The notes beneath the pieces are model-generated. The model did not search any database and was not told the DNA's origin. It saw only the letters and a program-made list of their open reading frames with translations. A program made the translations under genes and the position numbers. A stretch of DNA of 64,000 nt. It comes from Eledone cirrhosa (lineage: Eukaryota). The stretch is from positions 6,324,001 through 6,388,000 of the forward strand of contig OZ024762.1 of assembly GCA_964016885.1 (NCBI GenBank), given 5' to 3'. Shown here piece by piece: positions 1 to 64,000 of the stretch (positions are counted from its first letter, which is position 1; each line of letters begins with the position of its first letter).

Positions 1-100
1 TGAGGACCTAAGCTATATGCAATTAAGGGCCTTTCACTAAATAAATGTGGGTAAAAGATGTTTAAATAATTATACTAATGATAATGATAATGAATTATAT

Positions 101-485
101 ATCATCATCATCATCATCATCAACGTTTAACGTCCGTGTTCCACGCTTGCATGGGTTTGGACGGGGGTATTCCCACTTGAGGCAAGAGTGATTGTCTTGC
201 TCGCATAGGACTGTCTGGCAGGTTTTCTACAGTTGGATGCCCTTCCTAACACCAACCACATTTACAGTGTGGGTCTGGGAGGTTTTTACCGTGTTGCCTA
301 CACGGCCACATTACAGCGTGGACTGTGTGTTTTTTTGTCGTGACACCTACACGATCTCATTTGTTTCGGCCTGGATGGCGCTGCACCAACATAACTTTAC
401 ATAGAACGGTGTGGTGTGGATGGGGTGGGGGTGGGGGTGGGACGGGGTGTATTTTGTTAGAGATGCCTACTGGCTGTAGCAGGTT
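101..485 (-). mobile_element. RTE LINE 3' UTR/tail fragment ending in (GAT)n
   Basis: Same sequence forms the 3' end of the RTE copies at 15497-16703 and 34200-34790. Confidence 0.75.
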
Positions 486-517
486 TTACTATGTATTTAG
501 GTATTTATATATATATA

Positions 518-714
518 TAGGAAAATGTATGACCCCGACGGCAGAGCTCAAGCGGGTTCGACGCCTCTTTCTGGTCTCCAGAAATAGCCGTCGAAATGGC
601 TTGAGCTGTGACGTCGGGGTCATACATTTTCCTATTACCCACTCTACTACCCTAAGTATTGAGTGCTCTGGTGCGTTATGGTCCATCTGGTTCCTTACCA
701 CAACTCCTTCGTTA
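518..714. mobile_element. Palindromic short element (about 57-65 bp inverted arms plus 80 bp tail) in (TA)n, copy 1 of 3
   Basis: taggaaaa.gtatgaccccgacggc...gtcggggtcatac.ttttccta; other copies at 6309 and 48784. Confidence 0.8.
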
Positions 715-927
715 TATATATATATATATATATAATATTTATATAATATTTATATACATATATATATAACCGCCGAAACATCTTGATCTCAGGTTTTACA
801 GCTGATGAAGGATTTCTTTTCTTCTCTTGTTTCGTCCATACTACCATCTTAAACTTTATTCGTTAACATTAATATAATTATTTAAACATTTTTTACCCAA
901 ATTCTTTTAGTGAGGGGCCTCAAATTT

Positions 928-969
<42 letters not shown>

Positions 970-974
<5 letters not shown>

Positions 975-1356
975 GTCTGAGACTTGGACACTGACCAAGA
1001 AACTCACTCAGATGGTGGATGGGTGCTACACGAGAATGCTGAGGATGGCTCTGAACATTAATCAGTATACACTGAGGATGAAAAACTCAGAGCTGTATGG
1101 GAGCATCCCAAAAGTCAGCTCAAAAGTGACACAGAGGAGACTGAGGTTGGCTGGACATGCTCACCGACATTGCACTCAGTGCTCCTTTGGGAGCCCCTAC
1201 ATGGACACACTAGAAGAGGAAGACCAAGGTTAACATATGTTGATGCCCTAAGGACAGACACTGGTCTGTTGGAGATGCAGGATATGGCAGCGATAATGAG
1301 GGACAGAGACCGCTGGAGAGAACTCGTCCATGGATCTCGGGAATTTTACCCGCCTT

Positions 1357-1358
<2 letters not shown>
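970..1358 (+). mobile_element. 5'-truncated RTE-clade LINE C-terminal fragment
   Basis: YGSETWTLTKK...RRLRLAGH...RRGRPRLTYVD, ends TAG(TA)n. Confidence 0.85.
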
Positions 1359-1397
<39 letters not shown>

Positions 1398-1525
1398 AAA
1401 GGGATATTTAATTTGTTGGTAATTCAACAAATATATTTATAACAGATTCGAAGCACTCGACAAGTTTTCTGGAGTATAATATCAATGATATTAATAAATA
1501 GAAACTATATTTATAAAACCATATT

Positions 1526-1586
1526 TATTCTATTATATATATTTCAAGGGTACCAAAACTTTGGTACGCCCTCATCAGATAAAATA
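1526..1586 (-). ncRNA. Minimal type I hammerhead ribozyme motif (Penelope-like)
   Basis: Minus strand: tattttat CTGATGA gggcgtaccaa agtt ttggtaccctt GAAA tatata TA atagaata; 8 bp stem I, 11 bp stem II with one mismatch, palindromic stem III. Confidence 0.7.
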
Positions 1587-1664
1587 CAAAGTTTGTTTTA
1601 TAAATATTGACATATCCAGGAATGAGACCTTAACTATCCAGGTGAAACTTGAACCGTTGTCTCT

Positions 1665-2042
1665 TGGACACTGACCAAGAGACACACTCAGATGGTGGAT
1701 GGGTGCTATATGAGAATGCTGAGGATGGCTCTGAACATTAATCAGTATACACAGAGGATGAAGAACTCAGAACTGTACAGGAGCCTCCCAAAAGTCAGCT
1801 TGAAAGTAACACAGAAGAGACTGGTTAGCTGGATATGCTCACCGACATTTAGAGTTGACACTACACTCAGTGCTCCTGTGGGAGCCCCTACTGGACACAC
1901 TAGAAGAGGGAGGCTGAGAATGACATATATTGATGGCCTAAGGACAGACACTGGTCTTTGGGAGACACAGGACATGGTGGCGATGATGAAGGACCACTGG
2001 AGAGAACTCGTACATGCATCTCGGGAATTTTACCTGCCCTAG
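1665..2042 (+). mobile_element. Second truncated copy of the same RTE fragment
   Basis: MVDGCYMRMLRMALNINQY...REFYLP, similar to 970-1358. Confidence 0.85.
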
Positions 2043-2055
2043 ATATATATATATA

Positions 2056-2418
2056 TCATCATCATCATCATCATTTTACGTCCGCTTTTCCCTGCTTGCA
2101 AGGGTGGGACGGGTCTTATTCAGCACAGCATCTCTCCACTCGTCACGGTCCTTCGTCATCTCCACCGTGAGCTTCAATGATCTGAGGTCTGTTCTCACCA
2201 CCTCCGCCCATGTTTTTCGTGGTCTACCTCTACCACGTCTTCCTTCAACTGGCATTTCCTGGCACTTCTTCACCCATCGGTCATCCTCCATGCGCATCAC
2301 ATGTCCATACCACTTCAGTCTCCTCTCCCGTACACTACATTCTATCCCTATCAGACACAGTTTCTCTCTCAACACATTTATGTTGGGTCGTTCACGCACA
2401 TTTACTCTGCACATCCAA
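2056..2418 (-). mobile_element. RTE LINE 3' fragment with (GAT)n tail
   Basis: RERRLKWYGHVMRM...GRRGRGRPRKTW. Confidence 0.85.
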
Positions 2419-2499
2419 TATATATATAATAATGATAATAACAACAACATGGTAAGAGTTGTACAAAATTGAAGATTGCTAAGATAAAACACAGCATAG

Positions 2500-3355
2500 G
2501 CATTTGAAGATGGATGAAACTGAAAATAGGTGGACAGAAAAAAGAATGTATGGACAATTCTATAGAGATGTTGAAGATGGGATAGACGATGGCAATCCAG
2601 CCGTAGAAAACCTGCCAGACAGTCCTATACAAGCGAGACGACCAATCTTGCCTCAAGTGGGACAATTCCCGTCTAAACCCATGCTAGCGTGGAAGATAGA
2701 CGTTAAATGATGATGATAGAAAAAAGGTAGTTATAGAGTGATTTAAAACTGGAAACAGGAGCCTTAAATTTTACTGCTCAAAAGCAAGCTCTTAGAACAA
2801 ATTACATCAAACACAGAATAGAGCACACAGCAGAAGCTGTATGGCATTTTAGCAGTGAAAGTATAGCATTAGTTCAGAAAGAATATGACAATGCCATTGG
2901 ACACTTTGCAGCAAGAAAGGACTTGACAGAGCAGAAAAGTGGTATGATCATAAACCTGAGAATGTTATCGGAAATGATAATGCAAAGATCCTGTGGGACT
3001 TTGTGATACAGTGTGACTATGAGATGGAGCATAGGAAACCAGATATTGTGATAATTGAGAAAGAAACCAGACAGTGTTAGATCATAGATATAGCCTGTCC
3101 AGCTGGTAATAAGGTATGCAATAAAGTAGGAAAAGAAGTCAATAAATACAACGGGCGAGCTTGGGAGGTTAAGCCGTTGTGGTCACTGAAAAAAGTAATA
3201 GTAATAGCAATAATAATTGAAGCCTTAGGAACAGTAAATAAAAATCTTGAGCAGAACATGCACAGAGATAAGGGTGGCAATACAGGTGGAACACTTGCAG
3301 GAAACAGCACTGCTTAGAACAGCTTGAAAACTGAGGAGGGTGCTTGTTAAATAAT
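2500..3355 (+). mobile_element. Decayed R4/Dong-like non-LTR retrotransposon C-terminus with restriction-like endonuclease, interrupted by a tail fragment at about 2595-2715
   Basis: KRMYGQFYR, QALRTNYIK, KWYDHKPENV...KILWDFVIQCD...HRKPDIVII...IIDIACP across stops and frameshifts. Confidence 0.75.
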
Positions 3356-3429
3356 GGCTGTTACTTCAGTTCACTGGTAGTGAACAGCTGACAACATATC
3401 TAGCATTAGAAGGTGAGCAAAGAGGACAA

Positions 3430-3620
3430 TAATTGTTTCTACTTTTGGCACAAGGCCAGCAATCACTCTAATGCATTACTGGTGCTTTATTTTATCAACC
3501 CTGTAAGGAAGAAAGGCAAAGTTAACCTCAGCAGGATTTGAACTCAGAACGCAAAGGGCCATAACTCTATGCTGCAAAGCATGTTGTCTGGTGTTCTACC
3601 AATACTGCCAATCCACATTG
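3430..3620 (-). mobile_element. tRNA-derived SINE of the commonest family; further copies near 9895-10085, 21325-21482, 22050-22340, 26940-27120, 33645-33775, 46610-46825, 52090-52210, 58670-58815, 60790-60968
   Basis: Shared GAGTTCAAATCC B box, gttaactttgcctttcatcc body and ccttgtgccaaaagtagaaacaatta tail. Confidence 0.8.
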
Positions 3621-4204
3621 ATACCATTTTATTAGTTTTATGTAGAAAACATTTATAGATTGGAGATGATTAAGCATTTGAATAAATTATTTTGATGTTG
3701 CTGATGATCCATACATAAGATTAATATATGTAGGGATATTTTTCATTTCCTTTATTCTATTATATTTCAGCATGGTTACTTGTATCTGGATTTAATTCTA
3801 TGTACTGTTATCTTACTAAAATGATAAAAGAAAATAAGAGAGCGTTAAAGTTTGCTTGAAGCATTGTGGAATAGTAAAAATAGTCATTTTTGGAAGCCTC
3901 TACAATGCAGATTCATAAATTTTCAATTAACAAAATCAGGTGGCAGTAGGAAGAATGCGGGTGGGGTTGCCCCTTATCTCCATTCTTCCTACCACCACCT
4001 GATTTTGTTATTTGGAGATTTTTAAAAGAAAATGTTTAATCATCCCTATCTATAGATATTTTCTGTTTTGTCAAACATACATAAAGCAAATAAAATGATA
4101 TAAATTCTCATCAAAACCCTTGGTTGTCTTATTATTTATTATTCATGCTCTGTGATTTTACATTTGTACACTTTTGGGATTTTTTTACCCAATAGATGGA
4201 GATG

Positions 4205-4425
4205 CAGAGTGTGTTAGATTGATAATCATAATGTCATGGGATCGATTCCTGGACTGGGTTATTTGTTGTGTTCTTGAGCAAAACACTTCATTCATGTTGC
4301 TCCAGTATACTCAGCTGAAAATAAGTATCAGTAATAGCTGAGAGTTTAACTCTGCGATGGACTTGCGCCCTGTCCAGGGATTAAGCACTGGCTTGATAAG
4401 CTTTTGGGCTTGAAACAGACTTTAG
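4205..4425 (+). mobile_element. Second SINE family with gttcttgagcaa.acacttca core; relatives near 11940-12140, 32140-32310, 51395-51635, 56960-57215 (minus), 58260-58535
   Basis: tRNA-like head (gatcgattcc), central core and cagacttta tail. Confidence 0.65.
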
Positions 4426-6308
4426 AAAGCCAATATGGTTTTTGCATATGAAACATCAACTGGCGATGCTTATTTGCATATAGTGCGAACTTGACTACAC
4501 AAAAATTCTATAGGCTTTAGCCCCTTTTTGTCCCACTAGCAAGTGAGTAAATGTCACTGATAATGGATATAAATACAGAAATAACTATCATGCATTCTCA
4601 CAACTATTGAGATAGTTGTGACATGATCACAGCTTTAAAAAAAATTCATAGCCAGACTCTTATATGTTGTATGTTTATTATAAATAAAACATATCGTATA
4701 TGCTTTCATACTCACCCTTATGATTAAATTTAATTATACGAATTTGTATAAAACTGTAATCTTTTAAGATTGAGAAGTTAGCTTCTAATTAGCACCAGTC
4801 CAGTATTGGAATCGATTTCCCTTTATATCTCTTTCTCACTTTCTCTCTCTCTATCCTTTTCAAGAAGAAATCTGCTGTGTTCAGACTTGGAGAGGGATGG
4901 TTGATCTCGCTTGGGGATCCAGCTAGATCAACTGGAAACAGTTGGTTTTGACAGAATCCGCTGGAAAGAATGATTGAGGACTTTGTCCCGACGAACTTCC
5001 TTAGAATAAAAGCAGCAGAGGAAATCAGGAGCCGATTCTTCATATTTTTTTTAATATAGTCCAGGGGAGAGAAATCTCTTGACATTACTATTTACAATAG
5101 AATCACTCTGTCTGAAAAAAAACAGCGAAATCTCCCTCAAGCCTTTGTCAAACCTATGTCTGTCCGATCACTGTTGATCTAGAGCTAAACAACAACAAAT
5201 CACCCTATATGAAGCATTAAAATTGTCTATTTATGTTGCACAAATTTATTCCATTTTCTTAACTTTATTATTATAGAATCGTTAGAACATCGGATAGAAG
5301 GTTCTCTCTCGTTCCAGTCTTCTGCATTCTGATTTCAAATCCCGCTGAAGTCAACTTTGCTTTCGAGATTGAGTTGGATTCTTATTTTTCTATATCTCTT
5401 TCTCACATCATCATCATCATCATCATCACCCCCCCCCCCTCTCTCTCTTCTGGAAGAAATCAGTTATGTTTAGACACGAAGAAAGGCTGGGATGGGCTCT
5501 GCTAGATTTACAAAGTTCTCAACCTGGAGAGAGGATGGGCTTCGCTAGGTCCCCTCCCCCCGCCCCGTCAAGACAAGCTGTGTGTTACAATGGCACTTCT
5601 ACGACTCCATCGGGAGTTTACAGGTTCTTTTCGAATCCATTCTATTGCAAGAATTTGGACCAGACTGGGAGGCTCCCAAAAAGCTCACGGGGAAGCTCTA
5701 ACTTCAACAATAAAATAACGACAGCAAGCTCTTCTACAAATCTGAGTGCATCAGTCAGAAACAAATTAGGCAGAATATTGTTAAGCTTTCGGTGAGTTCT
5801 GTGCGGGATGTGATTTCGCTAATTATAGATAAGTGTCAAACAACTTCTTCACGGACTTTATATAGAATACTTTACGTAAGACTTTTATTGAGAGTATAAG
5901 TGTCAATATAAGAAATTCGTTTATAATAAATTTCTTTCACACACACATACTCGCACAAGAGCCCCTCTCTCTCCTCAGCATGACCGTCTTTAAATAGCCC
6001 CAGAACTCTGGTATTTTAGGGGAGAGCAGATTTGAATTATATGTATCAAATTTGAACAAAATCGGATGGAAACTGTGGAAATGCATCGACTACATACAGA
6101 GAGACGTTTTCGTTTATATATATATAAATTCATATATATATATGTGTGTGTGTGTGTGTGTAGTAATAATAATAAATGTGAAGACTAAAATCCAAAGAGG
6201 GCTTGATAAGGATAAATATATATCAAATATATAAGAACCCTAGAGCAAATATTTATTATTCTGTTATTTATTATATCTGTTATATATTATATCTGTTATA
6301 TATATATA

Positions 6309-6516
6309 TAGGAAAAAGTATGACCCCGACGGCAGAGCTCAAGCCGTTTCGACGGCTATTTCTGGACTAAAAGGTTTTTAGTCCAGAAATAGCCGTCGAA
6401 ACGGCTTGAGTTCAGCCGTCGGGGTCATACTTTTTCCTATTTCCCACTCTACTACCCTAAGTATTGAGAACTCTGGTGCGTTATGGTCCATCTGGTTCCT
6501 TACCACAATTCATTTG

Positions 6517-6519
<3 letters not shown>
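6309..6519. mobile_element. Palindromic short element, copy 2 of 3 (longest arms)
   Basis: Near-perfect hairpin 6309-6439 plus the shared tail, flanked by (TA)n. Confidence 0.8.
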
Positions 6520-6563
<44 letters not shown>

Positions 6564-6569
6564 AATTCA

Positions 6570-7070
6570 TTTATTCATTTTGATTTTAAAAATTAACAAA
6601 AAGAGATATAATAATACAATGCTTACAGAACGTAAACACAAACAAATATAATATAGAGGAAAGGGAGAGGGGAAAACAGGAAGAAAAAAAAGAAAGGAAA
6701 AAAAAAAAAAGAAAAAAAACACAGAAGTGGTTAGCTCACAGATCTAGGACACAAAAGGCGGGCGAAAAGGATGGACAACCGAGCCGCTACCAGAGCGAAA
6801 GATAACAATATAGCGAGGAACACTGGGAAACCTCTCTAATAATGTTTGAGGCAGGCCAGCACGTTCGCGGCGTTACCTCTGGGGATGGCGAGGCTGATGC
6901 GCTGGAACAACCGGGCGCCCTCACGAGCATCACCAGTTACCTCAGTTAGGCGACCCGCCTGTGAAGATAGGAATCTCGCAGTCAGTGGAGGTCTGCGGAG
7001 TCGAGGAGTTTGCCACATCGACACCGCAGACCCGTAGGGGAGAGACGGAGAGGCACTCGGATTCCCTCCT
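6570..7070 (-). mobile_element. 5'-truncated non-LTR element C-terminus, CRE-like
   Basis: GC-rich ORF end LFQRISLAIPRGNAANVL resembling the QRxSxAxQRGNA C-terminal motif; 3' UTR with AATAAA (6575-6570) running into (TA)n. Confidence 0.5.
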
Positions 7071-7073
7071 ACC

Positions 7074-7151
7074 CGGGTTAGAATTAGGGTTACGGTTTGG
7101 GTCAAGGTTAGGGTTAGGGTTGATGTTTTAAGGTTGGGGTTGGTGTTAGGG
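7074..7151 (+). repeat. Degenerate TTAGGG telomere-like tract
   Basis: Perfect TTAGGG at 7084, 7108, 7114, 7146 with variant hexamers between. Confidence 0.6.
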
Positions 7152-8040
7152 CGTCCCAACCTCCCCCTCCCCATTTTCCGAGAAAAAAGTCCTTTGCAGC
7201 ATGTTCAGAGGTAAGATTAGTTGGTCGCATACGATTGGGAGAAAAAGGGGGGTAAATGGTAAAAGTTGGGGATTGAAAAGTCCGAATATCCAGGGAAAAG
7301 AAATCCTTTGCAGCATGTTAGGAGTTAAGTTTCATTGGAAACACGCACGTAATAAAAACATAACAAAAACAAAAAAAAAAAACAGGAAAAACAATTATTT
7401 CCCTCTGCTTTCGGTCTTTTTCTCTAAATTTACCATAATTTTTTTAGAAAAGCCATTACAGTGACAACATTGCTGCGGGTGATAGAAAGCGAGGTTTAAA
7501 ACGCTGGAATAACCAAGCACCCTCGTTGTAACTTGTTTAGCTTATAGCTAAATCCGACTCCGATCGAAATATTCAATTACATCTTTGTTCCGAGTCCAAA
7601 AACCCACTCGGATCCAGGGCTGCGCCTTAAATAGTTTCATTATTGTTATCATGTAATCGACATGTTGACATAATTGTTCGAGCGTCTCACAAAATGCCAT
7701 GCGGTATTTGTTACGCTTCTTTCTGCTGTGAATTGAAATAACGCCGATATCAACTTTGCCTTTCATCTTTCCGGAGATGGGGATCAATAAAATAAATTAG
7801 TATTAGTCAAGTACTGGAGTTGGTTTTATCAACTTTCATCCTTTTTTCACACACACATACAAAATTGCTGGCCCTGTGCCTAGACTAGAAGCCGTTATTA
7901 TTGCTATCAACAGTCCTATTCATTGGAAACAGATAGATAGATTGATCAATAGATATGTTTCTTTATTTATTATATATAGATAGAAGATAGATAGACATAG
8001 ATAAAGCACCGATTATGTTCAGTTTCCAACCCGGTTTTGC

Positions 8041-8060
8041 CCGGAAGCGGAAACGGAAGT
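8041..8060 (+). promoter_or_regulatory. Tandem ETS/GABP-type motifs, probable RPTOR core promoter
   Basis: CCGGAAGCGGAAACGGAAGT (three CGGAA cores) in CpG-poor DNA about 700 nt upstream of the ATG; the TSS itself is not observable. Confidence 0.6.
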
Positions 8061-8773
8061 GTAGGTCATGTGTCTATTAAATAGCTGCATTACATCTGTA
8101 ATATATCTTTTCAGCAATAAGAAGAACGTGTGAATTAGGTAGAGTTGGCAATGTGAAATTCTTTCTTCATTTACACTTGTAAATATTTAAAGGAACCGAT
8201 AATAATTCCATAATGTAATCTTATTGTTATCGTCACTGTTAGTTTCAGACGGCATATCAATGTAAGAAGCACAGGAATAATTATTGTGGGAGAAATTAGC
8301 AGCAAAAAAAAAAAAAATAATAATAATAATAATAATTAGTGAACATAATTATGAAACTATATTAAACGGGTAAATGATATAAAGGGTAAAACAACTACAA
8401 GGAAATACAAGAGACTAATATTACTACAACTACCATCATTATCATCACTTAAAACAACATCCGCAGTTATGATGAAAAATAATATAAAAACATAAATTCC
8501 TCCATGAAGATGGAGAGTAAAGATGAGATGGGAAACTGTTCTGTAGTTGGGTTAGCTGAAGTTGAAGCTGGAAGAAGAAGTCCTAGTTTAGTATCATCAT
8601 CATCATCTTCACTGTTATTGTTATCGTCACTACTGTTATGAATGGCCAATGTGGAAAGAGTCATCAACTAAGGAAAGACACCAAGCGAAGATATTTACAA
8701 CCAACACACAAACAAACCGATAAAACAATCAAATAAGCCAAACCCTGAATAGTTCCGCTGTGGTGAACCAAAT

Positions 8774-8968
8774 ATGACCACCACTACCAACAACAGCAAT
8801 ACAGTAAACGATGATAGTAGAAGTTGTAGCAGTAAGGTGTATGAGGACGAAAAAGAAGAAACTCCGGACTCCGATCGTAGACTGCCACTTGCTTTTAATT
8901 TAAGTCGCCATACGGAGAGAATTTTAGCTCCAGAAGTGTTAACACAGACATGGAGGATGAAAGAAAGG
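8774..8968 (+). CDS. RPTOR: RPTOR coding exon 1
   Basis: MTTTTNN...[10 protein letters not shown]...TQTWRMKER, donor GTTGGT; in-frame TAG at 8750 upstream supports this ATG. Confidence 0.85.
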
Positions 8969-11900
8969 GTTGGTGCCTTGTTTTATATATTTCAACTAAT
9001 CTATTCTTTTCCACGTACTATCTATATATGCATATCGATCTATCTGGAAGTCAATTCGACTGCCTGTCCATCCGTCTTTGTCTACATCTATCTTATATAA
9101 GTATTGACACTTTGGTGGGGTTTACATCATATATCTTTACATGTCCCCTTTATTTATTATCCTATGCATGTTTAACATTACGAATATCGATTATTGCGAC
9201 CGTGTAAACTGACCCACATCCAGACTATTATTTTCTATATCCGAAATACAACTCGATTCATATTTTTTTTTTCATGTTTCTCACTTTTATTTACGTTCTT
9301 GTTGGTGATAGTGTCAGTTACCGTATTTGGTGACATGTAACCCCCACCACCGACCAACCACCACCCTCCAACAAAAAACATTACCTAACAAGATAGCTTA
9401 GCTTCGTATATAAGTCCTGGGTAGTATTTTTTTTAGCCATTTTTTTTTATATGCCATGAAATGCGACATCTTATTGGGTTGTGTTACTACTTATAGGATG
9501 GTAGATGAATACATATAGGTGAATATAGATAGAGATGGGAGAAATAGGGCTCTTCAGCGCAGACGAAGTGATTGATAGATATATAGATGGCTAGACCGAC
9601 AACAGACACACACACACACATATATATATTATAGTTCAAGAATAACAACACAAACACACAGATACAATAACACATAATTATATATATATATATATATGAA
9701 ACAAACAGTTCTAGTCCTGTAGAAGTAATTTCTAAATAAAGATGCCTATACTCAACTAACGTATTGAGTACCCTTTTTTAACTGTGGTCACCTCCCGATA
9801 CCCATTGGGAATCCACCCATTTATGTATGTATATATATATATATATATATTGCAGCATCTAGACATAACTAAACTGACACATTTCAGACAATATAATTGT
9901 TTCACTTTTGGCACAAGGCCAGCAAATACGCAGTGTATTACTGGTACTTTATTTTATCGACCCCGTAAGGATGAAAGGCAAAGTTTAACCTCGGCGGGAT
10001 TTGAACTCAGAATGGAAAAGGCCGTAACTCCATGCGTCAAAGCATGGCGTCCGACCCTCTACCGATACTGCCAATCCACCGCCTATTTCAGACATTATAA
10101 TAGAATAAAGGTTGTGCCAATTCCATTAATCTTTCACACCTGCTAAAACTACAACACACTGATACACACAAAAATAAAAGAAAACGGCTTATAATCGTTG
10201 TGTGTGTTGTTGTTGTTGTTACAGTTCGTTGCTTGATTTGTTTTTCCATTGAGTATGTATGTCATTGTATTAATAAGCGGATTATAAATATTAGATCCAC
10301 TGAATGTGTGTATGTTAATGTAACTCTCCGCATCTCAACCATCGTAGCGTGAGCTGTCTCTACGCGATCGATCCGACTTACCAGAAAGGGCAACAAAACC
10401 TCCCTCAAATCACCCCCACCCCATCCATCCCACCCATCATAAAAACTCCCGAAAAAACCAAGGACACATTAGGTCAAGGTCCTTCATAATCAGTCGCTTT
10501 TAGATTGTCTTGTCCCACTACGCAGTATCCATAACCCCGGGTTGATCAATGCTTTGTGAGCGGAGTTTGGTAAACGGAAACTGCAGAAGCCCGTCATATA
10601 TATGAGACAGGCATTTTGGCCCAGTTGTTAAACGTAAAAAGCTGGGAAACAGGATTTTGACAGTCTAGTCACTGGTCATCGTTTATAGTTGGAGTATTAG
10701 TACCGGAAATATTGTTAGAAGTTACTCTTATATAATGGGCTTTGGTTAAATTCAGCAAAAGAAACGAATTAAGGTGTTTATGTGCTGTGTTTATAACTCT
10801 ATGGGCTTTATCATTTCTAAAGAATTATTATCACATTAAGAGATTACTAGTTCTTATAACCTTGAAAAAGGCATAAGCATCATATATTCTATCCTCCCTT
10901 ATAATATGGGTTGTTATGCCTGGAAAATGTAGCAGCCAGCATCCTCAGTCTTTCCTTTTGAATTGGAATATTTTAATCCTCTAGTCTTACCCCATATTTC
11001 TAATGAACTACATTACGTTTTCCAATTAATCATCATTATTGTTTCTCTACACCTGCATGAGTTGGACGGGTCCTTTTCAATACATCTCTCCACTCATTGC
11101 ATTCCTTCTTCACTCCTTTGTGAGTCTCAGCAGTTTGAGATCAGCTCTCACCACCTCCGCCCATGTCTACCTCTACAGCGGCTTCCTTCTACTGGGATTT
11201 CCTGGCACTTCTTCACCCAGTGATCATCATCCATGCACATCACATGTCCATATCAATGTAGCCTTCTCTCTTGCACACCATTTTGGTTTCCACTTAAACC
11301 CAGTTTCTCCCTCAGTCCATCTTCCTTTCTATCACATTTTATATTGCACACCCAACAGAGCATGGTTGCTTCATTTCTCTCCAGCCCATGCATGTCCTCT
11401 GCAGTCACAGCCCATGTTTCACTATCATGCACTATCACACTTTGCACACAGGCATCATACAGGTGTCCTTTTGTTGTCAACAGTGGGAGTAGCGCTCTAA
11501 ACGTCTTCCATTCTATCTTTATTCTAGCTATTATGCTCTTGGAGCACCCTCTTTTGTGGATCCTTCTTGTGATTTGAAAAAGTTTATATCTCTGATGCTC
11601 TTCCCATTGCTTGCTCCTGTGCATCTAGTACATATGAAAACTTCCTTTGCTGTTAGTCTGCTTGCTATCCCACTACACCTCCTCTGTGCCCAGGATTTGT
11701 TTTGTGTTGAGTTTCTGCCTACTCCTTTTCTGCATATCAAGCAGGGCCCATTTTTCAGATGGGATCAGGGTCCTGTCTTTTTTCCTGCTTACTTTGTTTG
11801 TAACTATGCTACCTGGTCCAAGAATTGAACTCACAACTTTCTGTGTTCAATAATATTCAGCCTTCACAACCATTTCATTACCATATTTTAAAAGAAATAT

Positions 11901-14900
11901 ACTCTGATTGTTTTAATTAATTTTTAAAATAATTAATGATTTAATATTGTTGGATTGGTTTCTGGAGAGGACAGTGTGTTGTGTTCTTGAGCAAGTAGCT
12001 TCATTTCACAATCAACTGAAAATACTTACCAGTAACAAATGGCCAGAGGTGGGTCTTGTACAGTCAGTCAGTCACTTAACGCCAATGAAACAGAGATAAT
12101 GTCCAGCTTGATGTGCACCTGGCTTGGAACAAATTTTAATTTTTAACTTAATAAAATAACTAACTTCTTTCTTATAAATGTTGTGTTTGGAACATAACTT
12201 AAGAAGAGAGTCTTACATAAAATGATGGTAGGTTTAAAATTTGAATATGCATTTGATCTGTGTTGGTTCTGACGATGAATGTCTCAGTTGTTTGACCAAT
12301 GGAACAGCCTGCTTGTGAAATTAATTTGCAAGTGGCTGAGCATTCCACAAACACATGCACCCTTAAAGTAATCTTCAGGGTGATTCACCACAACAGTGTT
12401 TGACAAGGTTGATCCCTAGAATCATAAGTGCAACTCAGTTTTGCAGAATGGATTAGAGCAACATGAAATAAAGTGTCTTGCTCAAGGATACAGTGTGCCA
12501 TAGGGAGTCAAACACACACCCTTGAGATTGTGAGTTGAATACTCTAACTGCTAAACCACATGGCTCCACAAAATTTAAATATAAACACTTTAAAATGAAC
12601 AGTTATATATCCTAGAATTGGACTTGCTGATGTGAAAAGCTGGCTAAATCCTACCGATTACTAATCATTGAGTTTATATAAAGACACTTGTTATGAGAGA
12701 TGGAACAACTTCCAGGCTTTCACTTGCTAGTAAGGGTTAAACATAGGCAGTGTGATTCATTAAAAATATGGTAACGAAAGGAGTCTTGTTCACAAATAAA
12801 AAAAAAATGTTTTCTGTTTCTTTTCAGATGAAAACTGTCAGTGTTGCCTTGGTGTTATGTTTAAATGTAGGGGTAGACCCACCAGATGTAGTGAAGACCT
12901 CTCCTTGTGCCCGCCTTGAATGTTGGGTTGGTGAGTAACATCTCTCTCTTTTCTTATGCTAATTTGTAGTTTTATCTCTACTGTTGGTGATCTACATGAT
13001 AAATAGACCCAGTACCCTGTGTAAAGTTGTTGGTGATAAGAAGGGCATTCAGCGAGAAAAACTTTACCGAAAACTATGACCGGCACAGAATATAAGATTC
13101 ACATTAACTGCATATACAGGACTAACACTGATTATGTTAGTGCTGTACATGGTAATGGGGTGACTAATAGAGCCATGTCTGTGAACCCTTCGGCCATCAT
13201 CAATCAGTAGCAAACCCATGTTCCCTTCCAAGTACAGAGAGATACTGTTAAAAGATGGACCGAATCACTACTGTCAGGCTGCCACTCTCAATGTGGACAC
13301 ATTGAAAAGTAGATTTCATCATTTCATCATCATTTTTACGTCCGCTTTTCCCTGCTTGCAAGGATGGGACGGGAACTGATTCTGGCTTGATTTCTACAGC
13401 TGGATGCCCTTCCTAACACCAACCTCATTTACAGTGAGTGCTGGGTGCTTTTTTCCCGTGGCACCTCCACGACCACTTTGCAGTGGAATGATAGGGACCC
13501 CAGTCCCTATCATCTCATTTCTACAGCTGAGTAAACTGGAGCAATGTGAAATAAAGTGTCTTGCTCAAGGACACAACACATCACCCGGTCTGAGAATTGA
13601 ACTCACAGCGTTTCAATTGCAAGGCCAATGCTCTAACCACTAAGCCATGTGCTTCCATTTAGAGAAATTATTCAGGTATATAGGAGGAGACAAGTAGATA
13701 TATGCTGTAGGCAAGAGGTGAGATGGAGGCATGTCTCCACAAGGCTATGCTCTGGCAATGAGAATAACTATAAGCTTTTCTAGGGAAGAAATGGTGATTG
13801 GATAGTGGGAGGAGGTATTCTATTAGCTGAGAGATAGAGAAGATAATCAAGGTAAGTGACAGAATGATCAAGCTCAGAATAGTCTTAAGCAATAAAATGA
13901 TAATTATCTCTAGCTTTGCACTACAAACAGAACTGAGTGAAGAACAAAAGGCTGCTTCTATGAGGAACTCTTACAGATGACAGTTCTCATCATCCTAGCT
14001 GGCAACTTCAATGGATATATTGGGCAGCATCAGGATAGATATATAGGAGTACATGGTGGCTTTGCTTAAGGCCTCAGCAATAAAGAAGAGCGAAACTCCT
14101 AGAATTCTGTGATACATATGAATTATTTGCATCACTACAAGAAACCTGCTAGCTACCTGATCACCAAACAATCAGGCAAACACATAAGCCGTATTGATTT
14201 CTTACTTGTTAGAAAATGTGATAGGCAGATGGTTCATCATCATCATCATCATTTTACGTCCGCTTTTCCCTGCTTCCAAGGGTGGGACAGGTCCTCTTCA
14301 GCACAGCATCTCTCCATTCATCATGGTCCCTCATCATCTCTGTGAGCTTCAGCGATCTGAAGTCAGCTTTCACCACCTCCACCCATGATTTTTGTGGTTT
14401 TCCTCTACTGCGTCTTTCTTCCACTGGGATCCCTTGGCACTTCTTCACCCTGCAGTCACCTTCCATGCACATCACATGGCCATACCAAGTGGGCTGAGGA
14501 CCAAACCCTGATGAACTCCTACTTGTATCTGGAATTCCTCACTAAACTCCATTCCTACTCTCACTTTACTGACAGCACCTCTGTACATAGCTTGTACTGT
14601 CCTCACAAGCCATTCCTCTACACTTAGTTGCCTTAGGGACCACCAGATGACAGATCGGGGTACCCTATCAAAGCCCTTCTCTAGGTCAACAAACGCTTAG
14701 TATAGTCGCTTATTCTTCTCTAAGAACCTCTCTTGTGGTTGTCTCACTAAGAAGAGGGCACCTGTTGTACTTTTCCCAGGCAGAAAAACCAAACTGCATC
14801 TCATTTAATTTGACTCTTTCTCTAATTAGTTATGCTAGCACTCTTTCTGTCACTTTCAAACCTGATCCATCAGTTTTATGCCCCTATAATTGCTCCTCTC

Positions 14901-17900
14901 TAGAACCTCCTCTTTACCTTTGTAGCAATTTACAAGACTACTGCTGCACCAGTCTTTGGGTATGACACCACCATATATAGCCTGATTGACTATGCTAAGT
15001 CCATCCTTGGAGAATGCACCACACAACATAAGTTAGTTATTAGTGACATCAGAATAAACACAGGAAAATATGGAGAAGGAGAGTTTGGAAGCTAAAGGAC
15101 CTGACTGTTAAATATAGGTTTAGGAAAGCTCTATGTGATGTATATGAAGAGGAGGAGTAGGGTTTATATAGACTGACTAAGGGTGACCTGGTGATTGAAC
15201 AGCACAGTAGATAGAACCATTATGGCAAAGAGAGAAGCATGGAAAGACTAGGGGCTAAATGACAAGTATACATAGAGTGCAAAGAAGCTGAAAGCATGAG
15301 GATCAGAGACACCAGTGCATTTAGCATCACTCACTCCTAAAAGAGAGAGGCCTGGAAACCAACTAATGAAATTGACAGTTATAGGCTCAAAGAAGCAATC
15401 AGTCAAGTTCACGAAGGACCATGGCAAGAAGAGAAATGCTGTGTTGGGAAAGATCCAGCCAACCCATGCTAGCATAGAAAAACAGATGTAAAATCATCAT
15501 CATCATCATTTAAAGTCTATCTTCCACGCTAGCATGGGTTAGACAGGAATTGTCCCACTTGAGGCAAGATTGATCAGGTGACTGTGTCTTTTGCTCATAT
15601 AGGACTATTTCTGGCAGGTTTTGGCTGGATGCCTTTCCTAACACCAACCACATTTACAGTGTGGACTGGGAGCTTTTTACCATGTCTCCTACACGACCAC
15701 TTTACAGCATGGTCTGGGTGCTTTTTTGTTGTGACACCTACACAACCTCTTTAGTTTGGACTGGATGTTGTTGTACCAACATAACTTTACAGAGAAAGGT
15801 GTGGTGTTGGCGGGAGTGGAAGGATGGAGTAGGGGTAGTGGGTTGGGGTGTATATTTGGTTAGGAAGGGCCTACTCCTGTAGGTTAACTTTGCACGTAGG
15901 GAAGGCGGGTCTTCTGTAATACTGTGTAGCGCCAAAGGTCTCGATCGACATTGTCTTAGAGAGGTGAAAGTGTGCAAGGTTGGATTTTATCATGTCGTCC
16001 CAGGTTTTTCTGGGTCTATCTACTCCATAACTTCCATCAATTTTGGTCACCTGCACTTACAGCTGTCTTTCATGTTCATCACATGATCATACCAACGTAA
16101 TCTTCTCTCAAGTAAACAGCATCTGATACCTCTTATTCCTAATTTCTCTCTTAGTTCGTTTTGGTTTTGCCGTTCACGTAATTTACTATTACACATCCAA
16201 CGGAGCATGCATGCTTCGTTCTTTTCCAATCTGTGCAGGTCCTCTGCACACAATGCCCATATCTCACTGCCATGTAACATTGCTGTTCGTATACAAGCAT
16301 CATACAATCTGCTTTTCATTTTTAGAGAGAAACCTTTTGTGGCCAACAGCGGTATTAGCTCTCTGAACTTTTTCCATCCTGTTCTAACTCTGGCTACTGT
16401 ACTTTCAGAACACCCTCCACCACTGCTGATTTTGTCACCCAGGTAACGGAAAGTGTCCACTATTTCTATAGAACCATCTGGGCAGTAGAAGGAGCTAGTA
16501 TCCTGTGGGCACTTGCTACTTATTGCACCAGAGAATCGACCACATATAAAATCTACATTCTTAGATAGCTTACCTGTGATCCCACTACATCTTTTATGTA
16601 CCCATAGTTTGCATTTGGGACATAGAATGGAATTTTTACCTACTCCTTTCCTACACACTAAGCAAGGCCATTTCCCAGAGGGAACAAGTGCCCTATTTTC
16701 CTAAAATGTCAATGATAATGATAAGGATACACACTAGCATCGTACCGGTAAAAAATCAGGGGTTTATAGTAAATCTGTTGTATAATTCGAAATGCAAGAA
16801 CTTCAGGGGCTCATAGAAGGTAAAGAATTCAGGAATTTGTGATAGTGAGTGATAAAATATTCTCAATTGTTATCATATTCTGTATTTTTGTTTTTTGTTC
16901 ACATCTTGGGTAGTTAACAGAATTAATAAAATAATTTACCTTAAATATTTTAATATACGAGTGGGAAAAATATTCTGACTTCATAAAAAAGTTGTAAATA
17001 ATAACATTTAAAATATAATAGGGAATAACATTATGGAAACCTATAATATAATTGGATATATGAGAGGGATGAACACCGATATAAGTATACATGTGTTCCA
17101 ATTGCAAATGACCAAGTTAGCTAGGCTGGAAAAATACTAATTTAAAACAATATGGTTTACCTGACTCGATTTAAAGTAATAAATCAATAAAAATAACAAA
17201 CCTATATCAGGCAACAGCCTTTGATACCCAGACAGACATAAATCTGTTTCGCAAGAATTATTAAGTGAAAGCCACCATTCCTGTGCTCTTCTGTGGGTAT
17301 CCAGGAAAATTTGTACCTTTCACTTCAAAGGGTCTAAGAGGACTGAATGATATGCTGATATAAATGCACATGTCGCAGCGCCTAGCGCGTCTCCTAAAAA
17401 TAGCAGCTGGGTTTATGAGACTAGGGTTAGCTCTACATATGGCGCCGAATAGTAATTAATATATATATAAATTATGTAATGATATTATTATTATTATATA
17501 TATATATATATATATACATACACTGGTTAGGAAGGGCATCCAGCCGTAGAAAACAAGCCAGAATGAGTTCTGTATGAGCATGACACAGACAATGATTTGA
17601 CTTGTCCCACAACGGGACAACTCATCTAACCCTTGTTAACGTGGAAAATTGGATGTTAAACAGTAATGATGATCACGCACACACATAGAGCAAAAACAGT
17701 TATTAGATTTTTTTTCCTGTTGTTTTTTCCAGATCCTCTTTCTATGAGCCCTCCGAAAGCTCTAGAGACTATTGGGAATCGTCTCCATCAACAGTATGAT
17801 AGATGGCAACCACGTGCCCGTTACAAACAATCTCTTGACCCAACTGGGGATGAAGTGAAAAAACTGTGTACAACTATGAGAAGGAATGCTAAAGTAAGGG

Positions 17901-20900
17901 GACATTTTCTGTTTGTTTACCTGACGCTTAGCATAGAGCAGCTGCGACAGTGTAGAGTGTGTGACAGTGTAGGGTGTGCGGCAGTGTAGTGTGTGTGGCA
18001 GTGTAGTGTGTGTGGCAGTGTAGGGTGTGTGGATTGTGCGGCAGTGTAGGGTGTGTGGATTGTGCGGCAGTGTAGTGTGTAGTAGCATTGTGTGCATGTG
18101 GTAGTGCTGTGTGTGTGTAGTAGTGCTTTGTGTGTGTGTAGTAGTGCTTTGTGTATGTGGTAGTGCTTGGTTTGTGTGGCACTAGAGTAACTGTGACAAC
18201 AGTATGTGTGACTTTGGCTAGAGTCACTGAACTGTATCTGTAATTCAAAGGTCAGTATTGTCACTGTAACTTTGAATCTCCCTGCGGACTACATTTAAGG
18301 TTCATGTGTCTCTGGAATGCTCAGCCACTTACACTATAATACAAGATAGATTTGTAATTCAAAGGGCAAGATTTATCACACATTGTGCTATACTGAATCT
18401 CCCTGAGATAAAGGTACACTTGTCTGTGGAATACTCAGCCACTTACACTATACACTATAACACAACACAGACTATACGTGTAATTCAAAGGACCAACATT
18501 GTCACACTATGTCCTGCTGGATCTCCCTGAGAAATATTCTCAGCATTTAAATGTTAATTTCGGGTGGAGGCTGTTCTTTTGATTGAACAACTTTTAAAAG
18601 AAGATTGATTGACAAGATCCCGGTGTCCACTTACTGAGTTAGTGAAACTCATCAAATCAGACCAAGAAAACAATGTTTTTATTGTTTTTTTTCCAATTGC
18701 TGATACTATCTACTGGTCGCAACTCCTTTGTGCAAGTGATTTGTTCAAGGACATAACGCATCTCCTTTTCTGGGAATTGAACTCGCAATCGAGAGATTAT
18801 GAATCCAATTCTTTAACCACTAAGTCATGTGCCTTCACGAACAACTGTAACATTCGTCATTGAAAGGGTTGTAGATCCTTTCTTATTGTTTCAAACAATG
18901 TTTTTCTTAAAATTTCAGGATGAGAGAGTTCTGTTCCATTATAATGGACATGGTGTGCCGAAACCAACATCAAATGGAGAGATTTGGGTTTTTAACAAGG
19001 TAAGTGTAGAGTTTTTCTGGTAGTTGGTATTGTGGTAGTTGGTGTTGTATTGTTGTTGGTGTTGTTGTGGTAGTTGGTGTTGTAGTGTTGTTGGTGTTGT
19101 GGTAGTTGGTGTTGTAGTGTTGTTGGTGTTGTGGTGATTGTTGTGTTGTAGTGTGGAAAGCAAACTTAAAATAATAATGATGATGATGATGATTTGAAAT
19201 AGAATATATTGGCATTGTGACATTGCAGAATGGCTGTGTGGAAACTAATATTTCCAAAGTGTTTGAAATATCTGATATGTTTTTCTGTATTTGTCAGGGA
19301 TGGCCTTGCACCTTTTTAGTCCCCTAAGTACTTAAACGATTGTTGCTCCTCCATATATTCTTTCTTTCTTGTCTGTAACTCCTGATGGAGTAGCAGGAGC
19401 GCCACAGTGACATGCGACATTTCCAGGGCAATTTAAAACCTGGCGGAGCCTGTCTCCTCTCCACATCTGATCACTACCAATTTCTTTTAGAGAAAGAATT
19501 TGAGTGAGAAAGAGATATCGAGAAAGAATCAACACCTGTTCGAGACAAGTTCGTTTTTTTTTTATCGACCTCTAAAGGATGAAAAGCTAAGTTGACATTG
19601 GTGGGATTTGAACTCAGAGAACAGAGAGCTGGAACAAATACTACAAATCATCCTTAGTTGGGGTGGATGGCCATTGACTCTGAGGAGTTCATCTGCCCTA
19701 TTTATATGACAGGTCAGGCTTCTGTCTGCGACTGGTACCATGTAACCTAATACAACCTACTTCATGGTCAAGTGGTCAGTGACTAAACCGGCTTCCCCAC
19801 CAGACCCTGGTCTGGTCAGGTAAAGCTTTTGTTTGCAACAGGTACTATGTAAACTAGTACAACCTGCTTCATGGTCAAGTTGTCAGTGACTAAACTGGCT
19901 TCCCCATCAGACCCTGGTCTGGCGAGGAGGGTAAGTGGAACCCTAGCAGCACAAAAAAAAAAAGAGCTGTTAAAAGGATGGCTGAACTCCTCAGTCACTA
20001 GCCATCCACCCCAACTATGGGTTAAATAGCCTCAGCAACCCACAATTAAGCAAGTGTGGTGAATACAGCTTCACTCCTGACATGACTAAAACCAAACAGG
20101 AAGCAGTGGAGGTCAACCAAGGCAGAGTTCCTCCAATAGAAGAGAAAAGGGATTGGATACTATTGTGGTAGTGATGGTCTGTGTATTATTGGAGAGTATT
20201 CTCCCATATTGTCCAGGTACATACCAAGACTGTTAAAAGGGTAGATGATGCCCTTAACATGTATTTATTTTACTTCTTGGTTAATCAAACATTGGTTTTC
20301 TTTTTTCAGACTTATACGCAGTACATTCCTTTGTCCATCTATGATCTGCAGAGTTGGATGGGAAGTCCCTCCATCTATGTATACGACTGTTCCAATGCTG
20401 GGGTGATTGTGGAATCTTTTAAACAGTTCTCTGTCCAGAGAGAACAAGAGAGAGAGGTGAGTGTTACATCACTACTGCTGCTACTTTTTATAACAATCTG
20501 TCCACTCGTAAAATTGAAAAATAAAAGCTGCAGTTAATATCTTTAGACCGCAAGGGATATATAAATGCAAGTTTGAAGTCAATCGGAGTAGAAATGTGGA
20601 TTTGTATAGACTTTGCAAAAATGAGGACACACACACGCACAGACAGACAACTACAGTTTTATATATATGTATAGATCTTGCTAATGTGATTTCATGTGGT
20701 ACAGGATGTTAGTAGTTAATAATTCTTTCTCTCGTTGATTATTTACAGGCAATGATGAGTACCCATAATTCATCAGTGAGTGGAGAGATTGCTAGCAATT
20801 GCTCAGCATCCTCAGCCTCTAACCAAGCTTCTGTCAGCACCCCTGTATCAATGAGTAACTGTATCCAGTTAGCTGCCTGCAGTAAGGATGAGTTGTTACC

Positions 20901-23900
20901 TATGAATCCTGAACTACCAGCTGATGTCTTCACTTCCTGTCTCACCACCCCAATCAAAATGGCCCTCACATGGTAAGTTTAATCCTTTCATCACTGCCAG
21001 ACCCCATCTCTAATGCAGCTACTACTACTTTTTCTTCCTTTTCTTCTCTTATTCTTTTTCTTCCTCCTCTTATCCTTTTTCTTTTTCGCCCACTTATTCA
21101 TGGGAGGATCATGAGGGCAGAGTCTGCAAACATGCTTTCCCACCTTTCAACAGGTCTTGTTGAAAATAACTGTTTCCAATTGATCCGGTTGGATCCCCAA
21201 GTAAGACCAATGGAACTCATGGCTGTTATCCTACCATCTTGCTTGGTGTCTGTCCCTGGGTCTCCTTCATCTCTAATACTTAATAACTTAATGCATATCT
21301 TAATAATAGTTCTCATATAAAATAATTGTTTCTATTTTTGGCACAAGGCCAGCAATTACCCAGTACATTACTGGTACTTTATTTTATCGACCCTGTAAGG
21401 ATGAAAGGCAAAGTTAACCTCGGCGGGATTTGAACTCAGATCATAAAGGGACGTAACTCTATGCTTCAAAGCATGGCGTTCGTGAAACATAAGTATTACA
21501 TGTGTAAAGTTTGAAAACAGTTGGTTGGGTGCTTCTCTAGTTTTAGGGATTCAAACTCACACACACACACACACACACAGACAGACATCCTCAGTTTTAT
21601 ATATATAGATTATGTTGGCAGATTTTAATTTCAATAGGAACATTTAAAAGTGGGTGGTTTTGTTTCACAGAACCAGAGTTGGTTTTGGTTGGGCTGGTAA
21701 CAAAAGGGTTAATTGTTATTTATTTTCTATTTAGGTATGTTTCACAGGATTCTGGAAAACTTGTTTCAGGTGCCACTCAAGAACTCGTTGACAAGTGAGT
21801 AAAGGTTTATGAATTCCTGCTCTTGTTTCACTGTCTTGTCTAAAAAGATTTTACTTTTGTTTCATTGATTCTTTCCAACATGATTACTATTCATCATTTA
21901 ATGCCTGTGTTCCCTGCTAGCAAGGGTTGAACAGGTGTATTATATATTTAAAAAGTATTTTGGCATCCCTAGCAAGGCTGTAAAGCTAGTAAAATGCTAG
22001 GAGTTACCAAGAAGGGAGAAGGGAAAGACAGAACATAATAATAATAATAATAATTGTTTCTACTTTTGGCACAAGACCAGCAATTACCCAGTACATTACT
22101 GGTACTTTATTTTATCGACCCCGTAAGGTTGAAAGGCAAAGTTGACCTCGGCGGGATATGAACTCAGAATGGAAAGGGCCGTAACTCTATGTGTCAAATG
22201 TTAATAATAATAATTGTTTCTACTTTTGGCACAAGGCCAGCAATTACCCAGTACATTACTGGTACTTTATTTTATCGACCCCGTAAGGATGAAAGGCAAA
22301 GTTGACCTCGGTGGGATTTGAACTGAGAACGTAAAGGGCATGGTTTCTTTATTGGCCACAAGGGCTAACATGAAGAAAAATATTACAGATGGCACAGGAC
22401 GATAAAAAGTGGGTTTTGGCCGTGTAAAAAGGTTATAACAAGAAAATAGAAATGTGTAAAAACAAATTAAATGTTCAACATAGCCCCACAAGTCAGCAAT
22501 GCTCGGGCACTGAACGGTTTCGTCGCCCTGCACACATCTCGGACAGGCTCGGCTGACAGTACCTCCGTGCCTGTAGAGCTAAAATACAGATCCATATGAG
22601 CATGACGTCGTTACGGAACCGGACTTGTCATAACGTGAAGACCCATCTTACTCATGCCAGCGTAGAAAATGGATGTTAAACAATGATGAATGCTGTACAC
22701 ATGGCTGTTTATCCTTTTCTTGTTTCTCTTGTAGAATACCAGGACAGTTGAATGATCGACGGACAATGTTGGGTGAATTAAACTGGATTTTTACTGCTAT
22801 TACAGACACCATTGCTTGGAATACACTTCCAAGAGGTGAGTCTTTATCCCACACTGTCTAAAACCCTTTCTCTCATAAACTCTCCCTCCTTCTCTCTTAA
22901 ACTTTGTCTCTCTCAAACTCTCTCTCTCAAATTCTCTTTATTAAATGCTCTCTCCCTCTCTTTAACACTCCCCCTCTCACAAACTCACTCTCTCTCTCTC
23001 TAACACTTTCTATGATTTTCTCTATTCCTCTCATTTACAGTTTCACCCCTCCCCCTTTCATCACATTTATTACTTCCTTCTATGATCAATACAATGTTTC
23101 ATATAGTGGACATTTATGTTTCTCCCGAGGAATATCACTTATGCCCATTGTTGCCAAGATCTACATCAAGCTAATCCTCGACCATATAGTTCTGTATGTT
23201 GATCCAATCCTTCGCATGTTTCTGGTTCTCAAAGAAAACTATCCATTATAAAGGGATCCTATTTAAATTTAAATTTTCCAACATAATTTGATATAAGAAC
23301 TTTTAGTTAAATTATGTTACAAATACAATAATATTGAAAAAACAATGGAAACATAGTTTCTATGGGACAACAGATGTTATCAACAATGGAAAGACCAATG
23401 GAAACATAAGTTTCCATGGTACAACAGATGGTATCATCAACATAGTCTTTTCAATTTAATCTGACTATTGGCTACTTTGCTTTTTCCTTCCTATTAATAA
23501 ATTTGTTTATATTCAAAGGCATGAATGTCACAGAATCTGAATATCTATAAATTTGAAAATGTAACAAAAGTTATTTTGTGGAGAAATTATTAATATTTTT
23601 CCTATTATCTTCTTTTTTTTAGAATTGTTTCAAAAGCTATTTAGGCAAGATTTATTGGTTGCCAGTCTTTTTCGCAACTTTCTGCTGGCAGAAAGAATCA
23701 TGCGATCCTACAACTGTACGCCAGTGTCCAGTCCACATCTGCCTCCTACATATCAGCACCGAATGTGGTGAGCTGCCATTTTTATGTTTACTTATTGTGT
23801 ACTGTGTCATCAATTAGCATAGCCATCTATCATATTATGTCATACCTGTGTGAGTATATACGGTCATGTACCAGTGTATGTATATATTGTTTCATGTGCC

Positions 23901-26900
23901 AATGTATCTATATATTACTATTACTGTCGTGTATCAATGTAGGTTTATATTACTGTTGTGTACCAATGTATGTATATATATCACTGTCATGTGCTGATGT
24001 ATGTATATATTACTATTACTGTCATGTACCAATGTAGGTATATACAGGGTGCGGACGATATTTGTTCGCAAGATTACTGTCTAGGAAAAAACAAGTTTTA
24101 TTTTTTAAGATATATTTATCAAACTTGAGTCGGTTTGTCTTCATGACTTGTTCTTTCGATCTCACTCGATGAACCTGCCATTGGCTTTGATGACGGCCTC
24201 AAGGCGGCCTCGGAACCGGCTACAGGCCTTTGTCACTGTCCTCCCCCCGACTTAGGCCCCTAAAGGCACTTGTGATCCTGGCCTTCAGATCATCTTTCAT
24301 ATTGCAGCTAGATCTGTTGGTGTCTCGTGCCACTGCGCCCCACACAAAGAAGTAAAGGGGGTTGCAGTCAGGCAAGTTGGAAGGCCAGATGTCAGGTGAA
24401 GTGTGGTCAACGAAGTTCTCTGACAGCCAGGCTTGGGTCTTTCGGCTGGTATGGCAGGGCGCTGAGTCTTGCTGCCATACGTACGGCCTACCTGGTTGAT
24501 CCAGGGCTTTACTACCTCGCTCAGAACTTGGATGTAGCCATCGGTGTTCAGCTGGAGGCCCTCAGGGAAGAAGTGAGGTGGCATGACGTCACCTTGACTG
24601 CTGACGACACCTAAGACCAATGTTGTCGCTGGAAACTTTGTCTGCATGACTCTGGGCACATCTTTGGATGAGACAGCGAGCCACCTGTTGTTCTGTGAGT
24701 TGATCTTCTGGTCCTTATTTGTCCTCCCGGTGCGGATTCCAAGAAGAACTATGTGTCTCTTCCACAAATTTGGAGGTTCAAAATTATTCATAATCAATTA
24801 TTCTGAAAAAAAATAATGGAAATACAGTCACTATTTTTATGAAGACAAGAGTGACAACGGAAGTAAAAAAAATTTGCATAAAATTAGCAGTTGAAAATTG
24901 CGAACAAATATCGTCCACACCCTGGATATATGTATGCATATATATATTTCTGTATACATACATATATATATCAGTCATGTGCCAATTAAGCTATACAATG
25001 CCGTGCTATGTACCAAAGTAGTTGATGACGACTAATGTAATGCAAAGGAAATAGTGATGACGATGTGGATGACAGTGATGATGATGATGATATTCTAGAT
25101 GTATGGTGATGGTATGAGGAGGGATGGCAGTGTAATGAGGATATTCGTGGTGGTAATAGTGGTGATGTTACGAGGATGGTGGTGGCGGTGGTGATGTTTC
25201 GAAGATGATGGCGATGTTATGAAGATGATGGTGACGTTATTATGAAGATGGTGGTGTCGGTGATGATCATGATGATGACCTCTTCCAACCTAAATGACAT
25301 GATGAGATTTTATGCCACTTTTCTTGTTCTTTCTGTGAAGGGCTGCCTGGGATTTTGCTCTGGACATGTGTCTACGTCAACTGTCCAAGATAGTGGACAG
25401 CGATGGCACACAATTTGACCACAGCACTTTCTTTGCACAACAGCTAACAGCATTCCAAGTTTGGTTAACGTATGGTTCTGAGACGCGGAATCCACCTGAA
25501 CAGTTACCAATTGTATTACAGGTAATAACACGATATATTATTACAATATAGGGTACATTTTAATAATTATATTACAGGTAATAACACGATATATTATTAC
25601 AATATAGGGTACATTTTAATAATTATATTACAGGTAATAACACGATATATTATTACAATATAGGGTACATTTTAATAATTATATTACAGGTAATAACACG
25701 ATATATTATTACAATATAGGGTACATTTTAATAATTATATTACAGGTAATATTACATGATATATTATTTCAATATAGGGTACATTTTAATAATTATATTA
25801 CAGGTAATATTACATGATATATTATTTCAATATAGGGTACATTTTAATAATTATATTACAGGTAATATTACATGATATATTATTACAATATAGGGTACAT
25901 TTTAATAATTATATTACAGGTAATAACACGATATATTATTACAATATAGGGTACATTTTAATAATTATATTACAGGTAATAACACGATATATTATTACAA
26001 TATAGGGTACATTTTAATAATTATATTACAGGTAATAACACGATATATTATTACAATATAGGGTACATTTTAATAATTATATTACAGGTAATAACACGAT
26101 ATATTATTACAATATAGGGTACATTTTAATAATTATATTACAGGTAATATCACATGATATATTATTTCAATATAGGGTACATTTTAATAATTATATTACA
26201 GGTAATATCACATGATATATTATTTCAATATAGGGTACATTTTAATAATTGTATTACAGGTAATATTACATAATATTTTATAATATACACTATGCCCCCA
26301 CACCCTCCCAATGCAAGGTGGACGTGGAGGTGCCACGGCAAAAAAGCACCCAGCCCACACTGTAAATGAGGTTGGTGTTAGGAAGGGCATCCAGCTGTAG
26401 AAATCAAGCCAGAATCAGTTCTTGTATGAGCAAGACAAGGTCAGCTGACCGGACATTGCCCACAACAGGACAACCCGTCTCACTCCTGTTGGAGAAACGC
26501 CTCCCTCGTTGACCTCCACCACTTTCTATTTGGTTTTGGTCATATTTTTAGGGTGTGTAGCTGTATTACTGGTAATATCACATGGTGTATTATTACAATA
26601 TTTTATTACTGGTAATATCACATGGTGTATTATTACAATATTTTATTACTGGTAATATCATACAATGAAACATTATTATAATATAGGATATATATATATG
26701 GGCGGTGGATTGGCAGTATCGGTAGAGGGTCGAACGCCATGTTTTGAGGTAAAGAGTTACGGCCCTTTATGGTCTGGTTTCAAACCCCGCCGAGGTTAAC
26801 TTTGCCTTTCATCCTTACAGGGTCGATAAAATAAAGTACCAGTAATACACTGGGATAATTGCTGGCCTTGTGCCAAAAGTAGAAACAATTACAGGTAATG

Positions 26901-29900
26901 TCATAGAATATATGATAATAATTGTATTACTATTATGTGTAGTATTGGTAGAGAATCAGACACCATGCTTTGAAGCATAGTTACGGCCCTTTATGGTCCA
27001 AGTTCGAATCCCATCGAGGTTAACTTTGTCTTTCATCATCCTTACGGGGTCAATAAAATAAAGTACCAGTTATACACTGGGATAATTGCTGACCTTGTGC
27101 CAAAAGTAGAAACAATTATATTATTGTGTGTGTTTGTGTGTTCATATTTCTGTGTATTTCTGTTGTCCTATAATTTCTCTCTTTCAACATTGCAGGTTTT
27201 GTTAAGTCAAGTCCACAGAGTGAGAGCTCTAGAGCTTTTAGGCCGCTTCCTGGATCTGGGTCCTTGGGCAGTCAGCTTGGTAAGAATCTTCCTAGCACTT
27301 CATTCTTTCCTTGAGATTATATATATTTGAAATGGATATATTTCGCCTGTCGTTAGGCATGACACCATTCTGTATTACTTGATTTATGATATGGGTGGTT
27401 ATGGTGTGATCCACTATTCCAGATGCTTTCAGCATCTCTGCAACTATCCCTGATGGTCCAGCTGGTTTTCCTTGACTAAGGTTGGTCTCTCAGTTGAGTC
27501 CACTTAGGGCAGACCATCTTTGTCCTATGTGTTCCTCTCACCAGTCTTCCAAGCTACTTTCTTTTCCATGTCAGTTAGTTGCAAGTGCACTATTAGCATC
27601 TTGGAAACCTCCCAACATCATGATTTTTCCTGACACACTCTTTTGCAATCCTCAATACCTTGTGTCTTTATTCTTCACATTGTAAAACATGCATACATTT
27701 TATTATTTTCCACTTCCTTCCTTGCAAAGTATACTTTTTGCCTAGCTTCTTAATAATGCACCATGCTTTCCCCATTCCACCATTCTTTCCATGCCTGTTT
27801 CTTGGCCTTAATTGTCTCTTCCACCCTACTATTCACCACCAAGTTACTCTCACTCTCCAGCCACAAATCTCTTCTGTGGGCTTCAGCAGATTATCTTTCA
27901 GCAACTTCCACTATTCGTTTATATTGAAAATCTGTATTTTTTTCTTCCTTATTGCCTGAGGGTTCCTTCAACTTCCATGTCCTTCTCCTCCTCCAGGTTG
28001 CCCTCTGTCTCTGAGTTCGTCTATTCCTAACTTTAAAGTCACTAACTACTAGGTTATGTTGAGAGGAACACTCCTCACCAGTGAGAGTTTTATGTCCATT
28101 TTTCCACGCTAACGTTGTTCAGACGAGTTATCCTGTTGTGAGCAATGCCAGGTCAGGTGACCATGTCTTGCTCATACAGAACTGATTTTGGCTTTGTTCC
28201 TACAGCTGGATGACCTAACTGTAGAAACCAAGCCAACGTCATTTACAGTGAGTACTGGGTGCTTTTTGTCGTGACACCTACATGACCACTTTACAGCATG
28301 GGCTGGGTGCTTTTTGTTGTGATGCCTACATGACCACTTTACAGTGTAGGCTGTGTGCTTTTTATATATCATACTGTCTATATGCTTCAGCTTCGGCCTG
28401 TGGGATGTCTGGTCTTCTGTATTAATGCAAGAGGTCTCAGTCCTATGTCATACCCTTTGGGAGATGCAATTAGGCAAGGTCAGCTTTAATCACCTCGTCC
28501 CAAGTCTTCCTGGGCCTCCCCACTCCACGGTTTCCGTTGACTTTGAGGGCTCTGCCCCTTTTTATGCAATTGTCATCCTTCATATGCACCACATTTCCAT
28601 ACCAACATAATCTCCTCTTATGCCTAGTTTCTCTCTCGGTTTGTTTATGCTTTGCTATTCACGTATATTACTATTACACATCCATTGGAGCATGCAGGCT
28701 TAATTTCTTTCCAACCTGCGCTATTCATCTGCACACAGCGTTCTGGTCTCACAACCATGCAATATTGTTGTTTGTATGCACTCATCAAGACAAAAGTGCC
28801 CAGTCCCCACTGTAAAGATGGTTGGGTGTTAGGAAGGGCACCCAGCTGTAGAAACCAAACCAAAATCAGTTCCCGTCCCACCCTTGAAATGAAAATGAAA
28901 ATGAAATGAAATATAAATACGTGTATGTGTGTGTGTATATCCATATTACTTGCACCGTTTACCAGTGTTTTTTTAATTCTATTTCTTCATCAGGCATTGT
29001 CAGTTGGAATCTTTCCTTATGTGCTGAAGTTGTTACAGAGTTCTGCTCGTGACCTTCGACCTTTACTTGTATTTATATGGTCGAAAATTTTGGCTGTTGA
29101 TAGTGTAAGTATTACTGATTTTGTTGTTGGGATTGTGACTTAGGATTAGATAAGTGGGTTTAATTTTTTTTTTTTTTCTAAAGAAATGGTAGTGGCCTAG
29201 ATGTTAGACTCCTGATCGTATGGTTATTGGTTCAATTCCTGAACCAAGTAGCTGTTTGTATTCTTGAGCATGATGTTTCATTTTACATTGCTTTGCATGA
29301 TAGAACTGTGGCCAGTATCTTTAAAACACTTGAGAAGCCTTATATGAAATGCAACCTTGTCAGAGACCAGCTAATGGTGTGAAATGTAAATTTTATTTTT
29401 CAAAAGCCTGTGTCATTTTAACAATTGTGATACCAAGTCACTTGAAGTTGTCTCTGGTTGTATGTGTATGCAGTGTACCCCCAGCATTCGCGGTACCAGT
29501 TATTTGCGGAATTTTCTTTAGAACTTAACTAATAATTGTTCGTGGAAATCACCGCATATTTGCGGAATCCTAAATATCTTCCACATATTTTCAATGGCTT
29601 TTTTTCGTAGCAATATATATTTTTTTGTGCTTTTTGATGCTAAATTATTAATAACAACTAGCAGAAAAACTACCTTTCGGGTGGTTTTCTGCTAGTATGT
29701 GTAGTGTGCATATTGTTATTATATGCAAATATACCTGCATGTAGATATGATACATCAAATAAAATCGTAATTGACAATATGCACAGAAATTGAAGAGAGA
29801 CGGTGTTACACTGTCTTCTGTAATCAGTAAAGTAATCTATGATATATTTAAAAAAGATATTATATATAAACTGCATTACAGTGAAATGTTATGAAAACAG

Positions 29901-32900
29901 AAATTGAGATTAGTGATGGAAATATAATCGTTATGATATAACAATGGAAATATGTATGATATAACGAACGCTAACAGACCTTCAGTGAAATCTTAGAAAT
30001 AGATGTAAGTTCAAACAAAAAAACGTTATGATATAACAATGCAAATATATATGAACATTTTATATATAATGATATATAAGCGATGTGATATAACAATGAA
30101 AACATAGCGTACGGCAAAGTGTTATGATCTAATGCACACTAACCAGAAGTGTTGACATTTGAAAATTTTAAAAGAAATGAATCTTAAAATAAGCACTACA
30201 TTATATATTAGAATATTTGTTTAATCAAGAACTACGAAATTTAGTAGATAAATTACATAATATACATTCGTGATTTATTGAAAGTAATCCAACTTATTTT
30301 AATAATGTGTACAGAAAAAATAACCCTGACACAGTCTCGCAGTTCTCCAATCATTATATATGATACTCAAGCTAGCAAGGAAAATGATGATGATATATAT
30401 TCTCCAAATTGGCTGACTGAATACACACGTTTTTTCTCAAAAAATGTTTATTTCTATCCCTTTTTCACTCGCTTTCTATTTCATCTTTTATTTCTCATTC
30501 TATCTTATGAAGGACTAGTGCCCTATTATATCAAACGTTAAATTCAATTTTTAATTTGATGCAATGCCAATTTTGTACTTTTCAAGAATGCCTTGTTTAT
30601 TTGGTTTCATGTGGTACAGGATGTTATGGGTTAAAAGGGTTCATTATTGATTGTGTGAGTTTTGTTGGGATTTCTTTGTCTAATATTTCAAATATTTCTT
30701 TTCACTTGTAGTCTTGTCAAACAGAGTTGGTCAAAGATAATGGACATAACTACTTTCTCTCTGTCTTGAGTGACCAATGTATGTCTGTAAGTAGATTTCT
30801 CTCTCTCAATCACTCTCTTTGTTTCTGCCTGTCTCTTTGTTTCTCTCTATCTCTCTCGCTGTCTCTCTCACTCTCTCTCAGGTATACATCAAGGCTGAAG
30901 CTGCGATAGGCCAGATACCAATTAAATTATCATTTAAGACACAAAGCACTTAATGGTGTGGAAAGTTAATAAATCTCTTGGTGTGTTGTTTCCTTGAGCA
31001 AGACACTTTATTTCACATTGCTCCAGTTTACTCAGCTGTAGAAATGAGATGATAGGACTGGGGTCCCTATCATTCCACTACAAAGTGGTCGTGGAGGTGC
31101 CACGGCAAAAGAGCACCCAGCACTCACTGTAAATGAGGTTGGTGTTAGGTAGGGCATCCAGCTGTAGAAATCAAGCCAGAATCAGTTCCCGTCCCACCCT
31201 TGCAAGCAGGGAAAAGTGGACGTAAAATGATGATGATGATATATCTCTTTCTCTATCTGTTACCAACCCCATCTCCTCACAGAAACTTGTGTCATGTGAT
31301 GTTGAGTGACAAATGTTATAATTGCACCGTCTCCCTTCATTTCCAATCATCTCATTGGTTACAGGTTTCCCTATCGGCCACTTATTGGTTTCTGATGACA
31401 AGTGAGCAGGGAGTGTTTGTGTAACTCAGGTGTAACAAATATTCAAGGTCTCTGAGACTGGTGGGGAGCAACTGCAGAAGGTATCCCCAAACCAGAAACC
31501 TGCTCAGAATATTTGCAACATAATAGATTACACTAAAGTCACCCGAGGGCTCGTTTGTAGTGTTAAACCCCAGAACACATATCACTAGCGATTTCATCTG
31601 ACAATGACGCCAATTCGTTGTTCAGGGCAGATCCTTTATTTTATCAAACTCTGAAAGCAAGTATGACGCGGAATTAATTCATACTGAACATCAACTTCAG
31701 TTATCTCCCTTTGTTCCTCCACTAATTTGAGTGTGCGTGCAGGGGAATAGGAAGTATAAGCATTTTTTTATGGCCATTTTCTCTGCTACAGCAAGGGTTA
31801 GACTTGTGGGTCTTCATGACAGATGTTATACCCATCCTGGGTTCATTTTGAAGCTGTGTTTTACAGCTGGTTGCCCTTCCTAGCGCTAATCCCATTAGAC
31901 ATGCAGAGATATGGTGTAACAGTTCTAACACAGTTGGAGAAGCAACATTGTAGACAGGACTATACAACTAGATACATTTTGTAAATCTTAAATAAACTAT
32001 TTTTTTCTATTTTCTTTTTTTCTATTTTTCCTAGTCAGAACATCGGACAATGGCTGCTTTTATTTTAGCAACAATTGTTAATAACTATCCCCAAGGTCAG
32101 GTGAGTATTTCATAAAGATTATCTCTCCTGTTGTGAAGGTTTGTAGTTTATTGATAAGGGTGTGTTGGACTCACAATTGTAAGATTGGTTCCTGGACTAG
32201 CCGGCATATTGTGTCCTTCCGCAAGACACTTTATTTCACGTTGCCCTGGTCTACTTAACCAGGAAAACAGTTGTGATGATACTAGGGCTAAGCTCTATCC
32301 AATGAAAAGTAAAATTTTTTGGTCACGTGTCTCCTCTCCCTTTCACTGTGTCTTATGAGGTCCATATCTCCTCCCACTCTCACTTTGTGAAGTCTGTATC
32401 TCCTCCTCCTCCTCCCCTTTCACTGTGTCTCATGGTGTCCATATTTTCCTCCCACTCATTGTGTCCATATCTCCTCTTCCTCTCTCCTTCACTCTGTCTC
32501 ATGATGCCCATATCTCCTCCTTCCCCCTTTTTACTGTGCAGAGTCCCTGTTTCCTCTTCCGCTTCTCCTTCTTTTATTTCTTATTAATAAATACTGTTCT
32601 GTTCTGTTTTCAGAAAGCAACGTTTCAGGGCAATGTGATCTCCATCTGCCTTGAACAGCTTCATGACTCTAACCCACACTTCAGGCAGTGGTTAGCTCTG
32701 TGTCTTGGAAAGGTAAGTCCAATACTTTAACTCTTTCAGTAACCGACCTGTCCAAAACTGCCCTTTCTTCTACAATATGAAACTATTTTAAAGTGTTTAT
32801 AATTATCTAAAACATTACATCATGTTTTCAATAAGAACCTTTGTTAAGTTATGTTCCAAACACCAGCTAAATAATGAGAAAGTTAGTTATATTACTAAAT

Positions 32901-34789
32901 CCCTTCAAATTCTTGATTATTTTCAAAATGATTTGAAAATCCTAGGCAGTGTCTTTCATTAGAAATATAGTAACGAAAGGATTAAATTGTTTATCTATCT
33001 ATATATTACTAAAAGTCTGTGATTGCTTGTCTGTAATGTAATACAGCCAAAAGGGCGCATAATGGGAAAATAGTCTGAAAGGAAGTTGACCCTGAAATGG
33101 GAATACAAATGGAATAAAACAAGTTTTGCGTAAATTGGGGCACATGTTCCCGAGATATGGGGTTTTCTGGGTACCTTCATAAATAGAGAGAGAGAAGGAT
33201 AGAGAGGAAGAGATAGTGGTTGTGAGAAAGTAGATTGTGTGAGAAACATAGAGAGGGAAAGAGGAGACAAGGAAAATGGAAGAGAGAGAGAGAGAGCTGG
33301 TGGTGGTGTTGAATGAAATTGCAACCGGTGACTTCAAAGAAACGAATACAGCATTACTGAATCCTGATAAATAGAAACGGTTTCTAAGTGTGTGTGAATA
33401 TATATATATACATAAAAATATATATGTGTGTGTGTATATATATATATATATATACATAAAAAAAAAATATATATATATATATATATACATAAAAATATAT
33501 ATGTCAGGTCGCTCTCGAGTGCTACTGGTAACATGTAACCCAGTACAACCAGTCTCATGGTCGGGTCGCTGGCAACTAAACTGGCAACACCACCAAACTT
33601 GCTTGGTGAGGAGGGTGATATTTGGACACCCTGCAGGATGAAATCCCACTGAGGTTAACTTTGCCTTTCATCATTACAGGGTTGATAAAATAAAGTACCA
33701 GTAACACACTGGGATCGATTTAATTGACTTTCCTCTCCTCCAAAATTGTTGGCTTCGTGCCTAAATCAGAAACCTTTATGTATAAGAAACTTTTTTTTTT
33801 TTACTAAAAAACTTGACCTTTCTACATCTGTCTTTCTCCTTTACAGGTCTGGATGAACTATGAAGCAGCACGATGGTGTGGAGTCCGAGACCTTGCACAT
33901 GAAAAATTGAGCAGCCTGCTCACTGATTCTGTACCTGAGGCAAGCCTAACAATTCTTTCTTAAGTTTTTTCTTTTTCTTACTAATTTAATAATTTCTTTA
34001 AATATTATCATCATCAATTTTACATTCATGTCTCCCTGCCCCACCTCTGGAGTCCTCGACTGTATTTATACAGATCTGTATTTATAGTATATTTCAGCTG
34101 CTTTGTGTAGCCAAAATGCTTGAAACTGCCTCTTGTTCTACAGTGAAAAATTGCATATTTTAAAGTGTATAAACATTTTGAAATATGCAATTTATCTAAA
34201 ACTAAGTGAGAAATTAAGCATAAGAGGGATCAGATGCTGTTTAATTGAGAGGAGATTATGTTGGTATGGTCATGTGATGCCCATGAAAGACGGCAGCTGT
34301 GTAAAAAAGTGCAGGGCGATCAAAATTGATGGAAGTTACGGAGTAGGAAGACCCCAAAAGACTTGGGACGAGGTGATAAAAGCTGACCTTGCACCTCTCT
34401 AAGACAATGTCACTGGATCAAGATCTTTCGTGCTATGCAGTTATACAGAAGACCCGCCTTCCCTTGTGCACAGACTTAAACTTACAGCCTTTTAATCCAT
34501 TATACAATCCCTACACTGCCAACCCACTTCTGCTCACACTACCCTTACTCTGTAAAGTTATGCTGATATCAGAAAACATCCAGCCCACACTGTAAAGTGG
34601 TCATGTAGGAGACACGGCAAAAAGCACCCAGCACACAGTGTAAATGTAGTTACCGTCAGGAAGGGCACCCAGCCAGAAGCAGTCCTATATGAGCGAGTCA
34701 CGGTTATCCCACCCAACTTGCCTCTAATGGGACAAACCTGTCTAACCCATGCTAGCGTGGAAAATAGACATTAAACAATGGTGATGATG

Positions 34790-34820
<31 letters not shown>

Positions 34821-37800
34821 ATCATCATCACATGTCTATTTTATTTTTCAAGATTGCATAGGTTAGACAGATTGTCACGAAATGAGGCTAGACAGGTCAA
34901 GAGCCCACGTCTCGCTCATATAGATCTGTATTTTGGCTTAGCTTCTACAGCCAGATGCTCTTCCAAATGCCAAACACACACATATATAATATGATTTTAC
35001 AGATCGATATGATATTACAATGTTTAAGGACATAATACATTATCTCAAACCAGTCACTTACTAACTTGTTCAATAATATCAGGGATAATTTCTGCATTAG
35101 AACATACTCATTTAGATTTAGTAGTAATGTGACAATACCTAAAGTATACTAGGGCGATCAATAAATTTAACATTGAGACATTAAGATCTTGTTTCAATTC
35201 AGCCAAACTATTAACTGCAGTTTTGTAAAAAGTGCTAATTAAGTTAATTAGGATGTAATTTTAGACTGTTGGAATCTCACCAGTAAACACTGTAGAAAGA
35301 CCATTAAACATCCCAAAAGAGATTTGTTGGTTTGTGTGTGGTAGACAGTTGCTGCAATAAGACAATGGTCAGCTATGCTGTTAGGGAAAATGGCAGGAAA
35401 ATAATAAATTATAATTGTCTTCATCGACACATACAAACACACACAAACACACACACACACGCACACATATAGTCTGACGAGCAGATCAATACTGGAGTCG
35501 GGTCCATAACTCCTATGGGTTACCTTGAGCCAATCCTCTGCAAAACATGAGTAACAGGTCAATATGCAATAAATATTTTTTATATGTAAACGAAACTTCC
35601 TCGTTTTTTCTATTATATACACTCTGCTTGTGCATAGAGTGGTTGATTTGGTACCAATACCAGTAATTCGCTGTACTACCCACACTATATATGTATGTAT
35701 ATATATATGTGATTCAGTGAATTACTGGTGGTGGTACCAAACAGTTTATATTTTGTTGAATCACCAGTCTGATGAGTAAATTGATCCTGGAGTTGAGTCC
35801 ATAACTTCCATGGGTGACTTTGAGCCAATCATCTGTGAAATCATGTAAACAAAACTTCATTTTTCTTATATATATTTACACACGCACAAATAACATATTA
35901 ACAAATGGCCCTCCAAAGTAGAAGAGTTTACTCATTTATGATTTGACAATAAACAATATTTTTCATACATCGTGGGTTTCAAAAAAAGAAAATTTCAACA
36001 TAACAACCCCCAGTGCTACAACTTCTCTCTCTCTCTCTCTCTCATACCATCCCCTGTGTGATTAAATAAATTCCACCACCACCACTCAGTTCTATCGATC
36101 ACGCACTTACCTTTTACACCAGGTGTAATATATTGTTAGCATTTAAATACATTGCATTCTCATATTTTCACTCTTCAAATACTTTCAGGTTCGTGCCGCT
36201 GCTGTGTACGCGCTGGGAACTTACATCAGCTGTTGTTCTTCAGCACGTAGTGACCACGCCAGCAACATAGACTTAGGTATTGGGATGAATTTGACACATA
36301 TTATACATGATGGAAGTTCCCTTGTGCGAAAGGTATATATATATTTCATATTTGACTATATTTTCATCATCATTTTATGTTCACTTTTCGCTGTGTGTAG
36401 TGTACAGATCAAATTAGTACTTAATTGGTGTTACTCTCCTCCCAAATTGGTCCGGAACTCTGTCTCGCTTACACGCGTTTTGACTTGGTTCCTATGACTG
36501 AATGTCCCTACTCATGGCAACCACTTTACAAAAAGTAGAGTGTATTTTATCATGGTACCAGTATTAAGAAAGTTGTCATGTCCTTGACGTGACTGCTTAT
36601 TTTTTACGTGGTTTCTATAGCAGGATGTCCTTCATAATGTCAGTTATTTTACTAAGCTGTTTTATCAAGGTTCAAGCATCAGAGAGATTATCTTGTTGAC
36701 ATAACTGAAGAGCTGTCTCAACACTTTTGACAGGGTTTCTATAAGTGTTACTGTTACTATTCTTGCTGTTAGCTTCACTTTGCCAATTTGTTGCCTCTCA
36801 AAGAAGACTATCATTTACTGACTTACATCTCTTTACATTCTCTCTTCCAATTTTACTCTTATTGGTTTTTGTCTTTTATTCCTTTTGTCATGGTTTTTAT
36901 GTCAATAAAAATATTGTACCAGTAATATATATTCTGTAAAGTGGTAGTGCTAGTGCCATAACAAAAGAAAGGTGGTAGTACTGGTGCCATGGCAAAAGGT
37001 ACCCAGTCCAGCCTGTAAGCCCAAAACAAATCTGTATGAGCAAAACATGGTCACCTGATCCGGCTTGACTCAATGTGACGACCTGTCTAACCTATGCTAA
37101 CGTGGAACATAGATATTGAATGATGATCTGTGTTGTTGTTTTCTAATCTTGTGACCTCTTATGACCTCTACTGCTGTGATTTTGTGACCTTTACTACTAT
37201 GAGTCCTTGTGACCTCTACTACTGTGTGTCCTTGTGACCTCTACTGCTATGATCTTGTGACCTCTCCTGCTGTGATCTTGTGACCTCTCCTGCTGTGATC
37301 TTGTGACCTCTGCTGCTGTGATCTTGTGACCTCTACTGCTGTGACTCCTTGTGACCTCTACTCTCTGCGACTCCTTGTGACCTCTACTCTCTGTGACTCC
37401 TTGTGACCTCTGCTGCTGTGATCTTGTGACCTCTACTGCTGTGACTCCTTGTGACCTCTACTCTCTGTGACTCCTTGTGACCGCTACTCTCTGTGACTCC
37501 TTGTGACCGCTACTCTCTGTGACTCCTTATGACCTCTACTGCTGTGACCTTGTGACCTACTGTTGGACCTCTTTATAACCTCTGTTTCTAGGAACTTGCT
37601 GTTGCTCTGGGTGGTCTAGTCCAACAGTTTGAGTCCCCATTTGTTGCTGTAGCTTCTCAGATGATAGGAGAAGAACGACTGCGGGAGAAGAATGCTCCTA
37701 TGATAGCCGCTGTGACAGCTGGTGGGTGGAATGTTGTCGCACCAATATCTTCAGGTTTGTATATATTCATTCTCATTTACACACCCTTTTGAAACTAACC

Positions 37801-40800
37801 TCGGCTTAAAACCACTTCTAGTTCTATAAATCAAAACCACCAATTTAAAGGTTCTTATTTAACCATTTTAATGCTAACCCCTGCTCTGCCAAAGCCAACA
37901 CTGGTTCTATGAAACAAAACTACTCATTTTAAAAGGTTCCTATTTAACCCTTTTGGCACTAACCTCAACCAAAACCATCCATTTTAAAGGGTTCTTATTT
38001 AACCCTTTTGATACTACCCTGGCCAAAACTATCCCTGGTCTTATGAAACAAAACTACTCATTTTAAAGTGTTCCTATTTAACACTTTGTACGTTTAACAT
38101 TTTGTACATTTAAACCAGCTCAGATTCTATGAAACAAAATCACAAATTTTAAAGGGTTTCTAATTAAATTTAAAAGGACCTTTTAATTTACTATCTTAGT
38201 AATGAAATAATTTATAATTTTAGGAAAACCCTAAAAATTCTTCAATTAGTTAATTGAAACACAGTGTTTCTATTTAAATTAAAATTTTCCAATATAATTG
38301 TATATAAAAAAAACATTAATTTAGTGTTTTAATAAAGTAAATATTTTAGTAAATCCCTAAAAAATTTTCATTAACCCATTTGATATGAAACTCCTTGAAA
38401 CTGCTCTTGATTTGTGATACAAAGTCGTTAATTTTCAATTGTTTATCCTTGTATAATAAATAATTAGGAAAATAGCTGTGAAAATATTAAATGCATTTGA
38501 TGGCTTTCTTTCTGTGTTGCCACCAATGTGTCTTACACAGTATTTCAGACAGCTATCTGATATTCTCTAATTACTCTCTACTTCAGAGAGCTGTCTGGCA
38601 CTCTCTAATTACTCTCTACTTCAGAGAGCTATCTGACACTCTCTAATTACTCTCTACTTCAGACATCTATATGACACTCTCTAATTACTCTCTACTTCAG
38701 ACAGCTATCTGATACTTTCACTTTACTCTCTATTTCAGACAGCTATCTGACACTCTCACCTGACTATCTACTTCAGACAGCTATCTGATACTCTCACTTT
38801 ACTCTCTACTTCAGAGAGCTATCTGACAATCTCACCTGACTCTCTACTTCAGAGAGCTATCTGACACTCTCACCTTACTCTCTATTTCAGACGGCTATCT
38901 GACACTACCTATTGCTGGCATGAAACGTAGTGCCTCACGGGGCAGCCTCAAATCCACAACCAGTCGTAAGTATATATTTTCCTCTCCTATTTCTTAAATC
39001 TAAATGGTCATCATCATCATCATCATCTTCGTTTAACGGCCATTTTCCACGCTAGCATGGGTTAGACGGGGGTTGGTCGGGTGACTGTGTCTCGCTCATA
39101 TAGGACTATCTGGCAGGTTTTCTACGGCTGGATGCCCTTCTTAACACCAACCACATTTACAGCGTGGACTGGGAGCTTTTTACCGTGTTACCTACACGGC
39201 CACATTACAGCGTGGACTGTGTGTTTTTTTGTCTTGACACCTACACGGCCACATTACAGCGTGGACTGTGTGTTTTTTTGTCTTGACACCTACACGGCCA
39301 CATTACAGCGTGGACTGTGTGTTTTTTTGTCTTGACACCTACACGGCCACATTACAGCGTGGACAGTGTGTTTTTTTGTCATGACACCTACACGGCCACA
39401 TTACAGCGTGGACTGTGTGTTTTTTTGTCTTGACACCTACACGGCCACATTACAGCGTGGACTGTGTGTTTTTTGTCTTGACACCTACACGGCCACATTA
39501 CAGCGTGGACTGTGTGTTTTTTTGTCTTGACACCTACACGGCCACATTACAGCGTGGACTGTGTGTTTTTTTGTCTTGACACCTACACGGCCACATTACA
39601 GCGTGGACTGTGTGTTTTTTTGTCTTGACACCTACACGGCCACATTACAGCGTGGACTGTGTGTTTTTTTGTCTTGACACCTACACGGCCACATTACAGC
39701 GTGGACAGTGTGTTTTTTTGTCATGACACCTACACGGCCACATTACAGCGTGGACTGTGTGTTTTTTTGTCTTGACACCTACACGGCCACATTACAGCGT
39801 GGACTGTGTGTTTTTTTGTCTTGACACCTACACGGCCACATTACAGCGTGGACTGTGTGTTTTTTTGTCTTGACACCTACACGGCCACATTACAGCGTGG
39901 ACTGTGTGTTTTTTTGTCTTGACACCTACACGGCCACATTACAGCGTGGACAGTGTGTTTTTTTGTCATGACACCTACACGGCCACATTACAGCGTGGAC
40001 TGTGTGTTTTTTTGTCTTGACACCTACACAGCCACATTACAGCGTGGACTGTGTGTTTTTTTGTCTTGACACCTACACGGCCACATTACAGCGTGGACTG
40101 TGTGTTTTTTTGTCTTGACACCTACACGATCTCGATCTCATCTCATTTATTTGGACTGGATGTTGTGGTACCAACTTTGCAGAGAGAGGGTGGTCGTTAG
40201 ATGATAATGATGATGACTAGCTGGGAAAATGGTCATTAGATGATAATGATGATGACTAGCTGGGAAAATGGTCATTAGATGATGATGATGATGGCTAGCA
40301 GAGAATGTGGTCATTAGATGATGATGATGATGATGATGATAAATTTTGGGTTTTGTTTGTTTTGTTTGTTTTTGTAGGTCATGGTTTATCAAGCAGCAAC
40401 AGCATTTCAAATTTGGAGGGGTTAATCATGCCAGAGTCTAGTGCTGGGGCTGCTACTACTTCAGGTAGTGGCACTCTCTGTGTTGCTAATAGTGACCGCA
40501 TCAGGCGTACATCATCCAGCTCCAACCTGTCTACGTGCACATCTATGGTGAACAATGTCTACGTTAGTGTTTGGCGTACACTGCTGCTGCTCTCTTCAGA
40601 CCCACACCCCGATGTCATGGAAATAGCAAAGACTGTTATAAACGTCATCAAACTTAAGGTACGTCTTCATGTCTTCACGCAACTGTGTTACCTCGTGGTG
40701 GCGGTGGCGGTGGTGGCGGTGGTGGTAATGATGTTGTGGTGGTGGTGGTGGTGGTGGTGCTGGTGCATTGTGGTGGTGTTGTTGTGGAAGTGGTGATGGT

Positions 40801-42643
40801 AGTGTTGTGGTGGTGGTGTTGTGATGGTAGTGTTGTGGTGGTGGTGTTGTGGTAGTGCTGTTGTGGTAGTGTTGTTGTGGTGGTGTTGTTGTGGAAGTGG
40901 TGATGGTAGTGTTGTTGTGGTAGTGGTGATGGTAGTGTTGTTGTGGTAGGGGTGATGGTAGTGTTGTTGTGGTAGGGGTGATGGTAGTGTTGTTGTGGTA
41001 GGGGTGATGGTAGTGTTGTTGTGGTAGGGGTGATGGTAGTGTTGTTGTGGTAGGGGTGATGGTAGTGTTGTTGTGGTAGGGGTGATGGTAGTGTTGTTGT
41101 GGTAGGGGTGATGGTAGTGTTGTTGTGGTAGGGGTGATGGTAGTGTTGTTGTGGAAGTGGTGATGGTAGTGTTGTTGTGGTAGGGGTGATGGTAGTGTTG
41201 TTGTGGTAGGGGTGATGGTAGTGTTGTTGTGGAAGTGGTGATGGTAGTGTTGTTGTGGTAGGGGTGATGGTAGTGTTGTTGTGGTAGGGGTGATGGTAGT
41301 GTTGTTGTGGTAGGGGTGATGGTAGTGTTGTTGTGGTAGGGGTGATGGTAGTGTTGTTGTGGTAGGGGTGATGGTAGTGTTGTTGAGGTAGTGGTGATGG
41401 TAGTGTTGTTGTGGTAGGGGTGATGGTAGCGTTGTTGTGGTAGGGGTGATGGTAGTGTTGTTGTGGTAGGGGTGATGGTAGTGTTGTTGTGGAAGTGGTG
41501 ATGGTAGTGTTGTTGAGGTAGTGGTGATGGTAGTGTTGTTGTGGTAGTGGTGATGGTAGTGTTGTTGTGGTAGGGGTGATGGTAGTGTTGTTGTGGTAGG
41601 GGTGATGGTAGTGTTGTTGTGGTAGGGGTGATGGTAGTGTTGTTGTGGTAGGGGTGATGTTAGTGTTGTTGTGGAAGTGGTGATGGTAGTGTTGTTGTGG
41701 TAGGGGTGATGGTAGTGTTGTTGTGGTAGGGGTGATGGTAGTGTTGTTTTGGTAGGGGTGATGGTAGTGTTGTTGTGGTAGGGGTGATGGTAGTGTTGTT
41801 GTGGTAGGGGTGATGGTAGTGTTGTTGTGGTAGTGGTGATGGTAGTGTTGTTGTGGTAGGGGTGATGGTAGTGTTGTTGTGGTAGGGGTGATGGTAGTGT
41901 TGTTGTGGTAGGGGTGATGGTAGTGTTGTTGTGGTAGTGGTGATGGTAGTGTTGTTGTGGTAGGGGTGATGGTAGTGTTGTTGTGGTAGGGGTGATGGTA
42001 GTGTTGTTGTGGTAGGGGTGATGGTAGTGTTGTTGTGGTAGGGGTGATGGTAGTGTTGTTGTGGAAGTGGTGATGGTAGTGTTGTTGTGGTAGGGGTGAT
42101 GGTAGTGTTGTTGTGGTAGGGGTGATGGTAGTGTTGTTGTGGTAGTGGTGATGGTAGTGTTGTTGTGGTGATGGTAGTGTTGTTGTGGTAGGGGTGATGG
42201 TAGTGTTGTTGTGGTAGTGGTGATGGTAGTGTTGTTGTGGTAGTGGCGATGGTAGTGTTGTTGTGGTAGGGGTGATGGTAGTGTTGTTGTGGTGATGGTA
42301 GTGTTGTTGTGATAGTGGTGATGGTAGTGTTGTTGTGGTGATGGTAGTGTTGTTGTGGTAGGGGTAATGGTAGTGTTGTTGTGGAAGTGGTGATGGTAGT
42401 GTTGTTGTGGTAGGGGTGATGGTAGTGTTGTTGTGGTAGGGGTGATGGTAGTGTTGTTGTGGAAGTGGTGGTGTTGATGGCTCATGGCGTTTTACATTTC
42501 TTTGTGTGTGTGTGTGTGTGAGGATTTTTGTGTATATGCTTGTGGGTTTCTGTGTGTGTGTTTCTGTATATGTATGTGTGTAACTTTCATTACACATCCT
42601 TTGACTTTCACCATAAATATGTATTGAAAACTTTTGCTTTCTG

Positions 42644-42696
<53 letters not shown>

Positions 42697-45410
42697 CAAA
42701 TGAGATCGTGTAGGTGTCACGACAAAAAAACACACAGTCCACGCTGTAATGTGGCCGTGTAGGCAACACGGTAAAAACCTCCCAGACCCACACTGTAAAT
42801 GTGGTTGGTGTTAGGAAGGGCATCCAACTGTAGAAAACCTGCCAGACAGTCCTATGCGAGCAACACAATCACTCTTGCCTCAAGTGGGACTACCCCCGTC
42901 CAAACCCATGCAAGCGTGGAACACGGACGTTAAACGTTGATGATGATGATGATGATGATACAAACAGATACATACGCACATACACATGTATAGATACACA
43001 CATAAATACACATGCTTACACACACAATTACACAATTATACATTATACATAAAAAAAAACGTGACAATCACTTGATCACCTACAGATAAGGGGAGCGCAC
43101 CAGCCAGATAGATTTCATCATTAGTAGAAAACGAGACAGTGTATCTGTTATAAACACTAAGTCCCTCCCTCGTGAAGAATGCACCTCCCAAATTAACCTA
43201 ATGGTTAGTGACCTCATAATCAGGAGTACATGTACTCGACAATAGAGGAGGACAGGCAAAACAGCTGGGCCTTCTGAGATAGTTGCTGGAATGGTGGGAC
43301 ATACTATGGTCACCCAGATAGTAAACTAAGTAATACATTATGGGATCATACCAAAAGACTGGCGTAACAGCATCATCAACAACTTTTACAAGGGCAAAGG
43401 AGATGCCGTAGATAGAGGAAACTATAGAGGCATTAAGTTAGTTGACTAGGTCATGAAGGTCACAGAAAGAGTTATTACACAACTGATTAGAAACCAAATT
43501 GATCTAGATGAAATGCAGTTTGGGTTTGTGCCAGATAAAAGTACCATGGATGCTCTCTTCCTTGTACGGCAATGACAGGAGAAGTACCTAGATAAAAGTA
43601 AACCCCTCTACTTAGCTTTTGTTGACTTGGAAAAAGCCTTTGACAGAGTCCCCTGCTCCATTATCTGGTGGGCCTTTAGAAAACTAGGTGTAGATGGGTG
43701 GCTTGTGAGAGCTATACAAGCCATGTATAAAAGAAACAGTCAGTAAGGTTAGAATTAACAATGAATATAGTGAAGAATTTAGCGTAAAAGTTGTTCATCA
43801 AAGCTCCATCCTGAGCCCTCAGAAGAGTTTAAGAACTTCTATATACAGATGGTCTAACAGTCATAGCTGAATCTATGGCTGAACTAGAGAAGAAATTCCA
43901 AACATGGAAGCATGGCCTAGACTCTAAAGGCCTTAAAGTTAACTTTTCTAAGACTAAAGTTCTAGTATGTAGAAAGGAGAATAGGGCACAGGTGCCCTCT
44001 GGGAAATGGCCATGCTCAGTGTGTAAGAAAAGAGGTAGAAATTCCATTCTATGCCCCAAATGCAAACTATGGGTACATAAAAGATGTAGTGGGATCACAG
44101 GTAAGCTATTTAAGAATGTAGATTTTATATGTGGCCGATGCTCAGGTGCAGTAAGTAGCAAGGGCCCACTGGATACTATCTCCTTCAACTGCCCAGATGG
44201 TTCTATAGAAATGGTAAACACTTTCCGTTACGTGGGTAACAAAATCAGAAATGGAGGAGGGTGCTCTGAAAGTACTGTAGCCAGGGTTAGAACGGGATGG
44301 AAAAGGTTGAGAAAGCTAATTACACTGTTGGCCACAAAGGGTTTTTCTCTAAAAATGAAAGGCAGATTGTATGATGCTTGTATACAAATAGCAATATTAC
44401 ATGGTAGTGAGACCTGGGCATTGTGTGCTGAAGACTTGCATGCGCCAATGGATGTGTAATAGTAATGTACGCGAACGGCAAAGCATAAACCAATTGAAAG
44501 AGAGACTAAGCATAAGAGGTATCAAATATTGTGTGCAGGAGAGGAGATTGCATTGGTATGGACATGTGATGGGTATGAAGGACAACAGCTGTATAAAAAA
44601 GTACAGAGCGATCAAAATTGATGGAAGCTACGGAGTGGGTTGACCAAGAAAAACCTGGGACGACGTGATAAAAACTGACTTTGCTCACTTACACCTCCCT
44701 AAGACAATGTCACTGGATTGTAATCTTTGGTGTTATGCAGTTATACAGACAACCTGCCTTCCCTTACATACGAACTTAAACCTACAATCAGTAGGCACCT
44801 CTTAACCCAATATACACCCCACACACCCCTACACCATCCTCCCACTTCCGTCCATTGTAAAATGGTCGTGTAGTAGACACGGTAAAAAGGCCCCCAGTCC
44901 ACACTGTAAAATGGTCGTGTAGTAGACACGGTAAAAAGGCCCCCAGTCCACACTGTAAAATGTTTGTGTAGTAGACACGGTAAAAAGGCTCCCAGTCCAC
45001 ACTGTAAAATGGTTGTGTAGTAAACACGCTAAAAAGGCTGGGATGCTCAATCTTGGCTTGGCAGCCGTTGAGAATGGAGCTCCCGTTGAACGCTACCGCC
45101 AAGTGCGAATTTAGCGCAGTTATTATATAGAGGGCAATCCCAAAAGTAAGGTCTCCTTCCGAGGAAAACATGCGTAAAGATCGGCGGATCACTCTGGATG
45201 CTCTCTGCATTTTGGTTCCTGAGGTTTCCCGAAGCACCATCCACAGGATTTTAACGGAAAAATTGCAATATCGGAAGGAGACCTTACTTTTAGGATTGCC
45301 CTCAGACCAGCCCAGTCCGGAGCAAGACAAATAGTCCAACAATAGTTTAGCTGACTGACAAATTAGTTTCCTTCTTGGTTCACTGTTGAGTAGTTAGCAG
45401 TAGTAAGAAC

Positions 45411-45486
<76 letters not shown>

Positions 45487-48400
45487 CATCACCATCATCA
45501 CCATCACCATCACCATCATCATCACCACCATCATCATGTCTGCTTCTTCGTGCTTGCATGGGTTTGGAAAGCTTTTGTATCCTTTCCTCATCGTCTTTGT
45601 GAGGCTCACCATTCTAAGATCATCTTTCAACACTTTGGCTCAGGTTTTCCTCTTCTGCAGCTTCCATCCTCCAATAACATTATCATTGCACCAGGTGTCA
45701 CCTCTAATAACATTATTATTACACCTATCAACTTTATCAACCCTAACAACCCTGTTATCACTCCTAACAACCTTGTTATCAACCCTAACAACCTTGCTAT
45801 CAACCCTAACAACCTTGTTATCAACCCTAACAACCTTGTTATCAACCCTAACAACCTTGCTATCAACCCTAACAACCTTGTTATCAACCCTAACAACCTT
45901 GTTATCAACCCTAACAACCTTGTTATCAACCTAACAACCTTGTTATCAACCCTAACAACCTTGCTATCAACCCTAACAACCTTGCTATCAACCCTAACAA
46001 CCTTGTTATCAACCCTAACAACCTTGCTATCAACCCTAACAACCTTGCTATCAACCCTAACAACCTTGCTATCAACCCTAACAACCTTGTTATCAACCCT
46101 AACAACCTTGTTATCAACCCTAACAACCTTGTTATCAACCCTAATAACCTTGTTATCAACCCTAACAACCATGATATTACCCCTAGCAACCATGTTATCA
46201 ACCATAACAACCATGTTATCACCACTAACAACCGTGTTATCACCCCTAACAACCGTGTTATCTCTTCTATGTTACAATTTCTGTCTAACTTAACTACCAT
46301 TACCACCACCACTTCTACTAATACTACTACCACTACTAATACTACTAAAGGTGGTTGACGAGCGCTTAGCTGTTAAGTGAGGATGCCTTAGGCTGTGATT
46401 TGATAAATTTGTTTGTTTCAGGCTACAGAGCCGTTGACTAAAAATCACTTCTCTTCTAATTCCTGCCAGTCTGCACCCTCAAGTCCTCCTGGCCGAGGCC
46501 CCAACTTTGCTGCAATGAGGAAGTAAGTAATCTTGTTGGTGTGTTATTGTGTTTTATTGTTTTATTACTTCGTTATTTTACTGTTATTATTAACAGAATC
46601 GTCAAAGAGTGGTGGATTGGCAGTATTGGTAGAGCGTCGGACAACATGCTTTGCGGCATAGAGTTACGACCCTTTATGTTCTGAGTTTAAATCTTGCCAA
46701 GGTTAGCTTTGCCTTTCATCCTTCTGGGGTCAATGAAATAAAGTACCAGTAACACACAGGAGACGATTTAATCAACTTTCCCTCCCCCCAAATTGTTGGC
46801 TTTGTGCCTAAATCAGAAACAATTAATAACAGAATCATTAGAGCATCAGACAAAATGCTTTGTGAGATTTGTTTTGGCTCTTTCGATACCAAGCTATTTG
46901 ACACCACCCCGGGTTCTAGGATACCAAGCTATTTGACACCACCCCTGGTTCTAGGATACCAAGTTATTTGATACCACTCCTGGTTCTAGGATATTAAACT
47001 ATTTGACACACTATCACCCCAGGGTTTTAAGATACTAAACTATTTGATACCACCCCTGGTTCTAGGATACTAAACTATTTGATACCACCCCTTGTTCTAG
47101 GACACTAAACTATTTGATACCACCCCTTGTTCTAGGACACTAAACTATTTGACACCACCCCTGGTTCTAAGATATTAAACTATTTGATACCACCCCTGGT
47201 TCTAGGACACTAAACTGTTTATTTTAGAGTCTTTATATTTTACTAAAAACCTTCCATCATTTCTTGTATAAACTTCTCTTAAGCTATATTCCAAACACCA
47301 GCATGACGATGAGAAAGTTAGTTGTATTTTTAAATCTTTTAAGATTCCTGATTATTTTCAAAATGATTTGCAAATTTTAAGCAGTGTCTTTCATTAGAAC
47401 ATTCGTAATGAAAGGGTTAACATTTTGAAATATTTTAAACTTAATGGACTTGTATATAAAACAATCCATGTTTTTTTGCACAAGAATTTTTGGATAATAA
47501 TCTTTCTTTCTATTTTGACCTATATGCTAGTACACCATCAATTAACGTTCTCTTTCCCTGCTAGCAAGGGTTGGATGGGTTTTCACAGACAGTCAGTACT
47601 GAAGTGGGACTACTGATCTCCCAGACAGGCTGGGGCGTCTGCATTTTGCTTACATACAGTCCTACATTCTACCAAGTGCATTTTATCATGGCACCAACAC
47701 AATAGAAGCTGTCATGTCTTTGACACAATTGAAGGTTTTCCAAATTTTAAGAATTTATTTTTAATTTTTTAATTAAATAAAGGATTGAATTGGGTAAAAT
47801 ACCCTTCATCATCATCGTTTTTATGTGTTTTTATGCTTGCATGAATTGGATGAGTCCTTTTCAGCACAGTATCTCTCTACTTGCTATGTTCCTTTGTCAT
47901 TTCGTCTGTGATTGTTTCTAAAATATGTGGTCCTGGGTTCATTCCCTCTACGTGGTACACATGGGCAGGTGTCTTCAGCTATAGCACAGGGTTGACCATA
48001 GCCCTGTGAGTGAAATGTGGTAGATTGGTCACTTTGTGAAAGCCTGTTGTAAGTGTTTATCTATGTCTAAACTTTCAAACCCTTAGAGATGTAAAAACAA
48101 AAAAAGACAAGCACCTCTGTAAGTGCTTCTATCTACTTTTTCCATTTCTAAGGGTGTTTTTACCAAGTTTTCTCAGCTATTATTTATAGTGATTGATGAT
48201 GATGATTTTCAAATCCTCACACTGTTCCAGAAATCATAATGTTTAATAAAATATCTTTTCCAGTCATTCAGCAGACATGCCAGATTCCAAATTTGATATG
48301 AAAGTTGACCAAAACAATGAAAAACGGCCTCGTAGCCAAAATTCTGAAAGTTCAACTGAGGGTCGAAGAGAAATAACAAGCCCGAATAAGAAGAGCTCAT

Positions 48401-51400
48401 CATCAGTACAGACTAAAGATTCGGGCTTGGGGACACTGAACAAAGGTGCAAATATGGCGAATGTCATGACCAGCTCCCAGGAACTTCGACGCCACCAGCA
48501 ACAGCAGCAGCAAGGGACACTATCCGCTGGCTCAGGAACTCATCGACGAGATAATTCTGGTGAGCGGAATCGCCGTAGTCCATCGCACAGTGATACAAAT
48601 GGCGGGGACAGTGACTCTGCCAAGTCATCAAAGCGTGGCTCCCGTAATAGACCAGCATCTCCTGCAAGCCAGCTGATCCCATATTCAGCGCAATTCTTAC
48701 CAACACGGAAGATGTTTGATAAGGGGCCTGGACATGTGAGTGTAACCCTCTCTTTTGATCAATATCATATATATATATATATATAGGAAAAAGTATGACC
48801 CCGACGGCAGAGCTCAAGCCGTTTCGACGGCTATTTCTGGACAGAAATAACCGTTGAAACGGCTTGAGCTCTGCCGTCGGGGTCATACTTTTTCCTATTT
48901 CCCACTCTACTTCCCTAAGTATTGAGTACTCTGGTGCGTTATGGTCCATCTGGTTCCTTACCACAATTCCATTGTTATATATATATATTGAACTGTCTGA
49001 TCCATATATATGTTAACCTGTCAGATCAATGTGAGAGGGTGAATTGTCTGATCAAAGATGAACTGTCAGATCAATATAATGTGATAGGCTGAACTGTCTG
49101 GTCAATGTATAATTTGTATTAAATTTTATTAACCTATTTTAATATGAAACTACTTAAACTGTCCCTGATTCTATGATACAAAAATGTTTATTTTACAGTT
49201 TTTTTTATATTCATATGTGATAACAAAAATGTTAGTGTTCATATTTATCTCAAAAACCACCACAATTTTATGTAAGAACTTTTGTGATCTTCCAAACACC
49301 AGCTTGATAATGAGGAAGATCGTTATATTACACTAAATTCTTGATTATTTTCCTAATTAATTGAAAACTAGTGGGTTTAATGAAATTGTTAAACATCACC
49401 TTATTTCACAGAACCCCTGAGTTTTTTTCCATTGAGACCCATTTGTTTGTTAGAGACTTCTATATGTGTGGGATGGTTTTCTCTGATAGGTTGATGATAA
49501 AAAAGATGAACCAGGAAATAAGGAGTTCAAAGAGCCATTGGTCACAACGGAATTCTTCAAGTGGAGCAGCAAGTATTTCGCACAACCGTTGAGACCTGGA
49601 GATGAAGGAGACCCTGAGAGTAAGCTGTCGATGGAACGAGACTACAGATTCCAACGAAATGCTACCGTTAGGAATGAAGCTAAACTTGAGCAGTTCAAAG
49701 CGGGTGAGTTTCAAGCTGCTCCCCCTCATTACTATCATCATCATCACCATCACCTCCTCTTCTTACTCCTTGTAATGGGGAATTAACTGGCTAGTTTTTT
49801 CACTTTTGCTGTTATCATGGCTATCTTTCATTGATCTCCCCTTGAGTCATGTTTCACTGTTATCATGGCTATGTTTCACTGTTATCATGGCTATCTTTCA
49901 CTGATCTCCCCTTGAGTCATGTTTCACTGTTATCATGGCTATGTTTCACTGTTATCATGGCTATCTTTCACTGATCTCCCCTTGAGCCGTGTTTCACTGT
50001 TATCATGGCTATGTTTCACTGATCTCCCCTTGAGCCGTGTTTCACTGTTATCATGGCTATGTTTCACTGTTATCATGGCTATCTTTCACTGATCTCCCCT
50101 TGGGCCGTGTTTCACTGTTATCATGGCTATGTTTCACTGTTATCATGGCTATCTTTCACTGATCTCCCCTTGGGCCGTGTTTCACTGTTATCATGGCTAT
50201 CTTTCACTGTTCAACTTTTGATCCACGTTTCAGGCCACAATCGATTTGATGATCAGATATTTGTCAATAAGAACTCAGGAAGTCCTGCTGTATTGCGTTT
50301 CCACCCCTATGAAGCCCACTTAGCAGTTGCAGACAAGGACAATATTAGGTAAGGGGTTGTAGGGGAGTGTTTGAATTTTATTTTTATTTATTTCAATGTT
50401 TAACCTTTTAGCTATAAAACATTTGGTTGTTTACTATCTTTAATGTTGGAGGTAGAAAGGATCCGAAAAGATGATATAGATTTATAGGCTGCGTGTTCAT
50501 GTTTTTAGTCCATGTGGAAAGATCAAATCAGAAAGTACATGTTGAAATATAACAAAGGTTTATTTTCTTCCGTAAATTAATACAAGCACTTACAGAGTGG
50601 AAAGCTGCAAGCATACCACATAATTGAGTTGAAGGAAAACAACGTGTGTGAAATATAGGAAGAATGTTGTTGGGTCCTTGCCGAGAGGGCAGGGTAAGTG
50701 CTACATTTTGTGAGGTATCAACCAGCAACGTAATTAGTGAGGTCTTGTGTCGACGAAATGAAAGCCGCAACTGATGGGTAGAAGTGGAAAAAGGTGCGAA
50801 GCAACTGCTGGGCGGAAGTCGTCTTTGTATTCATACGCCGCCAACCCCGAAGGGCTGGCGAGTGACAAAGCCTGACCAAACCATTCCGCAACCACGAAAT
50901 AGTGCCATTGCTTGCTACAACCTTTATATTTTTTTGTACCAGTGATTCAAGTTTCATGTTTGCTGGCCTTGTGCCAATGTTAGAAAGAATTAATATGTAT
51001 ATATTTCCATGTCTCTATTATTTTCTGCAGTATATGGGACTGGGAACAAGGTATCCAGCTTAGCTATGTGAACAGCTGCCATCCAAAGAACTGCCGAATA
51101 ACATCCATGGAGTTTATTAATCCACATGACCAGGCCCTGTTAATGTGTGGTTCAGGTAAGAATGATACGCATCCATGTTTACTCACATTTATTAATCCAT
51201 ATGACCAGGCCCTCACATTAATCCACATGACAAAGCACTGCTAACATGTGGCTCAGGTAAGGATACCCTTCCACGATTACAGATTTAGGTTTGGTGCATC
51301 TGTCATTAAAACACTCAAGAAACCTTATGAGATGCAATATCATAGGAGGCCAACTAAATCTGAATAGGTATGTAAATTTCATTTTCAAGTTCATGTGCCC

Positions 51401-54400
51401 TAGTGGTTAGGGTGTGGTCTCACAATTGTGTAGTCACGGGTTTAATTCTCGGTCAAGAAGGTATGTTGTGTCCTTGAGCAATACATTTCAATTTACGTTG
51501 CTTTAGATGAAAATAGCAACAGCAGGTGGGGTTTTACCATGTGACAGACAGGTGTCCTGGCCAAGGGGGAATCTTGTACTTAGTTGCTTAACGACAATGA
51601 AATAGCGATAAGCTCTGGCCCGGTGTGCCTCTAGAAAAAAATCCCCACCATTTGTGGATAGACTCTACCTTTTCTGAACATTGATTGACAGTGTCTGGAA
51701 TAGCTCTGGTCATGTCTCTGCAGAGTCAGGTTTGACCTGGGCTTAAGCATCATCATCATTTAACATCCACTTTCTTTGCTATGGATGGGTTGTCAGCACT
51801 TAATCAGAGCCACTGACGTCTTAGAAAGGCCAGGGGTGCTTTTCACTTACATATGTTCCTGCCCTCTACTTAGTGCATTTTATTATGGCACCAACACTAG
51901 GGAGGTTGTCATGACTTTGATAAAGCTGAAAAGTCTCCCAGCCCTTTGTTTGGCAAGTTTTCTATTATCGGATGCCCCTTTTTTTACTACCAACTATTAT
52001 ACAGTGTGTGTTGGGTGCAAAAACACCATTATCATAATGAAGCAGAATAATATCATTCTCATAATAAATACATCATTATTATTATGCCATTCTGAGTTCA
52101 AATCCTGCCGAGGTTAACTTTGCCTTTCATCCTTACGGGGTCGATAAAATAAAGTACCAGTAATGCACTGAGTAATTGCTGGCCTTGTGCCAAAAAGTAG
52201 AAACAATTATTATAATAAAAACACTATCTAAACTATAATAAAATAAGGAGTGTGGGACTGCGTCCAGAATATATTTCTTTATCCCGTTTGTAAAATAAGT
52301 TGGATTACTTTGTATAAATAATGAATGAATATTACATAATTTATCTACTAAATTTCTTTATTCTTGATTAAATATGAATAATTTTGTTGCTTATTTTAAG
52401 ATTCACTTCTTTACAATTTTCAAATGTCAACACTTCCGGTTAGCGATCGATTAAATAAACATTTATATATTCCCGTCACTAATTTTCTCCTAATACAGTT
52501 TATATATAATATCGTCTTTTTTTTTTATATATCATGAATTACGTTACTGATTAAATAAGACAGTGTAACGCAGTCTTCGTTCAATTTCTGTGTATATTGT
52601 CAATTACGATTTTATTTGATGTATCATATCTACATGTATATATACCTGCGTATAATATCAATATACACACTACACATGCTAGCAGAAAACCACCCGAAAG
52701 GTGGTTTTTCTGCTAGTTATTATAATAAAGACATCATTATTATAATAAAAACATTATCTTAATGTTAATGGAAGTCTTGTATTGTTTGTGTTCAGATGAT
52801 GGTTCTATACGAGTGTGGCGCCATTACAGTGAGCAGGGCAAGCAGGAATTGGTTACTGCATTTCAGGGTCTCTCAGAAATGTTGCCTTTACACCGAGGTA
52901 GGTATTATATTGTTGCTGGAAATGTTGCCATTACTGTTTCTCAGAAATGTTGCCTTTACACAGGTGTATTTCATTAAAAATATGGTAATGAAAAGGTTAG
53001 TTTTTTAAAACCCTAGGCAGTGTATTTCTTTAAAAATATAATTGTGAAAGGGTTAATTTAAAAAAATAATAGGCAGTGTATTTCATTAAAATATAGTAGT
53101 GAAAGGATTAATTTTTTATAGGCAGTGTATTTCATTAAAAATATAGTAGTGAAAGGATTAATTTTTTTATAGGCAGTGCATTTCATTAAAAATATGCAGT
53201 TTTCCAATACCACAAACAAAATGAAGCAATGAAGATGATTTTCTTTTCTTTGATTGTAGGTTCAGGTTTAGTAGTTAGTTGGGACCAGAACACTGAGACA
53301 TTGTTTACTACAGGTGATGCACGCATCATAAGAATATGGGACATCCACCGAGAAATGAAGACGCAGGTAAGCTCTTTTGTTTTTGTTGCTTCATTATCAA
53401 CAGCAACATTCTCATTTTATGTCTGTTTTCCATGCTAGTATGGGTTATATGGATCGTTAAAGTCCAAGATGTGTTGAGTTGGCTCATAGATTCCATATTT
53501 TGGCATGGTTTCTATGACATGATATCCTTCCTAACACTAACCTGTAAGTCTTTTATTAAGATACCAGCACCACTAATACTACTACCTCTTCTACTACTAG
53601 TTTCCTTAAGTGTACTAATGTGTTATTGTCAATATGGTATAAATTTGTATGTGTAAATTGAATTATAAAGGGAGAGAGAGAGGTGTATATATGTAAAGAA
53701 ATAATAAATGTATAACTAAATTTGATTTTGGACAAAGTGGTTTTGGATGCCATTTAAAATATATAATAATGAGGATGATGATGATAATTAATAATAATAA
53801 AACCCCCCAAAAAGGCTTTCAAATGTATCATGGAAATCACAATGCCATGTCTTTCTGATACAACCAGCTGTTATTTATTTATTTTGTTCCTTTTTAAAAT
53901 TTATTTTTAATTTCTTGAAGGAAATTTTTTTATAATTCTGTTAGAATGCATAACTCTAAGTCCTAGCAAATTTTGTTTGTTTAAATACCTATGTAAAATA
54001 GTGGTTGTACTTCACTTTTTGAGGATTGTTTTCAATACTGACATATGTCATATTCAAATGGAAACATTTTACCAGTAATGTAAACACATATATGAAATAA
54101 ATCGTAGAGGTAATAATGTTTCTTGTATTTTTTATTAATTCTGATGAATCCAATCATTGGATGATATAATTAACTAATATTTAATTATACATCTTGTGAG
54201 ATAAAAGAAACGTGCGTTAATTAATATATGATATAACTAACAGTATTTGGTTTTATTTTCAATGTTATACATGTATATGTATAACATATATATAGATTCA
54301 GTTATGTTAGCAGAAAAATGGGTAGATAAGGTGATTGCCGTAAATAGAGTGAATGACAGAATAATTAGAATAAGACTAGTCCTAAATAGAACTACTGTGA

Positions 54401-54865
54401 CAATAATATCCACTTATGCACCCCAATCTGGCCTACTTGACATTATAAAAGACAGGTTCTATGAGTCGCTAATACTGACTATCTCCCAAATAACCGACAG
54501 TGACTACATAATTATTGCTGGTGACCTTAATGCAAGCAGGGAAAAGCGGACGTAAAATGATGATGATGATGATGATGATGATTCAACCCTTGATAGCGGG
54601 GAAAGCAGACATTGAATGATGATGGTGTTTACATTCATAATTTATTTCCTCTTTTTTTGTATCCCATATAAAACTGAATGAAATGTTTGTTGATTATCAA
54701 CAGGATTTACTCACCGGTGCAGACAGTTGTGTGACCAGCATCACATCTGACCCTTCCAATATGGCTGTGTTGGTAGCAGGATGTGGTGATGGATCAGTGC
54801 GTGTTTTTGATAGCAGACTTTCACCATCAGAATCGTAAGTATTTCTATATTTTATTTCATTCTAT

Positions 54866-54905
<40 letters not shown>

Positions 54906-57395
54906 TTAATAAATGAAACAAAACAGACACAGGAATGGAAAAATACAGTTATATTAGTTTCACGCTTGGAGGAGGGTTCAACGTTTCAGACAGAAGTCCT
55001 TCATCAGGAAAGTTCGGATAAGGAGAGAACAGGTAGGTGTATGAGTAGTGAGTGAAGGGTAGGAAAGGAAGTTAGGGAAAGTGGGTTTGGAGAAGAAAGA
55101 TATATATATGTGTGTGTGTGCTTGTGTACATTCTTCACTCTTGTTTGTTTATACTTTAACAGTTTGGTGAGGACATTCCAGGAACACACTAGCTGGGTAA
55201 TGAATGTGCACTACCAACGAGGATTGCTGAATAAGATTGTTAGTTCCAGGTAAGCACCACATTCACCTATCACCTTTAATTAACTTGAGGATGTTACATG
55301 GGTGGGTAATGGTAATATAGTCAACTCTTTCATTACCAAACCTTAGAACCATCCGTTTCCATGATAGTAAGCTCTTTATTTTAGTGTTTATCTTTATCTA
55401 AAACCCTTCCATCATTTTATGTAAGGATCTTGCTTATGTTCCAAACACCAACTTAGTTATGAGAAAGTATGTTATATTACTAAATCCCTCTAAAAATGGT
55501 AAGAACAATTTTTGTAGTGTTTATATTTACCAAAAAAAAAACTTCCAATTTTATGTCAGAATCTTTGTTAAATTGTTCCAAACACCAGTTTAATAATGAA
55601 GTTAGTTATAATACTGAATCCCTCCAAATTCTAAATTATTTTCAAAATTATTTGAAAATTATAGGCAGTGTCTTTCATTAGAAATATATTAATGAAAGGA
55701 TTAATGTATTTGTATTTATCAAAAAACTTCCCACATCAACTGAGAAAGAAACTTTTATTACTAAATTCCTCCAAATTTTAGGTTATTTTCAAAATTATTT
55801 TGAAATTATAAATCTCTCAAAATTCTTCTTTAATTAATTGAAATAGTGTTCCTATTTAAATTTAAATCTTTCAACATAATTTTTGTATAAGAATCATGTT
55901 AAGTTTGTCTTACTAATGATGTAATTATTGTAGTAAATGCTTCAAAAATCTATTAATTAATTGTAATAGAATATAACTATCATTAGAAAAATATAGTCAT
56001 GAAAGTGTTTGGCCATGACAGGGTTAAATAGTGTTTTCAAAAAGGGTAAAAAAAAAAAAGAGAAGGAAAATTGAGTTTTTTGTTGTTGTTTTTGCACAGT
56101 GTACAGTGTTGTTTCTTTAATTTTTAAATTTTATTTATTCATATACTTTTTCTAATTGTAGTTCTGCTGGTGACATACGATTTTGGGACATTCGACAGCC
56201 AGAGTCTGTTAGAAAGTTTCAGCTGCAACAAGGTTTGACTGCAATTGAGTTACACCAGTATGCTGATGTGATTGCTAGGTAACTCACCTGTCTTTCCCCT
56301 CCTTCTCTCATACACTCGTTTGGCATTCAAACAGTAATAACATAGGGTAGAGAAGATGCTTAAGTCGTGTCAAGGACATAAAAACTTCTCTGGTGCTGGT
56401 GTCATGATTAAATACACCCAGTACAAAGTGGTTGGTGTTAGGAAGGTTTTCTAGCTGTAGAAACCATGCCAAAAGGGTTAAGAGGACTCTTTAATTATAT
56501 CACAATAATGGCAGTCTTTCTAGTGCTGGTGCCACAATAAAATACACTTAGTATACTCTGTAAAGTGGTTGGTATTAGGAAAGGTATGAAGATGTAGAAA
56601 CCATTCCAAAAGTGGAACATATTGAGTGTTAGAAGGGTAGTAGCTATGATTAATGACAGTCTTAATCTGTAACAACCCATCCAAACCATACCAGTGGAAA
56701 AATGGATGCAAAATGATGATGATGATGATGAAATTGGTCAAGGGTTAGCTGATCAATTACAAAACCATCTGTTGGCTGCTAGAATGTCTTCTACAATGTC
56801 ATGGGGTTTTCTGTTACCTAACTCCTCTGGGGACAACAGCTTAATTACTGACAACTGCTCCTATCTATCTAAAGTCTGTGGCAAGCCCGGTGGTTATACC
56901 GGTTTCCTTGGCATGAAGTGACTGAAAATACAAGACTTTCCCCTGGACTGAACACTAGTCCATCGCAGGGTTTAAAGTCGAAGCCTGGTAGTTCATCAGG
57001 CCAGTGCTTAACCCGGTTTCCTTCGCGTGAAGTGACTGAGAATGCCAGACTTCCCCCTGGACAGGACACCAGTCCATCACAGGGTTCAACTCCCGGCTAT
57101 ATCTGATTTTCATTTTCAGCTGAGTGTACTGGAGCAACGTACAACACATAACCCAGTCCAGGAATCGAACCCACAACATTATGATTGTAAGTCAAACACC
57201 CTCACCATAGGCCATGTGTCACCTCCTGGAGGCATTAATAATCAGTCAACTTTTCTGTCCCCACCTCATCACGAACTCTGAAACATATACATATGTATGT
57301 TGTTACAGCTAACATCTGTGTAGGTTTAGCTGCCCCCCTACCAGGTTGTAGCATAGGTTTTTGGGGTGTTTTAATGATAGGAGCCCCAGTCCTAT

Positions 57396-57426
<31 letters not shown>

Positions 57427-60115
57427 TCTTACAGCTCACACCTATGTAGGTTTAGTTGGCTTGCCTCATAGTTGCATCTCATAGGTTTCTCAAGTGTTTT
57501 ATTGATAGGAGCCCAAGGCCTATCATACACACATCTATGTTGTTGTTACAGCTCACACTTATGTAGGTTTGGCTGCCTTCCTACAAGATTGTATGTTAGG
57601 TTTCTTGGATGTTTTAATCATATGGAACCCAGTTCTATCATGTTATAGCTCACATCTTTGTAAGTTTAGCTGGTCTCTCTTACAAGATTGCATCTTATCA
57701 GAGGTTTCTTGGGTGTTTTGATGATAGAGGCCCTAGTAATATCACACACTTATATACTCTTGCAGCTCACACCTATGTAAGTTTAGCTGGCCTCTTACAA
57801 GGTTGTATCTTATCAGAGGGTTCTTAGGTGTTTTAATGATATGGGACCCAGTTCTATCATGTTGTTACATCGCACACCTATGTAGCTTTAGCTGGCCTGC
57901 TGTAAAGTTGCATATTATCAGAAGGTTCTCGGGTGTTTTAATCATAGAGGCCCCAGCCTCATATTTTTGTTACAGTTCACACCCATGCAGATTTAGCTGG
58001 CTGTCAATGTTGCATCTTTTGAGTTTCTTGGGTGTTTTAATGATAGGGGTCCCAGTCATATCATGAAAAGCAACATGAAATGAAGCATCTTGCTCAACAA
58101 CATGTGCTGCCCAGTCAAGGAATTGGAAATATGACTTTGATTGTGAGTCCAATACCCTAGCCACTAGTACGTACCCAATCCAACCAGATGATTATTTCAT
58201 AGGGTATTAAATCATATAATTGTAATTATTAACCATATTCATAAGGGGCAGTATATTCAAGGTGCATGCCCTAGTAGTAAGGGCATTGTACAGTCATAAT
58301 GTCATGGGTTTAATTCACGTACTGGGTTGTGTGTTGTGTTCTTGAGCAAAATACTTCAATTCATGTTGTTCCAGTATACTCAGCTGAAAATGAGTACCAG
58401 TAATAACTAGTGGGTTTAACCCTGTGACTGATTGGACTCCTGTCCATGTGGAAATCTTGTACTCTCGTTGCTTAATGGCTTGGAAGCTGGGATAAGCAGC
58501 AACCTGATGAGTCTCTGGCTTAAGACAGACTTTATACTTTTTAGAATAGATTGGTAGAATCATTAAAGCTTCAGAATCATCATCATCATCATCTTCATTT
58601 AACGTCCATCTTCCACGCTAGCATGGTTAGAATAAATGATATATTTTGCTGCTTATTCAGGTTTGTTGTGTTCTAAGTTTCAAATCCTGCAGGAGGTCAC
58701 TTTGTTTTTCAGCTTTTCAGGATCATTAAAATGAAGTACATGTCAAATGCTGGGGTTGATAAAATCAACTTTCCTTTTTCCACCAAAAGTGCTGGCCTTG
58801 AATCTAAATTCAAAACTAATTAACTAATTAATTAATCACATTGTATATTATCATTGCAGTGGTTCCAATCAAGCGATAGTCATCTTCAACCATGCTGGAG
58901 AACAGCGCAGTGTTATAAAAAACCACGAGGGCTTTCTCGGCCAGAGAATCGGACCGGTCCGATGTTTGACTTTCCACCCTTATAAGGTCAGTATATCAAT
59001 AGTCTGTGTGTGTGTGTGTGTGTGTATGTGCTTGGTCTGGAAGAAGAATGGACTGTAGCCATGACCTTTACCTGAAGGGACTGTGGCCTTGACCTTTACC
59101 TGAAAGGACTGTAGCCTTGACCTTTGCATGAAGGGACGGTGGCCATGACCTTTACCTGAATGGTGTATGGCCTTGACCTTTGTGTGAAGGAACTGTAGCC
59201 TTGACTTTTGTAGGGAGGAACTGTAGCTATGACCTTTGTAGGAAAGGACTGTAGCCCTGACCTTTGTAGGAAAGGACTGTAGCCCTGACCTTTGTAGGAA
59301 AGGACTGGCCATGACCTTTATAGGAAGGGGTTGTGACTTGGATCTTTATAGGCCCTTTAAGACTGATGTTAATGCTTGTTTTTTTCTTACTCATCCCAAG
59401 CAAAGCAATAAAGCCACTAAAATACACAGAGTTACTGAAGAGGGAGAAGGACAAGACAGAGAGAACATTATATATACTAGCAGAAGACCCCCCCCCCCCC
59501 CCCGTATGTATATATATATATACACTTGTTCTCTCCGTATCCGAACCTTCCTGAAAAAGGACTTCTGTCCGAAACATTGAACTCTCCTCCACTTCCTCCA
59601 AGTGTGAACCTAATATGACTGTACTTTTGCATTCCTGTTTGTTTTGTTTTGTTTCATATTGTCTGATGCTCCACTGCCCTAATACAACAAATAATAATGG
59701 TTTCTTTATCAGCCCCACAGGGCTCCAAAACAGGATGACACAGGACAGTACAGTGTGGGGTTATTTTGTGTAAAATAACATTTCTAACATAGAAAATAAA
59801 CATTTAAAAAAAAATCAAACATAACAAAGTCCATAACTTGGAGATGAGAGAGTCACTCTAGGTAGAGCCTCTATTTCTCCGAATTGAGAGATCACAGCTC
59901 CGATACTATAGACATTGAGTGTCTAGTGTTGTCGAGTGTAGTGATCTCGAGCGTGATAGTGGAGTGGAGTGGTGGCGTTGAACTCAACCGAGCCGAGGCA
60001 TGGAGTTTAGTACTGAGTAGTAAATCTATTTTTGTGTATTTTTTTTCTTTTTCAGGTCAAACTTGCGGCGGGATGCACTGACTCTTTGGTATCCGTCTAT
60101 TCGACTGCACAGTGA
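8774..60115 (+). CDS. RPTOR: Regulatory-associated protein of mTOR (Raptor), 32 coding exons, about 1448 aa: RNC caspase-like domain, ARM/HEAT repeats, WD40 propeller
   Basis: Spliced translation gives hallmark Raptor motifs [96 protein letters not shown] and WD40 repeats; all junction phases chain without frameshift; exon lengths sum to 4347 nt. Confidence 0.97.
11030..11790 (-). mobile_element. Decayed RTE LINE 3' part
   Basis: [10 protein letters not shown]..., [18 protein letters not shown]..., QERRLH. Confidence 0.85.
12828..12930 (+). CDS. RPTOR: RPTOR coding exon 2
   Basis: tttcag|[34 protein letters not shown]|gtgagt. Confidence 0.97.
13700..15490. mobile_element. Scrambled RTE fragments (APE endonuclease, RT and tail pieces in both orientations)
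   Basis: [19 protein letters not shown] (+), [18 protein letters not shown] (-), decayed RT segment at about 14640-15000 (-). Confidence 0.6.
15497..16703 (-). mobile_element. 5'-truncated RTE LINE with complete 3' UTR and (GAT)n tail
   Basis: ORF 16047-16658 [12 protein letters not shown]...FRYLG...LHGSEIW...ERRLRWY followed by the UTR. Confidence 0.9.
17733..17893 (+). CDS. RPTOR: RPTOR coding exon 3
   Basis: ttccag|[15 protein letters not shown]...[14 protein letters not shown]...RRNAK|gtaagg. Confidence 0.97.
17940..18180. repeat. GT-rich minisatellite after exon 3
   Basis: gcagtgtag(g/t)gtgtgtg units. Confidence 0.85.
18919..18999 (+). CDS. RPTOR: RPTOR coding exon 4
   Basis: tttcag|[27 protein letters not shown]|gtaagt. 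Confidence 0.97.
19019..19155. repeat. GT-rich minisatellite after exon 4
   Basis: ggtagttggtgttgt units. Confidence 0.85.
19650..20140 (+). mobile_element. Probable LINE 5' UTR relic with an internal direct duplication and an inverted segment
   Basis: About 65 bp direct repeat (19751/19858), inverted match 19652-19697 vs 19978-20020; related pieces at 26495-26565 (-) and 33503-33637 (+). Confidence 0.45.
20310..20456 (+). CDS. RPTOR: RPTOR coding exon 5
   Basis: tttcag|[31 protein letters not shown]...EQERE|gtgagt. Confidence 0.97.
20749..20972 (+). CDS. RPTOR: RPTOR coding exon 6
   Basis: ttacag|AMMST...NCIQLAAC...[19 protein letters not shown](W)|gtaagt. Confidence 0.95.
21735..21794 (+). 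CDS. RPTOR: RPTOR coding exon 7
   Basis: atttag|[19 protein letters not shown](K)|gtgagt; phase 2-2 fits both neighbours. Confidence 0.9.
22735..22835 (+). CDS. RPTOR: RPTOR coding exon 8
   Basis: ttgtag|[33 protein letters not shown]|gtgagt. Confidence 0.97.
23623..23767 (+). CDS. RPTOR: RPTOR coding exon 9
   Basis: ttttag|[37 protein letters not shown]...HRM(W)|gtgagc. Confidence 0.97.
24045..24924 (-). mobile_element. Internally deleted Tc1/mariner (maT, DD37D-like) transposon
   Basis: 27 bp TIRs cagggtg(c/t)ggacgatatttgttcgcaa, TA on the left flank; [16 protein letters not shown]...PHFF...VKPWI, then [10 protein letters not shown] and [11 protein letters not shown] after a frameshift. 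Confidence 0.9.
25341..25521 (+). CDS. RPTOR: RPTOR coding exon 10
   Basis: gtgaag|[11 protein letters not shown]...[13 protein letters not shown]...[10 protein letters not shown]|gtaata. Confidence 0.96.
25509..26265 (+). repeat. 56/58 bp tandem array made from the exon 10 end and 5' splice site
   Basis: ttacag|gtaata at 25522, 25578, 25634, 25690, 25746, 25804, 25862, 25920, 25976, 26032, 26088, 26144, 26202, 26260. Confidence 0.95.
26700..26891 (+). mobile_element. Full-length copy of the tRNA-derived SINE
   Basis: A box TGGCAGTATCGG, B box GGTTTCAAACCC, conserved body and tail. Confidence 0.8.
27196..27279 (+). CDS. RPTOR: RPTOR coding exon 11
   Basis: ttgcag|[28 protein letters not shown]|gtaaga. 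Confidence 0.97.
28994..29104 (+). CDS. RPTOR: RPTOR coding exon 12
   Basis: catcag|[37 protein letters not shown]|gtaagt. Confidence 0.97.
29657..30365 (-). mobile_element. Non-autonomous Helitron-like element; inverted relative at about 52227-52717 (+)
   Basis: Terminal hairpin ctagcagaaaa...ttttctgctag ending CTAGT, shared AT-rich body. Confidence 0.55.
30712..30786 (+). CDS. RPTOR: RPTOR coding exon 13
   Basis: ttgtag|[25 protein letters not shown]|gtaagt. Confidence 0.96.
32035..32100 (+). CDS. RPTOR: RPTOR coding exon 14
   Basis: tcctag|[22 protein letters not shown]|gtgagt. Confidence 0.96.
32614..32712 (+). CDS. RPTOR: RPTOR coding exon 15
   Basis: tttcag|[33 protein letters not shown]|gtaagt. 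Confidence 0.96.
32727..32985. mobile_element. TTAA-flanked MITE (piggyBac-like); relatives near 37780-38280, 47200-47420, 49130-49390, 55320-55705
   Basis: ttaa-ctctttc...gaaagga-ttaa ends and shared gttccaaacaccagc body. Confidence 0.55.
33847..33939 (+). CDS. RPTOR: RPTOR coding exon 16 (GC donor)
   Basis: ttacag|[31 protein letters not shown]|gcaagc; the conserved PEVR motif requires this GC donor. Confidence 0.92.
34200..34790 (+). mobile_element. RTE LINE 3' fragment with tail
   Basis: [24 protein letters not shown]...GRPQKTW then UTR and (GAT)n. Confidence 0.85.
36189..36332 (+). CDS. RPTOR: RPTOR coding exon 17
   Basis: tttcag|[13 protein letters not shown]...DGSSLVRK|gtatat. Confidence 0.95.
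37147..37585. repeat. About 22-24 bp minisatellite abutting the exon 18 acceptor
   Basis: ttgtgacctctactgctgtga units. Confidence 0.9.
37592..37754 (+). CDS. RPTOR: RPTOR coding exon 18 (alternative in-frame donor possible at 37721)
   Basis: ttctag|[28 protein letters not shown]...PISS|gtttgt; which donor is used is uncertain. Confidence 0.85.
38541..38906 (+). repeat. 38 bp tandem array (10 units) made from the exon 19 acceptor and exon start
   Basis: ttcag ends at 38548, 38586, 38624, 38662, 38700, 38738, 38776, 38814, 38852, 38890. Confidence 0.95.
38891..38965 (+). CDS. RPTOR: RPTOR coding exon 19 (75 nt, phase 1-1, AMPK-consensus motif)
   Basis: tttcag|(D)[24 protein letters not shown]|gtaagt; open in the required phase; [10 protein letters not shown] lies where human S722 would. 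Confidence 0.8.
39010..40130 (-). mobile_element. RTE tail fragment whose internal 49-50 bp unit is amplified about 19 times (39191-40128)
   Basis: cctacacggccacattacagcgtggactgtgtgtttttttgtcttgaca units within the tail seen at 101-364. Confidence 0.9.
40378..40658 (+). CDS. RPTOR: RPTOR coding exon 20
   Basis: ttgtag|HGLSSSNS...[10 protein letters not shown]...[34 protein letters not shown]|gtacgt; [10 protein letters not shown] resembles the human S792 AMPK site. Confidence 0.93.
40695..42478. repeat. 26 bp G/T-rich minisatellite (about 60 units)
   Basis: ggtgatggtagtgttgttgtggtagg units. Confidence 0.95.
42696..42960 (+). mobile_element. RTE tail copy nearly identical to 101-364 (inverted)
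   Basis: About 2 visible mismatches over 260 nt. Confidence 0.85.
43280..45045 (+). mobile_element. Decayed RTE LINE (RT domain to 3' UTR)
   Basis: [39 protein letters not shown], Cys/His finger, [18 protein letters not shown] with stops and frameshifts. Confidence 0.92.
45050..45303 (+). mobile_element. Rearranged mariner relic / MITE
   Basis: 33 bp inverted repeats 45130-45162 and 45271-45303 enclosing [11 protein letters not shown]...[17 protein letters not shown]; N-terminal piece [17 protein letters not shown] lies just outside. Confidence 0.7.
45411..45537. repeat. (CAT/CAC)n microsatellite
   Basis: Direct reading. Confidence 0.95.
45735..46262. repeat. 21 bp minisatellite containing CCCTAA, upstream of exon 21
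   Basis: tatcaaccctaacaaccttg(t/c) units. Confidence 0.95.
46422..46522 (+). CDS. RPTOR: RPTOR coding exon 21
   Basis: tttcag|ATEPLTK...[11 protein letters not shown]...MR|gtaagt; QSAPSSP resembles human QSAPASP (S859/S863). Confidence 0.9.
46885..47220. repeat. 35 bp minisatellite derived from a MITE end
   Basis: ctaggatactaaactatttgataccacccctggtt units continuing into the MITE body. Confidence 0.85.
48264..48735 (+). CDS. RPTOR: RPTOR coding exon 22
   Basis: ttccag|HSADMPDS...QQQQQQ...[15 protein letters not shown]|gtgagt; phase fits exon 21. Confidence 0.88.
48784..48977. mobile_element. Palindromic short element, copy 3 of 3, about 50 nt after the exon 22 donor
   Basis: Same arms and tail, flanked by (TA)n. 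Confidence 0.8.
49490..49703 (+). CDS. RPTOR: RPTOR coding exon 23
   Basis: tgatag|VDDKKDE...[14 protein letters not shown]...ERDYRFQRN...FKA|gtgagt. Confidence 0.92.
49805..50212. repeat. Composite 22/24 bp minisatellite abutting the exon 24 acceptor
   Basis: tttcactgttatcatggctat and tttcactgatctccccttgagcc units. Confidence 0.9.
50234..50348 (+). CDS. RPTOR: RPTOR coding exon 24
   Basis: tttcag|[37 protein letters not shown]|gtaagg. Confidence 0.95.
51031..51155 (+). CDS. RPTOR: RPTOR coding exon 25
   Basis: ctgcag|IWDWEQG...[20 protein letters not shown]|gtaaga. Confidence 0.95.
52796..52897 (+). CDS. RPTOR: RPTOR coding exon 26
   Basis: gttcag|[11 protein letters not shown]...[16 protein letters not shown]|gtaggt. 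Confidence 0.95.
52960..53200. repeat. About 50-57 bp tandem copies of a MITE terminus
   Basis: taggcagtgtatttcattaaaaatatagtagtgaaaggattaa units. Confidence 0.75.
53260..53366 (+). CDS. RPTOR: RPTOR coding exon 27
   Basis: ttgtag|[10 protein letters not shown]...[18 protein letters not shown]|gtaagc. Confidence 0.96.
54298..54580 (+). mobile_element. RTE APE-endonuclease fragment fused directly to the (GAT)n tail
   Basis: [20 protein letters not shown]...ISTYAPQSG...IIAGDLN then gcaagcagggaaaagcggacgtaaaa(tga)n. Confidence 0.8.
54704..54834 (+). CDS. RPTOR: RPTOR coding exon 28
   Basis: caacag|[13 protein letters not shown]...[20 protein letters not shown]|gtaagt. Confidence 0.96.
55163..55249 (+). 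CDS. RPTOR: RPTOR coding exon 29
   Basis: taacag|[28 protein letters not shown]|gtaagc. Confidence 0.94.
56162..56278 (+). CDS. RPTOR: RPTOR coding exon 30
   Basis: ttgtag|[16 protein letters not shown]...[15 protein letters not shown]|gtaact. Confidence 0.95.
57290..58065. repeat. Diverged tandem repeat of about 110-125 bp (about 7 units)
   Basis: ttacagctcacacctatgtaggtttagctgg...gggtgttttaatgatagg repeated. Confidence 0.85.
58860..58986 (+). CDS. RPTOR: RPTOR coding exon 31
   Basis: ttgcag|[10 protein letters not shown]...[21 protein letters not shown]|gtcagt. Confidence 0.96.
59050..59345. repeat. About 26 bp minisatellite after exon 31
   Basis: aaggactgtagccttgacctttgt units. Confidence 0.85.
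60056..60115 (+). CDS. RPTOR: RPTOR last coding exon 32
   Basis: tttcag|[22 protein letters not shown]. Confidence 0.95.
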   Translation, partial: VKLAAGCTDSLVSVYSTAQ

Positions 60116-60369
60116 GGTTGTACAACCTTATGCAGTTTAGCAGTTGTGCATGTATGCAGCAGCAGCTGCTCTACAAGTGCAGATGACACTGTAAATTTTC
60201 AGCAGCAAAGGTTGCAGGTTCGAGACATTGGAAGGTTGTTGGAGACAAGGTGCTATTTTGCAGAATGTATGGTGTTTGGAAGGAAAAAACATGAGAGAAA
60301 AAATTATAAAAAAACAATAAGGAAAAAAAACCGAAGAACCCCAAAATACAAAAAAAGACAACATAAACA

Positions 60370-60415
60370 AATAAATAAATAATTGAATATTTTAAACAAA
60401 CCTAAAGGTAATAAA
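60370..60415 (+). terminator. Candidate polyadenylation signals of RPTOR
   Basis: AATAAA at 60370, 60374 and 60410 with T-rich sequence downstream; AT-rich context lowers specificity. Confidence 0.4.
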
Positions 60416-60575
60416 ACATTTTATTGAAGAAATATTTTTTTTTAAGTGTCTGGAAATAGTGGGAGTTGAACCCTAGATTTTAAGGATTAAATCGGAGAGG
60501 ACTAATAGAGGAAGGGGAAATATACACATACATATATATAATACAGTAGTCTAAGACATACATACACTCACACAC

Positions 60576-60610
<35 letters not shown>

Positions 60611-62018
60611 CATACATACATACATACATATATAATACAGTAGTCTAATATACACATGCATACATATATACACACGAGTGTATGTATATATATATATATA
60701 GAGAGAGAAAAGATTAAGTTGGAAATAGCACAGGAGATATATTTAAGGGTCTGTTTTTCTCTTTTTGATTCGTCAAAGTGACATTGAATTGGCAGTATCG
60801 GTAGAGGGTTGGACACCATGCTTTCTAGCACAGTTATGTCCCTTTACAGTCTGAGTTCAAATCCTGTTGAGGTTAACTTTACCTTTCATCCTTACGGGGG
60901 TCGATAAAAAAGTACCAGTAATGTACTGGGTAATTGCTGGCCTTGTGCCAAAAGTAGAAACAATTATTGAAAAGATAATATTATTAAAAGAGGGACAATT
61001 CTTTTAAAAAATTTTTTTTATAAAGTATATGAAGAAATTACCGGTTTTGATGTATTAAAATCCATCTTGTCAAATGTAGTTTAAAAAATCAAAAAGAGTT
61101 GATAGGAGTAAAAAAAAGGTTTAAAATTAAAATCAAAATGGAATGTTTGAATAATTTTTCTTCCATCCTGCTTGTTGAGAGGTTGGGTGGATTGAGAACA
61201 GTAGTTTAATCTAGTGGACAATAGTTGAAAAGGGGATAGGGGTTTGTAAGAGCTGAATTCTGTAGTAGGCAGGTATGTGTACATACATACATACATACAC
61301 ACACACATGTATAGAGAGAGAGTGTGAGGGTGTATATACAACAGTACACACATGTGAATGTGTGCATATATGCATGCATAAACATGTGTGTGTGTATGTA
61401 TGGGGGTTGTTGTATGTGTCTTTTTCAGCCTGTCTGTCAAAGTTACCTTTGTGGAGGGGAACTAAGAAAAAATTCTTTTCTCTCCAAAATTTAGAAAATT
61501 GTCAAAAGTTAAGAACTAAAATCCAAAAGATTTCCAGAATCCCAAAATTTAAAAATTAAAGAAGTTAAAGTTAAGAAAACTCTTCCAAAAAACTTCAAAA
61601 AATACTTTTCAAAATAAACTTTCAAAAAATTTTTTTTTTCAAATCATTCTTTAAAAAAAATTTTTTTAAATCCTAAAAAATCTTTTCAAAACAAGACACA
61701 GTGCGTGTATATATAAATGAATAAATAAATAAATAAATAAATAAATACATACACACACAGAGGGAATCAAGTAACATTTTTTCTACAAACCGGTAATTTC
61801 TTCATATACTTTATATATTTCATAAAAAAATTTTTTTTAAAGAATTGTCCCTCTCTTTTTTTAATGACACTATCTTTTCAATAATGTCACTTTGATGAAT
61901 CAGAAAAGAAAAACAGACCCTTAAATATATCTCCCGTGCTATTTCCAACGTCATCTTTTCTCTATATCCACTGTTTTGTATAGAATCCCTACTTCCCTTT
62001 TCTAATAAATATATATAT

Positions 62019-62239
62019 AGTAATAATAAATATGAAGACTAAAATCCAAAGAGGGCTCGATAAGGATAAATATATATCAAATATATAAGAATCCTAGAGC
62101 AAATATTTATTAAAATAACAGATTAAAGTTTAAGCAAAGAATCGCTGCTTTCACCCTTAACGGGATCTTCTGAAGATCCTGTTATGGGTGAAAGCAGCCA
62201 TTCTTTGCTTAAACTTTAATCTGTTATTTTAATAAATAT
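62019..62239. mobile_element. Short element ending in a 137 bp palindrome; collapsed relative at about 6165-6270
   Basis: Arms 62103-62170 and 62172-62239; shared gaagactaaaatccaaagagggct...ctagagcaaatatttatta body. Confidence 0.75.
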
Positions 62240-62389
62240 ATATATATATATATATATAATACACTAGTCCAATATACACATACATACATGCATAAACAGA
62301 TATGCACACACACACACATATGGAGGTATAAATTCAAACTGTATTTATGTTCTATTTTCTGCTTTTTTAGACTTTTTATCTCTCTCCAC

Positions 62390-62685
62390 ACACTGTCACC
62401 TCCTTCCCCACCCACTGTCACCTCCTTCCCCACCCACTGTCACCTCCTTCCCCACCCACTGTCACTTCCTTCCCCACCCACTGACACCTCCTTCCCCACC
62501 CACTGTCACTTCCTTCCCCACCCACTGCCACCGCCTTCTCCAACCACCACCAGCAGAACCCACTGTTCTAAGCATTCAGACCAGGTCCTTACTTCCTCTC
62601 CACTAGTCTTGGAAGGTATGAAAAAAGCTCTGGGCCTGTACACTCATTAAAATAAAAAAAAATAAAAAATATATGAACCATCTGT

Positions 62686-62749
<64 letters not shown>

Positions 62750-62756
62750 CCTCTAC

Positions 62757-62813
<57 letters not shown>

Positions 62814-64000
62814 CCTCTACAACACACACACACTTCCTCTACAACACACACACACTTCCTCTACAACACACACACACTTCCTCTACAACACACACACACT
62901 TCCTCTACAACACACACACACATCCTCTACAACACACACACACATCCTCTACAACACACATACACTCATCCTCTACAACACACACACTCACCCTCTACAA
63001 AACACACACTCACCCTCTACAACACTACCACACCTGTTATGGCTGAGGGTTAACACCTTACTTTTGTCTTATAAATCTTGTCCCAGTAGTGTTCAGATTA
63101 CATGACCCTACATCAATACTATTTCCCTTCTCTACAGTACCACAATACCTCTCTACAGTACCAAAATACCTCTACAGTACCACAATACTTCTCTACAGTA
63201 CCCCACCACAATACCTCTACAGTACCACACCACAATGCCTCTACAGTACCACACAACAATACCTCTACAGTACCACACCACAATACCTCTCTACAGTACC
63301 CCCACCACAATACCTCTCTACAGTACCACACCACAATGCCTCTACAGTACCACAATACCTCTCTACAGTACCACACCACAATACCTCTACAGTACCACAC
63401 CACAATGCCTCTACAGTACCACAATACGTCTCTACAGTACCACACCACAATACCTCTACAGTACCCTACCACAATACCTCTACAGTACCCCACCACAATA
63501 CCTCTACAGTACCCCACCACAATACCTCTACAGTACCCCACCACAATACCTCTACAGTACCCCACCACAATACCTCTACAGTACCACACCACAATACCTC
63601 TACAGTACCACACAACAATACCTCTACAGTACCACTCCACAAAACCCCTACAGTTCCACACCTCAATACCTCTTCTCTTTACAGTTTCACACATGCTCCC
63701 AACTGCTGAAATAGCCCTTTTAAAAATTTCTCTCCACCTCTTTATTTTTAATAGGGTGTGTTTGGGCTGTGTGTCAGTGAGGAGTGAAACTAGGGTGTGT
63801 TTGGGCTGTGTGTCGGTGAAGAGTGAAACTAGGGTGTGTTTGGGCTGTGTGTCGGTGAAGAGTGAAACTAGGGTGTGTTTGGGCTGTGTGTCAGTGAGGA
63901 GTGAAACTAGGGTGTGTTTGGGCTGTGTGTCTGAGGAGTGAAACTAGGGTGTGTTTGAGGTGTGTGTCAGTGAGGAGTGAAACTAGGGTGTGTTTGAGGT
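62390..64000. repeat. Cluster of simple and minisatellite repeats: 23 bp (62390-62530), CA-rich (62690-63030), 24 bp (63128-63670), 39 bp (63752-64000)
   Basis: ccccacccactgtcacctcctt; cctctacagtaccacaccacaata; tagggtgtgtttgggctgtgtgtcagtgaggagtgaaac. Confidence 0.92.

Follow-up and report, generated by a model that had tools for sequence, protein, structure and literature searches.

Minisatellites with units that span an exon-intron boundary are known as mirages in amphioxus, where they have been described in Adh3 and in the globin genes BflGb6 and BflGb9 (Ebner et al. 2010, PMC3087553). The parts of that work drawn on here describe boundary exclusion, show length polymorphism together with normal splicing, and propose intron gain as a possible outcome. 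In human, donor-spanning VNTRs have been reported in F7 (intron 7), CBS (intron 13), IFI6 (6-16), LMNB2 and PDGF (Borensztajn et al. 2006, PMC1557585). According to these accounts, the authentic site is used alone or predominantly in F7, LMNB2 and PDGF (PMC1557585) and in amphioxus Adh3 and globins (PMC3087553), and the nearest decoys are used in human IFI6 (6-16) and CBS (PMC1557585) and in ABCA7 (PMC5954066). The initial annotation of the octopod locus studied here held that no named feature class is known for repeats of this kind, which does not stand given the amphioxus mirages (PMC3087553) and the five human donor-spanning genes (PMC1557585). A literature search that did not include the term "mirage" returned no report of junction repeats in cephalopods or of minisatellite clustering near exons.

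The window analysed is a stretch of 64,000 nucleotides from Eledone cirrhosa, and it contains the octopod gene for the growth-control protein Raptor (RPTOR) at 8774..60115 on the forward strand, on which all the junction features described below also lie. The gene model has 32 coding exons, numbered as in the initial annotation, with 62 junctions and 4347 exonic bases in total. When joined, the coding exons give a single frame of 1448 aa, with AG/GT ends and one GC donor. Identity of the protein is 96.5% to O. vulgaris and O. sinensis, 95.9% to O. bimaculoides, 94.0% to Argonauta and 84.1% to cuttlefish, and the reading frame is intact via the authentic splice sites, the predicted protein being colinear with its relatives. 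Splice-site scores are given in bits from a matrix built on the 31 sites of Raptor itself and are thus biased toward authentic sites, and all results concern one haplotype and one gene, which was picked because the pattern showed there.

A uniform scan of all Raptor junctions found exon sequence duplicated into the adjoining intron at exactly four of the 62, and these are the four that had been noticed before, namely the exon 10 donor (14 copies), the exon 19 acceptor (10 copies) and the ends of exons 25 and 26 (two copies each). As in mirages, a tandem unit spans the exon-intron boundary in the arrays of exons 10 and 19, and also at exons 25 and 26, which are decayed cases of 2-3 copies. The unit lengths of 56-58 and 38 nt and the spacings of 68 and 75-101 nt fall within the ~10-160 nt of mirage units, and the AG/GT splice signals have been kept in 13/13 decoys of the main exon 10 array and in 9/9 decoys of exon 19. 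Two further duplications, one of 107 nt at 19710-19922 with a consensus starting with a donor-like motif and one of 54 nt at 23336-23440, proved to be entirely intronic and hold no junction copy. A putative gene on the minus strand at 61.2-63.7 kb, with a 24-nt array that may start at a donor, had mixed splice-site scores and was not counted; homology searches found no homolog for it.

The largest of the junction arrays begins with the last 13 nt of exon 10 (25341..25521) and extends over 25509..26287 as 14 units of 56-58 nt, each consisting of these 13 nt of exon and the start of the intron. It holds the authentic donor and 13 decoys, with an identical 9-nt donor in all of them, as in donor VNTRs of the F7 type. 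Seven inner units are identical, and the first and the last unit retain the base of the exon at a position where the 12 inner units share a change, so that the concerted evolution with boundary units left out that is known from mirages is seen also here, and in weaker form at exon 19. Three older, shortened remnants of the unit lie at 26559..26695, separated from the array by a dispersed-repeat insertion, and in them the CAG before GT is now CTG; a fourth decayed remnant with an intact donor is found beyond a second such insertion (26882..26935). An in-frame stop is present already in the first unit, and all 17 downstream donor copies lead to a premature stop at aa 476.

At exon 25, the junction scan identified the exon end and its donor (51155) at 51113..51161 as the source of two decayed copies in 51188..51262 (51188-51213, 25/26 matching; 51217-51262, 38/46). 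The decoy donor after 51256 scores 10.7 bits, as strong as the authentic one, and its use would produce a premature stop at aa 1235. At exon 26, the end and donor (52871..52897) were found by the same scan to be the source of two partial copies in 52919..52963 (52919-52934, 15/16; 52939-52961, 23/23). The decoy donor after 52963 is in frame and adds 22 aa, being the sole stop-free decoy, and its score of 4.2 bits is below all 31 authentic donors (4.5-12.8). The copies of both exons are decaying (38/46 at exon 25, truncated at exon 26). A further array, of 22/26/48-nt units, ends at the acceptor of exon 24 (49809..50232), with no exon bases copied and with CAC instead of CAG at 11 internal ends.

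The only array on the acceptor side that copies a junction is that of exon 19, with ten 38-nt units at 38541..38906, each made of 22 nt of intron and 16 nt of exon. Besides the authentic acceptor it provides nine decoys, in units that match the authentic unit at 27-35 of 38 positions, the unit at the far end being the most divergent (27 of 38). Exon 19 itself (38891..38965, 75 nt, phase 1-1) is an old cassette exon: it is present in 5/8 and absent from 3/8 of the full-length cuttlefish proteins, and it is missing from the O. bimaculoides model. The cuttlefish skipping isoforms also imply both of the flanking introns. All nine upstream decoy acceptors lead to a premature stop, at aa 761 or 777, and one of them outscores the authentic acceptor (12.3 vs 10.9 bits).

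Taken by themselves, three features of these junctions run counter to a view of the decoys as silent: the decoy donor of exon 25 is strong, the 13 decoys of exon 10 are identical to the authentic donor, and the sole acceptor array is situated at a cassette exon. The use of the nearest decoys in human IFI6 (6-16), CBS and ABCA7 weighs in the same direction.

It could be thought that the copies have been selected as splicing regulators, the decoys tuning productive splicing and above all the inclusion of exon 19, or giving stop-containing isoforms that lower the dose of Raptor. The cassette nature of exon 19 in cuttlefish proteins, its absence from the O. bimaculoides model and the high score of one upstream decoy are in line with this, as are the human ABCA7, CBS and IFI6 arrays, which according to their descriptions affect or supply splice sites (PMC5954066, PMC1557585). 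However, the skipping of exon 19 is likely to predate its array because it is also seen in cuttlefish, the two-copy cases are decaying, and the older remnants of the exon 10 unit have lost part of the donor. Retention of the strong donor in the exon 25 copy needs no selection either, as at ~17% divergence the chance of eight unchanged bases is roughly 0.2. We consider selection for splicing regulation improbable.

The residues encoded by the copied exon bases are conserved in other cephalopods, which argues that the copying proceeded from exon to intron. All copies are intronic, with no duplication within an exon yielding a new intron or exon, and the introns that hold the copies seem to be older than the copies. 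The initial annotation also suggested that the repeats could be a route by which exons and introns are gained lineage-wide. Along it, units would become exons, or the AG|GT in a unit would create an intron. Such an outcome has been proposed for mirages (PMC3087553) and has been shown where coding sequence itself was duplicated (PMC3265369), and at the present locus the exon 10 units contain AG|GT with an acceptor score of 8.6 bits and the exon 26 decoy offers 22 additional residues in frame. Yet the 32 exons give a colinear protein, nearly all decoys lead to stops, and the exon 10, 25 and 26 junctions are free of insertions in all 12 full-length cephalopod proteins. We see neither a new exon nor a new intron here, the decoys of exons 10, 19 and 25 ending in premature stops, and we regard this route as very improbable.

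Since the introns of Raptor carry ~30 local duplications, a few of them are expected to fall on some of the 62 junctions. The four overlaps observed compare with 1.45-3.37 expected in 20 of 21 null settings (P 0.06-0.44), the 21st and stricter setting gave three junctions against 2.5-2.8 expected, and in all 15 rows of a second null set the expectation was 1.50-2.58 (P 0.065-0.26). When only multi-copy arrays are considered, 2 of 19 overlap a junction against 0.73-0.84 expected (P 0.17-0.21). The idea of a process biased to junctions had been made to depend on the overlap exceeding the repeat background; in this gene, four overlaps against 1.5-3.4 are within chance, though the point estimate of the enrichment is 1.2-2.8 fold and its 95% interval (0.3-6.8 fold) is wide enough to leave room for a bias.

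With a probability of about 0.7, the four junction copies are ordinary local duplications of the mirage type that happened to span junctions and were kept since the authentic site stays next to the exon, with the copies presumably removed in splicing. Local duplications are numerous in introns, and some would land on junctions by chance. Within an exon, a duplication would disrupt the frame and presumably be purged, and one spanning a junction would leave the first donor or the last acceptor in place, as is the case in the anatomy seen here. Two copies would then become arrays by normal minisatellite turnover, of which the homogenised inner units, differing ends and split-off remnants at exon 10 bear the marks. 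Splicing is likely to use the exon-adjacent site, as in F7 and in the amphioxus mirages, and the use of a decoy, leading mostly to a premature stop, would likely result in mRNA decay. The junction copies are thus likely to be a tolerated by-product.

The distribution of the arrays along the introns gives a different picture from that of the overlaps. Nineteen multi-copy minisatellites (period of 12 or more, about three or more copies; arrays collapsed for the distance test) are present in 15 of the 31 introns (17948..59320). Minisatellites had been noted ~20-160 nt from seven exons, and they are real: the distance is 54 nt at exon 3, 23 at exon 4, 33 at exon 18, 36-44 at exon 20, 159 at exon 21, 1 at exon 24 and 59 at exon 31. 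Of the 19 arrays, 15 end within 160 nt of an exon, a limit taken from the same data in a gene chosen after the fact, where a within-intron null gives 8.4 and an any-intron null 5.3. Closeness to exons also appears in a threshold-free test (P about 0.01) and in a folded-position test (P 0.0001; 0.004 without the three junction-touching arrays). The signal persists under three repeat masks made with blastn, which hid 0-12 exon bases: with dispersed repeats masked, 13 of 14 arrays lie within 160 nt against 8.0-8.2 expected (P 0.001; threshold-free P 0.024-0.034), the unique intron length being overestimated as the mask detects only families with two copies inside the 64 kb. A tblastx-based mask (10/11 vs 9.2, P 0.36; threshold-free P 0.05) was rejected for hiding 1588 of the 4347 exon bases. 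Clustering holds for multi-copy minisatellites in this gene and not for local duplications as a whole, of which 19/33 are near exons against 16.7 expected (P 0.22, within-intron test), and microsatellites have no exon-proximal excess. Low-complexity seeds near exons were not supported as the cause, 7-mer recurrence being 0.7-0.8% within 160 nt and 0.7-1.0% further in.

These data could point to a mutational bias by which minisatellites of this genome are duplicated or expanded more readily at exons and close to them, mirages being its tip, for example through allelic gene conversion or repair from low-polymorphism exons slipping at intron heterology or through transcription-linked structures at exon edges. 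The restriction of the excess to multi-copy arrays would indicate expansion and not nucleation. In contrast, the junction overlap itself is not significant, local duplications do not cover more of the intron close to exons (7.5% at 1-50 nt compared with 17-25% beyond that), the pattern of strand skew is weak (Fisher P 0.10), and the clustering comes from a single gene picked for its pattern, with a limit drawn from the same data and an incomplete mask. We find such a bias rather unlikely. Its wider form is similarly doubtful, namely that in octopod genomes minisatellites preferentially arise or grow in the ~150 nt next to exons, possibly via gene conversion or repair starting in conserved exons, and that mirages are the visible edge of a genome-wide stacking of decoys, here at an old cassette exon with inclusion tunable by array length.

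In the reading of the junction copies as ordinary duplications, the clustering of the arrays is likely to reflect sheltering, in which the sequence flanking exons is resistant to insertion and long deletion, so that old DNA persists there with its arrays. Dispersed repeats make up 3% of intron sequence in the 50 nt next to exons and 26-50% deeper in, and the same depletion near exons is described in mammals (PMC3088655). The middles of introns would be turned over by mobile elements, which may be only partly sufficient as a cause; sheltering as modelled is not the full explanation of the closeness to exons, because the signal survives the masking of dispersed repeats.

The locus extends mirage repeats to a cephalopod, and with 13 identical decoy donors and nine decoy acceptors, the latter at a cassette exon, it offers a natural test piece for splice-site choice within one essential gene. 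Should young arrays across the genome turn out to cluster near exons in the same way, this would point to a connection between gene structure and repeat mutation that has not been described, and a lineage rich in such repeats would become a place to test the Rogers/mirage model of intron gain.

Compared with the known systems, the birth of introns by AG|GT duplication involves, as in Raptor, a tandem stretch with AG|GT, but in the case described by Hellsten et al. (2011, PMC3265369) the duplication is exonic and creates a new intron, whereas the Raptor copies are intronic and have created none. The ABCA7 intron 18 VNTR resembles Raptor in that the array runs from the donor and the site in the next unit gives a frame shift and a premature stop (De Roeck et al. 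2018, PMC5954066); unlike in Raptor, its unit is described as starting at GT, with no exon bases, and its effect on splicing depends on length. The human donor VNTRs are closer to exon 10, as their first unit is the exon end with the donor and identical pseudo-donors follow, although they are described on the donor side only and with measured use of the first site or of the first two to three (PMC1557585), while Raptor is known from its sequence. Compared with the amphioxus mirages, the Raptor case is from an octopod, read from the sequence of one haplotype, and two of its four junctions have decayed duplications of 2-3 copies and not arrays. What the two have in common, as far as the amphioxus account goes, is units tens of bases long that cross the boundary, be it at a donor or an acceptor, with AG/GT kept, and inner units that are homogenised between divergent end units (PMC3087553).

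The 60-residue exon at 25342-25521 matched Raptor, the best match being Octopus vulgaris (100%), and tblastn with a junction search joined 32 coding exons (8774-60115) in one 1448-aa frame, a model with which the exon numbering of the initial annotation agrees. Its identity is 96.5% with the proteins of O. vulgaris and O. sinensis, 95.9% with O. bimaculoides, 94.0% with Argonauta and 84.1% with cuttlefish, from which the DNA is taken to come from an octopod. The 31 introns (46,995 nt in total) have 30 GT donors and one GC donor, the latter in intron 16 (33939-33941). Exon 21 (46422-46522) starts 16 codons upstream of its start in the O. vulgaris protein, and two O. sinensis isoforms are 16 aa apart, which suggests an alternative acceptor within this exon.

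Local duplications were scanned at all offsets of 8-500 nt across the window, which gave hundreds of hits at score at least 15 versus at most one in block-shuffled windows. In this uniform scan, 4 of the 62 junctions had exon bases duplicated in the intron next to them, the same four that had been recognized initially. The exon 10 donor array has 14 units of 56-58 nt, together with four older remnants separated from it by two dispersed-repeat insertions; seven inner units are identical to one another, and 12 carry a common change where the first and last units retain the exon's base. The exon 19 acceptor array has 10 units of 38 nt, and the copies match at 25/26 and 38/46 nt for the exon 25 end and at 15/16 and 23/23 nt for the exon 26 end. 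A fifth array (49809-50232) stops at the exon 24 acceptor without copied exon bases, its 11 inner ends being CAC, not CAG. The exon bases in the copies encode residues conserved across other cephalopods, which indicates copying from exon to intron. The junction copies are real features of a known repeat kind, the 'mirage' minisatellites that span exon-intron boundaries in amphioxus (PMC3087553), with no new exon or intron. We consider it likely (probability about 0.7) that they are ordinary local duplications, of a sort common in introns of this gene; one spanning a single junction would keep the exon-adjacent site whole and so be tolerated, and two of them (exons 10 and 19) would have been enlarged through the usual turnover.

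One of two readings proposed in the initial annotation was that duplication is biased to junctions. At score at least 20 the gene has 30 merged duplication events, all in 38 kb of intron outside introns 1 and 2 (8969-17732, 8.7 kb), which have none. Every intronic position was made to serve as a mock junction under the identical criterion. Of 21 settings, 20 gave 1.45-3.37 expected overlaps against the four observed (P 0.06-0.44), and the remaining, stricter one gave 2.5-2.8 against three. Limiting mock junctions to non-dispersed DNA or GT/AG sites gave 1.50-2.58 (P 0.065-0.26, 15 rows), and multi-copy arrays lay on junctions in 2 of 19 cases versus 0.73-0.84 expected (P 0.17-0.21). Overlap is thus within chance in this gene, the outcome that the initial annotation named as refuting its pattern, though the observed/expected ratio has a 95% interval of 0.3-6.8; a junction bias is not demonstrated in Raptor. 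An exon-derived copy should also remain recognizable longer than others because selection keeps its source constant, which would inflate the count of old two-copy cases.

What remains as a lead is that multi-copy arrays cluster near exons. Among 19 arrays with a period of at least 12 and at least about three copies, 15 have an end no more than 160 nt from an exon, a limit taken from the same data in one gene selected because it displayed the pattern; 8.4 were expected when shuffled within their own collapsed intron (P 0.0002) and 5.3 over all introns, with threshold-free P of 0.010 and 0.0001, respectively. With period at least 7 (n=34), 22 versus 15.3 were near exons (P 0.006). The claim that minisatellites begin near exons held for multi-copy arrays and not for all 33 local duplications when these were shuffled within their own intron (19 versus 16.7, P 0.22; any-intron P 0.003), and the 10 microsatellites had no exon-proximal excess (3 versus 2.4). 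A mutational bias near exons would give such clustering, and we regard it as unlikely. Duplication coverage is not elevated near exons, which tells against making too much of the clustering, and short repeat seeds are not enriched there. The explanation we favour for the clustering is that old DNA is sheltered at exon flanks, a view that the masks bear out only partly. Dispersed repeats make up 3% of sequence within 50 nt of exons versus 26-50% deeper in the intron, and are likewise described as scarce near exons in mammalian introns (PMC3088655). Masking covered 36-44% of intron, with mobile elements undercounted in a 64-kb window, and dropped five or six arrays derived from such repeats, leaving 13/14 versus 8.0-8.2 expected or 12/13 versus 7.6 (threshold-free P 0.024-0.034). 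A fourth mask, which abolished the fixed-distance signal, was rejected because it also covered 37% of exon bases.

Three acceptor-proximal arrays (37150-37591, 45734-46262 and 49809-50232) are almost free of AG (0.2-0.9 per 100 nt versus 5.4 across introns), as would be expected had they been amplified from zones lacking AG; a further two arrays near acceptors are not AG-poor. The unit of the 37150 array resembles the sequence directly preceding the exon 18 acceptor. The 49-nt arrays at 39151-40128 and 44856-45038 were amplified from part of a dispersed repeat, which we take to be probably a SINE, and the one in intron 19 has 20 copies at 97%. By eye, a decayed stretch in intron 20 (43100-44700) resembles a LINE reverse-transcriptase remnant, and short MITE-like elements with an internal inverted repeat and TA runs on both flanks (48776-48945 and 6309-6500) recur in the window.

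Splice-site copies within the duplications (decoys) were scored with a matrix derived from the sites of Raptor itself. The 13 main exon 10 decoys score the same as the authentic donor (5.9 bits), the exon 25 decoy equals its own (10.7 bits), and exon 19 decoy acceptors range from 3.3 to 12.3 bits versus 10.9 for the authentic one. Predicted use leads to a stop at aa 476, located in the first unit, for 17/17 exon 10 copies, at aa 761 or 777 for 9/9 upstream exon 19 acceptors, and at aa 1235 for exon 25; the exon 26 decoy alone keeps the frame without meeting a stop (+22 aa), and at 4.2 bits it scores below all 31 authentic donors. An insertion at the exon 10, 25 or 26 junction is absent from all 12 full-length cephalopod Raptor proteins; as these belong to other species, their evidence is only against new coding sequence shared with them at these points. 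That the copies open a path to new exons or introns, as the initial annotation suggested, is very improbable, and none has formed here. That the decoys are selected regulators, retained for splicing, is also improbable, if somewhat less so. Exon 19 (38891-38965; 75 nt, phase 1-1) is a cassette, included in 5/8 full-length cuttlefish-cluster proteins and precisely skipped in 3/8, so its skipping likely predates the array. The exon itself is old: abalone, limpet, chiton and a nemertean have similar sequence. One cuttlefish model has seven extra residues ahead of it, and a limpet isoform is without the similar stretch. Nonsense-mediated decay is an established pathway, and under tolerated ordinary duplication it would be predicted to eliminate most decoy-spliced transcripts. 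The authentic site would win by position, by analogy with F7, in which it is so favoured (PMC1557585).

On the minus strand at 61211-63705, three candidate small exons (63705-63670, 63107-63062 and 62635-62593) join in one open frame, minisatellites filling nearly all sequence between them, and a 24-nt array (63139-63673) repeats a candidate donor motif 16 times. A search for a homolog found none, and this gene stays a candidate only.

A literature search, made without the term 'mirage', found no cephalopod case of such repeats. In human, donor-side cases are described for F7, CBS, IFI6 (6-16), LMNB2 and PDGF (PMC1557585) and for ABCA7 (PMC5954066), and splicing variation has been associated with thousands of tandem repeats (PMC10078293; PMC13196383).

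Follow-up and report, generated by a model that had tools for sequence, protein, structure and literature searches.

A 38-bp splice-junction array, probably a tolerated mirage repeat, before a likely ancient cassette exon with a predicted S722-type site in the Raptor gene of Eledone cirrhosa

Tandem repeats that copy a splice junction are known from amphioxus, where those of Adh3 and of the globin genes BflGb6 and BflGb9, called mirages, join the 3' end of an intron to the 5' part of the next exon in units of 10-160 bp at 81-100% identity; in the available text of that account, the AG is kept in many copies and splicing is reported as normal (PMC3087553). The 37-bp VNTR of human F7 intron 7 (IVS7) is polymorphic and presents five to nine identical donors, the exon-adjacent one alone being used, according to the accessible part of its description (PMC1557585). 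For human spl-TRs, including the CFTR TG repeat and NARS2, the available text gives a measured link between repeat length and splicing (PMC10078293), and human repeats that shift splicing also appear in the accessible portion of PMC13196383. Our literature search for a precedent of an acceptor array found none and surfaced the F7 donor array. As for the protein concerned here, a double mutant in mouse liver indicated that full inhibition of mTORC1 by AMPK depends on both the S722 and S792 sites of Raptor (PMC7528705), and S722 is reported not to be conserved in Arabidopsis (PMC4992866), as far as the available sections of both papers go. The accessible portion of an octopus mTOR paper is silent on Raptor isoforms (PMC6749024), and a search of the open-access literature, with most subscription journals outside its scope, found no published account of a spliced S722 exon in Raptor.

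We analysed a 64,000-nt stretch of Eledone cirrhosa DNA (contig OZ024762.1, positions 6,324,001 to 6,388,000 of the forward strand; hereafter the window). Spliced alignment placed a complete Raptor gene within the window, with 32 coding exons (8774-60115), 1448 aa and zero internal stops, at 96.6% identity to Octopus vulgaris and 84% to cuttlefish. Coding exon 18 (37592..37754, + strand; 163 nt, phase 0-1, donor CAG/GTTTGT) is followed by exon 19 (38891..38965, + strand; used acceptor AG 38889-38890), for which the spliced alignment, a frame check and the transcript contig described below agree; its length of 75 nt and phase of 1-1 bear out the preliminary description, which had called the exon frame-neutral. 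Exon 20 (40378..40658, + strand) holds at 40500-40529 the ten-residue motif that is the counterpart of mammalian S792, and this motif is retained upon exon 19 skipping. Within exon 18, a candidate internal alternative donor is predicted (37719..37727, + strand, cut 37721/37722; score 7.7) that would delete the GGW segment and leave the resulting frames open. Short forms matching this GGW donor were observed in molluscs and Branchiostoma, in a two-by-two pattern shared with exon 19 skipping, and an indel that fits this donor falls in exon 18 in 14 of the 30 species groups compared below. Elsewhere in the gene, exon 16 ends in a GC donor (33940-33941), and exon 21 (46422-46522) varies among models of 4 species groups in its first 16-17 residues, as an alternative acceptor.

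Directly upstream of exon 19 lies a 38-bp mirage-type minisatellite (38532..38906, + strand), made up of a partial first tail, nine full units and then the exon 19 head. TRF called the repeat at 38544-38906, with period 38, 9.6 copies, 88% matches and no indels, and ten TTCAG motifs were found at exact 38-nt steps, ending at 38548+38k (k=0..9), the final one at 38890. The ten acceptor copies of a 38-bp unit at exact spacing claimed from first inspection were thus confirmed, although strictly the array comprises nine full units plus the partial tail and the exon. Each full unit (n=9) consists of 16 nt of exon 19 head and 22 nt of intron tail and so spans the intron-exon boundary, and the splice dinucleotide is kept throughout (TTCAG in 10/10); the first acceptor copy has only a partial tail, with 14/17 nt matching. 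The G of exon 19 at head position 3 is kept in none of the nine full units nor in the first copy. As a repeat, the array is far beyond chance. With 24/38 columns of the unit invariant, the TTCAG columns showed no significant selective retention over the other columns (P 0.085). A branch-like CTGAY was found at -27 in 7/9 units and derives from exon 19's own codons; the predicted candidate branch site of the used acceptor is the CTGAC at 38861..38865 (+ strand), which lies at -27 and comes from the exon head of the last unit. The branch-like CTAAT with which the unit had also been credited was present at -17 in 4/9 units.

Mean identity between units was 86%, with interruptions in the array, and the longest exact repeat was 33 nt, or 306 nt if the neighbouring 49-bp array is counted in. 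Such an interrupted structure argues against high length variation, and the 38-bp array would appear to be an older, slower one. Tandem arrays are a common site of assembly errors, and nothing else favours an artefact here; the units differ from one another, and short-read DNA contigs of run X1, which may be the assembled sample, tile the array with zero differing letters. This explanation is largely refuted and has only a minute probability. RAD runs X5 and X6 had zero depth over the array, and a genome-wide match search found no second haplotype of it.

The use of the acceptors was assessed in the contigs of run X4 (88 million letters, 14% of words), a run that is not on record as RNA and whose spliced structure was seen on alignment. 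One 5,295-nt spliced contig at a depth of 28.7 carried exons 17-18-19-20, with the joint 37754 to 38891 bounded by GT..AG, and its loose ends match exons 17 and 20. No other splice joint into the array, upstream copies included, was listed among the X4 contigs. Regarding a skip from exon 18 to exon 20, no loose end at 37754 was among those listed, exon 20 lying outside the aligned stretch. Splicing at the authentic exon-adjacent site (38891) was therefore seen in one contig, a single spliced run of a kind that drops rare forms and displays the main form; low-level decoy use or exon 19 skipping in E. cirrhosa may be compatible with it. The claim that exon 19 is skippable accordingly stands for relatives, whose models lack it (see below), while in E. 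cirrhosa X4 displays the included form only.

We then considered the coding consequences and strength of the nine upstream TTCAG copies (span 38544..38852, + strand; AG ends at 38548, 38586, 38624, 38662, 38700, 38738, 38776, 38814 and 38852). A premature stop lies behind each of them, 16 codons past the TTCAG (32 codons past 38548), and the earlier statement that 38776 runs into a TGA was borne out by the frame check, which placed its stop 16 codons on. These stops follow from a unit that is 38 nt long and holds a TGA, so that selection need not be invoked. Among the 23 AGs in 38540-38890, just two leave the frame open, 38890 and a weak CAGAG (38853..38854, + strand; score -2.5), which would give an in-frame 111-nt exon and whose use was not seen in the X4 contig; the assertion that only the last acceptor is open is hence correct for the TTCAG copies and incorrect once 38854 is counted. 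On a matrix built from the other 30 acceptors of the gene, which themselves score -1.4 to 17.4, eight upstream copies scored 5.2-10.5 and 38548 scored -3.3, compared with 8.2 for the used copy; copy 38738 (10.5) outscores it. That 8/9 upstream copies score like real acceptors counts against a silent repeat. A reading of the units as recursive splice sites or a micro-exon array was ruled out, since the units are without donors: they read AG/AC or AG/AG after the acceptor, and any GT occurs in 1/9 units.

The preliminary description had proposed that the upstream acceptors act as decoys that compete with the real one and cause skipping or nonsense-mediated decay in proportion to copy number, which would tune AMPK control of mTORC1. 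Several findings speak for such a dial: the decoys have acceptor-like scores and all lead to early stops, the exon behind them is a cassette with an S722-type motif, and tandem repeats near human splice sites can shift splicing (PMC10078293, available text). However, 38891 alone was seen used, albeit in one contig, TTCAG is without selective retention, and the array is interrupted; the amphioxus mirages and the F7 pseudo-sites are reported as silent in the accessible parts of their descriptions. Furthermore, skipping of the exon spans distant phyla, in which the array is presumably absent, and the S792-type site lies outside exon 19. We conclude that the dial is unsupported and improbable, and that nothing supports a tie between copy number and splicing.

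The junction itself is nearly palindromic. At the real junction (38887..38902, + strand), 12/16 positions are self-complementary, and in 7/9 upstream copies 14/16 are. Pairing was predicted between neighbouring copies, which leaves the pyrimidine tract in the loop, with neighbour duplexes of -16.7 to -22.5 kcal/mol in 7/9 pairs. The predicted fold of the array reached -64.1 kcal/mol, compared with -33.8 +/- 10.6 for column-permuted arrays, of which 4/200 were as stable; the region had a folding z-score of -4.06 against shuffles, and its MFE structure pairs 38852 with 38890. The predicted unpaired value was 0.11 for the used AG; among the other 30 acceptors the median was 0.38, and 2/30 lay lower. 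A fold predicted to be stabler than permuted arrays, with the used AG predicted to be buried, was likewise counted against a silent repeat. We also observed that the repeat heads (38549-38890) share a G-to-A change relative to the exon that improves the palindrome, and that unit 2 has a further such change; these are possibly templated quasi-palindrome mutations.

The self-complementarity of the copies, the low z-score and the predicted burial of the used AG would fit structural masking, in which base pairing of the palindromic copies to the real acceptor, within the pre-mRNA, reduces the inclusion of exon 19. This explanation nevertheless rests on prediction, and the pyrimidine tract stays open (0.90). 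With one extra unit, the AG was predicted to be buried equally (unpaired 0.08), so that ten units add nothing, and masking would act as a switch rather than a dial, hinging on at least one extra copy or on an odd or even count more than on length. In addition, the assembled form is the included form, and the palindrome accounts equally well for the expansion of the junction, of which it may simply be the cause. We regard masking as unlikely.

To place the array against its background, we examined tandem repeats across the gene. Arrays of period 10 or more cover 9,038/46,995 intron bases of Raptor (19%), and arrays cover a splice site in 2/33 cases, where the null expectation averages 1.6 (P(2 or more) 0.49). 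Arrays are thus not enriched on splice sites in this gene, and finding one there is no surprise. Across 8774-60115, arrays at most 50 nt from a splice site numbered 10/33 against a null mean of 3.7, some of these being low-complexity pyrimidine tracts. A second junction array lies at the donor of exon 10 (25509..26287, + strand), with a 56-58 bp unit in about 14 copies and the donor TACAG/GTAATA; three of its downstream donors were tested, and all give stops. Smaller duplications were observed as well: the end of exon 25 and its donor are duplicated about 100 nt downstream, in one fuller and one partial copy (51185-51262), and two partial copies of the end of exon 26 directly follow its donor (52873-52963). 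Overall, local duplications were found at 2/62 splice sites of the gene versus 80/400 intron positions.

For the genome comparison, we used 60 other loci (30/72 myosin matches and 30/107 kinesin matches), which provided 74 predicted splice sites and 804 flank positions. A near copy was present at 1/74 predicted splice sites versus 111/804 flank positions, and four or more copies at 0/74 versus 57/804. Arrays at junctions are hence less frequent than arrays in introns, which is what purging of most of them would produce, and they are not unique. The rarity of arrays with four or more junction copies (0/74 predicted sites) also means that such arrays are not commonplace, and this was counted against a silent repeat. 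Elsewhere in the genome, TRF marked a short repeat derived from the predicted donor of a myosin exon (L019:1707-1763), and a predicted acceptor of a kinesin-like exon has a short duplication (L050:1306-1470).

Could a dispersed repeat have landed first and supplied both the acceptor and the first codons of exon 19? The one pointer in this direction is a 37-bp array on contig C9 (L002:1400-1715), which has about 22 nt in common with the 38-bp unit (E 5e-6). This array was dismissed as a source repeat, the likeness probably being due to chance. The unit has only 2 genome matches, the second of which is 71% identical, and exon 19 has a single match in the genome. Moreover, the first codons of the exon are conserved in cuttlefish and Argonauta: the exon head DGYLTLP is identical in Octopus, Argonauta and Sepia, where the exon 19 peptide is also conserved. 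This conservation indicates that the exon is older than the repeat and that the repeat came from the junction, not the reverse, which makes the opposite order extremely improbable.

Exon 19 encodes a ten-residue AMPK-consensus motif (38920..38949, + strand) whose serine codon, 38935-38937, corresponds to Ser760 of the model and is a predicted site. Taking the AMPK/SnRK1 consensus as worded for SnRK1 in the available text of PMC4992866, the motif has hydrophobic residues at -5 and +4 and a basic residue at -3 or -4. We aligned 28 loops with MAFFT, and in both modes the exon 19 serine fell in the column of mammalian S722; the serine of the ten-residue motif in exon 20 (Ser816) fell in the column of mammalian S792. 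Among 187 S/T windows, the S722 window was the second best, after S792. The loop is of low complexity, and motif likeness drives part of the S722 alignment. The alternative that the exon 19 motif is not the S722 counterpart was rejected, since the alignments place exon 19 at S722 and exon 20 at S792. Both the consensus fit and the location at human Raptor S722, as first proposed, are in agreement with these results.

Phosphosites within disordered loops are a frequent feature of alternatively spliced exons. We compared Raptor models within 30 species groups, each with two or more near full-length models, drawn from 22 chosen clusters, for each of which up to 15 members were listed. The comparison excluded fragments, hybrid models of Branchiostoma and species with a single model, and computed models make up most of its rows. 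Models both with and without the motif were present in 16/30 groups, namely cuttlefish (2), abalone (2), limpet, scallops (2), apple snail, clams (2), Ptychodera, spiders (2), locusts (2) and an ant; in the locust groups the deletion is longer and also removes the S792-type site. No motif match was found in three oyster groups and Branchiostoma, and the motif was absent in 0/3 mammalian groups (9 models). Models differed by indels of at least 7 residues that fell in exon 18 in 14 of the 30 groups, in exon 19 in 15, and in any other exon in at most 6. The clearest cases are in cephalopods: Sepia pharaonis models differ by exactly the 25 residues of exon 19, Logan proteins near-identical to Sepia Raptor have these residues in 2/4 cases and lack them in 2/4, and an O. 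bimaculoides model is without them. Exon-less models in so many distant animals, in which the array is presumably absent, point to skipping that is independent of the array. Exon 19 is likely an ancient and widespread cassette, as judged mostly from computed models; whether it is also a regulated one at an S722-type site we rate at about even chances.

Some individual models were informative in other respects. In the oyster models examined (P0039, P0170-P0183), the S722-type motif was absent in 15/15, which may reflect loss of the exon in this lineage. In limpet, apple snail and locust models (P0152, P0165, P0233), neither the S722- nor the S792-type motif is present; a Raptor of this form would be insensitive to AMPK here in the loop. 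In the cuttlefish model P0012, the acceptor lies 21 nt farther upstream and adds 7 residues to exon 19, from which it follows that acceptor choice can vary without the 38-bp array. A metagenome scan with exon 20 for a relative returned 300 pattern matches, 0 of them confirmed.

Taken together, the evidence suggests that the array is probably a tolerated mirage repeat whose last copy is used, standing before a likely ancient cassette with a predicted S722-type site that does not need the array. In the mechanism we propose, a 38-bp piece of the junction would have been duplicated with the help of its near-palindrome, and the array would then have grown stepwise through slippage. Since a branch-like motif, a pyrimidine tract and an AG would come with every unit, the last copy would remain a complete acceptor, and exon definition over the 75-nt exon would favour the copy closest to the donor of exon 19. 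Transcripts leaking to the upstream copies would be removed by nonsense-mediated decay. Skipping of exon 19 would yield a Raptor with the S792-type site only, and with it a weaker AMPK/14-3-3 brake on mTORC1. A more ambitious view, in which an ancient invertebrate splice switch at the S722-type site has been reset in E. cirrhosa by the presence, parity or length of a palindromic array that pairs with the acceptor of exon 19, so that the brake which energy stress puts on mTORC1 is reset too, appears quite doubtful. If the cassette reading is true, splicing can thin AMPK control of mTORC1 in molluscs, spiders, insects and hemichordates, which would be an added layer of growth control. The conserved S722-type cassette is a better lead than a repeat dial, and the array, with ten acceptors of which one is used, offers a natural test of acceptor choice.

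Compared with known systems, the Raptor array is an octopus instance of an already known repeat type, the mirage. It has the same build as the amphioxus mirages, but it occurs in an octopod, stands before a putatively regulatory, alternatively spliced cassette and has a near-palindromic unit. Like the F7 VNTR, its unit spans an exon-intron boundary and the exon-adjacent site is the one used in both; the F7 repeat multiplies a donor, whereas the 38-bp array multiplies an acceptor, and the direct counterpart of F7 in the Raptor gene is the exon 10 donor array. With the spl-TRs it shares a position close to a 3' splice site, from which a repeat could alter exon inclusion, although the junction is not copied in spl-TRs and their link between length and splicing is a measured one. 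As for the sites themselves, mammalian RAPTOR and the octopus protein each have two consensus motifs in one loop, with Ser722 and Ser792 matching Ser760 and Ser816 column for column (PMC7528705 and PMC4992866, available texts). Mammalian RAPTOR keeps S722 in 9/9 models examined, whereas the invertebrate S722-type segment is missing from some models and phosphorylation of the octopus site is a prediction.
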